A stretch of 52,738 nucleotides of DNA, taken from the IMG/VR virus record IMGVR_UViG_3300047550_006202, positions 1 through 52,738 of that record. One strand, given 5' to 3'. The stretch is from a virus (taxonomy: Duplodnaviria > Caudoviricetes). Each line of letters starts with the position of its first letter. Position 1 is the stretch's first letter. The notes below the pieces were generated by a model. That model was given only the letters and a program-made list of their open reading frames with translations. It was not told the DNA's origin and made no database searches. Shown here one piece after another: positions 1 to 52,738 of this stretch. The translations under genes and the position numbers were made by a program.

Positions 1-1
1 C

Positions 2-154
2 CCCTACGCTGCACACGTCGCAAGGGAAATTGAACTCTTCTCGCGCAAGGACGGCATGGTATACCACTTCGTTGTGAAGGACTCTCTCGGTGACGATCCG
101 ATGCCAGAGATCGAAGCCAACTGTGTAATGTATTTTGAATTAGAAAAAGCCTAA
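2..154 (+). CDS. Partial hypothetical protein (3' end, runs off the window)
   Basis: Frame 2 is open from the window edge (PYAAHVAREIELFSRKDG...FELEKA) to TAA at 152-154. Codon style resembles the downstream small ORFs. Confidence 0.6.
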   Translation, partial: PYAAHVAREIELFSRKDGMVYHFVVKDSLGDDPMPEIEANCVMYFELEKA

Positions 155-166
155 CCAATAAGAGTC

Positions 167-373
167 ATGACAACGATAACCAAATTCAGCAGATACAAAG
201 ACAACCTCAGCATCATCAACGAGAACGGGGAGACCTACGTGCAGTCCTACTCATCGCGCGTGGCCAAAGTGGAGGGTCCCTTCCTACGCCAACTCGGTTG
301 GTGGAGCACAACCACACAGAAGCACATCAACTACGCTGCAAGCCAACTGGGACTGGAGTTGATCCGTAAGTGA
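167..373 (+). CDS. Small hypothetical phage protein (68 aa)
   Basis: ATG after an A-rich spacer; tightly packed with neighbours; contains WWSxTTxKHINY. Confidence 0.75.
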   Translation: MTTITKFSRYKDNLSIINENGETYVQSYSSRVAKVEGPFLRQLGWWSTTTQKHINYAASQLGLELIRK

Positions 374-399
374 GAACGAACCAAAAACAAGCAAAAGCC

Positions 400-555
400 A
401 TGAAAACAGTTTGGAAATCAGTATCGATCGAGGATCTCATCAAAGCTTTGCAAAAAGCACAAGACACGGGTGCAAAAACTGCCCAAGTCAACGGAACAGT
501 AATGGTTCCCGATAACGGCAATCTCATATTGATAAGTACAGAAAAACAATCGTAA
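400..555 (+). CDS. Small hypothetical protein
   Basis: The ORF track starts at GTG 370. The in-frame ATG at 400, after CAAAAACAAGCAAAAGCC, is the more plausible start. Confidence 0.6.
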   Translation: MKTVWKSVSIEDLIKALQKAQDTGAKTAQVNGTVMVPDNGNLILISTEKQS

Positions 556-577
556 ACGTAATCAACCAATAAAAGTT

Positions 578-985
578 ATGAAACAAGCCAACCTCAAACA
601 GCAACTCGAAGCCTTCAAAAACGGTCAGTTCCTAGAATCAGATGGAGCAGTAGACACCGGTTGCTTCAACTTCTACGACTGGTTCTGTAAGAACACCAGC
701 CTCAGGAACAAAGCGCGTCGACTCTTCGGTAACGTCAAGACTTTCCTCAAGCACAATCCCGATATCGATCAGACCAAGTATTACGTGTTCTTCAAGAACA
801 ACTGTTCTATGGCCTACGGACTTTACGACGACTTCAGGATCTGCGACATGGAAACTCAAGACGTGATTTGGAACGTGACGCCTAGGTCCGCCCACTCGGG
901 AATGGCCGAGGTGTGGGGCAGAGTCAACGATTTCAAAGCTCCGCTCAAACAGGCAGAAACTTTCAAAAAGCTGTTTAGCAACTAA
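578..985 (+). CDS. Hypothetical protein (135 aa)
   Basis: ATG after AATAAAAGTT; globular-looking sequence (FYDWFC, FFKNNC, LYDDFRI). Confidence 0.8.
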   Translation: MKQANLKQQLEAFKNGQFLESDGAVDTGCFNFYDWFCKNTSLRNKARRLFGNVKTFLKHNPDIDQTKYYVFFKNNCSMAYGLYDDFRICDMETQDVIWNVTPRSAHSGMAEVWGRVNDFKAPLKQAETFKKLFSN

Positions 986-989
986 CGCC

Positions 990-1118
990 ATGGATCACAA
1001 CTCGTTCAACGCTCTGTTCGTCGTGCTCGCAGTAATGTCTGCTGTATTCGTCCCCATATTAGCGAACAGGCATATTTATAGGCATGACAAAAGCAGAAAA
1101 AAAGTACAAAAGCCGTAA
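990..1118 (+). CDS. Possible small membrane protein (42 aa; not in ORF track)
   Basis: MDHNSFNALFVVLAVMSAVFVPILANRHIYRHDKSRKKVQKP: a hydrophobic helix and basic tail. Starts 4 nt after the previous stop. Confidence 0.45.
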   Translation: MDHNSFNALFVVLAVMSAVFVPILANRHIYRHDKSRKKVQKP

Positions 1119-1182
1119 GCGCATGCAGAGGGTCAATCGCAAGATCAACCAGCGAAAGGGCCTTCACCGTAAGCACACTTAA
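1084..1182 (+). CDS. Possible very basic 32-aa peptide (not in ORF track)
   Basis: MTKAEKKYKSRKRMQRVNRKINQRKGLHRKHT, with the ATATTTAT motif at 1072-1079 immediately upstream. Confidence 0.5.
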   Translation: MTKAEKKYKSRKRMQRVNRKINQRKGLHRKHT

Positions 1183-1210
1183 CATATTTATTGGTATAAA
1201 CTTAAAACAA

Positions 1211-1519
1211 ATGGCACGTCTAGACGAAGTAAAAAAACTACAAAAGATCGCAGGTATCCTGAAAGAGAACGTTAACGAAGGATTAGACAGTCCAAAGATA
1301 AGAATGGAGAAGGAAGGATCCGTATATCTAGTGAACTATAGCCTAGATACGGATGAGGGTGAATACATTGAGATGGATGGCACCATAGAAAACGGAGTAT
1401 TTAAGCCTGATTCTTTTGATAACGCTGCGAGTAAAGCTTGGTATGAGCAGAATAAAGATATTGTTGACGATCATATCAATTTCGAACTTGATCAAATGGG
1501 GTATAGCTATACTAAATAG
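1211..1519 (+). CDS. Hypothetical protein, probable internal head protein
   Basis: ATATTTAT at 1184-1191 upstream. N-terminal LQKIAGI followed by LKE/VNE, like other head-module proteins. Confidence 0.75.
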   Translation: MARLDEVKKLQKIAGILKENVNEGLDSPKIRMEKEGSVYLVNYSLDTDEGEYIEMDGTIENGVFKPDSFDNAASKAWYEQNKDIVDDHINFELDQMGYSYTK

Positions 1520-1523
1520 ACAT

Positions 1524-1554
1524 AAAAAAAGAAAGGGACTTCGGTCCCTTTTTT
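1524..1554. terminator. Bidirectional intrinsic terminator with a C(UUCG)G tetraloop
   Basis: A7-G-AAAGGGAC-TTCG-GTCCCTTT-TTT between convergent genes ending at 1519 (+) and 1580 (-). Confidence 0.9.
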
Positions 1555-1579
1555 ATTGCTCAAAATTCGCTGCTGGTCG

Positions 1580-2098
1580 TCACTTCAGTAACCCGTATAA
1601 CGTATCTATGGACCCGGAATTGTGATACTCTGGGTTAGACGGGTGCAGTTCTGGGTTTGCTTTAACGTCCCTCTTAAAGAACCTTCCTGCTATGGAATCG
1701 TTGTAGGCGTCGGTGTGTAGCACTTCCAACTTGAACTGCCAGTATTCTTCGTAGTAGGTCAATTGTTTCTTGGTGAAACACACCTCGAGTACCTCCTTGG
1801 TGAAGTGTTTCTGGCCCAGGGATTCTATGTCCCTAAGCAGCGGCACGTTGCTGCCGTTGTACTCGAGCCAATTGCTCTCTTTGACCACCTTCTTTTTCTT
1901 GGGTACCCGACCGGGTTTTTCCCACTCGGAGATCTCCTTTTTCGTGAGCTTCTTCGTGAGCCTGTTCTGTAGCGATTTTTTCCCTATGTATATCCTTCCG
2001 TTGGTTGTGTTCGTGATCATGTACACGAAACCGACTGCTTTATCTGGGAATTGGGATACGTCTGTTATTTCTTTACCTTTGTATAACCATTTGTTCAT
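1580..2098 (-). CDS. GIY-YIG family nuclease (Seg-like)
   Basis: GFVYMITNTTNGRIYIGKK (GIY-YIG variant), later YYEE and YND, matching the conserved E and N positions. Confidence 0.8.
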   Translation of the reverse strand: MNKWLYKGKEITDVSQFPDKAVGFVYMITNTTNGRIYIGKKSLQNRLTKKLTKKEISEWEKPGRVPKKKKVVKESNWLEYNGSNVPLLRDIESLGQKHFTKEVLEVCFTKKQLTYYEEYWQFKLEVLHTDAYNDSIAGRFFKRDVKANPELHPSNPEYHNSGSIDTLYGLLK

Positions 2099-2105
2099 GC
2101 GTTAC

Positions 2106-2804
2106 TTATTTAGTCATTAACTTGTTTAAGAGTTCTATGTGTCCCATACCTATGAAGAAGACACCGGTTTTGAATTTCTTTAGGAGTTTATTGTCTCTGT
2201 CAGAGTTGGCTTCGAAAGCCATCTCGAAAGCTGGACCGTTACCGTCTGGCCAATTGTCCCACATGTCCGATTCAACAGACTCTATGAAAGATGCTACGTT
2301 ATCGTCGGTCGCTTCCGCTTGAGAATCTTTGTAGTAATCCCTTCCCAACTTAGAGAAGAATTTGTTCATGAGGTCCTCGAACTCCTCTTTCGATTTATCC
2401 CTTATCGCCTCGTGCGCCCACTGCTTCCTGGAATTGAGCGCCTTTTCGAACACAGTCTTTCCTTTGACCGATGATACCTTTTGCACCGTGCTGTTCTCTG
2501 CTGTGTTGGAGAAGAGCGTGAATACGTATACGTACTCGTTCTTGATCTTCTCTGAGGATATCTCTTCGTCCCAGCTCCCTTCGTATTCTATGTCTCCGAA
2601 TAGCGGTTTCACGACTTCTTTGTCTCCGCCTCCGCCTTCGTACCAGTAACCGTACTTATCGCCGATCTTCTTTATCTTCTCGACTACATCTTTAGCAAGC
2701 GCGGGTTTTTTACCGTGTTCTAAACCGACAAAAGCACGAGACGCGTCGATGATGTAGGAATCGGTGACCTCCGCCTCCAGTAATATGTTCATTAGACTTA
2801 TCAC
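2106..2804 (-). CDS. Hypothetical protein, possible EreA/ChaN/Tiki(TraB)-fold; probable head protein
   Basis: Likely start is GTG at 2804 (MISLMNILLE), just downstream of the minus-strand ATATTTAT at 2809-2816. Motifs FVGLEH, WYEG, RD and FIGMGH. Confidence 0.65.
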   Translation of the reverse strand: MISLMNILLEAEVTDSYIIDASRAFVGLEHGKKPALAKDVVEKIKKIGDKYGYWYEGGGGDKEVVKPLFGDIEYEGSWDEEISSEKIKNEYVYVFTLFSNTAENSTVQKVSSVKGKTVFEKALNSRKQWAHEAIRDKSKEEFEDLMNKFFSKLGRDYYKDSQAEATDDNVASFIESVESDMWDNWPDGNGPAFEMAFEANSDRDNKLLKKFKTGVFFIGMGHIELLNKLMTK

Positions 2805-2815
2805 AGGTATAAATA

Positions 2816-3100
2816 TCAGCTGTCCCACTTGACCACGAAGGTCACATCAGTATTCGAAGGAATTGGATGAGGTGAGGATAGCTTACCGACCACAAGTAAT
2901 TCATTCGCTTCGTTGTATAGACCAATAGCCGTAGCGTAAGGTCTGAAATCCGATCCCGTAACGGCATCGATGTAAGATCCAGTTTCATCTGCTTTTGTAG
3001 CGCTGTTGTTTAGTGTGTAATTGAAATCGTTCTCGTAGACTCTGCACCTCACGATGTTTTCGTAAACTGTCGTCTCTGCTTGAAATGTTATGAATGCCAT
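2816..3100 (-). CDS. Baseplate/tail structural protein; stand-alone domain paralogous to the C-terminus of 10704..11744
   Basis: PYATAIGLYNEANELLVVGKLSSP matches TYITTVGMYNDNNDLLAVAKLSKP, and NDFNYT matches NEFNYT. Confidence 0.8.
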   Translation of the reverse strand: MAFITFQAETTVYENIVRCRVYENDFNYTLNNSATKADETGSYIDAVTGSDFRPYATAIGLYNEANELLVVGKLSSPHPIPSNTDVTFVVKWDS

Positions 3101-3123
3101 GTCAGTGCTTTTTTATAAATATA

Positions 3124-4446
3124 CTATCCACGGTATTCAGGATCACATCCCGAGTTGTAATCCGGGAATACGCCTGTACTAGTTAGATCGTTAACTGTAA
3201 ATATCTTGTATTGTTGTAAGTATTCCGGGTCTCCGCTTATATTATTACCCGTTACTCTATAATAGTGTTGACCGTCGGTAATTATCTCTCCTCCAACGAC
3301 ATTTCCGCCACCAAAACTATTGGCTGTTCTAAAAGGAATTGCACCTGTGACTTTCAATACACCGGCGTATTTTGTATACGGCGTAGTTCCTATGAAATAC
3401 CTTTCGTCGCCGCACTGCACTAACGCATAGTAATCGAATCCTGGAACGTTGGAAAGATACGTACTGTATCTAGTTGAACCAAGATACGTTTTGTCTACCG
3501 AATAAACCCAGTTTGGTCTATACCCGCCGATGTCTCTGACGTACAAATACGGGAAATCGTAAGTCGACGGGTTCGCTGAATACGTGCTATACCACGAATA
3601 ATCATCTTGGTCGTTGGTCATTCCAGGAATAGGTGCCTTGAATAGAAACTCTCCGTTTGATATGTATCCCAATCTGTTGTATCCAATTATGTTGGATTGA
3701 GTCATGCTCGCTACTTCCTCTATGCTGTTTCCCCCGATCAAATACATCGGTTTGTTTATCAAGAATGTACTTACTGTAGGGGTAGGGGTAGGAGTTGGGC
3801 TTCTAGTAACAGAAGGAGTTATCGTTGGAGTTCTAGAGATAGTGACTGTTATTGTCGGTGTAACTGGATTCGGTGTCATTGTCACCGTAGGGGTCACTGA
3901 TATGGTGGGAGTCACGCTTATTGTTTCAGTGGGTGTAGGAGTTAAACTCACTGTAGGGGTGACGCTTATTGTCGGACTAACTGTGACAGTTATGCTTGGA
4001 GTCTTAGAAGGAGTTCTTGAAACGGATACAGTTGGGGTAGTAGTAACCTCGGGAGTTCTACTTATTGATATGGTAGGCGTGAAAGTGACAGTGGGAGTCA
4101 CCGTGATGGTACTGCTAGGCGTTATGGTTACGGTAGGAGTTACCGTTATGGTAACGCTTATAGTAGGTGTTACAGGAGGATAACCAACCAAATAAGCGTC
4201 CGTCCAACTTACGCAGTCCGTACACTCCGTCTTTATTCTGACTATGGTGGTTCCGAATGGGACTATGTGGCTAGTGTATCCCGCTTCCAATTCTGCACGA
4301 CTCACACACTTCTGAAAAGGTTCTTTGAAATCGTCAGCGTCCGTATAGAGGTCGAAAGGCCCTCTCGGTCCTCTCGCGTCTCCAACGTAATCACCGAACG
4401 AAGCGACTATTTTTACTGAGTAGTTTGTGAATACTGAGAATGGCAT
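3124..4446 (-). CDS. Thr/Pro/Ser-repeat virion protein (fibre/appendage-like) 1
   Basis: N-terminal GPFDLYTD...AGY...VPFGT domain, central TPT[IV]S[VI] repeats, and a C-terminal aromatic-rich globular domain. Confidence 0.8.
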   Translation of the reverse strand: MPFSVFTNYSVKIVASFGDYVGDARGPRGPFDLYTDADDFKEPFQKCVSRAELEAGYTSHIVPFGTTIVRIKTECTDCVSWTDAYLVGYPPVTPTISVTITVTPTVTITPSSTITVTPTVTFTPTISISRTPEVTTTPTVSVSRTPSKTPSITVTVSPTISVTPTVSLTPTPTETISVTPTISVTPTVTMTPNPVTPTITVTISRTPTITPSVTRSPTPTPTPTVSTFLINKPMYLIGGNSIEEVASMTQSNIIGYNRLGYISNGEFLFKAPIPGMTNDQDDYSWYSTYSANPSTYDFPYLYVRDIGGYRPNWVYSVDKTYLGSTRYSTYLSNVPGFDYYALVQCGDERYFIGTTPYTKYAGVLKVTGAIPFRTANSFGGGNVVGGEIITDGQHYYRVTGNNISGDPEYLQQYKIFTVNDLTSTGVFPDYNSGCDPEYRG

Positions 4447-4459
4447 ATCTTTCTATTTT

Positions 4460-5404
4460 TTAGCAACACGTTCCACTATAAGTATTGGAGAACGTAATTG
4501 TCACGTCAGTGTCTCCGTAAGCTATTTGACTTATGTTATCAGTCACCTTCAATCTATATACAGCTGATCTAACACCTGGAGGAGTGGGATCACAATCTAC
4601 ACTAAGAATTGTTTGGAATCTTGTGCTATTGTTCGTAAACTGCAAAGGTTCTATATTTGTATCTCCGCTTACATATTCCCAAAGATACGTATAAGGTGCG
4701 TATCCGCCCGCAGCTGTTCCAGTAACGGCCTGCGTATCCGCGGGTGTACACGTACTACACAGACTACAACTGCTTGATCTAGACGATGCATCCATAGTTA
4801 GAGTGAGAGGCGGAGCAGTCGTTTGGCTAGGTGTTACTGATATCGTCTTTGTAGGAGTTATTGATATAGTAGGAGTTTGACTTATTGATATAGTCGGTGT
4901 CACAGATATAGTTTTAGTCACCGTAATAGTCGGAGTAACTGTGATTGTGGGAGTTATTGATATGCTGGGAGTAACAGATATTGTTTTAGTGAATGTGACG
5001 CTTATGGTAGGAGTTACGGAAATCGTTGGAGTTTGTGTCAACGAGATCGTAGGCGTAACGCTTATAGACGCTGTCCTACTTATAGTAGGAGTAGCTGTAA
5101 TGGATATCGTAGGAGTTATGCTCTTAGTAACTGTTATAGTAGGCGTAGGAGTCGCAGTAGGTGTCGGACTGGGTTGTACCACGTAAATGTTTGCGCAGTT
5201 TCTACAAGTTCCTTTGGAACACACCCTCAAACTGTTCGTGCCAGAGGGAACGAAGTTCAAAGTGTAACCAGAAAGGAGCTGATTCTTAGTAACGTCTGTA
5301 GCAAGAGGCGTACAAAATCCATCGAAATCCGTATAGATATCGAAGTAGTTACCGGTATCAGCTCCGGCGGTTGTGATCGTTATTAGTACGGATACTGTTG
5401 ACAT
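4460..5404 (-). CDS. Thr/Pro/Ser-repeat virion protein 2
   Basis: Same N-domain (FDIYTD...SGY...VPSGT), TPTIS repeats, and a C-terminal Ig/PKD-like GGYAPYTYLW...YRLKVTD domain. Confidence 0.8.
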   Translation of the reverse strand: MSTVSVLITITTAGADTGNYFDIYTDFDGFCTPLATDVTKNQLLSGYTLNFVPSGTNSLRVCSKGTCRNCANIYVVQPSPTPTATPTPTITVTKSITPTISITATPTISRTASISVTPTISLTQTPTISVTPTISVTFTKTISVTPSISITPTITVTPTITVTKTISVTPTISISQTPTISITPTKTISVTPSQTTAPPLTLTMDASSRSSSCSLCSTCTPADTQAVTGTAAGGYAPYTYLWEYVSGDTNIEPLQFTNNSTRFQTILSVDCDPTPPGVRSAVYRLKVTDNISQIAYGDTDVTITFSNTYSGTCC

Positions 5405-5443
5405 CTATTTATAAATACGTAATTTTTCATTTCAAAACTATAA

Positions 5444-8400
5444 TTAAATTTTTATACAAGCATTGGCGTTACAGTCTGCCACGTTATACACGGTTCCTAT
5501 GTTCGCTGGTGAAGTCGTTGTAGTGGTGCTAGTTATAGTGTAACATTCTAAACTGTTGTTAGGTACTCCAGTTGGATCAGAGAGCGTGTATACGCCTCCA
5601 ACGGTTAAGGAACTATCTGTTATCCATGTTGATGTTGTACCGTCGCTACATTTTGATACATCATAAGAGTTTCTAAATGGAAGCGTTCTCGTCGGAGATT
5701 TAGTGGGAGTTAACGTAGGAGTTCTTGTGAAAGTGATGGTAGGAGTGGGCGTCACACTTATAGTAGGAGTCACTGTAATGCTTATTGTCGGCGTGACACT
5801 TATTGTAAGCGTTTTAGTTAAACTTATTGTTGGCGTAACGCTTATAGATGCAGTCCTACTTATAGTAGGTGTAACTGTAATCGATATCGTAGGAGTAGCA
5901 GTGATACTTATCGTAGGAGTTTTAGTTATAGACGGGGTTGGAGTTGGAGGTATGTTACAACCCGTGCTTATAACAACAGTTACAGTGGTCTGGCCTATTA
6001 CGAATGTGCTTCCGTTGACGTAAGAACTTCCGTTAACTGTGACTTGATTTACCTTCGAGTAACCGTAAGAGGTTCCCACAGAACAGCCTGTTCCCACAGT
6101 ATCTCCGTTTACAAACTTAGCTCCGCTTTGTCCAGGCGTCCATACAATTCCGCCCCCTGCTCCCTGACCGGCTTGTGTATTGTCTCCGCCTAAGCAATTA
6201 CAGATATCAGTATCTGTTCCTCCAACCCAAACTGTTGCGTAAGATCCTGATACACTTATTTGTTCGCTAAGGGGATCAGACAGCGTCCACGTAAATCTTC
6301 CAGTGCCTCTGTTATAAGAAGTGTATGTTAAAGTAGCGTTATCCACATAATCAGACGTACTCGGTGTGACGGTGACAGTGATAGTGGGAGTAAGCGTAGG
6401 TGTTACACTTATTGTTGGAGTGAGCGTAGGAGTTCTAGTCGGTGTAGGAGTAGGAGCCAATACGCAGGCTGTGTTAATAGAAACTGTTACAGTCGACTGT
6501 CCATCTTGGGTTACCCAACTCTGACCGTTTGATTTCACGTCTCCAGTGGTTGATCCGTGATTTATGGTCATAGAATTATCCTTTGAATGAGCGTAAAGAT
6601 CGCTTATTCCAAGACCCACTGCGCTCTTTGTACCGGCCTCTCCAGATAACCACGTTACGGTAGATAGTATGTAAGATCCGCCTGCTGCGTTAACGCAACT
6701 ATTATCGCTGTAGCTAGTAATAGATGCGAAAGTTATCGTGATATCTTCCCCTACAGCTGAGCTGAGGTTGAAGTAGAACGTATCGTTTAGATTATTGAAA
6801 GACGCAAACGATAGTACTGCGTCCGTCGCGAAATCCGTAGGAGACGGTGTTGGACTTATAGATATTGTAGGAGTTACGGTTTGAGTCAGACTTATAGTTT
6901 TTGTAGGCGTTATACTAATGGTCGGAGTGACACTTATTGTCGGCGTTAAGCTTATCGTAGGAGTTAAGCTTATTGTTTGAGTTAAACTAATAGTAGGGGT
7001 TACTGAGATAGTAGGCGTTAGACTCTTGGTTTGAGTCAAACTTATTGTCGGGGTCAAACTCATCGTCTGAGTGAGACTTATGGTAGGTGTCAAACTTATT
7101 GTCGGGGTCAAACTCATGGTAGGTGTCAAACTCATAGTCTGAGTGAGACTTATGGTAGGTGTCAAACTCACTGTTTGAGTTAGACTTATTGTCGGAGTTT
7201 GAGTTATGCTTATCGTTGGAGTTAAACTAATAGTCTGTGTTACGCTAATCGTAGGCGTTACGCTAATTGTGGGAGTGAGACTGATTGTGACGCTTATCGT
7301 AGGTGTGACACTTATCGTAGGTGTGACGCTTATGGATTTAGTAACACTTATAGTTGGCGTTACAGTAATAGTAGGCGTCAAACTAACTGTAGGCGTCAAA
7401 CTAATTGTTTGAGTTAAGCTTATCGTAGGAGTCAAGCTTATTGTGGGAGTAAGACTTATAGTCTGAGTTACGCTAATCGTAGGAGTAGCGGTTATGCTTA
7501 TAGTTTTAGTAGGAGTGATGCTTATAGTAGGAGTAACTGTGATCGTTGGAGTCAAACTAACTGTAGGCGTCAAACTTATAGTCTTTGTGACGCTTATAGT
7601 AGGAGTTACGCTAATCGTAGGAGTAACAGTGATTGTCGCTGTGACAGTTATGGTTGGCGTTAAACTCTTTGTAGGAGTTTGACTTATCGTAGACGTTACG
7701 CTTATGGTTGGAGTAGCTGTGAGGCTTATTGTCGGAGTGAGACTCTTTGTGGGAGTCAAGCTTATGGTTGGAGTTACGCTTATAGTCGGCGTTACACTTA
7801 TAGTAGGAGTGACGCTGATTGTGGCAGTAACAGTTATAGTGGGAGTCAAGCTCTTTGTCGGCGTTACACTTATAGTGGCCGTTACCGATATCGTAGGAGT
7901 TCCTGTAATGCTGATGGTCGGAGTAACAGTAATAGTGGGCGTAACGCTGATTGTCTGTGTTAAGCTTATTGTAGGGGTCAAACTCTTTGTCGGTGTTAAG
8001 CTTATTGTAGGAGTTATGCTTATAGAAGCAGTTACACTTATACCGGGAGTTACGCTTATGCTTTGAGTCAGACTTATGGTCGGTGTTAAGCTTATTGTAG
8101 GAGTTAAGCTTACAGTTTTTGTTACGGTTATCGTAGGAGTGACTGTGATAGTAGGCGTCAAGCTCTTTGTGGGAGTTTGACTTATCGTTGGACTAACGCT
8201 TATAGTTGGCGTTTGAGATATCGTTGGAGTAACTGATATCGTCGAGGTGACAGTTATGGTCGGAGTTACTGTTATAGTCGGGGTGCTAGTTAACCCAGGA
8301 GTGCTGCTTATTGTAGCTGTTACGCTTATTGTCTGTGTTACACTAATTGTGGGAGTTGCTGTAACTGTGGGAGTTTGAGTGGGAGTTACAGATATCGTAG

Positions 8401-8884
8401 GTGTGTTCGTTACGGTCGGAGTTACAGATATGGTCTCTGTAACGGTGATTGTGGGAGTAGCCGTTATAGAAACCGTTGGAGTGGATGTTACACTTATAGT
8501 AGGAGTAGAAGTTATTGTGATTGTTGGGGTTTTTGTAGCAGTTAAACTAACAGTGGGAGTGTTCGTTATAGTGGGAGTGATACTGATCGTAGGCGTCTTT
8601 GTTATTGACACAGTTGGGGTGTACGAAGGCGTTGTTCCAACGAATCTAGTTACAATGTCTATGTAATTCGTACAACCGTCGCAGTGAGCAGCAACGCGCA
8701 AAATACCCGTGTTAGCGGGAACTTTATTGAACCTATAACCATCTATGAGAAGTTGTCTGGGAATCTTTCTATAGATCGGATATTTAAATCCATCCCAGTC
8801 GCTGAATATATCGCAGTACTCAGAGTCTATCCCTATTCCTGAGAATGATACTGTTACCGATATATATTTTATTTCGTTTCTCAT
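5444..8884 (-). CDS. Long Thr/Pro/Ser hexapeptide-repeat virion protein 3 (1146 aa)
   Basis: Same N-domain (CDIFSD...DGY...VPANT), roughly 590 aa of T-x-T-I-[ST]-[VLI] repeats, two duplicated globular domains and a Cys-rich tail. Confidence 0.85.
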   Translation of the reverse strand: MRNEIKYISVTVSFSGIGIDSEYCDIFSDWDGFKYPIYRKIPRQLLIDGYRFNKVPANTGILRVAAHCDGCTNYIDIVTRFVGTTPSYTPTVSITKTPTISITPTITNTPTVSLTATKTPTITITSTPTISVTSTPTVSITATPTITVTETISVTPTVTNTPTISVTPTQTPTVTATPTISVTQTISVTATISSTPGLTSTPTITVTPTITVTSTISVTPTISQTPTISVSPTISQTPTKSLTPTITVTPTITVTKTVSLTPTISLTPTISLTQSISVTPGISVTASISITPTISLTPTKSLTPTISLTQTISVTPTITVTPTISITGTPTISVTATISVTPTKSLTPTITVTATISVTPTISVTPTISVTPTISLTPTKSLTPTISLTATPTISVTSTISQTPTKSLTPTITVTATITVTPTISVTPTISVTKTISLTPTVSLTPTITVTPTISITPTKTISITATPTISVTQTISLTPTISLTPTISLTQTISLTPTVSLTPTITVTPTISVTKSISVTPTISVTPTISVTISLTPTISVTPTISVTQTISLTPTISITQTPTISLTQTVSLTPTISLTQTMSLTPTMSLTPTISLTPTISLTQTMSLTPTISLTQTKSLTPTISVTPTISLTQTISLTPTISLTPTISVTPTISITPTKTISLTQTVTPTISISPTPSPTDFATDAVLSFASFNNLNDTFYFNLSSAVGEDITITFASITSYSDNSCVNAAGGSYILSTVTWLSGEAGTKSAVGLGISDLYAHSKDNSMTINHGSTTGDVKSNGQSWVTQDGQSTVTVSINTACVLAPTPTPTRTPTLTPTISVTPTLTPTITVTVTPSTSDYVDNATLTYTSYNRGTGRFTWTLSDPLSEQISVSGSYATVWVGGTDTDICNCLGGDNTQAGQGAGGGIVWTPGQSGAKFVNGDTVGTGCSVGTSYGYSKVNQVTVNGSSYVNGSTFVIGQTTVTVVISTGCNIPPTPTPSITKTPTISITATPTISITVTPTISRTASISVTPTISLTKTLTISVTPTISITVTPTISVTPTPTITFTRTPTLTPTKSPTRTLPFRNSYDVSKCSDGTTSTWITDSSLTVGGVYTLSDPTGVPNNSLECYTITSTTTTTSPANIGTVYNVADCNANACIKI
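6840..8630 (-). repeat. Degenerate, mostly 18-bp coding tandem repeat array (TPTISV-type hexapeptide)
   Basis: Continuous repeats such as CTTATAGTAGGAGTTACG with synonymous variation; exact 29-32 bp duplicates spaced 54 and 72 bp apart near 7035-7168. Confidence 0.9.
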
Positions 8885-8888
8885 TTAT

Positions 8889-10700
8889 TTATACCCCACA
8901 AGCTGTTGAGGATGTTTGTTGAACGAATCCGCTGATGTTGGCCACGCTTCCGGCTTTAGCACAGAAAGTCTGTTGCGGGTATATGGTGCTATTGGTCACT
9001 TGGATACCGCTACAGTTCGTATAATTTACAATCGCGTTTCCACTAAAGCTAGTGTTTTTGTATTCCGCGCAGTGGAGTTTTGTTTTATAATACACTGTGA
9101 AATTACCGTTTACGCCTGTCCAAGTATAACTAGAAACACCTGTACCGACTGATGCGTAATAGGTACTAGAATTATAAATTATGTAAGCAGACGATATCAA
9201 ACAACCTACTTGAACCTGTAGATATACATCTGCGTTTATCGTTGCTCCGGTTGGAGTTTGCCCGTATTCGTAACAGGTCAAAGGGGAACCAGCGCAATTG
9301 TTCATCGGATGATTATCGTTGAACAAAGTGATGTACCCTGATCCAGCGGAACCTGCGTTGTTCTTTATTCTCAGAGTCACAAACTTATCCGCTGATGGAG
9401 TGGAACTATTATCTCTTCCTAAGGCCCATCGATTATTTGGCGTAACTGTGATACTCGGTGTACTTGTGGGTGTTAGACTTATCGTAACGGTGGGAGTGAT
9501 CGATATGCTTATAGTAGGAGTCATCGATATGGTATTAGTTACAGTTGGCGTAATTGTGGCCGAAGGTGTCTGAGTCAGGAACGGTGTTAGTGTGGGCGTA
9601 GGAGTTTGAGTGATTGGAGGGGTCTCTGTTGGTGTTACGCTCACTGTCGGTGTTACGCTTATGGTAGCGGTTACGTTCGGAGTTTTTGTGGGAGTTCTAG
9701 TGACGCTCGCAGTCGGGGTGACGGTGGGAGTATTTGATATTGTGACCGTTATCGACGGAGTTACGGCTGGCACCACTCTAGCGTTTCCAGCCAATGCGCA
9801 ATCGTTATAATACGCAGATCCCGTTATCCTACAATCGTTTACAATCGCTATGGGATTTTCAAAACTTTCCTCTATGTAATCGTTTACTGTTATCTTACAA
9901 AGCGCTGGATCGCTCTTTAAACCGCATCCAGGACCGTAATAATTGCTTACGCTATAGTAAGTAGAGTATTCTCCTGGATCTATGGCGTTGAGCGTAACTA
10001 GACCCGTCGATTTGTTAACTTGGAAGAGGTGTGATTGCTCTGTTCCAAAAACTTGCAATGTGTTATAATCGAATTCTCCTGATCCTGCGTAATCGTTGCT
10101 AGTTACGTAGAACGTTTTTGGTGATGTGAGTTCTGAGAATTCGTTACTGTAACCCTTTAATATGGGTCTTTCAGGGAAAATATCTTGATAGTCTTGGTGT
10201 GTTAGTACAACTACACCGTGAGAGTACATTATGTTTCCAACGTGAAGATTATCGTTAGCAGAGTCTACTATATTTCCGTTTCCGTCGTCAGATAAAAAAG
10301 CTCCGTTATCAGAGTAAACGAAGGTGTTTGGGGATATTTTTTCTCCGAACACTGTTCTTGGAATGGACATCACCGATATCCTTGAATTAGATTCGGTTGG
10401 AAAATATCTATTCTCGTATTCGTAAGTGCCTGATGCCGCTGTAGATTGTTGGTAGGAATCCCACGCGCTTCCAGAACCCAATATGGATCCTGAGATGTGG
10501 TTCATGTAGTAAAGTTGGCGTATCGTTCTGTAAACTAGTATCTGATAGTTAACAGATCCCGATACGCTTACTTGACCGTTTACGCCCTTAGTATACTCAA
10601 TGTTTTTTTCTCCTCCACAACTAAGTTGTTGGGAATACTTGAGTTGTATCGGAATGCTTGATATGTCCGAACTTTGTATTGTATTCCTGCATAGACTCAT
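8889..10700 (-). CDS. Baseplate/tail protein N-domain fused to Ig-like and TPT-repeat regions (repeat protein 4)
   Basis: The first ~170 aa are paralogous to the N-part of 10704..11744 (SIPRTVFGEKISPNTF; GNIMYSHGVVVLT), followed by beta-rich domains, TPT repeats and a Cys-rich end. Confidence 0.8.
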   Translation of the reverse strand: MSLCRNTIQSSDISSIPIQLKYSQQLSCGGEKNIEYTKGVNGQVSVSGSVNYQILVYRTIRQLYYMNHISGSILGSGSAWDSYQQSTAASGTYEYENRYFPTESNSRISVMSIPRTVFGEKISPNTFVYSDNGAFLSDDGNGNIVDSANDNLHVGNIMYSHGVVVLTHQDYQDIFPERPILKGYSNEFSELTSPKTFYVTSNDYAGSGEFDYNTLQVFGTEQSHLFQVNKSTGLVTLNAIDPGEYSTYYSVSNYYGPGCGLKSDPALCKITVNDYIEESFENPIAIVNDCRITGSAYYNDCALAGNARVVPAVTPSITVTISNTPTVTPTASVTRTPTKTPNVTATISVTPTVSVTPTETPPITQTPTPTLTPFLTQTPSATITPTVTNTISMTPTISISITPTVTISLTPTSTPSITVTPNNRWALGRDNSSTPSADKFVTLRIKNNAGSAGSGYITLFNDNHPMNNCAGSPLTCYEYGQTPTGATINADVYLQVQVGCLISSAYIIYNSSTYYASVGTGVSSYTWTGVNGNFTVYYKTKLHCAEYKNTSFSGNAIVNYTNCSGIQVTNSTIYPQQTFCAKAGSVANISGFVQQTSSTACGV

Positions 10701-10703
10701 TTG

Positions 10704-11744
10704 TTACCAATCTAATTTGGTCCTGATCAATGCTTCTTTTGTGAAATCTTTTACAAGTGGCTTAGAAAGCTTTGCTACCGCCAACAAATCGTTGTTATCG
10801 TTGTACATTCCTACGGTTGTTATATATGTCTGGGGATTGTTTATGAAGTTGTCGTATATCAATTCTCCAGAAGCCGTTATGAATGAAGGATTAGAAGTAT
10901 AATTAAATTCGTTGTTTCTAACTCTAACGAACACATAATTCGATGAAACAGTTTCTTTAGACTGCAATTGGAAATAGTTTCCGTTGTCTATGAAATCGTA
11001 TATGGCTGCGTTGTTTTTGCCCTGGTTATCTGTGTCAGTTCCTGTGTAGAACGAATGCCCCAATCCACCGTCGGAAGTACTTAGGGAGATTGCAGAAGCA
11101 TTCAACAGTATTAACCCGATATCGGGTAAGAAAAGACCATAAGATCCTGAAACGGTGTATCCGCTTTCTTGCCAATCTACGTTCGCTGAGCCGTTAGATC
11201 CGTAAACTATATCGAACGCTCTACCGCAATCTAAATAAGTGATTGTGGTCACATCGTTAGAATTGTCAGTTAGATTTAGATAATTGGATCCGCTAGCCAA
11301 TACGAGATTAAAAGACCCTGGCATCAGGCTCTCTTTGTACCTGTTTCTGTCTATGGGTATGGCTATTATGGATTCTGCTTCAGCTCCTACTCCCCCGAAG
11401 TTAAATCTTCCTCCTGATATGGTGCCTCGTCCCTCGGAATCTCCGTATATTAAATTTCTGTATTGTCCGTAAGTTATCCTTGTGGGACTTATTCCAGCTA
11501 TCAGGGGATTCAATGGAGCTGATCCAGAACCCGCGTAGTGTCCGTATGCTATGGAAAATTGAACCGAAGCGTTGGTACTTGAACAAGGAGCATTGTATAC
11601 ATCCAAATAATAGCTACTCGTAGTATAACAGGTTGATCCTGTGTAAAAAACGGTAAGCGTCGGAGAGTTTGTACTCCATGCGGGAGATGTTACGGCGTCT
11701 GCCGATATCACGAAATCCTGCGATTCTAATGCTTTAAATGACAT
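10704..11744 (-). CDS. Baseplate/tail structural protein
   Basis: Lies in the baseplate cluster; C-terminal TTVGMYNDNNDLLAVAKLSKP motif resembles tail-fibre attachment/collar domains. Confidence 0.8.
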   Translation of the reverse strand: MSFKALESQDFVISADAVTSPAWSTNSPTLTVFYTGSTCYTTSSYYLDVYNAPCSSTNASVQFSIAYGHYAGSGSAPLNPLIAGISPTRITYGQYRNLIYGDSEGRGTISGGRFNFGGVGAEAESIIAIPIDRNRYKESLMPGSFNLVLASGSNYLNLTDNSNDVTTITYLDCGRAFDIVYGSNGSANVDWQESGYTVSGSYGLFLPDIGLILLNASAISLSTSDGGLGHSFYTGTDTDNQGKNNAAIYDFIDNGNYFQLQSKETVSSNYVFVRVRNNEFNYTSNPSFITASGELIYDNFINNPQTYITTVGMYNDNNDLLAVAKLSKPLVKDFTKEALIRTKLDW

Positions 11745-11755
11745 CTTTTTTCAGA

Positions 11756-12415
11756 TTAGATTGTTTTTGAGACCGTTAGAGGCACATTCAGTCTTGCACC
11801 CGAATCCCTGCCTGTAATTATGAGCGTAGTTTGCAGAGATGTACGACTTCCAAACAGTGTGTTGATTGTGGTACCAGTTATGTTTAGAGTTGTGCCAATA
11901 ACTGTTTTAGTGACATCTGTTCCTATAGTTGCAGTTGCGTTATTAGCTGTTTGAGCCTCAGGTGTATTCACACCAGTTGCTGTAAAGTTAGAAACCAATC
12001 TAACGTCTCCTATGGTGAATATGTAGCCTGATGGTTCGAACTGTGTTCCTCCTCCGAGGTAATTCAGCGTTTTAGGTTCTATCGGCACACTTTCTCCCTG
12101 CTTAATGCTGATATTCGTAGTAGCGATAGATATGAAAGGAAGTCTAGCTGTTCCCCTGGGTAGGGTAATGAGTTTGTACTTCATTATTTCGTTATCGTTA
12201 GGATAAGCTTGAAGCACAGGCATGGCTTCAATGGCCTCACCGTAAAAGGCCGATCCTGAGGGGTGATTTGGATTGTAGAGGGTATAGTCCACCTCATCAT
12301 CAGATAGAGAGAACTGTGTAATTCTAAAAGATCCGTCGTTTCTAGAAAGCAACTCTCTACCTTTTTTTGTGAGTATTGCGTCCACTACTACAGATGTTGA
12401 ACTTAAATACGGCAT
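11756..12415 (-). CDS. Virion structural (baseplate/tail) protein
   Basis: VDAILTKKGRELL...FSLSDDEVDY motif; ATATTTAT at 12432-12439; position within the baseplate module. Confidence 0.75.
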   Translation of the reverse strand: MPYLSSTSVVVDAILTKKGRELLSRNDGSFRITQFSLSDDEVDYTLYNPNHPSGSAFYGEAIEAMPVLQAYPNDNEIMKYKLITLPRGTARLPFISIATTNISIKQGESVPIEPKTLNYLGGGTQFEPSGYIFTIGDVRLVSNFTATGVNTPEAQTANNATATIGTDVTKTVIGTTLNITGTTINTLFGSRTSLQTTLIITGRDSGARLNVPLTVSKTI

Positions 12416-12464
12416 GGTTTATTTGTTTTTAATAAATATAATGTCCCTGAGAAATGTTTCGAAT

Positions 12465-15400
12465 TTATGGGTTTGTTGATCCTAACAAATTCTGAGCTCT
12501 GAGAGCTTTTATTATGTTACCTGAATCGTCTTTCAGAGCTTTGGATATATATTGAGGATACAACAAGCCTTCTTCTACGACATTGGGATCTTCTGGATTG
12601 AAATTAAGTACGATATTAGTTTCATCGGGGACTCTTTTAAAGATTATAAAATAAGAAGAGCTATAATTAGCGTTGGTTGTTTTATCTACTTGACTTAAAT
12701 TTGCCGCAGGCCCCATGAATAAGTTCACGGGAACTGTCCTATCTAAATACAATAGAAGTCTAGAATCAGTTTCGTTGTAACTTCCAGTGAAGTCTACTGA
12801 CTTTACAGAGAATTCGTATTTTTCGTTCCACGGTGTTGAAATAGAAGCGCTGTCCCTTAACACTATTTTATCACCCGCCTCTATTTTCATGGCGCTAACT
12901 ACACTATTAAGAGACGAATTAACAAAATCCAAATCGGATGAAGAACTATAGATAAGTCCATAATTCTCGTAAATGTCCTGTGTTCCGTACTTATCTGTTA
13001 ATTTTAACACTAAACAATTTGACGCTGTCATGTAGTACATAGCTGATTGAGAAGTGTACACTTTATCTACAAAAAAGTCTTTGTAATTTGTGTTGGCTTC
13101 GCTAGAGTTATACACTTTTAAATCGCTAACGAATGCACTTCTATTTATAAGAGAAAATTGTACTGGATCGGGTTGACCGTTGTTATCGTAAAGATATGCG
13201 AACGACGTAGAAACAAGATAATTTGCTCCAGGAGTGAAAGTAATAGGGACTTTTTCAGTAAATTGTCCGTCTAATCTAGGTATGTTTATAGTAATAGAAG
13301 CACTAAACCCTGCGCCGACTGACGGGGGGAAAGTGGTGTTCGGTATGTAAGACGCGGTTATTCCCATCACCGCTTGTATATATTGACCGTCTTCTGAGGG
13401 AGTTCTACTCACTATGTCGTACCCAGTATAAGTAGGACCCTCATCGTAAGCAACTGTGTAACTACTCAGTTTCCACTGTATGTCGTTAGGATCGAAAGAG
13501 TTTCCGTTGTCGGGTATGAAAAAGGATATTGGAGTTTTTAAGTTGAATCCAAATTGAGTTACGCTAGATGATAAGTTATGAAGCGCTGGAAGATATTTGT
13601 ATCCTCCTTCGTATATCTTTATTGTGGGATTGTTGACTAATCTATTCGCGTAAACGTTTTCTTGATCGTAGTTAAATAGAGCTACGTCGGCGTTTTCTTG
13701 ACTTTTAAATATGTTTTGTACGTCAAATACGTGATTATTAGCCTTTGTTAAATCTATTACGTTTTGATTCGAATCTACTAGGTACTTTATTTGAGCATCA
13801 GATCTATTAGGTAAATACACAGAAGCTGTAGAGATGTCCACTAGATAGGCAAAAATGTTCACAGATTTATCTATGACCGATGCACTTAATGTATTGTATC
13901 TAGGACTGGTCATAGAACTTCCGTTGTACCTTATGTTCGCAAATGAATACAACTCGTAATTAGAGTCTTGAAGTTGAGCGTAAGGAACAGTCTTATCGCA
14001 GTATATCGGTTGATTTAATGGGCTTCTTGAAGCAGACACTACGCGCGCTATAGAACCTGTTATGATGGCAAAATTAACTGGGACGACGGAGTCTGTGGAA
14101 AAATCAAGATCAAAAAATCTTTTGGATCTCACGGATTCTGTGACGTTATTGTGAGTCGCGCCGTAATTTATGTATTGAGGGTCTTGGTATTCTACGGATC
14201 TACTGTAGTCGTTAGAAATCTCCCTTTGGTCCATGTATCCTCCGCTAACAGTCATAGCTATTGTAGAACCCCCAAATTGGCCAGTTAATTTTTCTTGCGA
14301 TTGATTAGAAATGTACGTTACAGAACCGGAAGGAGTCATAATGTCTTCCGTATAATCTGTAGAATAGAAGGAGCTGTTAGCACCCGAAGAGGATATATTG
14401 CCCACTCCAATTCTACCGAAAGATCCAGAGAGTATTACTGTTGGTTCTTTTCTTGCGATTTTATTTCTTTCTAATACGTGACTCTTTATGGTTATTCCTG
14501 TCTGAAGATTCGCTCTAGCAGGAACGAAATCTCTTATGATTTTAAATAAAGAGTTATTGAAATACTTTACTAATCGAATGTATTCGTAAATTCTATGGGG
14601 ATATTCGTAGGTTTCGAAATAAGTCTTTCTGTAATCTTCGAGGTCTGGATAATAAGGTAGACTTTGGTGTTCTGGGTTTCCTATCAAATTGTCTATGTAC
14701 TGGAATCCCTCGGATGAACTAATGTTTGCGTTTATTACATTTGAAGGAGAGAATGTTACCTCTACGTCTACACTATTATTCCTATAAAGCGTAGAAGGCT
14801 TCTGTATTGTAGCAAATGGAGACAACACAGATTGAGACAGTTCGTTTTTAGAATAAAAAGTCCTAATTTTATCGTTATTGATACCATCAAGACCTATGAC
14901 ATCATATGTCTCGTAAGCTCCAAATTCGTTGACATCGAGTATTTCTTCAGGTATACCGTAACACGCTATAAGTGCTTTTATCGCTCTTTGTGTACCTTTT
15001 GTTTTGAATAGATATGCTGAGTTGTGATAGAGTCTCTTATAAAATTCCTTTTCTATTTGATTGGAAGATAATGTTGTTAGACTGGATGTTACGTATCCTC
15101 TGTTTCCAACACTATTGATCTCTATAAGCTCTGAGCCCGTCGGAGGTAATAAGCTTCCGTCTTGATTTATTCCGAATAATGAAAAATACAGATTATCGGA
15201 AACGCTAGTATTAGTGTATAAATTAATTCCGATACTCTTTAATGCATCAGCAACTAAATCTATAGAAATACCAGTATGAGGATTATTTGTATTTATATAT
15301 CTGTTAGATACATCTTTGTAATACAACCAAATGTTATCAAAATGTTGCGCAAGCATATACATGAATGCCACCATTGGTGAGTTGATGGGATCTTCGTAAA

Positions 15401-16700
15401 TATATTGCGGTATTATAGAAGTTATTATATCTTTATTAGAACTATCATAATAAGAAGCGGAATAGTACATTGAAGCAGATAAACCTGTTTGAGGCACGGT
15501 CTCGTCGCTGCCTAACCAAGAGATGGCTTGAGAAGAAGTAATTGAATATAACTCATAGGGTTGAGTATTATTTATTTTGGGCCAAGCAAATGATTCAGAA
15601 TTAAAATATAGGTAGTATTCGTAAGTATCGAACTTTTCAATTATGCGATTTATGTTTTCTTTTGCTTGATTTACTGCTTGGTTAATTGATATCTGAGAGG
15701 ATAAACCAAGAGACGCATAAGATAAGCTCGCCGATATTTCAGTATTGTAGCTCTCTATTAAACCTAACTTATAGACGAAATTATTTAACCTTTCTGTTGC
15801 GCTAGAAAAGTGAATGAAGTTAGAAAAGTCTGTGTAATCTACGTTTATAGAGATCGCTTTATCGTCGAAATAACTTGAAAGTTTTTGCGCTGAGGATGTT
15901 ATTTCACTAGAAAAAAGAGAATTATAATTATAGTATGGAGTGGTTTGTCCTACTTTATCAGCTATATCTATGTCAAAGTTAGGACCACGTAAAAGAAATT
16001 TAGGTTTTGTATCAGATTCTTCAGTAGATATGTTTACTTGAAATAATGCAGACTCTGAAATTTTTTCTACTATCCAAAGTGTATTTTTTACTTGGAATTC
16101 ATCTGGTAGTGGTTCATATAGCTTTATTAATAGGTTGTAAGCGCCTTCATCAGTTTGTTCTAAAGCCGCATTATTAGCTATGATAAGCCTATTTAAACCA
16201 AAGTTCAAATAGAAATCATAAAATCCAGAGCTATTATTTACAATGTTAGAATTAAAATTAATGAACTCAGATTGTAAAAGAATAGGGGATATAACTTGAG
16301 TACTTAACCTAAGTTCAGTTCTTGAAGGGGATATATCTTTTATCCAAAATTTACGTAGATAATTCGAATTAAATAAGATTTTATGAAAATTGTATTGTAC
16401 ATACAATAAACCTCTATCGTATCCAAAATTTTCTAAATCCTTTTTTGGATCTAAATAAATTTGCCTGTATGTGTTATTGTTGTTATTCTGACCCTCTACT
16501 GGTTTGTAGCTTTTTACATCGTATTCTATGTTAATGAATTCTAGATTTTCATCTAGAACTACCGCCTCTACAACGCTTTGTCGACTGAATACATTGAATG
16601 ATCCGCTTATTAGATTTTGAGTAAATAAATTTTGATCTACCTGAGAGTAATCTTGGTACGATATTCCCTGACCATTTCGGGTAATTTTTACTATTTCCAT
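12465..16700 (-). CDS. Large baseplate wedge protein (gp7-like)
   Basis: 1411 aa; central LFKTKGTQRAIKALIACYG resembles the KGT helix of gp7/P2 gpI-type wedge proteins; downstream of gp6. Confidence 0.65.
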   Translation of the reverse strand: MEIVKITRNGQGISYQDYSQVDQNLFTQNLISGSFNVFSRQSVVEAVVLDENLEFINIEYDVKSYKPVEGQNNNNNTYRQIYLDPKKDLENFGYDRGLLYVQYNFHKILFNSNYLRKFWIKDISPSRTELRLSTQVISPILLQSEFINFNSNIVNNSSGFYDFYLNFGLNRLIIANNAALEQTDEGAYNLLIKLYEPLPDEFQVKNTLWIVEKISESALFQVNISTEESDTKPKFLLRGPNFDIDIADKVGQTTPYYNYNSLFSSEITSSAQKLSSYFDDKAISINVDYTDFSNFIHFSSATERLNNFVYKLGLIESYNTEISASLSYASLGLSSQISINQAVNQAKENINRIIEKFDTYEYYLYFNSESFAWPKINNTQPYELYSITSSQAISWLGSDETVPQTGLSASMYYSASYYDSSNKDIITSIIPQYIYEDPINSPMVAFMYMLAQHFDNIWLYYKDVSNRYINTNNPHTGISIDLVADALKSIGINLYTNTSVSDNLYFSLFGINQDGSLLPPTGSELIEINSVGNRGYVTSSLTTLSSNQIEKEFYKRLYHNSAYLFKTKGTQRAIKALIACYGIPEEILDVNEFGAYETYDVIGLDGINNDKIRTFYSKNELSQSVLSPFATIQKPSTLYRNNSVDVEVTFSPSNVINANISSSEGFQYIDNLIGNPEHQSLPYYPDLEDYRKTYFETYEYPHRIYEYIRLVKYFNNSLFKIIRDFVPARANLQTGITIKSHVLERNKIARKEPTVILSGSFGRIGVGNISSSGANSSFYSTDYTEDIMTPSGSVTYISNQSQEKLTGQFGGSTIAMTVSGGYMDQREISNDYSRSVEYQDPQYINYGATHNNVTESVRSKRFFDLDFSTDSVVPVNFAIITGSIARVVSASRSPLNQPIYCDKTVPYAQLQDSNYELYSFANIRYNGSSMTSPRYNTLSASVIDKSVNIFAYLVDISTASVYLPNRSDAQIKYLVDSNQNVIDLTKANNHVFDVQNIFKSQENADVALFNYDQENVYANRLVNNPTIKIYEGGYKYLPALHNLSSSVTQFGFNLKTPISFFIPDNGNSFDPNDIQWKLSSYTVAYDEGPTYTGYDIVSRTPSEDGQYIQAVMGITASYIPNTTFPPSVGAGFSASITINIPRLDGQFTEKVPITFTPGANYLVSTSFAYLYDNNGQPDPVQFSLINRSAFVSDLKVYNSSEANTNYKDFFVDKVYTSQSAMYYMTASNCLVLKLTDKYGTQDIYENYGLIYSSSSDLDFVNSSLNSVVSAMKIEAGDKIVLRDSASISTPWNEKYEFSVKSVDFTGSYNETDSRLLLYLDRTVPVNLFMGPAANLSQVDKTTNANYSSSYFIIFKRVPDETNIVLNFNPEDPNVVEEGLLYPQYISKALKDDSGNIIKALRAQNLLGSTNP

Positions 16701-16703
16701 TTA

Positions 16704-17045
16704 TCAGAAGGTTGTCTTATTCACAACTAAATAAGTGTCAGAGAGTTCTAATAGTTGTTGTCTCAAACTGTTAATTTCCTCTATTAAAGCCAATTTTTCA
16801 GTATCCATAGGATTTCCCCCTAAATACTCAGTACTTCTTAGAACTAAATATCTGTGAGAATTTATATCTCCCTCTGCCGGTATTTCAAAGAAAAGTTTTT
16901 CATACATTTCAAAAAATTTTCCTACTGTATCTGTTTCTACGGTTGTAGGAATAGGAGGCTGTATAAGTTCTTTGAAAGCAGTATCTACTACATTTCTATA
17001 TGTAGAAGTACCTCTAACAATTTTTTGTAATCCGACCTTTTCCAT
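16704..17045 (-). CDS. Hypothetical protein in baseplate operon
   Basis: 113 aa, 1-3 nt from its neighbours, C-terminal coiled coil. Confidence 0.75.
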   Translation of the reverse strand: MEKVGLQKIVRGTSTYRNVVDTAFKELIQPPIPTTVETDTVGKFFEMYEKLFFEIPAEGDINSHRYLVLRSTEYLGGNPMDTEKLALIEEINSLRQQLLELSDTYLVVNKTTF

Positions 17046-17046
17046 A

Positions 17047-18147
17047 TCAATTATACACTTTAAATATCATGTTATCATCAAAAACAAAGCTTTCGCCCGA
17101 ATCAAAATCGCTCTTGACCATGAATTTGTAGTACCTCTCTGGTTCTAGTCCTGAGAAATATACGTTAAAGTAGCTGCTTGTTCCATCACAACTTATTTTT
17201 GTGTAATCACTATCAAAATCAACAACAACTTCATTTGTCTTGGCGTCTATTATAGACCAATACGATTGACTTGGTAATCTCTTGTTTACTGTGTATAGAG
17301 ATGAGGTTGTGAAGACTCTGGCGGGGTATTTATCCCTGCAATTTATCTTCACTTTATACAATTCGTTCTTTGCGCTAAAATTGAACTTGTTATTCGATAT
17401 AGTGATCACGGAATCCGTGCTATCTACTTGTTGTAAAGATCCTGTGATATATCGACTATCGTCCCAACGTATTTCTAGCGTAGGAGGATATATGGTGTGA
17501 GTATCGTTGCTATAATAACTTAAAGCGATATAACTGCCCGAATTGTTTTCTATGGCAGTTGGATGTTTTAATAAGAATCCGTTGTTAGACTCAGATCCAT
17601 TGAACCATGTAGTAACTATGTCGGTCACATCAGCACAAACGTCTTTGCTGTCTTCGTAGTCAAATGACTGAGTTACATACGTATTCGTCCAAGAACCTCC
17701 GCCAGAAGTTAAGTAATACGAGGGATTTACCCAATCCGTAGTTTCAGAATACCAAGATGCTGTGTTGTACCAATTAACGCCGTTCTTAGTTTCTGGAGAA
17801 TCATCGAATTGACCTGTTCCCATTTCCCAAGATTGGGAAACTTGTCTTATTTCTAAAGTGTAATTCTTTGTAAGATTTTCTGCGTTAGCTACATATGTTC
17901 TAAGGAAAGTTTTCCACGAACCTGTTCTGAACGTTTTAAGTTTATCCAATCCTGAATCAGAAAATTTTATCAGGGAACGACGTATATCGTCGGATGATAT
18001 GGTATCAACTGACGGATTAGCGGATTGACCCGTGTTGTCTGTGTTCTTTACAGCCACTTCGAGCATCTCATCGAGTCCCGTATTTTGTTTAGGGAATCTA
18101 GAATATATCGTTGCGTCTGCCTCAGCGAAAATCTTATATACGGCCAT
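17047..18147 (-). CDS. Virion protein with DNRLRE/CBM96-like domain
   Basis: ADATIY...NTG...LEV...RSLIKF...NNGFLLK...PTLEIRW pattern typical of DNRLRE domains. Confidence 0.65.
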   Translation of the reverse strand: MAVYKIFAEADATIYSRFPKQNTGLDEMLEVAVKNTDNTGQSANPSVDTISSDDIRRSLIKFSDSGLDKLKTFRTGSWKTFLRTYVANAENLTKNYTLEIRQVSQSWEMGTGQFDDSPETKNGVNWYNTASWYSETTDWVNPSYYLTSGGGSWTNTYVTQSFDYEDSKDVCADVTDIVTTWFNGSESNNGFLLKHPTAIENNSGSYIALSYYSNDTHTIYPPTLEIRWDDSRYITGSLQQVDSTDSVITISNNKFNFSAKNELYKVKINCRDKYPARVFTTSSLYTVNKRLPSQSYWSIIDAKTNEVVVDFDSDYTKISCDGTSSYFNVYFSGLEPERYYKFMVKSDFDSGESFVFDDNMIFKVYN

Positions 18148-18148
18148 T

Positions 18149-18748
18149 TTAGGATATGTCTTTTGATTCTATCAATGTGTAAGTAAACGAGCTACCATGA
18201 ATAGCGGCGGCCTTTCTGCATACATCCATAAAGGCTTCAAAATCTACAGCCTTTTTAAATACTTGGCATCCTTCCGACCAATTCTCCACAAGAGTGCTAT
18301 CCACACCAGCTTTATGAATGTTGATTCCAAAAATCCCTTCTTGAATCTTATTTTCGTCATACACTAAATCTTTGTTTGGATCTCTGTATACTTTTACGGG
18401 TTTTTGTTGTCTCAATGCTTCGTATTTTCCTTTGTGAAGACCTATGGCGTGAGATCCCTTATATTGGCCGGGAACCAATCTTGCAACGCCCGCTGGGTTT
18501 CCGAACTCTAAAACACCTTTTCTTCCAGGGTCGGTTGTGTTTTGCCACTCTTTATAGATCCATTTTCCATCCTGTTTATAGGATACAGAGATGAGATCGT
18601 CGAAAGCGTTTGTCACCTTCTTACCGGTATCAGAGTTTCTAATTCCCACTATGTTAAGATCGAAGCCCTTGTTAGCTGCGTCTTCAAACCATACGTAACC
18701 TTTGGCTTTCACTGCCTTTTCGATTTTTTCTTTGCTGTACTTTGCCAT
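18149..18748 (-). CDS. Putative peptidoglycan L,D-peptidase (YkuD-like), candidate endolysin or virion lysin
   Basis: GINIHKA...NWSEGCQV fits the H-x(n)-S-x-G-C catalytic motif of L,D-transpeptidase folds. Confidence 0.65.
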   Translation of the reverse strand: MAKYSKEKIEKAVKAKGYVWFEDAANKGFDLNIVGIRNSDTGKKVTNAFDDLISVSYKQDGKWIYKEWQNTTDPGRKGVLEFGNPAGVARLVPGQYKGSHAIGLHKGKYEALRQQKPVKVYRDPNKDLVYDENKIQEGIFGINIHKAGVDSTLVENWSEGCQVFKKAVDFEAFMDVCRKAAAIHGSSFTYTLIESKDIS

Positions 18749-18766
18749 AGGTTTTTACTTATTTAG

Positions 18767-20623
18767 TTATTGAAACGCGACAACTCTTCCCTGTATGTCT
18801 GTGTTGGGATACTTAAGTTCGAATATCGACGGATCCAATGAAGGATAAATTACGTTGTTTATAGTTGCTCCTTTTATATCGTAAGCATATATGGAATATC
18901 CGCTTTCTTGGCCGTATTTGTTCACTATTTCAACCTTTTTTACAGTCTGAACACCGTCTTGCATGTCTATCAGAGAGTAAATGTTTGATAGTATGATTGG
19001 CTCATTTATTTGCCAATTCGATGTATTGAAGTACTCTTTTAATGCCGTTATGCATCTAGAAACCACTTCTTGAGCATTATAATTAGGCCTAGTTATTATA
19101 TCAAAATTGCATCCTATATTGATGATGTAAGCAGATTTAAGATCTATGACATCAGTCAACATCCTATATTCAGACAGATGCGTGGTTAAATTATATAATA
19201 GTGCTCTACTGGGATAAGCCAAATTTCCTGAGGAGTCGTAGGATAACACATACATAGATATTTGAGTTGGATTCATTATAGACGGGCTAGTGTCTCTATA
19301 ATTAAAGAAGGTTCTAGAATCCCTAGTTATGAAAGCCTTAGATATAGCTCCAAATTTTGGAGACATATTTAATGCTTTTTCTAAATAATCTTGCTGAGTT
19401 ACGGCTCTCATTTGACTTGAAAATGCATTTCGTATGTTCTGTCTAAGTTGTTCGTTATTGTCACCATCCCCACCCCCAGAAGCTGGTTGGGGATTTGTTA
19501 TTGCTAATGTATTTGAATTGGTGGTATTTCCCGTTATTGAGTATTGAGATATATTTGTTATCTCTCCGCTTCTCGCGTTGTATTCAGCTCCTCCCCCAGC
19601 TAAATAAGTGATTGTTAAAGTTGTATTATAAGGAGCCAATCCATAAGTAGTTGTTGTTACAAAATTCGTGGGATCAAAAGCGGTGTTTATGGTACTAGAT
19701 CCCGTGGTCAATCCAATCCCTATTGTAGAAGGATTTGGAATTACTGCCGTATCAGCTATAGTATTTATACCAGGTCCAAATTCCAAAGTTACGCTGCTAT
19801 CGCTATTTATTCGGCTAGTAAATCTTCTATCTACTTTAATTTTCTCTAATATATAAGGGACTTGATTAGCGTCTTGATATAATTCGGGGTATTCTTGAGC
19901 GGTATTAGAGACAGGATTATATATGTAGTCTTGCGCTAAATAAGGAACCTCTGACCATTTATTACCAGAAGAATCGACTACACTTATTATAGATACTATT
20001 TCAGAATCATTTATCTTTACAGTTGAAAATCTTTGCGCTGGTCCAAACGAATATGTTGTAGTTTTTATTACTCCTGAAGTGGCGGTCGCATTCTTCTTTA
20101 GTATATAACTCACCGGTGCACCAGATCCGTCTGTTTCATATATACTGACTGTTGTGGGATCCATGGAAGAAGAGTGTGTAAAATCTATCTTATTTCCTAC
20201 ATAGTATGTTAGACTTGGGGAAACTCTAGAACTTACAACCATTCCGGGATTTACAATAAATGCGTAAGAAAAGTCAGGATATCTTAATCCAGAGAGCGTT
20301 ATTGCTGGGACTACTTGATAAACTTCGAGATCTACAACGGCTGAGGACACTAGTTTTGGTCTATAGCCCAACATGTGGGCCATTGCATATAAATTATTTT
20401 TTTGTTTTGCGTATTGAAGAAAATTTTCCTGTATTTGATTATCGAGATAAAACGATAAGACGTCTCCTACATAAGAAGCCATATCGATAAATAAAGTTCC
20501 TGGAGAAGCTTTAGAAAAATCTGTATATACGGTAGGAAAATAAGCTTTCGCGTACTCGATTAAATCGTTTTTAAATGTCGAAAATTCTTTATTTAAGTAT
20601 TTTATGTCTACATTATTTTCCAT
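18767..20623 (-). CDS. gp6: Baseplate wedge subunit (T4 gp6 / baseplate-J family)
   Basis: DFSKASPG...YVGDVLSFYLD...A...LGY near the N-terminus; GGGDGD...RAVTQQDY in the J-like C-part. Confidence 0.9.
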   Translation of the reverse strand: MENNVDIKYLNKEFSTFKNDLIEYAKAYFPTVYTDFSKASPGTLFIDMASYVGDVLSFYLDNQIQENFLQYAKQKNNLYAMAHMLGYRPKLVSSAVVDLEVYQVVPAITLSGLRYPDFSYAFIVNPGMVVSSRVSPSLTYYVGNKIDFTHSSSMDPTTVSIYETDGSGAPVSYILKKNATATSGVIKTTTYSFGPAQRFSTVKINDSEIVSIISVVDSSGNKWSEVPYLAQDYIYNPVSNTAQEYPELYQDANQVPYILEKIKVDRRFTSRINSDSSVTLEFGPGINTIADTAVIPNPSTIGIGLTTGSSTINTAFDPTNFVTTTTYGLAPYNTTLTITYLAGGGAEYNARSGEITNISQYSITGNTTNSNTLAITNPQPASGGGDGDNNEQLRQNIRNAFSSQMRAVTQQDYLEKALNMSPKFGAISKAFITRDSRTFFNYRDTSPSIMNPTQISMYVLSYDSSGNLAYPSRALLYNLTTHLSEYRMLTDVIDLKSAYIINIGCNFDIITRPNYNAQEVVSRCITALKEYFNTSNWQINEPIILSNIYSLIDMQDGVQTVKKVEIVNKYGQESGYSIYAYDIKGATINNVIYPSLDPSIFELKYPNTDIQGRVVAFQ

Positions 20624-20625
20624 CT

Positions 20626-21039
20626 TTACGCATTTTGTATTGTTATAGATACATCATCTGATTCGTTAGAAGCTTTTATGACATAACTAAACTCTATAAG
20701 TATAGAATTTTGATCCATTGCGTTATATATAGATAAATCTATTACGTTAATTTGTGGAAAATTGCTTGATATTTTTTCAGTCAATTGATCTTCTAATTCC
20801 TGAGTATTTTTTGTGTTTATTTGTTCAAATAATGAAGCTCTCAAATTAGCGCCGAAATTAGGATCAAATAAACGTTCTCTATTATTTGTCAATAGATAAT
20901 TCATTATATTGTACCTAATCTGATCTTTTGTGGTATAGACACTCAAAAAAACACTGGGATATGAAAATGGTATTTTAACGCCCAATGCCACAGATTTCTT
21001 TAAATCTATTGGCGATATTTGTCTAAGTCCGTAAGCCAT
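20626..21039 (-). CDS. gp25: Baseplate wedge subunit, gp25/GPW family
   Basis: NIMNYLLTNNRERLFDPNFGANLRASLFE matches LLT..GER...P.FG; immediately upstream of gp6. Confidence 0.9.
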   Translation of the reverse strand: MAYGLRQISPIDLKKSVALGVKIPFSYPSVFLSVYTTKDQIRYNIMNYLLTNNRERLFDPNFGANLRASLFEQINTKNTQELEDQLTEKISSNFPQINVIDLSIYNAMDQNSILIEFSYVIKASNESDDVSITIQNA

Positions 21040-21479
21040 TACATTAAGCCTTTACTTTTCATCTTGTTCATCATCTCTGAATAATCGGGAACCGTGTTGA
21101 TCTCTATCATCTCTATATTAGAACTTTTTCTTGCGGATGAAAGCATTTCGTTAACTGATCCCATGGCAGTATTTTCTTCTTGCGGTTCACCCATGTCTTG
21201 AGGTGTCATGCTTACTGCTGTTTCATTGAGCAGTTGGGAAAGAGGGTTATTTCCTGCAAATTTTACAGGCGCGGACCTAGTCGGCTCGTTTAAAGTTAAG
21301 GGTATTCCAGATGTCACGCTCTTTCTCACCTGATCTCTTATCTTATTCTTATATTCAGAACTATTGGTAACCTTTCCTGCGCTCTGGGTGCTCTCAGAAA
21401 TGATCCTGGGAAGCTCTTGGCGTATCGCCTGAGTGACTTCTTCCCTAATGATTCTACGTAAAATATCCAGTTTGCTCAT
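21039..21479 (-). CDS. Hypothetical protein
   Basis: 146 aa; ATATTTAT at 21484-21491; N-terminal LRRIIREEV. Confidence 0.8.
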   Translation of the reverse strand: MSKLDILRRIIREEVTQAIRQELPRIISESTQSAGKVTNSSEYKNKIRDQVRKSVTSGIPLTLNEPTRSAPVKFAGNNPLSQLLNETAVSMTPQDMGEPQEENTAMGSVNEMLSSARKSSNIEMIEINTVPDYSEMMNKMKSKGLM

Positions 21480-21526
21480 ATTGATAAATATCGGGTGTTC
21501 AATTTATTTATTTGTGACTTGGTTTC

Positions 21527-24013
21527 TTATTTCCCTTTTAGTTTATTAACCCCCTTTTTAATTCCCTTTATTATGTTTATTTTTCGTCTAGCTTTTTGCA
21601 AGAAAGTTAATTTACTAGTATCAATTTTTCCAGTTACGGGCTTTAGACTCGGACGTTTTGATGCATTAGAGGATGGATCCGTTGCGCCCGTATTTTCTGA
21701 TGTTCTAGAGTTTGTTGTTGACGTATTAGAAGTATATGCGGGTGAAGTTACTCTACTCGGAGACATATTTGCAGTATTTGTAGTATTGCTTGTTGAAGAA
21801 GTTCCCGTAGATTCTTTTCCTCCTACTAAAGTTGTTGAGGTTTTATTCACATTTTGAGTAGCATTTCCTTTATATTGAGGATTACTAGTATCTTTTTTCA
21901 AATCCCCTAATTTTTTTTCTAGTATTTTTCTAACACGTTTTCTCATCTTTTTACCGCCTGACAATTTATTCAAGAATGCATTTAATCCCATGCCTTTATT
22001 TTCGTCTTCATTGTCGGGATCATCCATGTCGTATTCATCGAACATGATCTTTTCATCTACATTCATATCGGCCATTAAATCTGGTATCTCAAATCCTAGA
22101 TCGTTGGCATTAAAGCTGTCTTTATTATCATTTATAGCTGATCTATTTGCTGAATCTCTAGAGGTTCTTTGTACGGGAGTATCTTCAAAATTTTCTTGAC
22201 CTCTATTGTTATCAAATATACCAGGAAAATCTGCTACTTTAAGATCGTTATTAAATAGAAAATTCTTAGTAGATTCTATTTGTGCTCTTTGATCAGCATT
22301 AATTATATCTATTTCCTCTTGTATTAGTTTCTTTTCTCTCAATTTTTGCTCTACTTCTTTTAATATAATACTACTATCTGATGCATATGTGGGTTCGGAT
22401 TGTACTATGAGTGTCCCTGATTCATCTAAAGCGACTCCATATCTTCTTTTTAGAGTAAAAGTTTCTTCTATTACTTCTTCTGTGATTATGCTTATTGTGT
22501 ACTTACCTATTTTTTTAGTAGGATCAGTAACATTCATATTACCAACTATATTCTCTGGAACCCCTTCAGGATTTACGCCCCAATAATTACCTAATCCGTA
22601 TGGATCATAGGTATTATTTTTCATAGAGTCATCTATTTTGGGGATATTAGGATCATAGAATCCGTCCTCTCGATCGTTATTCTCTTTATTTTTAACAAAT
22701 AAATACATTAAATCAGAAGCAGCTGATAAACCGTCTCTAGCGTCTATCAAATCTTTCAATACTTCTGGATCGAATTCATTACAATTGCTTAGATTTGCTA
22801 TTATTAGATTCAGATTCCTAATGATTTCATTAATAGGTCCCATTATGTTTAATATGACCAATTGTATCACTGTTAGAAGTAAAGAGAAATATCCTAATGT
22901 CATTATAATTCTCCAAATAACTCGAACTCTTACCTCTTCTTCTACTCCATTTATAGTATTTATCACGCCTACAGTGGTATACAGGCTAGGAATTGGCATT
23001 ATTTTAAAAAATTTTAAGATCTTTAAAAGTACATTGATAACAATTAGTATTATTGTGATCACTAATTGCGCAGTTTGTATTATATTTAGAACATTTTGAC
23101 AAACTCTTTGAATTTTATTACACGTATCTATAAGTTTTCTTAATACGGGTATGGCTTTATCAGGTTCAAATAATGATGCTACTTTCTGTAAAAAAGGTTT
23201 TAAAACAGGGTCTCCTAGTGTGGCCAATCCTGCAGATATGAGTAAAGATTGCGGAGCTGATAGTCCTCTTACTATACTTAAAATCTTCTTGATTTGATCA
23301 AGTTGTTTTATAAACTGTCTGAATTTTTCATCAGGTATTTGCCTACCGTCAGTGTAACTTCGAATTTCTCTAAAAAATCCATTGATAGTATTTCTAGCTT
23401 TTAGAAGAGGCGGAAAAGTATTTATTAGTGTTTGAGCATTTCCAGTATCTATAGAACCAACGAAATTACCAGTCCCCGGGAAATCTTCTATTTTAATTGG
23501 TTCATTTACTAATCTATCAAAACCTGTTAATAAATCGTCTTCTATATCTCCCGATAATCGTATTATGGCATCTTTTTGTTTAGTGATATCCAGTTTATCT
23601 ATTATAGAATAGAATTGATCTATTCTATTAGATGCTCTCCAAGATAGAAATTGTAATCTCCACAAAAATCTAATTAGTTTTGGAGAATCATCTTCCGGCG
23701 GTTTATTAGGATTAAAATTACCAGCATTTCCCCCTCTAGGTATTTTAGATATAGCGTAATTAACAAAATCACAATAATTTATTTTCGCAAATAATCTAAC
23801 TATAGGAATGATTCCCAATTTCATGGGATCAGATGGTTTTTTTTGATTTTGTCTATATTTTGATATGTCTATTGGAAATCCGTAGAATACGTTGTCAAAA
23901 AATGTATCTAATTTTATTACGGATATTATAGATTTAAATATAATCTTGTCTATGCCTTTGACATTTTTCAAAGGATCTAAAGCCTTATTAAATAAATTAC
24001 TAAGTGTTGACAT
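21527..24013 (-). CDS. Large hypothetical protein with long hydrophobic helices (baseplate-hub region)
   Basis: 828 aa; hydrophobic runs LVITIILIVINVLLKIL and IIMTLGYFSLLLTVIQLVILNIM; S/T-rich and basic tail. Confidence 0.75.
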   Translation of the reverse strand: MSTLSNLFNKALDPLKNVKGIDKIIFKSIISVIKLDTFFDNVFYGFPIDISKYRQNQKKPSDPMKLGIIPIVRLFAKINYCDFVNYAISKIPRGGNAGNFNPNKPPEDDSPKLIRFLWRLQFLSWRASNRIDQFYSIIDKLDITKQKDAIIRLSGDIEDDLLTGFDRLVNEPIKIEDFPGTGNFVGSIDTGNAQTLINTFPPLLKARNTINGFFREIRSYTDGRQIPDEKFRQFIKQLDQIKKILSIVRGLSAPQSLLISAGLATLGDPVLKPFLQKVASLFEPDKAIPVLRKLIDTCNKIQRVCQNVLNIIQTAQLVITIILIVINVLLKILKFFKIMPIPSLYTTVGVINTINGVEEEVRVRVIWRIIMTLGYFSLLLTVIQLVILNIMGPINEIIRNLNLIIANLSNCNEFDPEVLKDLIDARDGLSAASDLMYLFVKNKENNDREDGFYDPNIPKIDDSMKNNTYDPYGLGNYWGVNPEGVPENIVGNMNVTDPTKKIGKYTISIITEEVIEETFTLKRRYGVALDESGTLIVQSEPTYASDSSIILKEVEQKLREKKLIQEEIDIINADQRAQIESTKNFLFNNDLKVADFPGIFDNNRGQENFEDTPVQRTSRDSANRSAINDNKDSFNANDLGFEIPDLMADMNVDEKIMFDEYDMDDPDNEDENKGMGLNAFLNKLSGGKKMRKRVRKILEKKLGDLKKDTSNPQYKGNATQNVNKTSTTLVGGKESTGTSSTSNTTNTANMSPSRVTSPAYTSNTSTTNSRTSENTGATDPSSNASKRPSLKPVTGKIDTSKLTFLQKARRKINIIKGIKKGVNKLKGK

Positions 24014-24477
24014 TACTCTACGTATGTTTTTGTACTTAATAGACTATCAAGCTGTTTACTAAATTTATCAGTCGCAGAAGCCATATAACTCCCAGCAGAT
24101 ATGATTTTTCCTGGATCGGCTACTGTCACTTTGCCGCTTCCATCTCTTGTTGCTGCACCGCTTAACATGTTTGCAACTGCTCCTAATTGAACTAGGAATT
24201 CTCTAAGTTCTTCTATAAATTTATCGCCTAATATAACCGGAGATTGTGCTTTCAATCCTAATCTAATAACGGGGCTATTTATTACAGTGTATTCTTTACT
24301 ATTAAGATGTATGCTATCTTGGGATGATAACCCTATAGATTTAGATCCAAATAGTAATACTGAATCCGATTTAGCGTGTAGATGTATTCTATCTGATAGT
24401 AGTACTGCTTGACTTCCCGAGTAAGGAAACGGTGTATAGTTTTTTAATGTAAAACCGGTACTTTGTAATGTTGCCAT
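24013..24477 (-). CDS. gp5/VgrG-like spike C-terminal beta-strand protein
   Basis: DRIHLHAKSDSVLL...SIHLNS...VINSPVIRLG...PVILGD: repeated short beta strands typical of spike C-termini. Confidence 0.6.
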   Translation of the reverse strand: MATLQSTGFTLKNYTPFPYSGSQAVLLSDRIHLHAKSDSVLLFGSKSIGLSSQDSIHLNSKEYTVINSPVIRLGLKAQSPVILGDKFIEELREFLVQLGAVANMLSGAATRDGSGKVTVADPGKIISAGSYMASATDKFSKQLDSLLSTKTYVE

Positions 24478-24487
24478 TTGTTATTTA

Positions 24488-25513
24488 TTATTGTCCTGAT
24501 TCCATACCGAATTTATCATTACTCGCATAATTACTTGTAGATGTATAATTATCGTTTTGTTCGGCAGAGTTCCAAGGATTATAATTAGGCATATCAGTTA
24601 ATTGAGTAATTCTTCCCTCTGCGTCTTGTATGTCTTGAGCCGTTATTCCATAAGAATTTAAGGGGAATTCACTTATACTTATTATTTTTGATAAATCTTG
24701 GGTAGAAGTCATCCATATTGTAGTGTGATCTTTAGCACTCTCTTCGTGTAAACCTTGATAATTAGTATCGTAGTTTTGTCCATTACGAATTATAGTTATA
24801 GGATCTCCCGCGTTTGAATTTCCTATAGACCATTCATTTTTAGGAGTTATTTTATCAAATTTATTTGTGCTTCCAAATCTTATAGATTGCCCGTGTCGAC
24901 CTTCAATTATTATATCTCCCTCTTGCGGTTTAAGAGATTTTACAAATGTATTTTCTACAAAAGTATTTCCATAATATAAAGGACTCATCTTTCTATCTTT
25001 AGTAGATCTCACATCTCTATTTATAGGCATATTTAATCCTCGACCTGCGGTTTCATTGGTCTGTTGTTGATAATACAAAGCAGCTTATTCTAAATTTGGA
25101 GATCCTCCATGGTTTGGAAAATTCCAAATAGAATAGGGGGGAAAATAGTAATAACTTTGAGCATCTACATTGTCATTTAAATCAGAGTCTGGGCCCGGTA
25201 TTATATAGACTATTTCGTGAAGTACGGGATATTGTTTTATGAAATTGAATATGGGGTATGCTCCACGAGTTATACCGTCGCCTAAAGATATGTTAGTATT
25301 ACTATATAGGGGAGTAAAAGTGATTCGACCCAAATCTTTTCTTGGGGGAGTTTCTAGACGTTCATTTGATAGTTGAGGAACATTAGCTACCAAAGAAGAA
25401 TTTAATTGTGCGGGTCTAGGATCGAGATTTGTTATTATTGATTTCACACGGCCAATTATAAAAGAGGCCCCGTTATTAGCCTTCGAAGCGCCGCTATATG
25501 TACTACCGAACAT
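24488..25513 (-). CDS. gp5-like baseplate hub protein (OB-fold N-part plus EGR..SIRFG part) interrupted by one in-frame TAA at 25085-25087
   Basis: ORFs 25085..25513 and 24488..25078 share a frame (PNLE*AALYYQQ). N-part has GRVKSI...AYP...YP...E; C-part has LKPQEGDIIIEGRHGQSIRFG. Confidence 0.6.
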
Positions 25514-25518
25514 CTCAG

Positions 25519-25869
25519 TTACTTTATGAGTTTTTGTGAATCCACCTTATTGAACGATGGTAACTCCTCAAAAAGTTGGGCTATGTCCTTTTCTGATAGA
25601 GGACCGCCACTGGAATCTTGAGACTTTGTTTCGCTTTGCTTAAACAGTTGGAGCACTTTCAAAAGCAATTCGCTATTCTTCACGCCTGTATCAGACAGTT
25701 CCTTTATGAGAGGAATCATCACGATGGCGTCTCCAGGCGTTTCTATATACGAAGCAAGCATGGAAATCTTTTCCTTTAAGAGAACGTCTTGTTCCTTCTG
25801 CTTATCGTATATTTCCTGTACAATGTCAGAGACCTTTTTTCCAGAAAACACTTCTTTCTCTAAATCCAT
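25519..25869 (-). CDS. Hypothetical helical protein
   Basis: 116 aa; ATATTTAT at 25883-25890; first gene of the late baseplate run. Confidence 0.8.
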   Translation of the reverse strand: MDLEKEVFSGKKVSDIVQEIYDKQKEQDVLLKEKISMLASYIETPGDAIVMIPLIKELSDTGVKNSELLLKVLQLFKQSETKSQDSSGGPLSEKDIAQLFEELPSFNKVDSQKLIK

Positions 25870-25882
25870 AGGGTGTTTTCTT

Positions 25883-25890
25883 ATAAATAT
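25883..25890 (-). promoter_or_regulatory. Putative late promoter ATATTTAT (representative - strand copy)
   Basis: Same motif on the minus strand at 2809, 3115, 12432, 21484, 28414 and variant GTATTTAT at 5411; all but 28414 lie just upstream of a minus-strand start. Confidence 0.7.
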
Positions 25891-25891
25891 C

Positions 25892-26638
25892 CTAGTAGTC
25901 GGATTTCTGCAGGTGCTCCTCTATTACGTCTTTATATATGCTTTTTAGCTTCTTTATGACTTTTGTTATGGTGTTTGTTTGTACGTCCACCATCTCTTTT
26001 ACGTAAATATAGATCAATTTTTTATTGAATATGTCTAAAGTCTCTCGTTTTTCAAATATCTCCATTATCGCTATTGCGACTTTCATGTCTTGGGGAGATT
26101 GAAAAGTCTCAAAAAGGCTGTCGTTGACTCTTTTTATGAAAGATTCTATGACTTTCTCTGCGTCCACTTGAAACTCAAAATCGTGACTTACCAGCGTTTC
26201 TATAGTGTTTTCCTCGTTATCTACCTCCTTGACCTCTATTTTAGAGATTTTACTCTTATAATTTTTTTGGTTGTAAACTATCAAATACCTTTTAGCAATG
26301 GTACCGAAATAAGAATAGGCTTTTCCAAGAGAACTATCGTATCTATCTAATTTTTGAAGCAAAAAGGATATCACCTCGTATTTTAGGTCTTCTATGGAAT
26401 CTGATTCCATGTGATAAAACTTAAAGGTGTGAATGATATTTTCTACAAGCTTGTAAAAAGCGCCATGAATCCTCTCCTTATAAATCTTATTTCTTAAGTA
26501 TTGATCATCCAGTTTTCTATATTCTATGATTGCATTCTGTGTGTCTTCTGTGAAATAGTTATTGGATTTCTTGGGCTTTCTCTTTCTTACAGTACCCTTC
26601 TTTGTGTACTGTACGGGTTCCTGTAAAAAGTTGTCCAT
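25892..26638 (-). CDS. gp55: Phage late-transcription sigma factor (T4 gp55-like)
   Basis: NNYF...AIIEY...LVENI...F...EDL...LDRYD...KAYSYFGTIAKRY resembles the gp55/sigma region 2 pattern (FDP...AFAYFTQI). Confidence 0.7.
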   Translation of the reverse strand: MDNFLQEPVQYTKKGTVRKRKPKKSNNYFTEDTQNAIIEYRKLDDQYLRNKIYKERIHGAFYKLVENIIHTFKFYHMESDSIEDLKYEVISFLLQKLDRYDSSLGKAYSYFGTIAKRYLIVYNQKNYKSKISKIEVKEVDNEENTIETLVSHDFEFQVDAEKVIESFIKRVNDSLFETFQSPQDMKVAIAIMEIFEKRETLDIFNKKLIYIYVKEMVDVQTNTITKVIKKLKSIYKDVIEEHLQKSDY

Positions 26639-26639
26639 A

Positions 26640-26909
26640 TTAACCTAAGAACTCCTTTGATCTTCTTTGCATCTCTTTGATTTTATCAAATAGCGCTAAC
26701 AGCTCAGGATCTGATTGCACCCAAATTTGTGAGTCTATCTTATTAACGATTTCGTCGAATTCTTTCACAAGGTATACCATCTCATTGGAAAAATTAGCGT
26801 AATTATTTGCTATCGTTTCCAGTTTCTTGTTTTTATTGTATAGATTGAATATCACCCAACCTACCATTGTCGCTATCCATAGCGATACACCTATTATTCC
26901 TATGATCAT
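26640..26909 (-). CDS. Small membrane-anchored coiled-coil protein
   Basis: N-terminal IIGIIGVSLWIATMVGWVIF transmembrane helix followed by a coiled coil. Confidence 0.75.
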   Translation of the reverse strand: MIIGIIGVSLWIATMVGWVIFNLYNKNKKLETIANNYANFSNEMVYLVKEFDEIVNKIDSQIWVQSDPELLALFDKIKEMQRRSKEFLG

Positions 26910-26914
26910 ATTTC

Positions 26915-27589
26915 TTATTTTTGTGTTTCTATTTTGCTTGACATTAAATCGGCTTGGTGAAGAATGTAAGGAAGATTCGTTTTCAATTCGTAGTCTTCGT
27001 TGTAAGACATGTAATAAGATTTGTTTGACTCCTCGTAAAGCCCATCGTGAAGTTTTATAGCTAAGAATTCGTTCTCACTCACTGGAATGCCAGCGTTCTG
27101 CAAATAGAATAAACTTCTATCAGCTATTCTCATGTGAGGAATTTTAGTATTGTATTTATAGTAGATACCCTTATCCAATTGCCATTGGATATCATTTGGA
27201 ATGTAAAAGGGTTCGTCGTTTGTTCCAAGTTTTCCCAAATCGTGGTTTATAGCTGAGAACACTAACTCTTCTAGCGTGTAGTCTTGGTGTTGGCCGAATT
27301 TTTCCCAAACTCTATGAAATACTAGAGCAGCTTGAACAACATTTAACACATGATCAAGATATCCACCCGCAAAACAGTTATGCCTAGTTATTTTAGAAGA
27401 GGCTGGAGATGTTGCTAAAACTATCTCTATGTTTTTATAGAAGGACTTTAGTTTCTCTCCTCGTAATTTGTTTTCTTTGGTGATATAAGTGTCTATGTAC
27501 TCATAGAACTTAGATAAATTGTCTTGAACTTGGGATTCTGTCAAGACTCTCATTTTTGTACGTGCAATTGTTTCCATGTCAGTAAACAT
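26915..27589 (-). CDS. HD-domain phosphohydrolase (YhaM-like)
   Basis: PAS...H...GG...H, HDLGK, IKLHDG, LHQAD motifs. Confidence 0.88.
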   Translation of the reverse strand: MFTDMETIARTKMRVLTESQVQDNLSKFYEYIDTYITKENKLRGEKLKSFYKNIEIVLATSPASSKITRHNCFAGGYLDHVLNVVQAALVFHRVWEKFGQHQDYTLEELVFSAINHDLGKLGTNDEPFYIPNDIQWQLDKGIYYKYNTKIPHMRIADRSLFYLQNAGIPVSENEFLAIKLHDGLYEESNKSYYMSYNEDYELKTNLPYILHQADLMSSKIETQK

Positions 27590-27630
27590 AACGATTTACA
27601 CTTACCATGTACAATAATAGATCGTGGTGT

Positions 27631-27945
27631 TCAATTTTTCATGTACTCAGCTATCGTACTACCTATTAATTCGTGCATAGATAAAACACCCAATCCTAGG
27701 TATTGTGAATTCAAGCTTTCCATCTTGGCAGATTTAGTGTAATTGAGCACTTGATAAATTACAACATTATTCACTACGACTATGGGATAGTCTAGAGCGC
27801 CTGTCAATATCTCCATGTCTTGACACTCCTCCAAGTATCCAGAACAATCTGTGAATTCATAGGGAATGCCAACATCAGATAGTTTTTTAGTAAGATTATC
27901 GCACTTCTCGCAACCTTTAAGTCCGTAAACTTTAATCTTCTTCAT
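27631..27945 (-). CDS. Glutaredoxin/thioredoxin-like protein
   Basis: IKVYGLKGCEKC (CxxC) and a YPIVVVN cis-Pro motif. Confidence 0.8.
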   Translation of the reverse strand: MKKIKVYGLKGCEKCDNLTKKLSDVGIPYEFTDCSGYLEECQDMEILTGALDYPIVVVNNVVIYQVLNYTKSAKMESLNSQYLGLGVLSMHELIGSTIAEYMKN

Positions 27946-28111
27946 CTTCTATTTCTTCGTTTTTGTCTTCGGCCATTTCCTCTATCAGAGCTCCCAATAT
28001 GGCCAATTGGTCCTCTGTAAACTCGTCTTTCATTAAATCCAAATAGTAGTACATTGTATATACTTCTTTTTTAGATAGCTTGTTTTCCTGTTTTTCTTCG
28101 CTTTCTTGCAT
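27932..28111 (-). CDS. Small acidic hypothetical protein (59 aa; not in ORF track)
   Basis: MQESEEKQENKLSKKEVYTMYYYLDLMKDEFTEDQLAILGALIEEMAEDKNEEIEDEED; overlaps the glutaredoxin start. Confidence 0.7.
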   Translation of the reverse strand: MQESEEKQENKLSKKEVYTMYYYLDLMKDEFTEDQLAILGALIEEMAEDKNEEIEDEED

Positions 28112-28423
28112 ATCGCCGCTTAAGGGTTTGGGAAAATTTTTGACTTTGTTTTGAACCTTGATTTATTTAAACGTCCCCTTAGCGGTTTATTCCGTCGGAT
28201 TTTTCCGATATTAACGTCTTATTTATGTCTCCGTTCTATTTATATACCTGACGCATTGTGCTTAGTCTTAGCGCCGGGTAGTTTCTTTGATTCTAAAACT
28301 TGATATTCGACCATGGAATTCCACCAAGCTACGAAGTCAACGTTTTAGAAGAAACTTTCAAACCAATATATCAAAATTTTCGAATCTAAAAAATTTTGTA
28401 TAGATTATTTTTAATAAATATGT
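28112..28423. promoter_or_regulatory. Divergent intergenic region with several inverted repeats
   Basis: Longest non-coding stretch in the window. Stems at 28116-28185, 28195-28208, 28281-28355 and 28372-28398; minus-strand ATATTTAT at 28414-28421. Confidence 0.6.
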
Positions 28424-29395
28424 ATGGGAACACCTAGAGCTGAAATAACGAATCCTGAAATACAGAAGCTGGTGTTGGGATTACTCGAATCTCAATTGGG
28501 TAAAGGTAAGCCCGATAAGTTGGGTAACTACACGTTTTATTGTCCTGTATGCAAGCACAAAAAACCCAAGCTTGTAATTAACATCAAGTCAGGCGTTTAC
28601 AACTGTTGGACGTGTCACCCTCCCACCAAGGGAAGAAATCCAGTATCTCTGTTTAAAAAACTTTCAGTCCCCGGAAAAGTAATTTCGGAGATGAAGCAGT
28701 ACTTTGGAATGAAGACTACAAAGGAAGACATAGAATCTCAACCTATTGTGGCAGAATTACCCAAAGAATATGTTCCTATAACATTTTCTAAAACTGATCT
28801 GTACGAAAAGAAAGTTGTCTCATATTTAAAATTAAGGGGATTATCGGAGAGCGACATACTAAAGTACCAAATAGGATACTGTGTAAACGGTCGTTACAGG
28901 GATCGAGTGATCATCCCGTCGTTCGATTCCCAGGGAAAATTAAATTATTTTGTGGCAAGATCTATAGACCCAAACAAAAAACCCGCTTACGACGCGCCTA
29001 GCGTAAAGAAGACTGATATCATTGGTTTCGAATACTACGTTAATTTTAATGTGCCTGTAGTCCTTTGTGAGGGTGTGTTCGATGCTATGGCTATAAAAAG
29101 GAACGCCATTCCACTGTTTGGTAAGACAATTCCTAAAGCACTCATGATGAAACTTGTACAATCTCAAGTAAAAACTATATATTTAGCGTTGGATAAAGAC
29201 GCATTAAAAGAAAGTTATGCTTACGCAGAGGAATTGATAAATATGGGTAAGGAAGTTTATTTTTTAGATATGGACGATAAAGACCCGTCTATTCTTGGAT
29301 TCTCTAAAATGGTAGAAAAACTGCAACAAGCTAAACCCATGAAAACAGAGGATCTATTTTTTAAGAAGATGGAATTGATATTGGCAACTGCATGA
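28424..29395 (+). CDS. gp61: DNA primase (DnaG/T4 gp61-like; Zn-finger plus TOPRIM)
   Basis: CPVC..H...CWTC zinc finger; YLKLRG; RVIIP; LCEGVFD; LALDKD; KDPS. Confidence 0.92.
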   Translation: MGTPRAEITNPEIQKLVLGLLESQLGKGKPDKLGNYTFYCPVCKHKKPKLVINIKSGVYNCWTCHPPTKGRNPVSLFKKLSVPGKVISEMKQYFGMKTTKEDIESQPIVAELPKEYVPITFSKTDLYEKKVVSYLKLRGLSESDILKYQIGYCVNGRYRDRVIIPSFDSQGKLNYFVARSIDPNKKPAYDAPSVKKTDIIGFEYYVNFNVPVVLCEGVFDAMAIKRNAIPLFGKTIPKALMMKLVQSQVKTIYLALDKDALKESYAYAEELINMGKEVYFLDMDDKDPSILGFSKMVEKLQQAKPMKTEDLFFKKMELILATA

Positions 29396-32300
29396 ATGAA
29401 ATAGTAAAGTCTAAGTTACATCTATCTAAGATAGATAAAATACACCACGTATCCGACGTACACATTAGGAATTACAAGCGACACACAGAATATAATCGCG
29501 TGTTCAATAGGTTGTACAATAGGATAAAAGCAAATCTAACTAAGAACGATCTTATAGTTCTCACCGGTGATATAGTACATTCTAAAACGGACGTCACGCC
29601 CGAACTATTCAATGAGGTTCAAAAGTTCCTGAACGGTCTGTGTGACATTGCACCGGTGCTCATGATACCTGGAAATCACGACACGAACCTCAATAACTCC
29701 CACAGACTCGACGCGTTGACTCCGATAGTAAATGCTATGGCGTCATCTAAGCTAGAGTACTATAAAGATTCCGCCATAATTCGCTTAGGTAATGTGGATT
29801 TTTACCACTGGTCTGTCATGGACGATGAACAGGACTATCCATCTGTTATGGAAAATTCCCAAGTAAACATCGCGCTATATCACGGTCCCGTAAACAATTG
29901 TACGACTGAAGCGGGGTTCGTCATAGAGAACGAGAGCATGACTGTGGAAAAATTCCGAGGCTTTGATATGGTCCTTTTGGGCGACATACACAAAACGCAA
30001 TTTCTAAACCCACAAAAAACAGTTGCATATCCAGGATCCTTAATACAACAGAACCACGGAGAAGAACGCAAGCACGGTTATTTGCTGTGGGAAGTAGAAA
30101 GCAGGTTCGTAGAGTTCGTTGAAGTAGAAAACGATACAGCGTTTTACACTATAGACGTCGATGCGGGTTTGCATAAACCCATAGACGAAACGCTTCCAGA
30201 GAATTTGTACCTTCGCGTAAGATACAAGAACACCGATCAAGCAACTCTGCGCGATATAGTAGATAGCTTGAGAAAACAGAAGAACATTGTTGAACTCACA
30301 ACGCAAAGAATAAGTACTTTTACGTCTAGTGAAAAGACACTCGATGCATCTAAAACTTTGGACTTTAGATCAATCGAACAACAAAAGAAACTTCTGACGG
30401 ATTTTCTCAAACAGAAGCACGATTTGAAACAAGAGGAGCTTGATAGAGTTCTTGAGATCAACGAACAGGTCAACAAATCTTTGAAGAAAAGCGAGGTACC
30501 AAGGAACTCTATGTGGATCCCTAAGCGCTTCGAGTTCGAGAACATGTTCAGCTACGGAAAGAACAATTTCGTCGATTTTACGAACATGAAAGGCACTTTT
30601 GGGCTTTTTGCGCCTAACGCTAGCGGAAAATCTACGTTGCTCGATTCTCTGACGTATTGCATATTCGATAAGTGTACCAAGACGAACCGTGGTCACCAAG
30701 TCATGAACTCAAGTAGCAATACTTTTTACTGTAAATTGAATTTTGAGCTGAACGGGCTAGATTATTTTATAGAGAGAAACGCTAAGCGCCAAAATTCTGG
30801 AAACGTTAGGGTAGAGGTCGATTTCTACTATGTGGACGAAGAAGGAAACAAGATTTCTCTAAACGGAAAAGACCGATCGGACACTAACAATAGCATAAAA
30901 AACTTATTGGGCAACTACGAGGATTTTGTTTTAACTACGCTATCCACACAGAGCAACAACACTGGGTTCATAGATATGAATCAGAAGGACCGCAAGGATC
31001 TATTGAGTCAATTTATGGATATAGGTGTCTTTGAAGAGCTGTACAATATAGCTAACGAGACAGCGAGGGAAAATGCCGCTGTGCTTAAACACTTCCAGAA
31101 AACTGATTACGAATCAAAACTCTGCGAGATAGAGCGCAATTTAGAACAATACAACAAAGATCTAAAGAAACAAAACTTAGAAAAGATCCACGCAGATTCA
31201 GAAAAGTCCGCTTTGACTGATAAGTTAGAGAAACTTATAAAACAACTTGAGTATGTCGACACTTCTATAATAGACGAAAAGGCAATAAGCAATAGTATAG
31301 TATCTTCGAAGAGCGAATTAATAGATCTTAATAAGGCAAAACATATACTCACTAACGAATTACACGCTCTTGCTATAGAGATAGATGAGTTACATTTTAG
31401 AGTTGATTCTGTGGATGAAAAATATCTAAAGAAACAATTAGAGGAATGTAAACAACTCGTAACTGAATTCAATAATGTTAACGTAGAAAAACAAAAGCTA
31501 TCAGAGCACATCTCCCATAAATTGGATAAAATGGGAAAATTGAAAGAGTTGGAATACGATCCAAACTGTAAGTATTGTATGGGTAACGTATTTGTGAAGG
31601 ACGCTATAACAGCCAAAGAACAGATAGCAGCAGATAGAGAAAAGCTTCAAGTATTAGAAAATAAACACAAGGAACTTGCTTCTAGTGTAAAAAAGTGTGC
31701 ATTGATCGAGCAATCTCGAGATTCTTACGAAGAAGTCAAAAGAATCTTAATGACCCTTAAGAATAAGTCTTCTGAATTGTCGTTGAAACTTGAAAGAGTC
31801 ATCAATAAAATAAAATCAGAGGAGGATTCAATAAAATTGGGCGAAGAGAAACTGCAACTTAGAAAAAAACAGCTCTCTTCCATTAAGAAAAACGAAATAA
31901 CAAATAAAAAGATAGAGGACACCAAGCGCGATATTAAAGTGCTTGATGCGGAAATAAAGCTATTGAATGCATCTCTATCAGATCTAAACGCGCAGATAAA
32001 GATAACTGAGAAGAGCATAGAGGATTTAAGAACTGAGATTGATAAGCGTAAAGGCCTTGAAACCTCACATCAGCTCTATCAATACTATTTGGAAGCTACT
32101 CATAGGGACGGAATACCCCACGAAGTTATATCTGTAACAATACCTCAAATAGAAGAGGAAGTGAACAACATCCTATCTCAATTGGTAGACTTTAGGATAG
32201 TATTTGAAACTGACGATAAGAACGTCAATGCCTACATAGCCTACAGCGAAGAGCGTTTTTGGCCTTTAGAGCTTACCTCCGGGATGGAAAAATTCGTCTC

Positions 32301-32550
32301 GTCCCTAGCAATTCGTACAGCGCTCATCAATATATCCACCCTTCCCAGGCCCAATTTTATTGCGATAGATGAGGGATTTGGATCATTGGACAAATCTAAC
32401 CTTGGATCCATGTCGCTGCTCTTCGATTACCTAAAGACCCAATTCAAATTCATAGTCATAATATCCCACATTGACTCTATGCGTGACGTGGTAGATTCCT
32501 ACATAGAAATCCACAAAGTAAAAGACAGATCATTAGTGAACCACGAGTAG
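29392..32550 (+). CDS. Fused Mre11/SbcD phosphoesterase and Rad50/SbcC ATPase (gp47-gp46 fusion)
   Basis: DVH, GD, GNHD, GDIH, YPGS in the N-part; Walker A APNASGKS, Zn-hook CKYC, signature TSGME and Walker B IDEGFGSLD in the C-part. Confidence 0.93.
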   Translation: MNEIVKSKLHLSKIDKIHHVSDVHIRNYKRHTEYNRVFNRLYNRIKANLTKNDLIVLTGDIVHSKTDVTPELFNEVQKFLNGLCDIAPVLMIPGNHDTNLNNSHRLDALTPIVNAMASSKLEYYKDSAIIRLGNVDFYHWSVMDDEQDYPSVMENSQVNIALYHGPVNNCTTEAGFVIENESMTVEKFRGFDMVLLGDIHKTQFLNPQKTVAYPGSLIQQNHGEERKHGYLLWEVESRFVEFVEVENDTAFYTIDVDAGLHKPIDETLPENLYLRVRYKNTDQATLRDIVDSLRKQKNIVELTTQRISTFTSSEKTLDASKTLDFRSIEQQKKLLTDFLKQKHDLKQEELDRVLEINEQVNKSLKKSEVPRNSMWIPKRFEFENMFSYGKNNFVDFTNMKGTFGLFAPNASGKSTLLDSLTYCIFDKCTKTNRGHQVMNSSSNTFYCKLNFELNGLDYFIERNAKRQNSGNVRVEVDFYYVDEEGNKISLNGKDRSDTNNSIKNLLGNYEDFVLTTLSTQSNNTGFIDMNQKDRKDLLSQFMDIGVFEELYNIANETARENAAVLKHFQKTDYESKLCEIERNLEQYNKDLKKQNLEKIHADSEKSALTDKLEKLIKQLEYVDTSIIDEKAISNSIVSSKSELIDLNKAKHILTNELHALAIEIDELHFRVDSVDEKYLKKQLEECKQLVTEFNNVNVEKQKLSEHISHKLDKMGKLKELEYDPNCKYCMGNVFVKDAITAKEQIAADREKLQVLENKHKELASSVKKCALIEQSRDSYEEVKRILMTLKNKSSELSLKLERVINKIKSEEDSIKLGEEKLQLRKKQLSSIKKNEITNKKIEDTKRDIKVLDAEIKLLNASLSDLNAQIKITEKSIEDLRTEIDKRKGLETSHQLYQYYLEATHRDGIPHEVISVTIPQIEEEVNNILSQLVDFRIVFETDDKNVNAYIAYSEERFWPLELTSGMEKFVSSLAIRTALINISTLPRPNFIAIDEGFGSLDKSNLGSMSLLFDYLKTQFKFIVIISHIDSMRDVVDSYIEIHKVKDRSLVNHE

Positions 32551-32552
32551 TC

Positions 32553-32560
32553 ATATTTAT
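32553..32560 (+). promoter_or_regulatory. Putative late promoter ATATTTAT (representative + strand copy)
   Basis: Same motif at 1072, 1184, 35770, 41432, 45738, 47822 and 51132, each upstream of a + strand start. Confidence 0.7.
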
Positions 32561-32564
32561 ACGT

Positions 32565-34280
32565 ATGAAGACGACTGTTTTACTCCCCGGAGGATTTAAA
32601 CCTCCCCATGTGGGACACCTACAACTCGCAAACGCTTACGCCGCTGATCCCAGTGTTGAAAAAGTGGTGGTGCTTGTTGGTCCATCTGAGAGAGACGGAA
32701 TAGGCAGAGATCAATCTTTGGCAGTTTGGAAACTTCTTCCCACTCACCCTAAAGTGAAAGTCGTTGCATCCGATATAGACAATCCGATGGAAGCCGCGTT
32801 CGAAACAGTATTGAACTTGGATAAATCAGCCACCGGTCAGTACGCTATGGGAGCTAGTTCAAAGGGATCTGATGCTCAAAGATCTAAGGTCTTTGTTGAC
32901 TATCTAAGAAAACACAAAACAGTTCCAACTCCTAGAGACAAAAAGATGACGCCTAAAGGCGTAAATCCAATTTTACTTCCAATAGATACTAGACCTCTAT
33001 TATATAAAGGTCGTAACGATGGATTAAACGGAACTGGAATAAGTGCAAGTGTGCTTAGAAAAGATCTCAAATCAGGAGACATAAAGAACTTCGCCACAAA
33101 CTATCCAGGAGTTCCTCAAAAAATTATTCAAGACATTTTCGATATACTCTCAAAAAAAAAGCTAAAAACTCCTACTAAAAAGTTAAGAGAGTTCGCTAAC
33201 ATTTTAGAGGGCGTAGCCGTATTTAGAACAGCCATAAGGCAATTGCTTACAGAGGGTGGAGCAGCTGGACACATGGCCCACCCATTTGATATCCCTACGG
33301 TGAAAAACGGATCTGATCTCATCAAAGTTTTTAAAGAAACTGAGACTTATCTCAAGAACAACGAAGTTCCTCTAAAAATAGACGGCATAAATTCTTCCAT
33401 TAGGCTTGTAAACACCGATAGTGGTAAAGAATTTGCGTTGGACCGTGGGTCTAACAAACCGCTTGACGTGAAGGGTGTAACAACTAAAGACTTAAAGAAC
33501 AGGTTCGAAAAGGGCCATGGAATGATAAAGATCGGTGGCACCGTTCTTAAGATATTCAACGAGGCATTACCGTCTGCTAAATCTGCGTTGAGCAAATTAG
33601 GACTCATGAAGAATCCTAACATCATGCTCAACATAGAATACGTAGAAGGAAAGTCTAACGTACAGAAGTACGAAAAGAACTTCATAGTGATACACAACTT
33701 GCTTGAAGTGAAACAATCAAAAGAGGGAAAGAGATCTATAGGCGAAATGTCTTATTCTAAAAACGATCTTCAAGCTTTAGTAGATGCTTTGAAACCGGTA
33801 GCTAAGAAATACGGATTCGAAGTATTTAACATGATACCCGCAAAAATGGAAAAAGGTTCTAACATAGCAACTGAATTGAGTAAATCGTACACGATTAACT
33901 ACGCCAAAGGTAAGAAAGAAACTAAAAGTTTGGATCAGTGGCTAAAGGATGCAAAGAATACTAAAGGTCAGAAACTGAAACTGAAAGACGGCAAAACTGT
34001 CGATGCGTTGAGCAAACAGGTTTTTATGGCGATAAACGGAGGTCAAAGCGTTCAAGACATGATCGCGGATCCAAAAGATATCAAAATTGCTGTAGACTCT
34101 TTCGTCATATACTTAGCTACAGAAAAATTAGGGGAAGCGATACTCAAATCCATGAGTTCTCCCCTTGGAAACGTTAACGATCAAGAGGGTATAGTGGTTA
34201 GAAACCCAAAAGTTTACGATAAACCCTATAAGATCACTGGATCTTTCATAACTAGGGGAATGCAATCACAATTCCGATAA
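32565..34280 (+). CDS. Fusion: HxGH nucleotidyltransferase (cytidylyltransferase/NMNAT-like) plus ligase-like covalent nucleotidyltransferase domain
   Basis: GGFKPPHVGH and GISASVLR in the N-part; after LLTE|GG come KIDG, NIEY, EGIVVR and YKITG (ligase motifs I, III, IV, V). Confidence 0.75.
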   Translation: MKTTVLLPGGFKPPHVGHLQLANAYAADPSVEKVVVLVGPSERDGIGRDQSLAVWKLLPTHPKVKVVASDIDNPMEAAFETVLNLDKSATGQYAMGASSKGSDAQRSKVFVDYLRKHKTVPTPRDKKMTPKGVNPILLPIDTRPLLYKGRNDGLNGTGISASVLRKDLKSGDIKNFATNYPGVPQKIIQDIFDILSKKKLKTPTKKLREFANILEGVAVFRTAIRQLLTEGGAAGHMAHPFDIPTVKNGSDLIKVFKETETYLKNNEVPLKIDGINSSIRLVNTDSGKEFALDRGSNKPLDVKGVTTKDLKNRFEKGHGMIKIGGTVLKIFNEALPSAKSALSKLGLMKNPNIMLNIEYVEGKSNVQKYEKNFIVIHNLLEVKQSKEGKRSIGEMSYSKNDLQALVDALKPVAKKYGFEVFNMIPAKMEKGSNIATELSKSYTINYAKGKKETKSLDQWLKDAKNTKGQKLKLKDGKTVDALSKQVFMAINGGQSVQDMIADPKDIKIAVDSFVIYLATEKLGEAILKSMSSPLGNVNDQEGIVVRNPKVYDKPYKITGSFITRGMQSQFR

Positions 34281-34285
34281 TTCTC

Positions 34286-35203
34286 ATGAAAGATACACAA
34301 AAAATAGCGATAATAAGGGACTTTTTAAAGTATTGTTACCATGAGCTTCAGATAAAGAAAGCCCCTAAGATACGTTTACACCACGATAATAAAGCAGTAA
34401 AAAATCAAGCCAGTTTTGGAGGCTACTATCCAGAAGGAAGAAGCATTCAAGTGTACATGAAGAATAGAAATTTGGCTGATGTTCTTAGAACATTAGGTCA
34501 CGAACTAGTTCATCACAGTCAACACGAGATAGCTGGTATAGACGTGATGGATGGTCAGACAGGATCTGATTACGAAAACGAAGCAAACAGCAAAGCTGGA
34601 GTTCTACTAAGGAACTATGGAAAGATGAATCCCATGATTTACGAATCAATAGTTTACATGGAGATGATAAACGAAGAAGACACAAAAGTCTATCAGATAT
34701 ACTGTGACATGGACGGGGTGTTGTGCGATTTCGATGCGCAATTCGAACACTACTTTGGAACATCTCCGTCAGAATACAAAAAAGAAAAAGGCATACCAAG
34801 TTTTAAGAACGCAATAGACGAAGCGGGAAAAGATTTTTGGGCTAACATGCCATGGACTTCTGCAGGACAAAGACTGTGGGAAAAGATAGGAGAATACGGG
34901 GTGATAATACTCACGGATCCTTCTAACTTTACAGAATCTAAAAAAGGAAAACTTGAGTGGATAAACCTCCATCTTTCTCCAATGCCGAAAAGCGTGATAT
35001 TCAAATCCACCGGTAAAAAACACGAGGTGCTTCAAGGAATGAATCCGAATGACATAGAAAAATGTGTTCTTATAGACGATTCAAAACTCAATACACGACC
35101 TTGGGAAGCCGCGGGAGGCATAGCATTTGAACACAGCGACAATAACCCCACTCACTATCAAATAGACACATTAGATTTAAAAGATAAAGAAGAAAAGTCA
35201 TGA
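34286..35203 (+). CDS. Fusion: HExxH Zn-metallopeptidase-like domain plus HAD 5'(3')-nucleotidase-like phosphatase
   Basis: GHELVH...ENEAN; after MINE come YCDMDGVLCDF, ILT, K..W, LIDD and WEAAGG. Confidence 0.8.
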   Translation: MKDTQKIAIIRDFLKYCYHELQIKKAPKIRLHHDNKAVKNQASFGGYYPEGRSIQVYMKNRNLADVLRTLGHELVHHSQHEIAGIDVMDGQTGSDYENEANSKAGVLLRNYGKMNPMIYESIVYMEMINEEDTKVYQIYCDMDGVLCDFDAQFEHYFGTSPSEYKKEKGIPSFKNAIDEAGKDFWANMPWTSAGQRLWEKIGEYGVIILTDPSNFTESKKGKLEWINLHLSPMPKSVIFKSTGKKHEVLQGMNPNDIEKCVLIDDSKLNTRPWEAAGGIAFEHSDNNPTHYQIDTLDLKDKEEKS

Positions 35204-35769
35204 AAGAATCAAATTTAAGTAGAGAATTTAATAAAAGAGAAGTACAGAGAATGAGAAACCTAATCTCCGGAAATGTAGGAGATAGGACACGGGTACAATC
35301 AGGATGGGAAAAACAAACCTTAGATAAAAAGGAGGGGGATGTTTGGGAGGAGAACGGAAAGACTTGGACCATTAAACGCGGTATAAAACAAAGCGTTACA
35401 AAGCACGATTCTATAAAGAAGCTTGCTCATTTTCCGATAGCATGTCCAAAGTGTAAAAAACACATGAGGGCTGATGATTTAAACAAAAAAATGTATTCTA
35501 TACATTCCATGTGTTTGGATTGTGTCATAGAAATGGAAGCAGAATTAAAGAAGCAAGGAAAATTCGAGAGCTACAACCTGGACATGCTTAAGAGCAACGA
35601 AAAAGTATACTTACAGGACGTGGAAAGCGCGTTAGAAGCGTGGTACACTGACAACGAAACCTTTGTAACTGAGAACGGGCAGATAGAATCTTGGGTAGGT
35701 GGAAATAAAAAAGTAGTCTACGACGCAGTAAAAGAGCAATTGAACCGAATAAAAAGTCAACAGGAGTAG
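35200..35769 (+). CDS. Hypothetical zinc-finger protein
   Basis: GDVWEENGKTWTIKRG followed by CPKC...CLDC; ATGA overlap with the upstream gene. Confidence 0.75.
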   Translation: MKESNLSREFNKREVQRMRNLISGNVGDRTRVQSGWEKQTLDKKEGDVWEENGKTWTIKRGIKQSVTKHDSIKKLAHFPIACPKCKKHMRADDLNKKMYSIHSMCLDCVIEMEAELKKQGKFESYNLDMLKSNEKVYLQDVESALEAWYTDNETFVTENGQIESWVGGNKKVVYDAVKEQLNRIKSQQE

Positions 35770-35791
35770 ATATTTATAAGAAAAAATCAGT

Positions 35792-36433
35792 ATGCTGACA
35801 AGAAAACAACTCAGACTTCTCGAAAATAAATTAGAGAAGCACGCTGTAAAAGAGAATCATCTCGATGGGGCGCTATCCCAACTCTTTTTGGTTAAGAAGC
35901 CCGAAGCTGGATGCGCGAATAAGGATCTTGTAAAAACTGTTGATCCTCTCGTGGGTGTTCAAGACTCTGAAATTGTGCCTGATCAAATACATGCTATGTA
36001 TCCCCAAAAAGATGTCGCGCTGAGCGTGGCTGAAGCTTTGTGTAATGAATGCATGCAACAAGAACAAGCTCTTGAAGAGAAAAAGCACAAAGTCACTGAA
36101 AAATTAAAAAAGGCTATAAACGGACTTGAGAAAATGCGTACTGAATCCATGAATCTCATTAAAGAGGAGCCCGCAAAAGCAGGACAACACAAAGATTCTG
36201 TAGCACAACTGACCTCTAAGATTGATGAATACATGACTAGTTTAGAGAAAGTTGCAAAGTCTATAAAAACCAAAGACAAAAAAAATAAAGATAACCTAAA
36301 AGAAGATCTTGCCAAACAAGATAATCTTAGTAGTGCACAATACCAAAAAGAAAAACGTAAAAAGGGTTTCAAAGAATCAGATTGGAAATGGAATCCAAAC
36401 CAAGGTCTCTATAACAGAAACAGAAAAAAATGA
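35792..36433 (+). CDS. Hypothetical protein, probable head protein
   Basis: ATATTTAT at 35770-35777; LLE, VKE, LEE and LKE sites; coiled coil. Confidence 0.75.
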   Translation: MLTRKQLRLLENKLEKHAVKENHLDGALSQLFLVKKPEAGCANKDLVKTVDPLVGVQDSEIVPDQIHAMYPQKDVALSVAEALCNECMQQEQALEEKKHKVTEKLKKAINGLEKMRTESMNLIKEEPAKAGQHKDSVAQLTSKIDEYMTSLEKVAKSIKTKDKKNKDNLKEDLAKQDNLSSAQYQKEKRKKGFKESDWKWNPNQGLYNRNRKK

Positions 36434-36795
36434 TGGACCAATTCGCTACATTCGTCGGCACTCTGATGCAGAGTCGCAATCAGGTACACATATACCATTT
36501 GCAAACTGACTCTTATGCTGCACACGTAGCACTTCAAGGGTATTACGAAGGCATAGTAGATCTCATAGATGGACTCGTTGAATCCTATCAAGGCCGATAC
36601 GGAATACTTACCGGTTACAAAATGGCTGGGACCATAAAAGAGGACAACAATCCCATAGTATACTTTGAGGGCCTATGCAAATTTGTAGAAACCCTAAGAT
36701 CTCAGATCACCCAAGACTCGTATATTCAGAACCAGGTCGACGAAGTCGTGGCTTTGATAGAGTCTACTAAATATAAACTGAAACACCTCCACTGA
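36430..36795 (+). CDS. Dps/ferritin-like four-helix protein (DUF5856-like)
   Basis: HIYHLQT.SYAAHVAL..YYE...LIDGLVE.YQG pattern of Dps-like phage proteins. Confidence 0.75.
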   Translation: MMDQFATFVGTLMQSRNQVHIYHLQTDSYAAHVALQGYYEGIVDLIDGLVESYQGRYGILTGYKMAGTIKEDNNPIVYFEGLCKFVETLRSQITQDSYIQNQVDEVVALIESTKYKLKHLH

Positions 36796-37118
36796 TGGAA
36801 GAACTTCACGAAGGCCAATTTTGTCCGCAGTGTTTAGTAGAATATATACTAGAGAGGTGGAACAAGGGCGTTCTTGAAGAAGCGGAATACCAAGGAAGGA
36901 CAGTTCCACTTGGTAAACCGATGGCAGGAGACGTAAAGAAATTTAAGGTCTATGTAAAAAATAAAAAAGGTAACGTTGTCAAGGTAAACTTCGGACAAAA
37001 GGGCGTAAAGATCAAGAAAAATAATCCCGGAAGGAGAAAAAATTTCAGAGCTCGTCACCGTTGCGATACCGCGAAAGACCGAACCACCGCAAGATACTGG
37101 TCTTGCAGAAAGTGGTAA
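36795..37118 (+). CDS. Basic conserved phage protein
   Basis: LEEAEYQG...KKFKVYV...VNFG...RRKNFRARHRC...ARYWSC. Confidence 0.8.
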   Translation: MEELHEGQFCPQCLVEYILERWNKGVLEEAEYQGRTVPLGKPMAGDVKKFKVYVKNKKGNVVKVNFGQKGVKIKKNNPGRRKNFRARHRCDTAKDRTTARYWSCRKW

Positions 37119-37159
37119 GGCGTTATTGAATGTTTGTATTGAATATAATACTATGGACG

Positions 37160-37387
37160 ATGGCAGTAAACACTCAAACAACCTGGAGAAAAACACTGGT
37201 GGGGAATCTGGCGACATTCTGTTTGATGATGGCGATGTTTTTCAACCCTCTTGGATTCGACGTGCTTTTCAAGACCGTGATGGACTTGACAAACAGCTAT
37301 TGGATTACGGATTTTATTTTCTATGGCGCTGCACTATTATTTCTTGGATTATATATTTTATTGAAATCGTATTCTAAAAAACTATGA
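37160..37387 (+). CDS. Small two-TM membrane protein (holin-like size)
   Basis: Two hydrophobic helices flanking FFNPLGFD. In-frame ATG at 37160 preferred over TTG 37130. Confidence 0.6.
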   Translation: MAVNTQTTWRKTLVGNLATFCLMMAMFFNPLGFDVLFKTVMDLTNSYWITDFIFYGAALLFLGLYILLKSYSKKL

Positions 37388-38964
37388 AGCACCTCAAAAA
37401 AGTGATCGAAAAATTGATAACAGAAGAGTCTGAAGGACTTTGGAACAATATAAACAAGAAAAAGAAAGAGGGGAGACCTCCGGCTAGAAAGGGTTCGGAA
37501 GCTCATGAAAAAGCTGTAGAAGCAGGAGAAAAGATAAACAAAGCCGCAAACGAAGAGAAGGCTAAATTCACAGACAAGCACGACGATAGTCCTAAACTCA
37601 AAGGCGATCAGAAGAAGCTTCCCGATCAATTACAGGCCCAAATAGTTAAAAAAGAGAATCACGAAGGCGGAGATCATGAGGTTTCTATGGCCAATAACAG
37701 CTTAAGATCCATAGTCAGCAACGCGAGTCAACTCATAGACAAAGTGGGGCAAGACGAAAAAGACATTCCCGCTTGGATACAGGATCACATAGCGAAGGCA
37801 GAAAACTACATAGAACAGGCCAACAGTAACTATCACGAGTACGGCGAAGAAGATCACGAAGAATTGCCAACAGGCAATATGAAACTTATGAGTGCTCTTC
37901 AAGAGATTTACGACGAAGACGATATCGAAGAGGAAAAACTTGAAATTGGAGACGTCGTTTACGTTAGATATCCTAATCAGTACCAAGGCGAACAAGGAGA
38001 AATCGTAGAACTTAGCCGTGACGGCTCTTTCGTAACAGTGGAGATGCCCAACGGAGATACTGTTTCCATGCACTCTAGCGACGTAGAGTTGGCCAACGAT
38101 TCTGATTTTGACGACAATTTTGGCTACGACGATGAAGACTGGGATCTTGCCAGTGACGATAAACACCCTGGCGGTTTCCCTGGCATGACAGAGGCCAGAG
38201 ACATCAATGACCCTGCTCGCATGGCCTCAGCAGCTCGTATACATGCATTCAAACAAAGACAAGCGCAACCAAAACAATCTCTCGCGCGATTCGCGGCACA
38301 GAGAGATAACAATTTTGAAATAGAACAAGAGCTAAAAGCCCTAAAGAGAGAACGCTTCCAGTTAATGAGAGACATGGAACAGGAAGCCGAACCAGAAGGA
38401 GGTCCGATAGCGGACGAATACGGAGAAAGACTCAATCAAATAGATCAACAGATAGCAGATCTTGAGGCTCAACTTATCGGTCAAGGTTTAGAAGAAGATA
38501 CAATACAAGAGGCAAATGTCCCCAGCAACATTTTAGAGTTCGCTAAAAGAAAGGGCGTCTCCGCTCTAGTCCAAAAAGTCGCTCGTTGGGCCGAGAAAGC
38601 AGGAAAAAGAATCGTGGGAGGAACAGCGATAGGTAAAAACTATAACGCTCTAGTGTTAGATCTAACTTACAACGGTGGAGAGATTTACATAGATTGCTTC
38701 AAAAAACAGGTAAGAGTCAACGATCAATACGTAGACGATTACGATTCCTTTGAGTATGCTTTAGATCCCAGCAACTTCGACTCAGATGATGACTACGATT
38801 ATAACGACGGAATCACCTCAGACCCTGATCCACATCCAGCCGGTTTTCCAGGCATGACAGAAAAAACTGAGATCATAAAAAAGATCTTACAAAAAGAATC
38901 GAAGATGATTCAAGAAAGACAGATTGCAAAAACCCTTGTTAAAAACATAATCAAATCCCGTTGA
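37384..38964 (+). CDS. Modular internal head protein
   Basis: Small modules (GLWNNI, DHEVSMA, KOW/SH3-like, coiled coil) separated by xxE sites; two FPGMTE linkers. Confidence 0.75.
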   Translation: MKHLKKVIEKLITEESEGLWNNINKKKKEGRPPARKGSEAHEKAVEAGEKINKAANEEKAKFTDKHDDSPKLKGDQKKLPDQLQAQIVKKENHEGGDHEVSMANNSLRSIVSNASQLIDKVGQDEKDIPAWIQDHIAKAENYIEQANSNYHEYGEEDHEELPTGNMKLMSALQEIYDEDDIEEEKLEIGDVVYVRYPNQYQGEQGEIVELSRDGSFVTVEMPNGDTVSMHSSDVELANDSDFDDNFGYDDEDWDLASDDKHPGGFPGMTEARDINDPARMASAARIHAFKQRQAQPKQSLARFAAQRDNNFEIEQELKALKRERFQLMRDMEQEAEPEGGPIADEYGERLNQIDQQIADLEAQLIGQGLEEDTIQEANVPSNILEFAKRKGVSALVQKVARWAEKAGKRIVGGTAIGKNYNALVLDLTYNGGEIYIDCFKKQVRVNDQYVDDYDSFEYALDPSNFDSDDDYDYNDGITSDPDPHPAGFPGMTEKTEIIKKILQKESKMIQERQIAKTLVKNIIKSR

Positions 38965-40892
38965 AATCCGATAAAGACATATTGGCGGCATTGATTCTCA
39001 GAGAGGAGGAAGAGAACCCAGCGCTGCGCGTAAAGAGTCCTTTCGAAAGAGACCCAATGGGTTTCATACTTAGGAAATATACGACTTTGAACGATATATT
39101 GACTGAGCTCATGACCTCCGCCTTTCAGGATTATTTAAACGCCATATTCATAGTTGCTCCCAAACCTACTACGTTTAAGATACTTCTTCACAACGGTCAG
39201 TTCTTTTTCCTGACTTTTATGGGTAAAGCGTACCAAGCCACAGTCCAGGGTACCAATTACTACTTAATGACTATAGGCGAAAAAGAACGCTGTATGCAAG
39301 CCATCGCCAGACTCTTAAGATTTGGTAGCCCGTTGAAAACTAAGGGACCCGAAGGAGCAGAGCAGAGTACAGGAGATGGAACTACAGATACAGGTGAAAC
39401 TGGTGGAGAGGAAACTGGGGGTGCGGAAGCCGGTGGAGACACTGGAGGCGGTGACACAGGCGGAGGAGATACGGGAGGTGGAGAAACAGAAACGCTTGAG
39501 GAATCTAAAAAACCTTTGGAGAAACTCATACTTGAATCCCTTTTAAAAAAAAACTTAAATGAGGCCTCAGGAATGAGGGGTAGAAAAGTTGATTCTGCTT
39601 TTACCGATGGAAAAAAAACTCTGACTTTAGACACAGAGCTATACGTAAAATCCAAAGACAAACTAACGCCGCAAGAAAAGAAAGCTTTTTTTCAAAATCC
39701 TCAATTAGCGGATAAAAGACCTAATGTCGCGTTAGTTAAATTCAAAGACGATTCAGGTAAAACTGTCATATGGGCGAAATACGTCGATACAAAAGTACCA
39801 TCAATGGTTTCGTGGAAGAGTGACGGCACAGAATCACCGCCGGGAGATTACGAAAAGTACGGATTCAGAAACATTAAAGCTGTATCAGGAATAAGTCCGT
39901 CTGAATTGATACGCACTGAGAATCCTTTGGGATTAAAAGAGATAATAAGCACTGTTTCTAGAAATACAAAAGATACCGCGCTCATAAACGCCTTAAAAGA
40001 CTTAGCCAAAGGAAATTTGCCCACTATAGTTGGATACGCGGACAAGCTATCAGCTGTCAGAGACAATTTTGGAGAAATCATGGCGCCAGTGGCTCTTTTG
40101 AGTGGAAAAAATGTTGGAGGTAGTAAAGAAGCCGAGAAAGACGTTTTAGGCGGTAAAACTTTTAGTAGTGCGAAAGTAAAATGGCCCATGTCAAAGACCA
40201 CTGGACTCTTTGATAGTTACATAGTTACCTCAGCAAAACAATTCTATGGAGTAAGTAGCAAAGGCGCTAAGGGTGCACCAGCTTCTTTGTTGAATCTTGC
40301 TGATGGAATAAAAAAAGCTGAGGAAGATAGAGAAGATATTTCTAGATATATTGGATTTAAAAGGATGGTGGAGATCGTTAAACAATACGATTCCATAGAA
40401 GGCATATTCGAATTAGCTAAGATATATAATCCATACGAAGGTTATAAAAAGACCGATATCGATATTTTGAAAAAAGAGGTGATAGACTACAAAACGAAGG
40501 GTAAAACAAAGCCCTCAAATAACGCCTCAAATCTTGCTAAAAAGTTGTGGAAAGAAAATAGAAGTAAATTCCAAGTAAAATCAGGAACTTTTAATGTTGG
40601 CTACGCGATTCTTTCTGTGGTTGCTAAAGACGTGTGCAGAGTGATAAATGATAAGAAAGCTCTATCAGAGGAAGGGGCCAATTTCTCAGATTCGGCGAAA
40701 TACTTCATGAATAAGCTCAAATTCATGCAAGTTTATTGCAACGTTAAAAAAGAAGGGGATGACGTTAAAGTTACCTCGTTCGATATCGTATACACGAAAT
40801 CTATAACGGGCCAAGTGTTATTGTGGGCAGACAAAAATTATTTTGCGGGAGGTCCTCCAAAAGGAAAGCTTTCTTTCAAGGTGCCTCATTAA
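38961..40892 (+). CDS. Modular head protein with C-terminal PD-(D/E)xK-like domain
   Basis: TTG start overlapping the previous TGA; Gly/Thr/Glu linker; FGE...WP...LFDSY...VSSKG. Confidence 0.7.
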   Translation: MKSDKDILAALILREEEENPALRVKSPFERDPMGFILRKYTTLNDILTELMTSAFQDYLNAIFIVAPKPTTFKILLHNGQFFFLTFMGKAYQATVQGTNYYLMTIGEKERCMQAIARLLRFGSPLKTKGPEGAEQSTGDGTTDTGETGGEETGGAEAGGDTGGGDTGGGDTGGGETETLEESKKPLEKLILESLLKKNLNEASGMRGRKVDSAFTDGKKTLTLDTELYVKSKDKLTPQEKKAFFQNPQLADKRPNVALVKFKDDSGKTVIWAKYVDTKVPSMVSWKSDGTESPPGDYEKYGFRNIKAVSGISPSELIRTENPLGLKEIISTVSRNTKDTALINALKDLAKGNLPTIVGYADKLSAVRDNFGEIMAPVALLSGKNVGGSKEAEKDVLGGKTFSSAKVKWPMSKTTGLFDSYIVTSAKQFYGVSSKGAKGAPASLLNLADGIKKAEEDREDISRYIGFKRMVEIVKQYDSIEGIFELAKIYNPYEGYKKTDIDILKKEVIDYKTKGKTKPSNNASNLAKKLWKENRSKFQVKSGTFNVGYAILSVVAKDVCRVINDKKALSEEGANFSDSAKYFMNKLKFMQVYCNVKKEGDDVKVTSFDIVYTKSITGQVLLWADKNYFAGGPPKGKLSFKVPH

Positions 40893-40958
40893 ACGACGTA
40901 TCACTCGTACAATAAATTTTTTACTGTCAAGGTTTTGTAGTATATTGTAGAAAAAGTT

Positions 40959-41423
40959 ATGAACATATTCTACGTACAATCCGACCCCGTTCAAGCGGCC
41001 AAGGATCTCACAGACCAACACGTACTTAAAATGGGCATAGAATCGGCACAGATGCTAGCCACAGCCCACTGGATGAATGGATCTTTTGCACCCTACAAGA
41101 AAGCACACGTCAATCACCCATCGACCAAGTGGACACGCGAGTCCATACAGCACTATCGTTGGTTGGCCAAGCATGCTAAGGCCATACTACAGGAATTCAC
41201 AGCGCGTTACGGTAACGTACACAAGACTGAGCAGATCGTTGATTGGCTCATAGACAACGAACCCAACATCGAGGACCGAGGATTCGTACCTCCTCCCCAA
41301 TGTATGCCCGAGGAGTACAAAAATCCTGATACTATAGCAGCGTATCGTAACTTCTACATTAAAGACAAGCTTGGAGTCAAGAAGCTTAAATATGGTAAGT
41401 CCTCCCCGCCAAACTGGATCTAG
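40959..41423 (+). CDS. Pyrimidine-dimer DNA glycosylase family protein (DenV/Pyr_excise-like)
   Basis: MNIF...P...A...D.HVLKM..ESAQML...HVNHP...W...PQCMP...AYRNFY. Confidence 0.85.
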   Translation: MNIFYVQSDPVQAAKDLTDQHVLKMGIESAQMLATAHWMNGSFAPYKKAHVNHPSTKWTRESIQHYRWLAKHAKAILQEFTARYGNVHKTEQIVDWLIDNEPNIEDRGFVPPPQCMPEEYKNPDTIAAYRNFYIKDKLGVKKLKYGKSSPPNWI

Positions 41424-41458
41424 TGTTTTGCATATTTATAGAAAATGCGAATCCTAGA

Positions 41459-41800
41459 ATGAAATATGGCTGGAGAAATATATTGTTCCTAATACTATTT
41501 GGTGCAGTAGCATTTTACGTAGTATCAGATTATATTACTTCTAGGTCACTATCAGAAGAGTTTAAACGCGAATTACACAGGTTGGATTCAATATCTAATC
41601 AGTTGGAGAGTCAACAGATGTCTTACGATAGTTTAATAATTACCGAACAGGGTAAGCTAGAAGAGCTAGAAGTTAAGTTGGGAGGAATAAAAGATAAAAC
41701 CAATCAACTAAACAGAATGTATAAAGATCTAAAAGATAAGGCCGATAAATATACGCCGACTCAGATAGATTCCTTCTTTAGACAACGATACAAGTATTAA
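41459..41800 (+). CDS. N-terminal TM plus coiled-coil protein (i-spanin-like)
   Basis: In-frame ATG 41459 downstream of ATATTTAT at 41432-41439; TM ILFLILFGAVAFYVV followed by a long coiled coil. Confidence 0.65.
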   Translation: MKYGWRNILFLILFGAVAFYVVSDYITSRSLSEEFKRELHRLDSISNQLESQQMSYDSLIITEQGKLEELEVKLGGIKDKTNQLNRMYKDLKDKADKYTPTQIDSFFRQRYKY

Positions 41801-41801
41801 T

Positions 41802-42191
41802 ATGAAAACTCTACTGCTTCTATTGCTAGCTTGTCCTTTTGTGTATTCGCAATCTCAAGACACAACAAAAATACCTGTTCCAATCGCCAAAGAAATCGTA
41901 AAAGATTTGATGGACCACGACAGATTAAAACAAGAGGTAAAGAACTTCGAAGAACACATCGATGTATTGAACCAAAAGTTAATAGTAAAGGACACTATCA
42001 TTAACATTCATAAGAAAAAAGAGATCACTTACTTGAAGCAAGTGGAGACTGAGAAGCAAAAGACAGAGAATTGGAGGAATCAATACGAGGACGTTTACAC
42101 AAAGTACATGGTTCAAAAGGGTTTCAATAAAGTTTATAAGTACAGCAACGTAGTTCTTGCGATCGTAATTGGAGTCGTGCTAATAAATTAA
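41802..42191 (+). CDS. Signal peptide plus coiled coil plus C-terminal TM protein (spanin-like)
   Basis: MKTLLLLLLAC... signal-like N-terminus and C-terminal VVLAIVIGVVLIN. Confidence 0.6.
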   Translation: MKTLLLLLLACPFVYSQSQDTTKIPVPIAKEIVKDLMDHDRLKQEVKNFEEHIDVLNQKLIVKDTIINIHKKKEITYLKQVETEKQKTENWRNQYEDVYTKYMVQKGFNKVYKYSNVVLAIVIGVVLIN

Positions 42192-42192
42192 T

Positions 42193-43785
42193 ATGTCCCA
42201 AAATTCTCAACAAATACGCGATAGAATAAAAGAGGAATTCCTCAAGTGTGCCTCGGATCCTGTGTATTTCATGAGAAAATACTACATGATCCAACACCCC
42301 ACACGGGGTCGTCAACTCTTTGATCTATATCCATTTCAGGAAGGCACACTTAAGCTCTTACAAACTCACGACTACGTCATCATAAACAAATCCAGACAGC
42401 TCGGAATATCCACACTCGTGTCCGCTATATCCCTGTGGATGATGCTGTTCAATAAAGATAAAAACATTCTGGTGGTAGCTACAACCCAAGCTACAGCCAA
42501 AAACATGGTGACCAAAGTGAGATTCGCTTATCAAAACCTTCCTACTTGGTTGAAGATAGGCGCACAAGAAGACAATAGACTTAGCTTACGTTTGATAAAT
42601 GGATCTCAGATAAAGGCAGTATCAGGTGCAGGAGACGCCACTCGATCAGAGGCTGTGTCGCTCTTGATCATGGACGAAGCGGCGTTCATTGATAGAATAG
42701 ATGAGATATTTACTGCAGCTCAACAAACCCTTGCCACCGGTGGTCGATGCATAGCGTTATCCACCCCTAATGGCGTAGGTAACTGGTTCCATCAGACCTA
42801 CACAAAGGCGCAAAAGAAGGAAAATAATTTTTTACCGTTATCATTACCGTGGACAGTTCATCCTGAAAGAGATCAAGCTTGGAGAGAACAGCAAACTAAA
42901 GAATTAGGAGTAAGGAACGCGGCGCAAGAGTGCGATTGTGACTTCGCAACATCAGGAGCCACTGTCATAGATCCAGAGATCATGACTTGGTATGAAATGA
43001 ACATGATATCCGAGCCTGTAGAACGCAGAGGCATGGATAAATCTCTGTGGATTTGGGAATATCCCGATTCTGTTAAACATTACGCGGTAATTGCTGACGT
43101 AGCGCGCGGTGATGGAGCTGATTACTCTGCTTTCCATGTGATAGACATAGAAAACGTTTCTCAAGTAGCTGAGTTCAAAGCTCAGATTGATACACGAGAA
43201 TTTGCAAATGTGCTTCTTTCCGTGGCAAATGAATACAATCAAGCATTACTTGTTGTAGAAAACGCAAACATAGGTTGGGATGTTTTACAAACACTCATAG
43301 AAAAGGGATATCCTAACATCCACTATAGTCACCGAATGGAAACTGATAGCAGTTTTGAGAAGTATATTGACAGATTCGATAAGAACTCAGGAATGGTACC
43401 AGGTTTCACTATGACTCACAAATCTAGACCTTTAGTGATAGAAAGATTGCGAGACTTTGTTGAAAATAAAGTGTGTACGATAAGATCCATAAGGTTATTG
43501 GAAGAAATTAGGGTCTTTATATGGAAGAATGGAAAACAGCAGGCTATGCAGGGATACAATGACGACTTAGTCATATCTTTTGCTACGGCTATGTATTTAA
43601 GAGAGACCTCCCTAAGATTTAGAAAAACAATGGACAATTTGACCGCTGCGGCTTTGAATAGTTTTAACAAGACTTCAACGCCTCAACCATACGGGGGAAA
43701 CAATACTGGACAACCGAATCCGTGGTTAATGAATTATCATTCTCCCACAGGGGAACAGAGCGAAGATTTAAGATGGCTACTATAA
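42193..43785 (+). CDS. terL: Terminase large subunit (T4 gp17-like)
   Basis: KSRQLGIST (Walker A), LIMDEAAF (Walker B), STPNG, ADVARG.G.DYS, GYNDDLV. Confidence 0.97.
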   Translation: MSQNSQQIRDRIKEEFLKCASDPVYFMRKYYMIQHPTRGRQLFDLYPFQEGTLKLLQTHDYVIINKSRQLGISTLVSAISLWMMLFNKDKNILVVATTQATAKNMVTKVRFAYQNLPTWLKIGAQEDNRLSLRLINGSQIKAVSGAGDATRSEAVSLLIMDEAAFIDRIDEIFTAAQQTLATGGRCIALSTPNGVGNWFHQTYTKAQKKENNFLPLSLPWTVHPERDQAWREQQTKELGVRNAAQECDCDFATSGATVIDPEIMTWYEMNMISEPVERRGMDKSLWIWEYPDSVKHYAVIADVARGDGADYSAFHVIDIENVSQVAEFKAQIDTREFANVLLSVANEYNQALLVVENANIGWDVLQTLIEKGYPNIHYSHRMETDSSFEKYIDRFDKNSGMVPGFTMTHKSRPLVIERLRDFVENKVCTIRSIRLLEEIRVFIWKNGKQQAMQGYNDDLVISFATAMYLRETSLRFRKTMDNLTAAALNSFNKTSTPQPYGGNNTGQPNPWLMNYHSPTGEQSEDLRWLL

Positions 43786-43794
43786 TATAATAAA

Positions 43795-45729
43795 ATGGCA
43801 GAAGAAAAACCAAACATTCAAACCAACCTTTTTGGCGCACTGCGCAGGTTGTTTTCCACTGACGTTATCATTCGTAACGAGGGTGGTGGAGCAATAAAAG
43901 TACTCGATAGCGGTAGAATACAAACGAGTGGCGTACTGCAAAACAATAGCCTAATAGACAGATTCAACAAGGTCTATACGACTTCTACGGCTTACGGCGT
44001 AAACTTAAATCTAGCACAGAACTACCAATCTGCGCGAGTACAAATTTATGCAGACTACGACGCCATGGATACGGATGCTATAGTCGCGTCCGCGTTGGAT
44101 ATTATTGCTGATGAGTGCACATTGAAAAACGAACAGGGAGAAGTACTCCAGATAAAATCGTCTGACGAGAACATTCAAAAACTTCTGTACAACCTTTTCT
44201 ATTCTGTACTTAACATAGAATTTACCCTGTGGTCTTGGGTTAGAAACATGTGTAAATACGGAGATTTTTATCTTAAACTTGAAATCGCTGAGAAGTACGG
44301 TATATACAACGTAATACCATTTTCTGCGTACAACATAGTCAGACAAGAAGGATACAATCGGGAAAATCCAAGCGAAATTAGATTTAAATACGATCCAAAT
44401 GCTGCGCTCGCTAGTACAACCGCGGCTTATACCTCCGCTTACAATAATCAAGACGTAGGAATATATTTCGAGAATTACGAGATGGCTCACTTCCGTTTGA
44501 CTGGCGACGTTAACTATTTGCCTTACGGACGTTCGTACTTAGAACCTGCTCGTAAACTATTCAAACAATATACTCTTATAGAGGATGCAATGTTGATCCA
44601 CAGGATCGTTAGAGCGCCTGAGCGCCGTATATTTTATGTTAACGTTGGAGCTATACCGCCCGGAGAAGTTGAAAACTTCATGCAGCGAATGATCTCCAAA
44701 ATGAAGAAGACACCTTTGGTAGATCCGCAGACCGGTCAGTACAATCTTAAGTATAACGTGCAAAACATGTTAGAGGACTACTTCATACCGGTTCGTGGTA
44801 ACGATCAATCAACTAAGATCGATACAGCTAAAGGACTTGAATATAACGGCATTGAAGACGTTCAATACTTCCGCGAAAAACTTTTTGCAGCGCTTAAGAT
44901 CCCCAAAGCTTTTATGGGCTACGAAAAGGATTTGACAGGTAAAGCTACGCTTGCGGCAGAAGACATCAGATTCGCTAGAACAGTAGAAAGGATTCAGAGA
45001 ATCATAGTCTCTGAGCTCACGAAAGTGGGTCTTATACATTTGTACGCCCATGGATATACAAACGAATCCGCAGCGAATTTTACGCTGTCCTTGACTAATC
45101 CATCTATAATATACGATCAAGAGAGAATCGCTCTATTCAAAGAAAAGATTGATTTGGCTACCCAAGCCCTTGATGCTAGACTTCTTCCGAAAGACTTTAT
45201 TTACGATAAGATATTCCACTTCTCCGAAGATCAATACGCAGAAATGGATCAGCAAATAGTAGAAGATCAAAAGAGAATGTTCAGATACGAACAGATCAAA
45301 GCGGAGGGCAATGATCCTGCTGAAACAGGTCAGGCATTTGGCACTCCTCACCAATTGGCAGGTCTATATGGAGGTAAGGGCGATATGACCCTTGACGTTC
45401 CAACTGGATACGATGAAAACAAACCAGAAAAAGAGTATGAGAGCCCTGGTCGCCCTCAAAAATATAAATCTTCTAGAGGGACAGACGCTTCACCCTTTGG
45501 CAGAGATGCAATGGGAAGGTACGACATGAAGTCGAATGCTGAGACTGGAGAAGACAAATTGAGATCGGAATACAAACCGTTTGGTCTAACTTCAGAGAAC
45601 GCAATGTCAGAATATCTGAAGAATAAAGCCCTATTAGAGAAGATGAACAAGATGAACAAGAGAAAAGTGAATCTTTTTGAACAGCCGGACGTATTGAACG
45701 AGGATAATATCCTAGACGATCAGGATTAA
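43795..45729 (+). CDS. gp20: Portal vertex protein (T4 gp20-like)
   Basis: EDAMLIHRIVRAPERRIFYVNVG and MLEDYFIPVRG; directly after TerL. Confidence 0.96.
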   Translation: MAEEKPNIQTNLFGALRRLFSTDVIIRNEGGGAIKVLDSGRIQTSGVLQNNSLIDRFNKVYTTSTAYGVNLNLAQNYQSARVQIYADYDAMDTDAIVASALDIIADECTLKNEQGEVLQIKSSDENIQKLLYNLFYSVLNIEFTLWSWVRNMCKYGDFYLKLEIAEKYGIYNVIPFSAYNIVRQEGYNRENPSEIRFKYDPNAALASTTAAYTSAYNNQDVGIYFENYEMAHFRLTGDVNYLPYGRSYLEPARKLFKQYTLIEDAMLIHRIVRAPERRIFYVNVGAIPPGEVENFMQRMISKMKKTPLVDPQTGQYNLKYNVQNMLEDYFIPVRGNDQSTKIDTAKGLEYNGIEDVQYFREKLFAALKIPKAFMGYEKDLTGKATLAAEDIRFARTVERIQRIIVSELTKVGLIHLYAHGYTNESAANFTLSLTNPSIIYDQERIALFKEKIDLATQALDARLLPKDFIYDKIFHFSEDQYAEMDQQIVEDQKRMFRYEQIKAEGNDPAETGQAFGTPHQLAGLYGGKGDMTLDVPTGYDENKPEKEYESPGRPQKYKSSRGTDASPFGRDAMGRYDMKSNAETGEDKLRSEYKPFGLTSENAMSEYLKNKALLEKMNKMNKRKVNLFEQPDVLNEDNILDDQD

Positions 45730-45762
45730 ATATCTGTATATTTATAGCTAGATCATAACGAA

Positions 45763-46626
45763 ATGACGATAAAGCATAGCAAATATCGTAACACGGCTAT
45801 TCTTTTTGAATTGCTAGTGAGACAAACCACAGCCGACCTGCTGCAAAACAGAGACTCTAGGGCAGTGAAGATACTTAGAAAGCACTTCACGAATACAGAA
45901 TTGGGCAAAGAATACGCCCTTTACACGTCCTTTAATACTATCGGAAGATTGTCCGAATCAAAGGCAGAGATGTTTATTAACACTGTATTGGAGCAAAGAA
46001 AGAAACTGAACGAAGACAGGCTTAGAAAAGAGAAATTTAACCTCATAAAGGAAATAAAGAACGTTTACGATATAGACGATTTCTTCAAAGCCAAGATAGA
46101 TAATTACAAGACGTACGCCTCCATATACACTCTTTTCGAATCCCAGAACAACAAGGCTTTTGTTGATAGCAAACAACTGCTATTAAATAAAATAAACATA
46201 GTTGAACACATCGTGGGAGAAAACGCAAGCCAAAAACCGGCTTCTGCTGCTTTAGTGGAAGAATTCATGAAGGAAGACAAAGAGGTTCGTTTATTGGCTT
46301 ACAAGCTTTTGGTTGAGAAATTCAACGAAAAGTACTCTGATCTTTCAAAGAAGCAAAAAGCCGTTTTGAAGGAGTACATAAACAACATATCGGAAACTGA
46401 GAATCTCAAAGAGTTTATGAATAAGACCATAAAAGAGATCAAGTCCGAGCTGAGTAACATAAGCACTAAGATAAAAGATCCAGTGGTTAAGATAAAACTC
46501 AACGAAACTATCAAGTTGCTGCATCCTATAAACAACAACCAGTTCGTTAAAGACGAAATAATAACAAGCGTTTTGCAATACTTGGATCTGATAGACGAGT
46601 TAAAACGTGTCTCTAATGAAAAATAA
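45763..46626 (+). CDS. Conserved helical protein of the head module (prohead-core-like)
   Basis: KHSKYRNTAILFELLVRQ; ATATTTAT at 45738-45745; lies between portal and protease. Confidence 0.75.
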   Translation: MTIKHSKYRNTAILFELLVRQTTADLLQNRDSRAVKILRKHFTNTELGKEYALYTSFNTIGRLSESKAEMFINTVLEQRKKLNEDRLRKEKFNLIKEIKNVYDIDDFFKAKIDNYKTYASIYTLFESQNNKAFVDSKQLLLNKINIVEHIVGENASQKPASAALVEEFMKEDKEVRLLAYKLLVEKFNEKYSDLSKKQKAVLKEYINNISETENLKEFMNKTIKEIKSELSNISTKIKDPVVKIKLNETIKLLHPINNNQFVKDEIITSVLQYLDLIDELKRVSNEK

Positions 46627-47677
46627 AAATCGTGATTTTAACGTCCAATTTGCCACTCAAAGGCTTCGTGAAAATGTCACGAATGCGGGCGGAGCAACAG
46701 CAACACCTGGCACAGGAGAACAGTATTTTGCAAGGGGTAAAAAAATCAGAGAGACAATAAAGAAAGTAGACGGAAAATACGCCGTTTATCCAGAAAAGGG
46801 CGGAAGCAGATTGGGTACTCACGATACAAAAGAGAAAGCGCAAAAGCAATTAGCGGCCATCGAGATTAGCAAACAACAAAAAGAGGCTAAAGAACGTGGA
46901 ACTGGAAAGGGACTAATATATGTCGACCTCTGGGAAATGTTTAGCGAAGAGGAGGCAGATCCCAAAGAAGGTGACTCAGTAAAGATACAAAAGAAAGGAA
47001 GTCCACAAGACGGAAAGATCGGCAAGATAGTTTCCATCACGGAACCCGGCGCTTACAACATAGACTTCAATGGAAAAGTATACACATTCCAAGAAACGGA
47101 TTTTGTGATCGATAAAAGCGCAGAAGATCAACCTGAAGAAACAGGAGAAGAAAATGCCGAAGAGCCCGTTAGCGAGGGTTTAGGCGCGCCTGGAATGAAC
47201 GTAGGTACTGTTGGTCTGGGAGGCGGAAGAAAAGGCATCTATTTCATAACTGATAAGGGAAAATTTGTATACGAACCCAATCCATTAGAATACGAAGCCT
47301 TTGAACTCTCAGGCGGTAAGGTTCGAATGCTGTTAGCAAAATCTTGGTTTCCCAAAGCAAAACCTTGGGAAGAAAAACCGAATCCGATGGCATCGCTAGG
47401 TCAGGGTAAAGGTCACCACATTGACGAGGAGTTGAACGAAAACTATTCGCGCTTTAAGAAAGAGACTAAGACACGCACCAACGAGCAACAGTTGCACGCA
47501 GCAATGAGACTCGCTGAGAAAAAGATACACGAGGCCAATAGGATCCTAGAGTACACTTCGCAACTGCGCGGTGAACTGAACGAGACCAAAGTGAACAAGA
47601 ACATTAAAAGAATAATGGAAAAAATCACTGTCGGCATCGCAGAAGCCTACAGCAAAATGAAAAAAATCAAAAGGTAA
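46616..47677 (+). CDS. Modular head protein
   Basis: In-frame ATG 46616; modules LGTHDTKEKAQKQLAAIE and KOW-like EGDSVKI...GKIGKI; LRE, IRE, VSE and LNE sites. Confidence 0.75.
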   Translation: MKNKNRDFNVQFATQRLRENVTNAGGATATPGTGEQYFARGKKIRETIKKVDGKYAVYPEKGGSRLGTHDTKEKAQKQLAAIEISKQQKEAKERGTGKGLIYVDLWEMFSEEEADPKEGDSVKIQKKGSPQDGKIGKIVSITEPGAYNIDFNGKVYTFQETDFVIDKSAEDQPEETGEENAEEPVSEGLGAPGMNVGTVGLGGGRKGIYFITDKGKFVYEPNPLEYEAFELSGGKVRMLLAKSWFPKAKPWEEKPNPMASLGQGKGHHIDEELNENYSRFKKETKTRTNEQQLHAAMRLAEKKIHEANRILEYTSQLRGELNETKVNKNIKRIMEKITVGIAEAYSKMKKIKR

Positions 47678-47680
47678 ATC

Positions 47681-47818
47681 ATGGCTACAAAGACCAATAA
47701 AAAAGCCGGCATGAACATCGGCAAAATCAGTTTCGGTAAACGTCGCGAAGGGGTTGCAAAGAAAAACTGGGGCCCCAAAGAGGAAAGACCGAAAAAATAT
47801 AGGGGACAAGGAAGATAA
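47681..47818 (+). CDS. Small basic protein ending YRGQGR (45 aa; not in ORF track)
   Basis: MATKTNKKAGMNIGKISFGKRREGVAKKNWGPKEERPKKYRGQGR fills the gap between 47677 and 47834. Confidence 0.75.
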   Translation: MATKTNKKAGMNIGKISFGKRREGVAKKNWGPKEERPKKYRGQGR

Positions 47819-47833
47819 CTGATATTTATTAGT

Positions 47834-48874
47834 ATGAAAAACATAACAAACCTGTACATTCAACTGAACGAGGGAAAGATTAGCAAGGAATTCTTTATGA
47901 AGACCGCTAGGATGCAATTCCCCCAGTACATCAGTCCCACCCTTTCTTTTAGGGATACTGTAAACGTACTTAAGGGTAAGAGACTCATTCAAGAGGCGCA
48001 GACCCTAACAGTCGATCAGGTCATAGATCGCCTGAATCCCTACCAATTTAGAAACGGAGTACAAAAAGAACTTGCAAAGGTACAAAATCCTACCCGAGAA
48101 GACATTCACCGCGCGAATCAAAAAGTAGCCAAGAAGCTTCAAAAGAATCCCACGGCTTACGAAGACCAGATGTTTGCAAATGCAAAAGACATCGAAAAGC
48201 GCGACGATAAACTTCACACCAGCGAAGTTAAAGTAGGTTCTCAGAGCGTTGATAAGGGTAATGCGATGAAAGTCAAGAAAAAACTTGAGTCAGCTAACAC
48301 CCGCGCCACTAAGAAAGAGAACAAAAAAGGCAAACCCCGTGGAGTTAAGGTCATGACCTACAAGGCTAAGACCGCAAAGGGCATTTCAGAGACCATGCCC
48401 GCAACAGGCAAAGAGAAAGTCCTTAAGGTTCTTCACGAGAACATGTACGGCGCTACGGTTCCAACTCCCCACGATTGGCACGTAGGCCGCGAGGTGAATA
48501 CGCCTAAAGGCATAGGAACCATAAAAGAAGTTCACGGAGGCACGTTGACTGTTGAAATGAAAGACGGGAAAATGGTAGAATATCAAATGAACGTGGTGGA
48601 AAAACACACGAATTCTGCTAAGCAAGGGAGCAATATGCAACAGAAATCTTCTTCGGAAATGGACAATAAAGCAGATAAACTGAAGGAGATTGCTAAGACT
48701 CTTAAAAATCACATCAAAAAGATGCGTGAAGGAGAAATGATGCGATCTAAAAAACCAAATGCTGCCGGTAAAAGAAACGTCATAGTCGTTGATGATCCAA
48801 AAGCAAAAGCGGCGGCAATTCAAGCTAATTATGAGCCAGCAGGTAAAGCTGAAGCTCCGCCCACTAATCAATGA
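47834..48874 (+). CDS. Basic modular head protein with SH3-like module
   Basis: ATATTTAT at 47822-47829; LNE, IQE, LHE and MRE sites; VGREVNTPKGIGTIKEVHGGTLTVEM module. Confidence 0.75.
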   Translation: MKNITNLYIQLNEGKISKEFFMKTARMQFPQYISPTLSFRDTVNVLKGKRLIQEAQTLTVDQVIDRLNPYQFRNGVQKELAKVQNPTREDIHRANQKVAKKLQKNPTAYEDQMFANAKDIEKRDDKLHTSEVKVGSQSVDKGNAMKVKKKLESANTRATKKENKKGKPRGVKVMTYKAKTAKGISETMPATGKEKVLKVLHENMYGATVPTPHDWHVGREVNTPKGIGTIKEVHGGTLTVEMKDGKMVEYQMNVVEKHTNSAKQGSNMQQKSSSEMDNKADKLKEIAKTLKNHIKKMREGEMMRSKKPNAAGKRNVIVVDDPKAKAAAIQANYEPAGKAEAPPTNQ

Positions 48875-48900
48875 TAAGGCATAAATAAAATTATTGTAGA

Positions 48901-49533
48901 ATGCCAAAAGAACTCCTCATAGAGTACTCGATATTCAAACCCAAAATAGAACTTAGGGAAGGGTTTAAATCTTCTAACGGCAACATGATCGTTAGCGGAC
49001 AGGTACAAGCCTGTGATAAGCCCAACGCAAACAAGCGCATATACCCCTACGAGACTCTTAAGAAGCAAGTCGAATTGTATTTGGATGGACCCATAAGAGA
49101 GAATCGTGCGTTGGGAGAATTGGACCACCCAGAGTCATCGGTGATAAACCTTAAGAATGTTTCTCACAACATAAAGAGCCTTTGGTGGGAAGATAAGGAC
49201 CTCTACGGAACGGTTGAGATACTTCCTACGCCATCGGGCAACATACTTAAGGAATTGTTCAAAAACGGTATCACCGTGGGAATATCTTCTAGAGCACAGG
49301 GTTCAACAAGTCCAATAGGCGAAGGATTGGTAAAGGTCGAAGACGATCTTGAAGTGATATGTTGGGACTTTGTATCCCAACCATCAACCTACGGTGCGTA
49401 CATGAAACCCATGAACGGTATAAACGAGTCTATAGATTACAATCAAAGAATCGTAAATAATTATAGTAGAGCGAACGATCTGATGAGGAGCATAATATGC
49501 GAGATGTCGGGCGTTTGTTGCGTATCAAAATAA
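48901..49533 (+). CDS. gp21: Prohead core protease (T4 gp21, peptidase S77/U9)
   Basis: NANKRIYP, ALGELDHP, VSH, GISSRAQG, WDFVSQPS. Confidence 0.95.
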   Translation: MPKELLIEYSIFKPKIELREGFKSSNGNMIVSGQVQACDKPNANKRIYPYETLKKQVELYLDGPIRENRALGELDHPESSVINLKNVSHNIKSLWWEDKDLYGTVEILPTPSGNILKELFKNGITVGISSRAQGSTSPIGEGLVKVEDDLEVICWDFVSQPSTYGAYMKPMNGINESIDYNQRIVNNYSRANDLMRSIICEMSGVCCVSK

Positions 49534-49539
49534 AAAAGC

Positions 49540-51111
49540 ATGGAACAGAAGAAAAAACAGATCTTACTAGAAAGACAAAGATTTCAAAAGTTGGCGGGTA
49601 TAAATACTACCGAAACCGACTTTCTTCTCGAATTCTCAGATTTTTACGAGAGCTTGGAGAATAGAAGGGACGATCTTATTTTAGAAGCTGAAGAAGCTCA
49701 ATCTGGGGGCGGTATGCCGACATTACCAAATGATCCAGCGAAATTAGTTAATGTAAAGGCTTTTCCAAACATAGAAAAAATTGAACAATTCACACCCGGC
49801 AAAGGAACTAAATTACCAACATTAAAAGTAAAGAAGAAAAAGAATCCTAACGCAAAAGGAACAGACTCGGGAACAGACTCTTCAAAATCCTCTAGCGGAA
49901 GTGTTTCAGGCGGGGGCTTGTCTTCTAATTCTTCATCTTCAAAAAATGAGGATAAGCAGCAAGTAAATGAAATGCTGGATCCCATCAGCTGGACATTAGC
50001 AGCCCCAATGCTCGCTCAGGGCGCAGGAAAATTGGCAGACTGGATTGCTGATAAGGTGAGTGTTAAGAAAATGAGTCAACAAAAAGCACAAGATACTTTT
50101 AAACAAGTATTGCAGGACGCAAAAGACTTACAAAAAAGGGTTGATAAATTGCCTAGAGATGAAAAAGTCTCCCCAGAGACTATGAATGAAATCAATAATT
50201 TCATCAAAAAAGAATTTGAATTTCACAAAGACGGCGAAGACCACGGAAAAGTACACGAATTAAAAACGATCACTGGACGTAAAACAGGGTCCGAATACTT
50301 TCGTGATAAGAAAAAATCCTCCTCGTCCAGTTCATCTAGTCAGACTGATGCAGACATGGAAAAACGCTCTGCTAGTATTAAAAAAAGAGAAGAAGATGAG
50401 CGCGCGGCTATTGGTAAAGTGCCAATACACTTAAGAGGAAAGTGGCAAAACAAAGTGTTCGGCGACAAATTCATGGGCCAACTTCAAAACGCATTTAACA
50501 AACCTCCCCAGTCCGAAAAAGATTTTTTTGTAACAAAAGACGATACGAACTACGATGCGGACTTAAAGTGTCAAATGTTGGTAAGCTCTGTTGATCATCA
50601 CTTAGACGTCGGTGTTAGCGGATCCGCGGTGGGTAGATTCTTTAGAAAATTAGCTCACAAAGCGCACGACGGTTACATAGACGCCGTTGGTACTACTATA
50701 GGCACCGTACTTAAGTTGTATATATCTAACAGTTACATATTATACAATCCTGAGACTAAAAAGCTGGAACAAGCCGTAAAAGGACAAGATGAAATGAAAG
50801 ATGTTTCCGCCCAGTATTCAACAATTCACAAGTACTTATCCAACGAACAATACAGAAAAAGCGTTAACACTATACTGTATTGCGTTTTGGCCATAGGGTG
50901 GTCAGCTAAGCACGTGGCAGAGATAGGAAAAGAGGCTTATGCTACTATATCCGGTAACGAGGGCGCTCTGGAAACAGTGGCCGAAGTCGGAGGAGAGGCT
51001 GCAAAAGGCGTGGCTTCTAGCATGAGCGCTGGTGTCACAAACGCGATAACGGCAGCTAAATCAGGAAAAACAGGCGGAGAGGTCATAAGAGCACTATTTA
51101 ACTTGACCTAA
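49540..51111 (+). CDS. Hypothetical protein, probable head-packaged
   Basis: N-terminal LLE.RFQKLAGI; ILE and VNE sites; Ser-rich linkers; Ala/Gly-rich C-terminal helices. Confidence 0.75.
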   Translation: MEQKKKQILLERQRFQKLAGINTTETDFLLEFSDFYESLENRRDDLILEAEEAQSGGGMPTLPNDPAKLVNVKAFPNIEKIEQFTPGKGTKLPTLKVKKKKNPNAKGTDSGTDSSKSSSGSVSGGGLSSNSSSSKNEDKQQVNEMLDPISWTLAAPMLAQGAGKLADWIADKVSVKKMSQQKAQDTFKQVLQDAKDLQKRVDKLPRDEKVSPETMNEINNFIKKEFEFHKDGEDHGKVHELKTITGRKTGSEYFRDKKKSSSSSSSSQTDADMEKRSASIKKREEDERAAIGKVPIHLRGKWQNKVFGDKFMGQLQNAFNKPPQSEKDFFVTKDDTNYDADLKCQMLVSSVDHHLDVGVSGSAVGRFFRKLAHKAHDGYIDAVGTTIGTVLKLYISNSYILYNPETKKLEQAVKGQDEMKDVSAQYSTIHKYLSNEQYRKSVNTILYCVLAIGWSAKHVAEIGKEAYATISGNEGALETVAEVGGEAAKGVASSMSAGVTNAITAAKSGKTGGEVIRALFNLT

Positions 51112-51131
51112 TCGTTTTTTTTCAAGTGCGC

Positions 51132-51229
51132 ATATTTATGGGTAAATGCGCGAATTTCTATTGTCGCGCTATACTATTTTTAACCCTATATCGTCTCAAT
51201 TCTGAATAGACGATTAACGCACAAACAAG
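51132..51229 (+). promoter_or_regulatory. Putative late promoter and structured 5' leader of the scaffold/capsid operon
   Basis: ATATTTAT 51132-51139; stems GGGT/ACCC, GCGCGA/TCGCGC and ATCGTCT/AGACGAT. Confidence 0.6.
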
Positions 51230-52609
51230 ATGGAAAAGAACATCTATCAACAAGCGATTCTTGACGCGAAAGCTATTCGTGCGAGTGCCATTGCGAACGC
51301 TAAAGCAAGTTTGCAAGAGGCTATCGAGCCGAAGATTCAAGAAATGATGCGTCTTAGACTTTCCGAAGAACTTGAAGAGGAGCTCGAAGAGGGCAACTAC
51401 GAAGAGGGAATGAAACACGGGGAGATGGAAGAAGACGCTGTGAACGAAGCTTCTCTTGACGAGATCCTCGCCGAACTTGACGCCATGGAAGAAGGCAAAA
51501 AAGACATGGAAGAAGGTAAGGAGGAAATGGAAGAGGGCAAAGACGAAGAAGAAGTTGTGAAAGAAGCCGAAGACGACGAAGAGCCAGCTGACGATGCCGA
51601 AGGCGAAGGTGAAGGCGATGAAGCCGAAGCCGACGAAGAAGGCGGAGAAGAAGGCGGAGACGAAGAAGGCGGCGAAGAAGGCGAAGAAGGTGGCGAAGAG
51701 GAAGTAAGCGACGAAACGAAAGTAATCGACATCACTCTTGGCGACCTAAAGCAAATCCTACAATCCGTAATGGACGGTGAGGCACAAGGTGAAGAAGATC
51801 TCGAGGCCGACGTAGACATGCCAGGAGGAGAAGAAGGCGAAGAAGGCGGTGAAGACGCTGGCGCTGAGGCTCCTGAAGGTGGTGAAGAAGAGGCTGGAGA
51901 AGAAGTATCCCTTGACGAAATCCTTGCAGAACTTGAGAACGAAGGCTACGGTGCAGGCGGGCAAAACGACGCAGCAGGCGCAGCAAAATTCCAAGAGGCT
52001 AAGGGTCACTCTGGAGGTGTTTACACCAAAGGGGTTAAAGGCGTAAAAGAGGCCAAGAAAGAAGAAGACAAAGAGGAGAAAGTCGAAGAAGGCAAAGGTC
52101 ACTCAGGTGGCGTCTACACAAAAGGCGTCAAAGGCGTGAAAGAGGCCAAGAAAGACGATGAAAAGGTCGAAGAGGGCAAAGGTCACTCAGGTGGCGTCTA
52201 TACAAAAGGCGTTAAAGGTGTGAAAGAAGCCAAGAAAGAGGACGAGAAACTCGATGAGCTGAAGAAAGAGCTCAAAGAGGCCAAGAATGCTATCAAAGTC
52301 CTCAGCGAAAACATCAAAGAAGTCAACCTTCTGAATGCTAAGCTGCTTTTCATGAACAAGATTTTCAAATCGAAGTCACTCAACGAGTCTCAAAAAGTAA
52401 AAGTGATCAAAGCATTTGATCGCGCTGGTTCTGTAAGAGAAGTGAAAAACGTGTACGAAACTTTGAAAGAGTCTTTGAATACAAAGTCTACGATTAAAGA
52501 ATCTATCGGTTTCGCTTCGAAGCCCGCGGGTGTCGCCCCGGCAAAAGGCCCGATCGTTGAATCGGAAGCTTTTGTATCGCGTTGGCAAAAAATCGCTGGC
52601 ATAAAGTAA
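51230..52609 (+). CDS. Prohead scaffold/core protein (gp22-like role)
   Basis: Extremely acidic with coiled-coil ends (EVNLLNAKLLF); directly upstream of the major capsid gene. Confidence 0.85.
   Translation: MEKNIYQQAILDAKAIRASAIANAKASLQEAIEPKIQEMMRLRLSEELEEELEEGNYEEGMKHGEMEEDAVNEASLDEILAELDAMEEGKKDMEEGKEEMEEGKDEEEVVKEAEDDEEPADDAEGEGEGDEAEADEEGGEEGGDEEGGEEGEEGGEEEVSDETKVIDITLGDLKQILQSVMDGEAQGEEDLEADVDMPGGEEGEEGGEDAGAEAPEGGEEEAGEEVSLDEILAELENEGYGAGGQNDAAGAAKFQEAKGHSGGVYTKGVKGVKEAKKEEDKEEKVEEGKGHSGGVYTKGVKGVKEAKKDDEKVEEGKGHSGGVYTKGVKGVKEAKKEDEKLDELKKELKEAKNAIKVLSENIKEVNLLNAKLLFMNKIFKSKSLNESQKVKVIKAFDRAGSVREVKNVYETLKESLNTKSTIKESIGFASKPAGVAPAKGPIVESEAFVSRWQKIAGIK
52001..52237 (+). repeat. Three near-identical 60-nt coding repeats (KGHSGGVYTKGVKGVKEAKK) in the scaffold
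   Basis: Copies start at about 52001, 52094 and 52178, with identical peptide and synonymous DNA differences. Confidence 0.9.
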
Positions 52610-52634
52610 TAAAAACAAAACCAATCACAAAACA

Positions 52635-52738
52635 ATGGCAAACTTAGTTCAAAACCTATTGTCCGAATCTGCCCAAACCGCTTTTGCTGATCAGAATGGC
52701 GTAGCCTCAAGATTAGCTAAGAAGTGGCAGAAGTCCGG
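52635..52738 (+). CDS. gp23: Major capsid protein, N-terminus (T4 gp23-like; runs off the window)
   Basis: MANLVQNLLSESAQTAFADQNGVASRLAKKWQKSG; L..KW motif and position after protease and scaffold. Confidence 0.85.
   Translation, partial: MANLVQNLLSESAQTAFADQNGVASRLAKKWQKS

Follow-up and report, generated by a model that had tools for sequence, protein, structure and literature searches.

Why should the last residues of a phage scaffolding protein reappear near the start of two proteins that are otherwise unrelated to it? The question is raised by a 52,738-base stretch of DNA (the window) from a freshwater relative of phage T4, in which a sequence-only reading had placed three copies of the motif QK[IL]AGI. 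Six-frame translation of the window, which is the whole of the viral record, confirmed exactly three occurrences, all on the + strand; the less strict QKxAG and K[IL]AGI match these three places and no others in any frame. The first copy lies at 1241-1258 (residues 11-16) in the 102-residue ORF P0001 (1211-1519, + strand), in which KKLQKIAGILKE is located. The second, at 49585-49602 (residues 16-21), forms part of QRFQKLAGINT in the 523-residue ORF P0002 (49540-51111, + strand), and the third, at 52586-52603 (residues 453-458), belongs to the C-terminal end SRWQKIAGIK of P0003, an acidic ORF of 459 residues (51230-52609, + strand) resembling the gp22 scaffold. The motif bearers had been called otherwise unrelated, and BLASTP among the three proteins indeed aligns the tag alone (P0001 and P0002, 7/13 identities, E 0.15; P0002 and P0003, 6/8 identities, E 0.69). 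The stretch common to the window copies spans 6-8 residues, too short for these pairwise matches to be significant alone; significance comes from relatives. Four of the six codons differ synonymously among the three copies of the motif, and the likeness is therefore kept at the peptide level rather than reflecting a recent DNA copy.

The scaffold-like protein and its tail

The window contains a head-gene module in the order portal, three core-like genes, protease, P0002, P0003 and major capsid protein, all on the + strand. The gp20-like portal protein (43795..45729; phrog_213, E 4.7e-68) is followed by three conserved proteins of 287, 356 and 346 residues (45763..48874), which have homologues in 78, 35 and 39 ORFs of related loci, respectively, and are probably prohead core proteins. 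A prohead protease of the T4 gp21 family is encoded at 48901..49533 (PF03420 Peptidase_S77, E 3.4e-22; phrog_207, E 4.3e-47). The gp23-like major capsid protein starts at 52637 and is cut by the contig end at 52738; its first 34 residues are identical to those of the full-length protein of the relative L003, which itself matches PF07068. The position of P0003 between prohead protease and major capsid protein matches the gp20-gp21-gp22-gp23 module order of T4.

P0003 has a helix at its N-terminus, a disordered and acidic central region, and a C-terminal domain of three helices (approximately residues 329-416) that contains many invariant residues. Its AF2 model comprises helices together with 248 residues of pLDDT below 50, its net charge is -67, and it contains 17 [LI]xE sites where 10.2 are expected. 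Being acidic, helical or disordered, and rich in such sites, P0003 has the make-up of a gp22-like scaffold. Pfam and PHROG searches gave no match for P0003, and its profile similarity to T4 gp22 is weak (hhalign E 2.3e-4, probability 44.7, over 53 columns), the match including an L-[TN]-E-S-Q-K-x-K-V stretch in the domain before the tail.

The tail peptide, S445-K459 (52562..52606, + strand), stands behind an I-V-E444 site and is predicted to form an amphipathic helix over residues 444-456. It is conserved in 28/28 aligned scaffolds as R-[WMF]-x-x-[LI]-A-[GN]-I plus 1-3 residues, with R451, A456 and I458 invariant and a helix consensus of [VI]-x-R-[WMF]-Q-K-[IL]-A-G-I. A Glu is found seven residues ahead of the invariant Arg in 27 of the 28 scaffolds, the site at this point reading [LIVM]-x-E, the canonical form, in 18, T-I-E in nine and I-V-D in one. 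The AF2 monomer model shows the tail as a helix of its own (pLDDT ~60), preceded by a disordered linker and not confidently docked on the C-terminal domain. When aligned by eye with the T4 gp22 tail, the last 13 residues match gap-free at an equal distance to the terminus, with identities at V, S, K and A and the similar pairs Y/W, V/I and S/G. The available passages of the T4 literature assign no function to the gp22 tail.

The tag in relatives and in a protein library

A profile made from 21 scaffold tails alone was searched against 3,462 six-frame ORFs. The best non-scaffold matches were eight N-terminal leaders (E 1.8e-3 to 1.3e-2), none internal, which upholds the earlier claim that the motif copies the scaffold C-terminus. 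P0002 residues 14-22 match this profile with E 4.9e-3; P0001 scores weakly (E 1.6) because K-L replaces the R-[WMF] of the tails. It was further found that, across ten whole related genomes or contigs, 20 matches fall on ten scaffold tails, eight extreme N-termini and two C-termini, the latter belonging to a 309-312-aa protein. None is internal, and placement in this set is strictly at protein ends. Flavobacterium phage immuto, a cultured relative, has two genes that bear the leader. Two complete relatives, G003 and Mel-JY01, count against a loading leader, each carrying the tail and no gene with a leader.

In a search of 1.84 billion proteins, the leader was detected in 858 protein clusters at E <= 1e-3, across which its amino acids are strongly conserved position by position. 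The core lies inside the first 30 residues in 144 of the best 150 library matches, and Met occurs at G-15 in 138/153 leaders. Among 137 tagged proteins, 121 body families are represented, and the P0001 leader also opens eight metagenome proteins, each with a different body; the tag is thus portable, as had been proposed. Relatives also carry a 10-residue leader form of T4 length, M-x-K-L-x-[DN]-[IL]-L-x-E.

The P0001 leader, M1-E19 (1211..1267, + strand), ends in I-L-K-E, a gp21-type site. The remaining 83 residues (1268..1519, + strand; net charge -12) form a body that is putative cargo; it contains zero [LI]xE sites, and family and profile searches found no family match for it. DNA identity of 95% to the relative G001 stops at 1270, one codon past Glu19, the body being swapped as a cassette exactly behind the leader. 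A homing-endonuclease-like gene adjoins the swapped body. In P0002 the leader extends from M1 to E31 (49540..49632, + strand), and the 492-residue body (49633..51111, + strand), likewise putative cargo, has low-complexity Ser/Lys linkers and an Ala/Gly-rich C-terminal part. This body has no transmembrane-grade segment (top KD19 value 1.21) and is an orphan, neither homologue nor family being found by family/profile and related-locus searches.

The cut site and likeness to capsid targeting

Removal by the protease had been proposed on the basis of xxE sites following the motif. Such sites are present in both window leaders: I-L-K-E19 directly behind the Gly in P0001, and L-L-E31 as the first canonical site in P0002, ten residues past the motif end and hence not adjoining it. 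More widely, a phi-phi-x-E pattern occupies G+1 to G+4 in 145/149 leaders, with E-6 being L or I in 152/153 and E-3 being I, L or V in 153/153. Together with the Peptidase_S77 (gp21-family) protease encoded next door, this supports a protease cut site behind the tag. Tagged bodies would be expected to avoid this site because such proteins would sit in the prohead with the protease. Across them the depletion of [LI]xE is modest, at 174 observed versus 212 expected (O/E 0.82; 0/200 shuffles as low), with [LI]xD and Ex[LI] in the same bodies at O/E 1.25 and 1.10, respectively; for P0002 alone (1 versus 3.5 expected) it is not significant. In the scaffold and the core-like proteins, [LI]xE is 1.7- to 2.8-fold more frequent than expected, with 14 versus 5.6, 12 versus 4.8 and 6 versus 2.2 expected in the 287-, 356- and 346-residue proteins.

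Judged by its sequence, the leader has the features of a T4-type capsid targeting sequence (CTS): an N-terminal site, an L/I-x-E end, a gp21-family protease, the E-6 and E-3 residues, and interchangeable bodies. We consider it likely that the leader is a capsid targeting propeptide of the T4 type, its sequence imitating the scaffold tail, and as such a putative clip-off label for cargo loading. During prohead assembly, the leader would bind where the scaffold tail otherwise docks, which may be the inside of the coat lattice or the three-helix domain in the C-terminal part of the scaffold itself, and the cargo would in this way co-assemble with the core. On maturation, the protease would degrade the scaffold, with a cut immediately ahead of the tail, and would remove the leader from the cargo. 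The cargo would survive and stay in the head because its body has few cut sites, and would probably be injected together with the DNA.

Like the CTS of T4 IPII and IPIII (Mullaney and Black 1996, as cited in PMC9026906 and PMC9958956), the leader is N-terminal from residue 1, ends in an [LI]-x-E site of a gp21-family protease, has hydrophobic E-6 and E-3 residues (T4 positions 4 and 7, Y4 and F7), and is carried by diverse, fast-changing small proteins in a phage with gp20, gp21, gp22 and gp23 homologues in the same order. In contrast to the T4 CTS, it is ~20 rather than 10 residues long and has zero sequence identity with MKTYQEFIAE, and its role in loading is a putative one. The core here copies the phage's own scaffold tail, whereas T4 has no leaders copying its gp22 tail; since the T4 CTS does not resemble that tail, scaffold-tail mimicry is not general among T4-like phages. 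T4 internal proteins are basic, in contrast to the tagged bodies, which are acidic or neutral (75/137 acidic, 0 basic). For T4, a loading tag that is clipped off and can be engineered is already established, and the idea itself is not new; our literature search found no published description of a leader copying a scaffold tail, nor a virion proteome of a relative.

Other systems share parts of this arrangement. The herpesvirus UL26 and UL26.5 proteins reportedly share their C-terminal 25 residues, which are required for capsid assembly (the work of Thomsen et al. 1995). The likeness lies in a scaffold C-terminal tail needed for assembly, in a protease that has the same tail and is hence loaded, and in a maturation cut upstream of the tail that frees the scaffold. 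However, the herpesvirus genes are nested in frame and the tail stays C-terminal, whereas here the peptide is N-terminal on unrelated, scattered genes. Lambda C and Nu3 are nested genes as well. The cargo-loading peptides of encapsulins are short terminal address peptides that send unrelated cargo inside an HK97-fold shell, a resemblance that holds despite the lack of scaffold and of protease removal, the different motif, and a setting that is cellular instead of a phage head. The N-terminal 30-residue packaging signal of phage P1 DarB is likewise a capsid-directing N-terminus, sufficient to send a reporter protein into the capsid; P1 is of another phage lineage, and no scaffold-tail likeness is reported in the available portion of the source (PMC9024508).

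Docking partner and competing explanations

Provided that loading is real, the coat is a credible docking partner, at a little under an even chance; the scaffold core comes next, also short of even, and any other partner is improbable. The scaffold itself may be the partner because the T4 literature, in the passages available, locates CTS cargo within the scaffold core and not on the coat (PMC9026906, PMC9958956). An explanation built on this, which we hold rather unlikely, differs from the preferred one in the docking step alone: cargo would be loaded via the core, with the tail docking on a neighbour's three-helix C-terminal domain and the leaders co-polymerising by mimicry. This would be in line with T4 internal proteins joining the core before the shell and co-purifying with gp22, as described in part of PMC9026906. 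The C-terminal domain is also rich in invariant residues and, as a small bundle of three helices, belongs to a class of folds to which helical peptides often bind; its VIA Z of at most 9.7 lies under the helical-fold noise bar, which makes this a lead only. However, the AF2 monomer model presents the tail as a separate helix (pLDDT ~60) preceded by a disordered linker, and in P22 and herpesviruses it is the C-terminal part of the scaffold that binds coat. A need for the herpesvirus scaffold's C-terminal 25 residues in capsid assembly is also reported (Thomsen et al. 1995).

The leader could alternatively be a propeptide handled by the protease with no role in loading, keeping the protein inactive until cut or marking it for processing. 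The fixed spacing of the cut site in 145/149 leaders, and the overlap of the leader with the P-side of that site, would fit such a role, which we nevertheless regard as improbable. The scaffold tail bears the same core with no cut site behind it, suggesting a function of the core beyond cleavage, and a substrate of the prohead protease must first reach the prohead because the protease acts inside it, as established for T4. A T4 leader with its Glu changed to Asp is packaged nonetheless. Furthermore, the T4 targeting residues (4, 7) are separable from the processing residues (8, 10) according to a passage of PMC9026906. It is less probable still that the conserved element is the DNA, as a recombination element or translation-start region for cassette exchange, with a functionless peptide. 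The exact swap of the body behind the leader, in surroundings that are 95% identical and next to a homing-endonuclease-like gene, is what such an element might produce; the synonymous differences in 4/6 codons among the window copies, and a peptide kept across 858 clusters with strong amino-acid conservation, argue against it. The C-terminal copies do so too, since a translation-start role is impossible there. Chance recurrence of a short peptide, for which the within-window BLASTP E values of 0.15 and 0.69 would leave room, is refuted by the 0/20 internal matches in ten genomes, by the recovery of leaders with the tail-only profile, and by the 858 clusters; we assign it a negligible probability.

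The placement of proteins inside the prohead of T4-type phages was still called mysterious in a passage of a 2023 review (PMC9958956). On the preferred reading of the leader as a targeting propeptide that mimics the scaffold tail, such loading becomes testable, as the binding partner of the tail would be the cargo receptor. Through the leader, at least 858 protein clusters from abundant freshwater and marine Bacteroidota phages are singled out as candidate packaged, possibly injected, proteins; a function is assigned to almost none of these. If loading is true, the leader would be a second natural address tag for phage heads beside the T4 CTS. More tentatively, and at rather less than an even chance, the leader may define one prohead docking site common to scaffold and cargo, in which case the hundreds of small, mostly acidic tagged proteins would be a fast-changing packed and injected arsenal, for example of anti-defence factors or DNA mimics. 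With a shared docking site, the leader could serve to pick out injected phage effectors in metagenomes by sequence, and would lead directly to the T4-type capsid-targeting receptor.

A promoter-like motif, ATATTTAT, is located at 1184..1191 on the + strand, 27 nt upstream of the P0001 start. It has 16 matches in the window versus 5.5 expected, and several of these lie just upstream of gene starts, those of the head genes at 45763 and 47834 among them.

Head module and scaffold

The window is a single 52,738-base contig, the entire record, and represents part of the genome of a distant T4-like myovirus. The DNA sequencing runs that contain it are labelled freshwater metagenome, one of them possibly being the source sample, and no RNA run containing it was found among the runs listed. 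Among named phages, Flavobacterium phage immuto (portal 56.5% identical) and Microcystis phage Mel-JY01 (45.9%) are nearest, together with an uncultured 484-kb phage. A head module in T4 order begins at 42193 on the + strand with the large terminase. This is followed, on the same strand, by the portal (43795-45729), three conserved unknowns of 287, 356 and 346 aa, a gp21-family prohead protease (48901-49533; Peptidase_S77 PF03420, E 3.4e-22; phrog_207, E 4.3e-47), the 523-aa orphan P0002, the very acidic 459-aa P0003 and the start of a gp23-like capsid gene that is cut by the contig end (52637-52738). Residues 1-34 of the capsid protein are identical to those of the relative L003, for which the full-length protein has PF07068. 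The protease has a Cys-rich C-terminus (C-E-M-S-G-V-C-C-V-S-K) that is kept in close relatives, in contrast to T4 gp21, which does not have this ending.

P0003 is a gp22-like scaffold. It occupies the position of gp22 in T4, has a net charge of -67 and, in the AF2 prediction, opens with a helix, continues with a long acidic stretch that is disordered and has a C-terminal domain of three helices (residues 329-416, confident with pLDDT >90), followed by a disordered linker and a tail helix (444-456, pLDDT ~60). A fold search with this model returned only generic three-helix bundles (Z <=9.7). T4 gp22 matches a profile of 28 P0003 homologues weakly (hhalign E 2.3e-4, probability 44.7, 53 columns), and its end aligns without gaps with the last 13 residues of P0003. 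All 28 aligned scaffolds terminate in R-[WMF]-x-x-[LI]-A-[GN]-I plus 1-3 residues, with R451, A456 and I458 (P0003 numbering) invariant and a Glu 7 residues ahead of the invariant Arg in 27 of them. The site preceding the tail is a canonical [LIVM]-x-E in 18 scaffolds (I-V-E444 in P0003), T-I-E in 9 and I-V-D in 1. Residues ~250-340 of P0003 (window ~51980-52250) comprise three tandem copies of a ~30-residue unit (K-G-H-S-G-G-V-Y-T-K-G-V-K-G-V-K-E-A-K-K...); the copy number varies, with two in L003 and L004, both close relatives.

Outside the head module, four successive large (-) strand genes (440, 314, 1146 and 603 aa; 3124-10700) match phrog_15511, a family of unknown function, with five separate matches in the 1146-aa protein; they probably encode tail fibre or receptor-binding proteins built from repeats. 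The element ATATTTAT occurs 16 times in the window compared with 5.5 expected, including + strand copies at 1184-1191, 32553-32560, 35770-35777, 45738-45745 and 47822-47829 and (-) strand copies at 3115-3122, 12432-12439, 21484-21491 and 25883-25890. Approximately 10 copies lie within ~30 nt upstream of a same-strand gene start, including those of the 102-aa ORF P0001 and two head genes, and the element may be a phage promoter.

Copies of the scaffold tail at protein ends

The sequence-only reading had placed a QK[IL]AGI motif in three otherwise unrelated proteins. A six-frame search of the window found exactly three copies, all on the + strand: residues 11-16 of P0001 (gene 1211-1519, 102 aa; motif 1241-1258), residues 16-21 of P0002 (49585-49602) and residues 453-458 of the 459 in P0003 (52586-52603). 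Apart from the motif, the three proteins indeed have nothing in common, and synonymous differences among the copies occur in 4 of the 6 motif codons.

A profile made from 21 distinct scaffold tails alone was run over the six-frame ORFs of all loci (3,462 distinct ones). Leaders at eight N-termini (E 1.8e-3 to 1.3e-2) were its best matches outside the scaffolds, with no internal match at this E level. Retrieval of the leaders by tails alone bears out the earlier proposal that the tag was copied from the scaffold C-terminus. With this profile P0002 scores E 4.9e-3, and P0001 only E 1.6. The mixed profile A1, for the building of which some of the matched sequences had been used, gave 37 C-terminal and 12 N-terminal matches at E <0.05, 2 at contig-cut ORF ends and 0 internal. 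When applied to ten whole related genomes or contigs, A1 yielded 20 matches: 10 scaffold tails, 8 extreme N-termini of small ORFs and 2 C-termini of a 309-312-aa non-scaffold protein. All 20 are at protein ends and 0 internal, in line with the enrichment at termini expected of relatives. Immuto, a cultured phage of Flavobacterium sp. LMO8, has two leader-bearing genes, immuto26A_188 (MW353175, 111675-112139) and an ORF at ~25061-25456, the leader ending in I-I-T-E. The immuto leader and tail are identical at 12 of 14 aligned residues. Strict covariation of tag and tail within genomes is not claimed, as in other genomes the leader residue opposite the tail W is M, F or L.

In the relatives G004 (L102:622-1548), G008 (L103:613-1536) and G001 (L092:2016-2975), a protein of 309-320 aa that contains a D-G-H-H-R-W motif ends, exactly or nearly, in a tail of the scaffold type, so that C-terminal use of the tag extends to a protein other than the scaffold. 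The match of the 309-aa protein to a ParB-like nuclease (ParBc_2) is weak and below threshold (E 0.009, 16.5 bits versus a cut-off of 23.6), and its AF2 model, based on 3 sequences, has no usable fold (pLDDT 36.9).

Exchangeable bodies behind a conserved leader

Eight metagenome proteins retrieved with P0001 all open with its 19-residue leader and then differ; three of the bodies form one family, the remainder being mutually different. Searching a 30-position leader profile against 1.84 billion cluster representatives gave 858 matches at E <=1e-3, and the following statistics are drawn from the best 150 of these 858 clusters and wider tagged sets derived from them. The core lies inside the first 30 residues in 144 of the best 150 and is internal in 5, mostly directly behind a Met in frame, pointing to miscalled starts or to fused proteins. 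A phi-phi-x-E occupies G+1 to G+4 in 145/149 leaders, and Met is found at G-15 in 138/153. Tagged proteins have a median length of 120 aa. Single-linkage clustering (blastp E <1e-4) of the 137 whose bodies are 40 aa or longer gives 121 body families, one leader on many bodies, in agreement with the portability that had been proposed for the tag. Bodies are acidic in 75/137 cases and basic in 0/137. Neither P0001, P0002 nor seven tagged proteins of relatives have a match in PHROGs or Pfam, and P0002 has no homologue among 5.8 billion proteins, with all Atlas rows sub-threshold.

A direct case of exchange is provided by G001 (protease 91% identical), which has 95% DNA identity to window 1-1270. 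Identity ends one codon past leader Glu19 (1270) and resumes at 1595, indicating that the P0001 body has been exchanged behind a conserved leader. Adjoining the swapped cassette is a homing-endonuclease-like gene (1580-2098, (-) strand; phrog_314, E 3.3e-16), for which the best PHROG carries the label NAD synthetase (E 2.3e-34).

As an independent test of whether the bodies meet the protease, potential cut sites were counted, and they are modestly depleted in the tagged bodies. Across the 137, 174 [LI]xE were observed versus 212 expected (O/E 0.82), with 0/200 shuffles as low; [LI]xD and Ex[LI] gave O/E 1.25 and 1.10 in the same bodies. For P0002 alone the count (1 observed, 3.5 expected) is not significant. 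Other window proteins have an O/E of 1.38; observed and expected counts are 17 and 10.2 for the scaffold, 14 and 5.6, 12 and 4.8, and 6 and 2.2 for the 287-, 356- and 346-aa core-like proteins, respectively, 8 and 3.0 for the protease, and 6 and 7.2 for the portal. This pattern fits putative cargo selected to survive a core-destroying protease.

Comparison with T4 capsid targeting

T4 IPII and IPIII have a 10-residue N-terminal leader ending in I-A-E, known as the capsid targeting sequence (CTS), of which residues 4 and 7 are reported to serve targeting and residues 8 and 10 processing (PMC9026906). In the leaders described here, E-6 is L or I and E-3 is I, L or V. The leader is probably a T4-type CTS that mimics the scaffold tail and is clipped by the gp21-type protease. 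Two observations count against this reading: the T4 CTS does not copy the T4 gp22 tail, and leaders were not found in two complete relatives although the scaffold tail is present. Distant relatives (protease ~48% identical) have arrays of small genes opening with a T4-length M-x-K-L-x-[DN]-[IL]-L-x-E, and their scaffold ends in R-F-K-K-L-A-N-I-L. The expression [KR]-phi-x-x-phi-phi-x-E, picked post hoc with the data already seen, is 24x commoner in the first 12 positions of 788 proteins than elsewhere (30 in 9,456 N-terminal positions versus 32 in 237,925 others).

The putative docking partner of tail and leader could be either the coat or the scaffold core; we regard the two as nearly equal candidates, since T4 CTS cargo is reported to lie in the core and to co-purify with gp22 (PMC9026906) and the localisation mechanism of T4 internal proteins is termed mysterious in a 2023 review (PMC9958956). 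A clip-off, engineerable loading tag is already known from T4, in which a Glu-to-Asp change leaves the cargo loaded yet uncut, and the P1 DarB signal is another known loading tag (PMC9024508). What is new is that here the tail of the scaffold itself has been copied and transplanted as the tag; within the text available from a literature search by motif strings and by concept, no paper describing such a tag was found, nor was a virion proteome of immuto phages.

Five loci of relatives (L055, L063, L070, L073 and L081; protease ~48% identical) have five to eight small genes between protease and scaffold, each starting with either a 10-residue leader of T4 length, M-x-K-L-K-[DN]-[IL]-L-x-E, or M-x-x-L-K-x-L-S-x-I-T-T-R-Y, which looks like a dense cargo-cassette region. 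A small Mel-JY01 gene annotated as ribosomal protein S21 (RpsU; L002:14749-14976) also lies between protease and scaffold, and distant relatives have similar-looking ORFs at this position (L055:15347-15547, L063:9927-10127 and L073:12971-13198). The capsid protein N-terminus, M-A-N-L-V-Q-N-L-L-S-E (window 52637-52738 and related loci), itself resembles a short CTS. Its K-K-W-Q-K-S-G-L-L-E-G segment is conserved as far as T4 gp23 (N-K-W-K-P-L-L-E-G) and aligns with the tag only if one gap is allowed.

Follow-up and report, generated by a model that had tools for sequence, protein, structure and literature searches.

A putative baseplate-module protein was found to be encoded in two halves on separate open reading frames (ORFs), cut at a loop, and these halves probably rebuild the one-piece fold in trans while leaving a slot for cargo genes between them. 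The 52,738-nt stretch of DNA that was analysed (hereafter the window) is a piece of a large freshwater phage genome with a contractile tail, and a megablast search of 10 kb of it against a phage collection returned no match, i.e., no nearby DNA in cultured phages. Upstream of the module, and on the same (minus) strand as all other features described below, lie a gp25-like gene (20626..21039) and a gp6/J-like gene (18767..20623). From this gene order alone, we infer that the module belongs to the baseplate and that the split protein is located in the virion; of the "baseplate paralog" in the initial annotation, the paralogy itself was borne out by the profile matches described next.

Two ORFs correspond to the halves of one module protein

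The intact paralog P0001 (346 aa; 10704..11744) served as the one-piece reference of the module, on the basis of a fused-family profile and an AlphaFold2 model. Only 4 nt past its stop codon starts the 603-aa ORF P0002 (8889..10700), whose residues 1–176 (10173..10700) constitute the N-half of the split paralog, as delimited by profile and by alignment with the fused protein P0127. The C-half is the free 94-aa ORF P0003 (2816..3100), recognised by profile, dN/dS and co-folding. All three ORFs were recovered on the minus strand at the positions originally reported, related loci have an identical order, and each related locus examined has a P0001 ortholog ahead of the split or fused gene.

When matched against the fused-family profile (built from 33 one-piece relatives, 285 positions), P0002 residues 32–169 aligned with positions 33–182 (E 1.6e-22), P0003 residues 4–93 with positions 196–284 (E 3.6e-37), and P0001 residues 117–345 with positions 102–284 (E 1.7e-21). 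The matches of the two halves jointly cover the profile, which places the split protein in the family of second paralogs resembling gp105 of Flavobacterium phage immuto. Since these matches end at position 182 and resume at 196, the halves abut with ca. 13 profile positions between them, as the initial annotation had proposed. Its alignment of the C-part of P0001 with the 94-aa ORF was likewise supported, both by BLASTP (P0001 257–329 vs. P0003 3–77; E 4e-12, 39% identity) and by profile–profile comparison (E 4.1e-20, probability 99.3%, 88 columns). For the N-half, pairwise BLASTP of P0001 against P0002 was not significant (E 0.82), and profile–profile comparison aligned P0001 124–161 with P0002 106–139 (E 6.3e-5, probability only 64.5%), so that the direct profile evidence for paralogy appears modest at the sequence level; what makes the link strong is that both proteins match the profile of the one-piece relatives. 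The profile–profile alignment retained the first of two motif pairs previously put forward for the N-part, and hmmalign did not reproduce the second (YGLFLPDIGLILLN/VGNIMYSHGVVVLT), a pairing that does fit the order of secondary-structure elements in two AlphaFold models, in which a hairpin immediately precedes the junction.

Homology of the N-half to the one-piece relatives stops at ...GVVVLTHQDYQDIF, and residue-level alignment with P0127, P0128, P0131 and L020 located the cut site in a variable loop of 15–25 aa in the fused forms. These alignments show that both halves are homologous to one-piece proteins, and they fix the exact junction. The end of the N-half (nt 10173) and the ATG of the C-half (nt 3100) are separated by 7,072 nt with 18-nt-period Thr-Pro repeats throughout, in agreement with the ca. 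7 kb of repeat-fibre sequence noted earlier.

Genomes carrying both halves as one ORF were indeed found (L020, L021 and L026, 302–305 aa; P0127, 280 aa; Flavobacterium phage immuto gp105), and the N-half and C-half both align end to end with such one-ORF homologs. The one-piece relatives are 270–300 aa long, and 73 longer relatives of the C-half were retrieved at E 0.001 (mostly 266–300 aa). Fused forms reach up to 78–80% identity to the C-half, and the split is therefore not required for module function. A possible intron in the fused gene of L078/L079 (tblastn span of 1105 nt for a 280-aa query) was rejected, because the ORF is contiguous (10266..11108) and the excess span is read as the C-domain of the upstream paralog being joined to the match.

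Variable content between the halves

Past the junction, P0002 continues into a cargo-encoded extension (residues 177–603; 8889..10172) made up of a Thr-Pro-rich linker of ca. 130 aa and a Cys-rich C-terminal domain, which is presumed to be a fibre or adhesin arm. Residues 350–563 matched PHROG 15511 (no assigned function; E 6e-8), and Pfam yielded no family for P0002 at E ≤ 0.1. Three further fibre-like ORFs follow. The first, P0004 (1146 aa; 5444..8884), combines an N-terminal domain of ca. 75 aa with very long TPTISV-type hexapeptide repeats (period of 18 nt) and interspersed Cys-containing domains, and also matched PHROG 15511 (E 4.7e-39). This N-terminal domain recurs in P0005 (314 aa; 4460..5404) and P0006 (440 aa; 3124..4446), with pairwise E-values among the three of 1e-10 to 4e-14, and is in both followed by a Thr-Pro linker, leading to a small C-terminal domain in P0005 (with a weak, below-threshold PKD-like match; Pfam E 0.055) and to a C-terminal domain of ca. 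215 aa outside known families in P0006, for which the ESM Atlas gave no usable match.

Across related loci the inter-half content differs widely, with lengths between 3 nt and over 8 kb, and consists of Thr-Pro-repeat fibres, glycosyltransferases or nothing; the N-half ORF bears a new C-terminal domain in most split loci. The "variable appendage cassette" of the initial annotation is thus variable but not in every relative an appendage, and its "attachment point" holds only in so far as the N-half ORF, once past the junction, reads directly on into an extension that resembles a fibre. The cargo proteins may well serve in receptor binding. Flanking direct repeats, considered as a sign of site-specific insertion, were limited to one 21-nt pair of 76% identity (3188–3208 and 10167–10187), which was taken as chance because the copies lie in different reading frames.

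Predicted association of the halves

Co-folding of the N-half with the C-half gave a median score of 0.68, vs. 0.00 for the best of three controls, and binding of the halves is thereby predicted. Among solved complexes, 58 of 80 attain this mark, compared with 2 of 110 mismatched pairs, figures that hold only roughly because our own alignments were used for the co-fold. The runs shared at least 86% of their contacts (partner pLDDT of at least 62), with C-half residues 1–22 contacting N-half residues 12–29 and 111–132. The matching elements in the AlphaFold2 model of the fused P0127 are the long strands E13–27 and E189–207, and in the co-fold the C-half takes the place that it holds in the fused protein. 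Structure prediction thus supports binding of the halves through β-strand complementation, although the pass may stem from prior exposure of the model to one-piece relatives as single chains, in which case the result would reflect likeness to these relatives rather than continued binding between these two chains. Of the gene fission and reassembly in trans initially proposed, the fission is carried by the one-piece relatives and the profile, and reassembly is what the co-fold predicts.

The fold itself appears to be without named counterparts in the databases searched. The AlphaFold2 model of P0001 had a pLDDT of 79, and the C-terminal domain was of low confidence in monomer models (pLDDT 50–75). 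Foldseek searches of the PDB with the P0001 and fused P0127 models returned no matches at E ≤ 0.001, where the use of monomer models for a probable oligomer may mask fold likeness, and the best profile match among PDB sequences had an E-value of only 0.63. Searches of BFVD by structure and of the ESM Atlas with P0001 led to uncharacterised viral proteins and unnamed viral clusters only, respectively.

An alternative that we consider unlikely, though the best of those weighed, is that the free C-half has stopped pairing with the N-half and has acquired a role of its own, e.g., chaperoning the assembly of the fibre-like proteins whose genes lie just upstream, or acting as an adaptor for them. 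Small genes 3′ of fibre genes often have such roles, and the C-half without exception occupies the 3′ edge of the cargo block, is often directly coupled to the preceding ORF (gaps of 2–3 nt in L008, L014 and L027), has its own promoter-like motif and is slightly more conserved than the N-half (79% vs. 62–76% identity to L005 and L102). However, P0003 belongs to no family in Pfam or PHROGs, chaperone families included, and its only relatives are the C-domains of the module family. The C-half is moreover present with cargo consisting of glycosyltransferases only (L006, L099, L115) or with none at all (L008, L116), and hence does not track fibre genes; what does accompany it, wherever a split locus extends far enough for both halves to be seen, is the N-half ORF, and the co-fold puts it where the fused protein has it.

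Trans-assembly as two chains, as modelled, also has to be set against a mature protein of one chain, in which stop-codon readthrough, frameshifting, RNA splicing or protein trans-splicing would reunite the halves ahead of translation or in its course. The halves are indeed only 3 nt apart in L008–L011, L019 and L116, and in the L008 type the gap amounts to one TAA and one sense codon, in frame. In the window, however, the two ORFs are 5.8 kb apart with three complete ORFs between them, and P0006, just upstream of P0003, is in a different frame from P0003. Reassignment of a stop codon was rejected, as TAA, TGA and TAG each terminate ORFs in the window (29, 10 and 5 of 44 ORFs counted, respectively). 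A split intein would not fit either: the N-piece continues into the Thr-Pro linker, and Pfam is blank for both P0002 and P0003, with no intein/Hint family at E ≤ 0.1. Finally, nearly all aligned C-half ORFs start with Met (column of at least 90%) followed by a short variable lead-in, and rejoining is accordingly regarded as very improbable.

Spread and conservation of the split form

Among 139 related viral loci, 61 were split, 66 were in one piece and 12 were unclear. The database held 218 stand-alone C-half proteins (E 0.001, length class of 51–165 aa), and besides the query, 119 stand-alone homologs among the matches listed were 67–81% identical to it. An alignment of 37 C-half homologs contained 17 invariant columns, and dN/dS vs. 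the nearest split relatives was 0.10–0.18 for the C-half ORF, next to 0.15–0.17 for the N-half. The four-gene arrangement of the window was seen again in the independent metagenome contigs L005 and L102, and IMG/VR contains complete contigs of ca. 180 kb for both the split L005 type and the fused P0127 type. L113 presents a clean three-piece arrangement, i.e., a bare 201-aa N-half that stops at the same residue position as the N-half homology in the window, then a 469-aa gene and then a 124-aa C-half. A 44-row tree of the neighbouring P0001 orthologs placed each of its 13 split rows in a single clade of 16 (SH-aLRT 91), with only fused forms in the outer clades, and the C-domain tree required at least four changes between the split and fused state. 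At the level of coding sequence, the split form is conserved and shows the mark of purifying selection. That the 94-aa ORF might instead be in decay, having been left over once a fibre cassette took the place of the 3′ part of the gene and an N-half with a new C-terminus became sufficient, would suit the usual route of tail-fibre evolution (replacement of the C-terminus) and the new domains on most N-half ORFs, but is very improbable given the low dN/dS of this ORF, its many intact and partly invariant stand-alone homologs, the persistence of the split across lineages whose neighbouring P0001 orthologs are as little as ca. 52% identical, and the absence of any replacement domain from the L113 N-half.

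Proposed mechanism and significance

In the arrangement that we favour, a peripheral-baseplate module protein, paralogous to the product of the gene just upstream, would have its cut in the surface loop that connects a β-hairpin to the long first strand of the C-terminal domain. The N-half would be translated first, its ORF continuing into the Thr-Pro-linker arm with terminal domain, and the C-half would arise as a 94-aa protein in its own right, with a separate start and probably its own late-promoter-like motif. After translation, the first long β-strand of the C-half would dock on the N-terminal and central strands of the N-half and so rebuild the one-piece fold. The inter-half DNA would then act as a cargo slot, here for the arm and three fibre-like proteins with a common N-terminal adaptor domain, and in relatives for other fibre-like genes, sets of glycosyltransferases or nothing.

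More tentatively, the halves might double as protein "bookends" and as DNA homology arms of a host-recognition island, the cargo of which is swapped as a unit. Such cargo would comprise either fibres that share an adaptor domain or enzymes for the glycosylation of Thr-Pro stalks. As the fold would survive the cut, the cargo could reside inside a late-expressed and probably essential structural gene, and would be co-inherited, co-expressed and exchanged by recombination in the conserved halves, possibly aided by the SegE-like nuclease encoded at the edge of the locus. The alternation of split and one-piece forms among close relatives would thereby be accounted for.

Phage genes that are split by inserted DNA and whose pieces reassemble are known for a few enzymes. 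A literature search found no account of such a split in a virion protein, which is weak evidence of absence from print. Here, more than 100 environmental phage loci are related to this one and about half of them have the split, with the most variable part of the tail module enclosed between the halves. Should these reassemble, they would form a natural split-protein pair without a solved-structure counterpart, would map loops into which whole domains or genes can be inserted and which could be used in engineering receptor-binding modules, and would provide a concrete model for the exchange of fibre and fibre-glycosylation cassettes in freshwater Flavobacterium-type phages.

Comparison with known systems

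The peripheral baseplate proteins gp9, gp10, gp11 and gp12 of phage T4 provide a comparison for a gene-order position after the wedge genes and before the fibres. By analogy, this position suggests a fibre-attachment role for the module, although the above Foldseek and profile searches found no sequence or fold likeness to any solved structure, those of the T4 baseplate among them. In cultured relatives, unsplit counterparts are found in Flavobacterium phage vB_FspM_immuto (the paralog pair gp106/gp105; NC_055915) and Microcystis phage Mel-JY01 (WWT39513 to WWT39517), in the same gene order as here (gp6-like gene, several genes, a 219-aa gene, the P0001 ortholog and the second paralog). The second paralog is one ORF in both phages, all members are annotated as "hypothetical protein", and immuto gp105 (357 aa) spans the whole fused profile, i.e., both halves (E 4.5e-98), with annotated tail fibre and tail spike genes after the fused gene and not within it. 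An in-frame insert of ca. 260 aa in a 592-aa protein of Mel-JY01 was rejected as a case of insertion at the split site, being located in another loop (profile 157/159).

Among the closest precedents is nrdA of the T4-like Aeromonas phage Aeh1, in which the mobE endonuclease gene separates nrdA-a from nrdA-b (Crona et al. 2010, PMC3045599). To the extent covered by the available part of that account, both cases concern a gene that is contiguous in relatives (as in the 66 fused of 139 loci here, in line with "genes in pieces") and that inserted DNA has broken into two ORFs in the genome of a large lytic phage, with polypeptides proposed to reassemble without RNA or protein splicing (here as predicted by the model). 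On the same footing, Aeh1 differs in that the gene encodes an enzyme instead of a virion/baseplate-module protein and the insert is a homing endonuclease gene instead of a variable fibre-like or glycosyltransferase block of 0 to >8 kb. In the family studied here, by contrast, the N-half ORF reads into the cargo, the split is widespread (61/139 loci, at least four state changes), and the SegE-like gene of the window lies outside the split, downstream of the C-half; none of the three inter-half ORFs has a nuclease family in Pfam or PHROGs that would indicate a homing endonuclease at the split site.

Promoter-like motif and border nuclease gene

The C-half has its own ATATTTAT (3115..3122), as initially annotated, 15 nt 5′ of its ATG. 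This promoter-like motif occurs 16 times in the window vs. 5.5 expected (none of 100 shuffles reached 16), exact copies lie within 40 nt upstream of 5 of 24 minus-strand ORF starts examined, and its TATTTAT(A) core was present just 5′ of the C-half ATG in 10 of 16 split loci inspected. The motif may function as a promoter.

Downstream of the C-half, and separated from it by a single 240-aa ORF with no assigned function, the locus is bordered by a SegE-like GIY-YIG endonuclease gene (1580..2098; Pfam PF19835, E 1.7e-27), which might have a part in cargo exchange. Exchange regions bounded by homing endonuclease genes (HEGs) have been described in phages (Barth, Dunham and Seed 2023, PMC10448857), and as far as the available part of that paper goes, the likeness is that a nuclease gene borders a block differing between related phages. 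Unlike in those regions, the SegE-like gene is nearly constant here beside split and fused forms alike: among loci with enough flank, a relative lies no more than 2.5 kb downstream in 47 of 52 that are split and in 39 of 55 that are fused.

Gene row around the split paralog

The window is an entire IMG/VR virus record (52,738 bp) with an estimated completeness of ~32%, and the DNA runs containing the window are freshwater metagenomes. Nearly all large ORFs of the 1.5–28 kb region are carried by the minus strand. Among them, 20626..21039 (–) encodes a gp25-like wedge protein (PF04965, E 2.9e-9) and 18767..20623 (–) a gp6/Baseplate_J-like protein (PF04865, E 2.9e-8; PHROG 6, E 6.7e-25). Downstream of these genes lie ORFs of 199, 366, 113, 1411 and 219 aa, and then P0001, the intact one-piece paralog (10704..11744 (–), 346 aa), P0002, which starts with the N-half of the split paralog (8889..10700 (–), 603 aa), P0004 (5444..8884 (–), 1146 aa), P0005 (4460..5404 (–), 314 aa), P0006 (3124..4446 (–), 440 aa), and P0003, the free C-half (2816..3100 (–), 94 aa). 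At the protein level, the closest cultured relatives are Flavobacterium phage vB_FspM_immuto, with 50% identity along the whole of P0001, and Microcystis phage Mel-JY01, with 36%; the phage collection contained no nucleotide-level match to the window. The 199-aa ORF (18149–18748 (–)) lies within the baseplate gene row. It is related to PHROG 3000 (E 5e-36), a family of unknown function, and less strongly to an endolysin PHROG (E 1.2e-10), and may encode a tail-associated lysin.

Two separate ORFs tile a one-piece relative

The initial annotation had aligned the C-part of P0001 with P0003 and its N-part with the start of P0002. The former match is plainly significant (BLASTP E 4e-12; profile-profile E 4.1e-20, probability 99.3%). 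For the N-part, pairwise comparison was not significant (E 0.82), although the first of the two proposed motif pairs is covered exactly by a profile-profile match (E 6.3e-5, probability 64.5%). The second pairing is absent from hmmalign, yet matches the strand order in the AlphaFold2 models of P0001 and of P0127 (a fused relative of 280 aa), in both of which a hairpin immediately precedes the junction.

Scanning viral contigs with P0003 yielded 73 loci, in which the gene after the P0001 ortholog is either one ORF with both parts or the beginning of a split arrangement. Homologs with both parts in one ORF, proposed at the outset as a check on the alignment, do exist (e.g., gp105 of phage immuto and the members of the fused profile). 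This profile (285 positions) was derived from 33 one-piece proteins of at most 400 aa each, and is matched by P0002 residues 32–169 (profile 33–182, E 1.6e-22) and P0003 residues 4–93 (profile 196–284, E 3.6e-37), so that the N- and C-half tile the one-piece protein at ~13 profile positions from each other. P0001 matches it with residues 117–345 (profile 102–284, E 1.7e-21), and immuto gp105 spans it entirely (E 4.5e-98). Judged by these profile matches, the one-piece/split family is paralogous to P0001. In a large protein collection, 73 longer relatives of P0003 were found, mostly of 266–300 aa and with an identity of up to 78–80%. Some of them were aligned with the N- and C-halves, and a variable loop of 15–25 aa separates ...GVVIFT from the strand ...TFQAESTIYEN in the fused forms; P0002 departs from the fused alignment at ...GVVVLTHQDYQDIF, and P0003 joins it at residue 3.

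Spread and history of the split

A second scan, with the fused P0127, brought the total to 139 loci, classified by the fused profile as split (61), one-piece (66), or unclear or cut by the contig end (12); these loci are not independent, since several are near-copies across metagenomes and two (L005 and L103) are the same contig. Stand-alone P0003 homologs in the 51–165 aa class numbered 218 at a cut-off of E <0.001, and the best 119 of these (query excluded) are 91–133 aa long and 67–81% identical to P0003. The arrangement of the window recurs in L005 and L102 (N-half ORF of 593–594 aa, three fibre-like ORFs, C-half of 94–95 aa), and comparison of the window with these two loci gave dN/dS values of 0.10–0.18 for the C-half and 0.15–0.17 for the N-half, with synonymous sites being saturated in more distant pairs.

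In a quick maximum-likelihood tree of P0001 orthologs (44 rows, 13 split and 31 fused, with an extra L077 paralog copy left out), all 13 split rows fell within one clade of 16 (SH-aLRT 91), alongside the fused L020, L021 and L024, and at least two state changes were needed. A tree of the C-domain covered 241 proteins (133 split and 108 fused) and had few columns, taken from their C-terminal 92 residues; its input comprised the best 119 of the 218 near-length matches, and near-length proteins >135 aa and longer ones <240 aa were dropped. In its best form it needed 16 state changes, at least four of which are forced by well-supported branches. Since the outer clades of the ortholog tree are all fused, the split form is derived from the fused one, and the state has switched several times. 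Such switching could stem from repeated cutting and rejoining, or from whole-locus exchange between phages. The split is a genuine and long-standing arrangement that is subject to selection.

The junction holds a variable cargo

As the initial annotation suggested examining, the content between the halves was compared among related phages and found to differ widely: measured from the N-half ORF stop to the C-half ATG, the distance ranges from 3 nt to at least 8.4 kb, and the cargo comprises fibre-like ORFs, glycosyltransferases or nothing at all. Nothing lies between the halves in L116 (3 nt) or in L008–L011 and L019 (3 nt; TAA AAT ATG, in frame). At the L008 junction (9930–10010), the 463-aa N-half ORF, the end of which looked putatively LamG-like in this group, and the C-half ORF share the same frame and are separated only by TAA AAT, identically in the five assemblies. 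A single ORF is present in L106–L109 (985 nt; 309 aa, fibre-like), in L112–L114 and L119 (~1.45 kb; 469 aa in L113, the sole locus inspected, with the N-half being a bare ORF of 201–202 aa that stops at the junction), and in L027–L032 (~1.7 kb; 570 aa in L027, the sole locus inspected). Three ORFs occupy L014–L017 (2.4 kb), and four ORFs occupy both L115 (3.0 kb) and L006 (3.3 kb; including GT6 (E 1e-17) and Fringe-like (E 8.9e-8) glycosyltransferases). The window contains the three fibre-like ORFs P0004, P0005 and P0006 (5.8 kb), as L102 and L005 contain three (5.3–5.6 kb), and L099 bears seven non-repeat, putatively enzyme-like ORFs upstream of the C-half (at least 8.4 kb). Putatively enzyme-like gene sets take the place of fibres as cargo in L006 (4153–7410), L014 (7636–9974), L099 (1569–9956) and L115 (11956–14901).

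In the close one-piece genomes L079, L081, L087 and L088, a SegE-like endonuclease gene directly follows the fused gene (after one small ORF in L079), and no fibre-like ORF was found in the next 10 kb on the same strand, which shows the cargo block to be an insertion at the junction loop rather than a reshuffling of ever-present genes.

A ~75-aa N-terminal domain without a known family is common to P0004, P0005 and P0006 (pairwise E 1e-10 to 4e-14); it also starts the single fibre-like ORFs between the halves in L106–L109, L117 and L122 and is a candidate common adaptor. In each of these three proteins, a stalk of Thr-Pro hexapeptides (18-nt period) comes next, and then a C-terminal domain that differs between them. 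None of the three gave a Pfam match above threshold, and the Thr-Pro repeats match PHROG 15511 (function unknown). From their make-up and position, we infer that these proteins are fibres or adhesins. Over the Thr-Pro repeat genes (window 4000–10000), plus-strand GC skew is strongly positive (0.17–0.19) because of the ACN/CCN codon bias of the minus-strand repeats.

Predicted association of the halves

Co-folding of P0002 aa 1–180 with P0003, each entered as an alignment, yielded a median score of 0.68, versus 0.00 for the best of three controls. Of 80 solved complexes, 58 attained this score mark, as did 2 of 110 mismatched pairs; these counts are a rough guide here, since own alignments were supplied. 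Runs agreed in at least 86% of contacts, with a partner pLDDT of at least 62, and confident contacts were found between C-half residues 1–22 and N-half residues 12–29, 111–132 and 175–176. The first long strand of the C-half is thereby predicted to sit against two N-half strands, the N-terminal one and a central one. The AlphaFold2 model of the fused P0127 (pLDDT 77.8) has the matching strands at 13–27 and 189–207 and the junction loop at 169–188. The co-folding check proposed at the outset passed its controls and supports the predicted N-half/C-half binding. Split-gene halves can succeed in such a check because the model knows public one-piece sequences, so the outcome reflects likeness to the one-piece relatives rather than binding of these particular copies. 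Structure searches returned no solved complex similar to the halves. On balance, we consider it likely that both halves are functional and rejoined in the virion.

Among described systems, nrdA of Aeromonas phage Aeh1, a case of "genes in pieces", comes closest: a mobile endonuclease gene is reported to split nrdA, and the polypeptides to assemble without splicing (PMC3045599). PMC2988022 and PMC8351571 likewise deal with mobile elements and fragmented phage genes. The window departs from Aeh1 nrdA in four respects: what type of protein is affected, what DNA is inserted and how much of it, the reading of the N-half ORF into the cargo, and how often the split occurs. Literature searches on split baseplate or fibre genes yielded nothing relevant. 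The initial observation is confirmed and its interpretation supported, i.e., a gene fission with proposed trans-assembly in large phages, with the unusual twist that the tail module has a hypervariable slot for cargo enclosed by the two halves of one gene.

Further insertion loops

Profile mapping revealed in-frame domain insertions of about 180–420 aa at two further loops of the module. The insert follows the first strand (profile 33/44) in L024 (1604–3595, 663 aa), and is located at profile ~158/159, before the last N-half hairpin, in L034 (8528–10282, 584 aa), likewise at ~158/159 in L038 (1961–4168, 735 aa), Mel-JY01 (L002; 21024–22799, 592 aa) and the N-half of L006 (2567–4132). The split site (profile 183–196) is a third such loop, at which P0001 has ~40 extra, partly helical residues, and the module fold seems to be a general display scaffold. 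In Mel-JY01 (13853–22799), five consecutive genes (358, 353, 955, 719 and 592 aa) all end in one C-domain of ~90 aa, and four of them match P0001 over most of its length (E 8e-31 to 9e-44); in two of these four, the matching part is the C-terminal end of a far longer protein.

Expression signals and the neighbouring endonuclease gene

The motif ATATTTAT occurs 16 times in the window versus 5.5 expected, including sites at 2809–2816, 3115–3122, 12432–12439, 21484–21491 and 25883–25890 on the minus strand and at 32553–32560, 35770–35777, 45738–45745 and 47822–47829 on the plus strand. An exact copy lies at most 40 nt upstream of 5 of the 24 minus-strand ORF starts examined, and the start codon then follows the first base of the motif by 12–24 nt; on the plus strand, several copies similarly sit 4–22 nt before an ORF start. 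The C-half indeed has its own copy, as initially noted (3115–3122, 15 nt before the ATG); the other cassette ORFs lack an exact copy, and P0005 has TATTTATA. Of the 16 split loci inspected, 10 have a TATTTAT(A) core 2–6 nt ahead of the C-half ATG; in some of them this core falls within the last part of the preceding ORF. In analogy to the late promoter of T4, we regard ATATTTAT/TATTTAT(A) as a candidate late-promoter-like motif in this group of phages.

The second gene downstream of the C-half encodes a SegE-like GIY-YIG endonuclease (1580..2098 (–); PF19835, E 1.7e-27). Among loci with a flank of 1.5 kb or more, a relative lies no further than 2.5 kb downstream, and on the same strand, in 47 of 52 split ones and 39 of 55 fused ones; another 9 split and 11 fused loci were too short to judge. 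In Mel-JY01, a gene annotated as GIY-YIG immediately follows the fused gene. The SegE-like gene marks the downstream border of the variable locus without being specific to split loci. In the light of the HEG-island concept of Barth et al. 2023 (PMC10448857), one might speculate that it plays a role in cassette exchange. In L106 (11436–11687), an 83-aa ORF with a putative HNH-like motif, as read from its sequence, is situated between the C-half and the SegE-like gene.

Follow-up and report, generated by a model that had tools for sequence, protein, structure and literature searches.

The head cargo known from bacteriophage T4, IPI-III and Alt, carries a capsid-targeting sequence and is trimmed by the prohead protease gp21 after an aliphatic-x-Glu site. 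To our knowledge, no ligase-type enzyme is among this cargo. T4 capsid-targeting propeptides are 10–19 residues long, residues 4 and 7 being needed for targeting and residues 8 and 10 for processing, and T4-like heads may be loaded with diverse proteins by means of the targeting sequence (PMC9026906). Polyvalent proteins of phages and conjugative elements combine disparate enzyme domains in one polypeptide, with domain shuffling and a zincin peptidase nearby, and zincin-like peptidases probably process injected proteins that have several domains (Iyer et al. 2017; PMC5512222). T4 also heals and seals tRNA with Pnkp and Rnl1, the latter being one of the ATP-dependent RNA ligases (T4 Rnl1 gp63, Rnl2, NgrRnl, Rnl3 and Trl1), which have a nucleotidyltransferase fold and motifs in the order KxDG, acidic residue, EG and Lys. 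NadM, NadD, NadR and phosphopantetheine adenylyltransferase (PPAT) share a fold with HxGH and ISxxxxR motifs. Here, we describe ORF571, a protein of a T4-like phage in which domains with predicted similarity to these last two groups flank a linker that ends in an aliphatic-x-Glu site, and whose genome also encodes a gp21-type protease.

The locus and its neighbours

The window, which is the whole 52,738-nucleotide stretch analysed, includes the following features (a slash marks a candidate cut).

32553..32560, + strand: ATATTTAT motif, 4 nt before the ORF571 ATG; candidate promoter-like element
32565..34280, + strand: ORF571, 571 aa, from the ORF list; HIGH nucleotidyltransferase, linker and ligase-like domain
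32565..33158, + strand: N-domain, ORF571 residues 1-198, NMNAT/PPAT type; HxGH (H15-V-G-H18) and ISxxxxR (S160..R165)
33159..33260, + strand: predicted disordered linker, ORF571 residues 199-232, pLDDT <50; ends L-L-T-E230/G231-G
33252..33257, + strand: candidate prohead-protease cleavage site E230/G231, from border conservation in relatives
33261..34277, + strand: predicted ligase-type lysine nucleotidyltransferase domain, ORF571 residues 233-571, from the predicted model, fold comparison and motifs
34286..35203, + strand: ORF305, 305 aa, from the ORF list; predicted zinc peptidase and HAD nucleotidase
34286..34660, + strand: ImmA/IrrE-like (M78) gluzincin domain, from H72-E-L-V-H76, E97-N-E-A-N and profiles in relatives
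34688..35200, + strand: HAD phosphatase of the NT5C 5'(3')-deoxyribonucleotidase type, from D141-M-D143-G-V and phrog_2643
35200..35769, + strand: ORF189, Cys-rich (CxxC...CxxC), without a family match
48901..49533, + strand: T4 gp21-type prohead protease (phrog_207 head maturation protease, E 4.3e-47); candidate processing enzyme

The first-pass annotation had located the two ORFs and a set of motifs in them, and all were found again at these positions on the program translation. In ORF571 they are GGFKPPHVGH (residues 9-18), GISASVLR (residues 158-165), LLTE/GG (E230 at 33252-33254, G231 at 33255), KIDG (K271 at 33375), NIEY (residues 356-359), EGIVVR (E541 at 34185) and YKITG (residues 555-559), and in ORF305 HELVH (H72 at 34499) and DMDGV (D141 at 34706). 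ORF305 starts 5 nt past the ORF571 stop. Among 7999 scored candidates, 1221 relatives of ORF571 were found at E<=1e-3, and the family has 1011 representatives (50% identity) at E<=1e-3.

A primase gene and an SbcD-SbcC fusion lie directly 5' of ORF571, a replication/recombination neighbourhood. The gene order is kept in related loci, with SbcDC upstream of the ligase-like gene in 44/80. On the 3' side the most constant neighbour is ORF189, found downstream in 73/80 related loci, for which Pfam and PHROG profile searches matched no family.

The ATATTTAT motif is over-represented in the window, with 16 copies where 5.5 are expected, a count reached in 0/100 shuffles. In sense orientation it stands 4-25 nt before the (+) starts at 1084, 32565, 35792, 45763 and 47834 and the (-) starts at 12415, 21479 and 25869, and it precedes head-cluster and baseplate-region genes as well as ORF571. 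An exact copy was found no more than 45 nt 5' of the start called for the homologous gene in 40/74 related loci. The motif had been reported before both ORFs as a sign of late expression; it does precede ORF571 but is absent before ORF305, and in sense orientation it is not the T4 late-promoter word.

A nucleotidyltransferase of the NMNAT/PPAT class

The predicted model of full-length ORF571 has a pLDDT of 86.8. When the N-domain of this model was compared with PDB chains, it resembled NadM (2qjt_B, Z 11.6, 159 aligned, rmsd 3.2), PPAT (4nah_A, Z 11.3) and NMNAT (1f9a_A, Z 10.7), which bears out the NMNAT/PPAT fold that had been anticipated for this half; NMNAT and PPAT are not separable by fold at these scores (Z 11.6 vs 11.3). 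Foldseek returned NadM (2qjo, E 2.1e-4), and a PDB profile search returned PPAT (E 0.0035), to which HxGH and ISxxxxR both align. Sequence similarity is marginal, with phrog_395 cytidyltransferase at E 8.3e-4 and ncbifam matches at E 0.003-0.06, far under their cut-offs. We conclude that residues 1-198 are, on the strength of the model, a HIGH-motif nucleotidyltransferase (NTase) of the NMNAT/PPAT class. Unlike NadM, NadD, NadR and PPAT, this one is joined to a ligase-like domain, not to a Nudix or kinase domain.

A divergent ligase-type domain

Folded alone, residues 233-571 gave a model with pLDDT 92.7 and pTM 0.89. With this model as query, ranks 1-31 of 48,161 chains were exclusively RNA/DNA ligases or capping enzymes, led by T4 Rnl1 (9do4_B, Z 8.2, 176 aligned, rmsd 3.9), and the full-length model gave the same superfamily matches. 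The RNA-ligase fold that the first-pass annotation expected for 33255-34280 was thus recovered, with RNA ligases at the head of the ranking; Z scores were 7.1 for Rnl2, 6.8 for NgrRnl, 6.7 for archaeal Rnl3 and 6.7 for fungal Trl1. DNA ligases also scored high (Pmar-Lig, Z 7.2, approximately 1 Z from Rnl1), and NAD+-dependent LigA was a poor match (Z 3.6, rank 50). The similarity is modest: T4 Rnl1 was again the best Foldseek match at E 9.5e-3, Foldseek matched nothing to this domain at E<=1e-3, and Pfam, NCBIfam and PDB sequence searches returned no ligase for ORF571.

The motifs of the domain are an N-terminal GHMxHPFD, motif I K271-I-D-G, E358, H377, motif IV E541-G and motif V K556-I-T-G. 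No substitution was seen at K271, D273, G274, E358, H377, E541, G542, K556, T558 or G559 in 38 relatives with 42-71% identity to ORF571, or at K271, D273, G274, E541, G542, K556 or G559 in 28 stand-alone relatives with 33-65% identity. As they are invariant across the 38 relatives, and most also in the 28 stand-alone proteins, these motifs are more than chance resemblances. K271/D273/G274 are kept too in the homologue from Microcystis phage Mel-JY01, a phage for which our literature search found no paper. In sequence, E358, H377, E541-G542 and K556 are conserved in the order of ligase motifs III, IIIa, IV and V, for which they are candidates, with one Lys only in motif V.

The motif order is that of the ATP-dependent RNA ligases, with which ORF571 also has the nucleotidyltransferase fold in common. 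Unlike them, ORF571 has a unique GGxxGHMxHPFD element, a fused HIGH NTase, an insert of approximately 160 residues between H377 and E541, and a single Lys in motif V, where Rnl1 and Rnl2 have two. Its C-terminus lies approximately 12 residues past motif V, and neither an OB domain nor an Rnl1-type C-terminal domain is present. We conclude that residues 233-571 are a predicted member of a new, divergent family of covalent (lysine-AMP) nucleotidyltransferases whose modelled fold is nearest to that of T4 Rnl1 and other ATP-dependent RNA ligases. Membership of the Rnl1 family itself (T4 gp63 type) was considered and rejected, there being no sequence match and no C-terminal helical domain.

Judging from sequence comparison, the domain is a divergent sister of the uncharacterised, mainly viral Pfam family DUF6267. 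The hhalign probability against a DUF6267 protein is only 60% (E 8.6e-5, 299 columns), with the HPxD, KxDG, EYV, EGxV and Lys motifs in register, and in two relatives (P0303 and P0312) DUF6267 sits behind the same N-domain as in ORF571 (E 3.8e-38). In the nearest Atlas clusters, 21-24% of members include DUF6267. The Pfam model matched neither ORF571 (E<=0.1) nor 20 stand-alone relatives (E<=1), and no mention of DUF6267 was found in a literature search.

Domain partners in the family

Architectures were counted in 266 family proteins. The NTase comes first in 96 proteins with its variant 2 and 56 with its variant 1; the ligase-like domain comes first in 42 with variant 1 and 13 with variant 2; the ligase-like domain stands alone in 53 and the NTase in 6. 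The two domains are family-wide partners in either order, an HIGH NTase being present in 207/260 proteins with the ligase-like domain. Further domains (GNAT, Tad3, amidase, DUF6934 and a Pol-beta NTase) are shuffled among relatives, and genes of the family lack fusions to MuF, portal or any other head anchor, unlike those of polyvalent proteins. The pairing of a ligase with a HIGH NTase is not described in the sections of PMC5512222 available to us.

Some of these partners would fit small-molecule counter-defence, with both domains acting on NAD+-related or signalling nucleotides, for instance to rebuild NAD+ or adenylylate a metabolite. The best folds of the N-domain are NMN/NaMN adenylyltransferases, ORF305 next door includes a predicted nucleotidase, one relative has a GNAT fusion (P0244), and in another (P0310) the NTase/ligase pair is fused to a Tad3 Thoeris-inhibitor domain (E 8.6e-29), Tad3 being a protein that binds ThsB (PMC13728456). 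However, the Tad3 domain was found in only 1/25 proteins scanned for extra domains, the NMNAT resemblance is tied with PPAT, and the C-domain matched only polynucleotide ligases or capping enzymes, with NAD+-dependent LigA a poor match. We regard such a role as improbable.

A conserved border between the two domains

The first-pass annotation read LLTE/GG as a gp21-type site, and conservation agrees with this. E230 and G232 are invariant in 38 aligned relatives. Across 194 internal occurrences of the border, P1 is E in 184, C in 9 and M in 1, and P3 is always aliphatic (L 156, I 29, V 9); in ORF571 the site lies in the predicted disordered linker. The Mel-JY01 border reads IIAE/GGLGGHMNHPFD. 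Nine relatives have an E/GG junction ahead of a second, unrelated module (GGN-V/A-F..., with weak Pol-beta NTase matches). A further 19 relatives begin M-G-G at the border position, and as the initiator Met takes the place of the P1 Glu in these proteins, the Glu is not required by the fold.

In 38 relatives the border is preceded by a short leader, and 37/38 leaders end in E. Aromatic residues occupy positions 4 and 7 in 12/38 leaders, compared with approximately 0.7 expected and 5/330 other N-termini, a likeness to the capsid-targeting peptides of T4 (PMC9026906). These leaders are confined to stand-alone or ligase-first relatives. ORF571 lacks a targeting leader, as its N-terminus, MKTTVLLPGGF, already forms strand 1 of the NTase fold. 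The prohead protease encoded in the window bears L-I-E8 in its own N-terminus.

As with T4 head cargo, this phage thus combines an aliphatic-x-Glu site with a protease of the gp21 type, and on this sequence evidence the ligase module could plausibly be cut free and loaded into the head. Unlike the sites of T4 cargo, the candidate site of ORF571 is internal, between two enzyme domains of a protein without a leader. Elsewhere in family proteins [LIV]xE/G[GASN] is not enriched (46 vs 45 in shuffled sequences), and in ligase-first proteins the linker to the NTase shows no site at a conserved position, some [LIV]xE being present in 35/55.

ORF305 as a variable companion

ORF305 returned 612 relatives at E<=1e-3 from 1395 candidates, and the contigs that bear them match in length those of the ORF571 relatives. 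H72, E73, H76, E97, N98, A100 and N101 of its peptidase domain are invariant among relatives. The domain's own sole profile match is phrog_87 metallo-protease (E 0.0031); in the relatives, Peptidase_M78 was found in 10/38 (E<=0.01) and DUF6782 in 6/38. In 28/38 cases the peptidase is encoded on its own, as a protein of approximately 135 aa. The HAD domain matched phrog_2643 at E 8.7e-25 and a cytosolic deoxyribonucleotidase in the PDB at E 0.0018; its match to Pfam NT5C (E 3.2e-4, 21.1 bits) is under the 24.8 cut-off, and NT5C was found in 24/38 relatives. From these profiles, ORF305 is predicted to combine an ImmA/IrrE-like zinc peptidase with a HAD nucleotidase of the NT5C type.

The first-pass annotation saw both ORFs as head-protease polyproteins and all four enzymes as an injected RNA-repair or NAD/nucleotide counter-defence kit; in the RNA-repair form the HAD would be a Pnkp-type 3'-phosphatase. 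Several observations favour this reading besides the ligase fold and the LLTE/GG site. The HAD has weak matches to phrog_415 polynucleotide kinase (E 0.0013) and HAD_SAK_2 (E 0.0018, 19.1 bits against a 27.5 cut-off; 2/38 relatives), I118-Y-E120 after the peptidase domain is invariant, and in some relatives a Pol-beta NTase-like module is fused to the ligase domain, as RlaP, a Pol-beta NTase, accompanies RNA ligases in repair (PMC7824862). However, a 3'-phosphatase is not convincing when the NT5C type is so much closer (E 8.7e-25 vs 1.3e-3). The proposed MINE/ border lies in a stretch that varies among relatives; I-Y-E, a few residues before it, is the sole invariant border element, and even peptidases that stand alone continue past it into another helix; no targeting-like leader was seen at the ORF305 N-terminus. 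Linkage of the four domains did not hold either, as the peptidase follows in 40/80 related loci and the HAD in 9/80. The absence of a kinase from the set was upheld, polynucleotide kinase not being found in G001 or G002, the two relatives rated 100% complete. A ligase-fold enzyme adjoins a HAD phosphatase here as in the T4 Pnkp and Rnl1 system, but unlike that system there is no kinase, the HAD is of the NT5C type and most relatives lack it. The full four-enzyme kit is unlikely.

It is very unlikely that the ORF305 peptidase, and not the prohead protease, cuts the border, in the pattern of polyvalent proteins. The nearby zincin (PMC5512222) and the presence of the peptidase gene after the ligase gene in 40/80 loci fit this, but the E/GG border persists in the half of the loci where no peptidase gene is detectable, among them all the more distant loci, and an aliphatic P3 with a P1 Glu fits the logic of gp21.

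A cytoplasmic ligase or a head-carried one

The ligase-like domain might instead work in the cytoplasm, where it would seal nicks or join ends during replication and recombination in place of the gp30-type DNA ligase that this lineage seems to lack; it would not be virion cargo, and x-E-GG would be a structural or regulatory N-terminal feature. This is a strong rival reading, although we give it a lower probability than a head-carried ligase. The primase and SbcD-SbcC neighbourhood and the DNA ligases among the top folds (Pmar-Lig) support it. G001 (183 kb, with a 94%-identical homologue) and G002 (174 kb) have exactly one copy each of the ligase-like domain and no PF01068, PF01653 or PF09414 match, in a search for other ligases that covered these three Pfam models and three genomes. 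The third genome, G003, has a PF01068 ligase together with the ligase-like domain, and as both occur there the two are not simple alternatives. An OB domain is absent, the P1 Glu is dispensable for the fold, and the capsid-targeting-like leaders on stand-alone forms are left unexplained by a cytoplasmic role.

We therefore prefer, at a probability of roughly 0.45, to see ORF571 as a two-enzyme protein that is cut after Glu230 by the gp21-type protease, with the ligase module head-carried and injected. From the observed folds, motifs, domain linkage, border conservation and protease, we infer how cleavage, packaging, substrate and role might fit together. The cut would free the ligase module with the conserved GGxxGHMxHPFD element as its new N-terminus, and the module would travel in the head and be injected into the next cell along with the DNA. 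Once inside, the enzyme would become adenylylated on Lys271 and rejoin broken RNA or DNA ends, while the partner NTase domain may make or recycle a nucleotide cofactor. ORF305, from the same transcript, would be an accessory, lineage-variable companion.

Several observations stand against the head-carried ligase. Entry of leaderless, uncut ORF571 into the prohead is unexplained by it, and the ligase-first linkers and other [LIV]xE/G[GASN] sites are without conservation or enrichment. The replication/recombination neighbourhood and the lack of another ligase in G001 and G002 fit an ordinary cytoplasmic role. The fold score is modest, with a single motif V Lys and neither an OB nor an Rnl1 C-terminal domain, and ATATTTAT does not correspond to the T4 late-promoter word.

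A bolder form of the head-carried reading, which we consider rather unlikely, is that the ligase module is a capsid-loaded zymogen. The cut at Glu230 would create the N-terminus Gly-Gly-x-x-Gly-His-Met-x-His-Pro-Phe-Asp, with which the active site becomes complete, and the ligase and its NTase partner would be injected with the genome. If this were so, it would be the first case of a strand-joining or RNA-repair enzyme delivered by a virion, and the protein may double as the 'missing ligase' in T4-like phages without gp30, a role that possibly extends to distant cyanophage 'cytidylyltransferase' genes.

Gene context of ORF571

PHROG scans identified the window as a contig of a T4-like myophage. 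On the plus strand from 28.4 kb the gene order is primase, SbcD-SbcC, ORF571, ORF305, several small ORFs, large terminase, portal and prohead protease. Translation confirmed both ORFs and the positions of all of the motifs quoted in the first-pass annotation.

Features of the window (PHROG scans, except for ORF571, ORF305 and ORF189)
~12-24 kb (-): baseplate genes
28424-29395 (+): primase
29392-32550 (+): SbcD-SbcC, single polypeptide, with ORF571 and then ORF305 next
32565-34280 (+): ORF571, HIGH nucleotidyltransferase (NTase) N-domain (residues 1-198), linker (199-232) and ligase-type C-domain (233-571)
34286-35203 (+): ORF305, putative HExxH peptidase N-half and HAD C-half
35200-35769 (+): ORF189, Cys-rich
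42193 (+): large terminase
43795 (+): portal
48901-49533 (+): gp21-type prohead protease (phrog_207, E 4.3e-47)

SbcD (gp47-like) and SbcC (gp46-like) form one 1052 aa ORF, which matches phrog_100 at residues 14-369 (E 2.8e-35) and phrog_77 at residues 249-1050 (E 2.2e-54). Four successive ORFs (440, 314, 1146 and 603 aa) at 3124-10700 (-) all match phrog_15511, a family of unknown role, and the largest contains four repeats. The G+C content here is 0.43-0.45, compared with 0.31-0.40 further on, and these ORFs probably encode tail-fibre-like proteins.

The element ATATTTAT had been reported ahead of both ORF571 and ORF305 and taken as a sign of late expression. It does precede ORF571 (32553-32560), but ORF305 begins 5 nt past the ORF571 stop codon without it. 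The window contains 16 copies (5.5 expected). In sense orientation, copies lie 4-25 nt ahead of ORF571 and of starts in the head cluster (45763, 47834) and baseplate region (12415, 21479, 25869), and 40 of 74 related loci retain the element ahead of their ORF571 homologue. This distribution makes it a probable regulatory element that ORF571 has in common with structural genes. The T4 late-promoter word TATAAATA is also enriched (18 versus 5.2) but sits on the antisense strand ahead of plus-strand genes, and for this reason ATATTTAT was not called a T4-type late promoter. Since ATATTTAT, read in sense orientation, does not match the T4 late word, late expression of ORF571 is still something that we infer. 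In five cases, at 1072, 32553 and 47822 (+) and at 21484 and 2809 (-), ATATTTAT ends exactly 4 nt short of a start codon; should it act as a -10-like element, those five mRNAs would be leaderless or nearly so.

ORF571 joins an NMNAT/PPAT-like domain to a ligase-type domain

Sequence evidence for the N-domain was weak but consistent, with matches to phrog_395 (E 8.3e-4) and, using a family profile, to PPAT in PDB (E 0.0035); the HxGH and ISxxxxR motifs both align in the PPAT profile comparison. In the AlphaFold model of ORF571 (pLDDT 86.8), the N-domain fold matches NadM (Z 11.6; Foldseek E 2.1e-4), PPAT (Z 11.3) and archaeal NMNAT (Z 10.7). The HxGH nucleotidyltransferase predicted for this half was thus found, and its modelled class is clearly NMNAT/PPAT, a class-level assignment within which substrates are not separable. 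Weak structural matches (E ~1e-3, BFVD) were seen to 'cytidyltransferase-like' proteins of cyanophages S-PM2 and P-TIM68, which may be very remote homologues of the fusion; BLAST returned no link between these proteins and the fusion family.

No Pfam, NCBIfam or PDB sequence match was found for residues 225-571, and the C-domain was identified by fold comparison only. It was modelled alone from 28 stand-alone relatives (pLDDT 92.7, pTM 0.89), and in a structural search of 48,161 representative chains ranks 1-31 were all RNA ligases, DNA ligases or capping enzymes. T4 Rnl1 gave Z 8.2 (176 aligned, rmsd 3.9), Pmar-Lig Z 7.2, the Naegleria RNA ligase Z 7.1 and T4 Rnl2 Z 6.8. Foldseek with the C-domain alone placed T4 Rnl1 first (E 9.5e-3), with nothing at E ≤ 1e-3. 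K271-x-D-G, E541-G, K556 and G559 do not vary in either alignment of relatives, E358 and H377 are nearly invariant, and the motif residues are also present in the distant Mel-JY01 homologue. As regards fold and catalytic motifs, the earlier recognition of a ligase-like nucleotidyltransferase was correct, and we are confident of the ligase and NTase folds and motifs of ORF571 (probability about 0.9). An NAD+-dependent ligase with its own NAD+ regenerator is given low weight, because LigA scored only Z 3.6.

In two family proteins, P0303 and P0312, the domain after the window-type N-domain is a true Pfam DUF6267 (E 3.8e-38), and hhalign placed the C-domain in register with DUF6267 (probability 60%, E 8.6e-5). 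We conclude that the C-domain is a new, divergent family beside DUF6267. It does not belong to the Rnl1 family, from which it differs in lacking the Rnl1 C-terminal domain and in having a single Lys in motif V, a 160-residue insert and a unique N-terminal GHMxHPFD element. ORF571 belongs to both superfamilies but falls outside Rnl1, Rnl2, gp30, LigA and, by threshold, DUF6267. It represents a new branch of the ligase superfamily within a fusion that is also new, and it carries a processing signature of T4 type. The models predict that it works like a ligase-family adenylyltransferase to which an NMNAT/PPAT-like enzyme is coupled. A tail-fibre attachment role like that of T4 gp63 was considered.

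A large family with shuffled domains

The family comprises 1011 representatives at 50% identity (E ≤ 1e-3), annotated only as 'hypothetical' or 'cytidylyltransferase-like'.

Domain architectures in 266 fetched family proteins, from HMMs of two N-domain variants and the C-domain (the full-length query biases the sample)
NTase variant 2, then ligase: 96/266
NTase variant 1, then ligase: 56/266
Ligase, then NTase variant 1: 42/266
Ligase, then NTase variant 2: 13/266
Ligase alone: 53/266
NTase alone: 6/266

Both NTase variants were found in either order, which, despite the sample bias, points to a functional partnership between the two domains. Further fusion partners are GNAT, Tad3 plus DUF5661, amidase, DUF6934 and a Pol-beta-like NTase. 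The 1002 aa P0310 combines NTase, DUF5661, a Tad3 Thoeris-inhibitor domain (E 8.6e-29), a ligase-like domain and a Pol-beta-like module, with LLxE|GG at two of its borders. DUF6934 is joined to ORF305-type proteins at the C-terminus and to ORF571-type proteins in the NTase-ligase gap (P0173, P0254, P0034), tying the two gene families together.

When cultured phages were searched by tblastn with the whole of ORF571, 16 records were returned, 15 Lak phages (N-domain only) and Mel-JY01; a ligase-first relative returned none, and the Mel-JY01 protein found two more uncultured huge phages. A literature search returned no papers on DUF6267, Mel-JY01 or 'cytitidyltransferase', and a HIGH-NTase/ligase fusion is not described in the available portions of PMC9503650, PMC7824862 and PMC5512222. 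The domain shuffling resembles that of the polyvalent proteins, as far as these are covered in the portion of PMC5512222 at hand.

ORF305 and its linkage to ORF571

The first-pass annotation proposed four linked enzymes, encoded as two polyproteins cleaved at LLTE|GG in ORF571 and MINE| in ORF305. The C-half of ORF305 is indeed a HAD phosphatase, but of NT5C type and not convincingly of the Pnkp type that had been invoked: it matches phrog_2643 (E 8.7e-25) and PDB deoxyribonucleotidases (E 0.002), NT5C was found in 24 of 38 relatives, and matches to Pnkp or RNA-repair HADs were marginal. In the N-half, HExxH and ExEAN are both invariant, with weak ImmA/IrrE (M78) matches in 10 of 38 relatives and to phrog_87 (E 0.003).

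Genes and domains in 80 related IMG/VR loci (tblastn, E < 1e-5; counts are lower bounds, as many contigs are short)
Ligase domain: 80/80 (by construction)
ORF189 downstream: 73/80
SbcDC upstream: 44/80
Peptidase domain following: 40/80
Large terminase: 26/80
Window-type N-domain: 11/80
HAD: 9/80

Among the 38 peptidase ORFs recognised in these loci, 28 stand alone (125-149 aa), nine are HAD fusions and one is cut at a contig end. The MINE| stretch is variable among relatives. Together with the locus counts, these results show that the 'four-enzyme kit' is not a fixed unit. I-Y-E120 of ORF305 is invariant, but it need not be a cut site, as a further helix follows it even in stand-alone forms. 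The neighbour that stays most constant beside the ligase-like gene is ORF189 (189 aa, CPKC...CLDC), for which no family match was found.

A candidate processing site ahead of the ligase domain

The border LLTE|GG (Glu230|Gly231, with Glu230 as P1) lies in a linker, residues 199-232, that is disordered in the ORF571 model. Microcystis phage Mel-JY01 carries this border in its homologue too. The element that follows, [G/Q/A/S]Gxx[G/S]HxxHx[F/Y/L/W][D/E/N], is present in 220 of 386 fetched proteins, directly after the initiator Met in 19, starting at residues 4-8 in seven and beyond residue 8 in 194. Of these, 184 have Glu at P1, nine have Cys (with an HNH-type insert) and one has Met, and P3, two residues before P1, is always Leu, Ile or Val (194/194). 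Leaders of 3-34 residues, found in 38 proteins, end in Glu in 37 and have an aliphatic P3 in all 38. Aromatics occupy leader positions 4 and 7 in 12 of the 38, where composition alone predicts ~0.7; among other N-termini, 5 of 330 show the pattern. According to the available part of PMC9026906, the 10-19 residue propeptides of T4 internal proteins are capsid-targeting sequences in which residues 4 and 7 are needed for targeting and residues 8 and 10 for gp21 processing, and such tags may bring varied proteins into T4-like heads. It also states that Asp in place of the Glu at the cut prevents processing in T4. The prohead protease of the window has L-I-E8 close to its own N-terminus.

Some observations speak against processing. 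Sites of this kind are no commoner overall than in shuffles (46 versus 45), so a general E|GG 'junction code' was rejected; ORF571 itself lacks an N-terminal leader, and ligase-first proteins have no fixed site ahead of the NTase. In nine relatives the E|GG junction also precedes a second module, with GGN(V/A)F at its start and weak matches to Pol-beta NTases. On balance, the conservation pattern makes the border look like a real processing site, and we put cleavage at Glu230|Gly231 at roughly even odds. Loading of the ligase module into the head appears plausible, and we hold its status as head cargo tentatively, a little short of an even chance. Such delivery would resemble that of the T4 internal proteins and Alt.

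ORFs 37384-38964 and 47834-48874 (+) have short N-terminal leaders ending in aliphatic-x-Glu (MKHLKKVIEKLITE| and MKNITNLYIQLNE|G; L-x-E), and are possible further prohead-protease substrates or head cargo. In P0061, P0100, P0106, P0115, P0243, P0251, P0269 and loci L027 and L028, an in-frame insert of ~260 aa interrupts the GGAAGH element. It contains a Cys-rich zinc-finger-like stretch (weak ROS/MucR match) and an HNH-like motif, is bounded by duplicated GGA(A/G)G(H), ends in LLLC|GG and lacks canonical intein ends; it resembles a homing endonuclease aimed at the gene's most conserved codons.

Role of the ligase domain

A plain cytoplasmic nick-sealing role gained weight when the genomes of three relatives, each with one C-domain copy, were searched with PF01068 (ATP-dependent DNA ligase), PF01653 (NAD+ ligase) and PF09414 (Rnl2-type RNA ligase). 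None of these models matched in G001 (183 kb, with a 94%-identical homologue) or G002 (174 kb), both rated 100% complete, which together with the position of the gene after primase and SbcDC fits nick sealing; G003, however, has a PF01068 ligase too, which counts against the domain as a stand-in. In G001 the ORF305-type HAD was the sole match to the polynucleotide-kinase family, and G002 gave no match, bearing out the missing kinase. With the ligase search and gene position, this argues against classical kinase/phosphatase/ligase tRNA repair, and the RNA-repair role as first proposed is improbable.

With the ligase fold recognised, a gene conserved among environmental T4-like phages acquires a function that can be tested, and the C-domain defines a new ligase-superfamily branch whose N-terminal element is unusual. 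Should the processing signature be real, strand-joining enzymes would join the short list of proteins carried in T4-like heads, with a bearing on how, in the first seconds of infection, phages respond to defences that cut RNA or DNA. If this is the lineage's only ligase, it would explain how these phages seal DNA without a gp30 homologue. The main interest of the family is that it is large, unannotated and directly testable.
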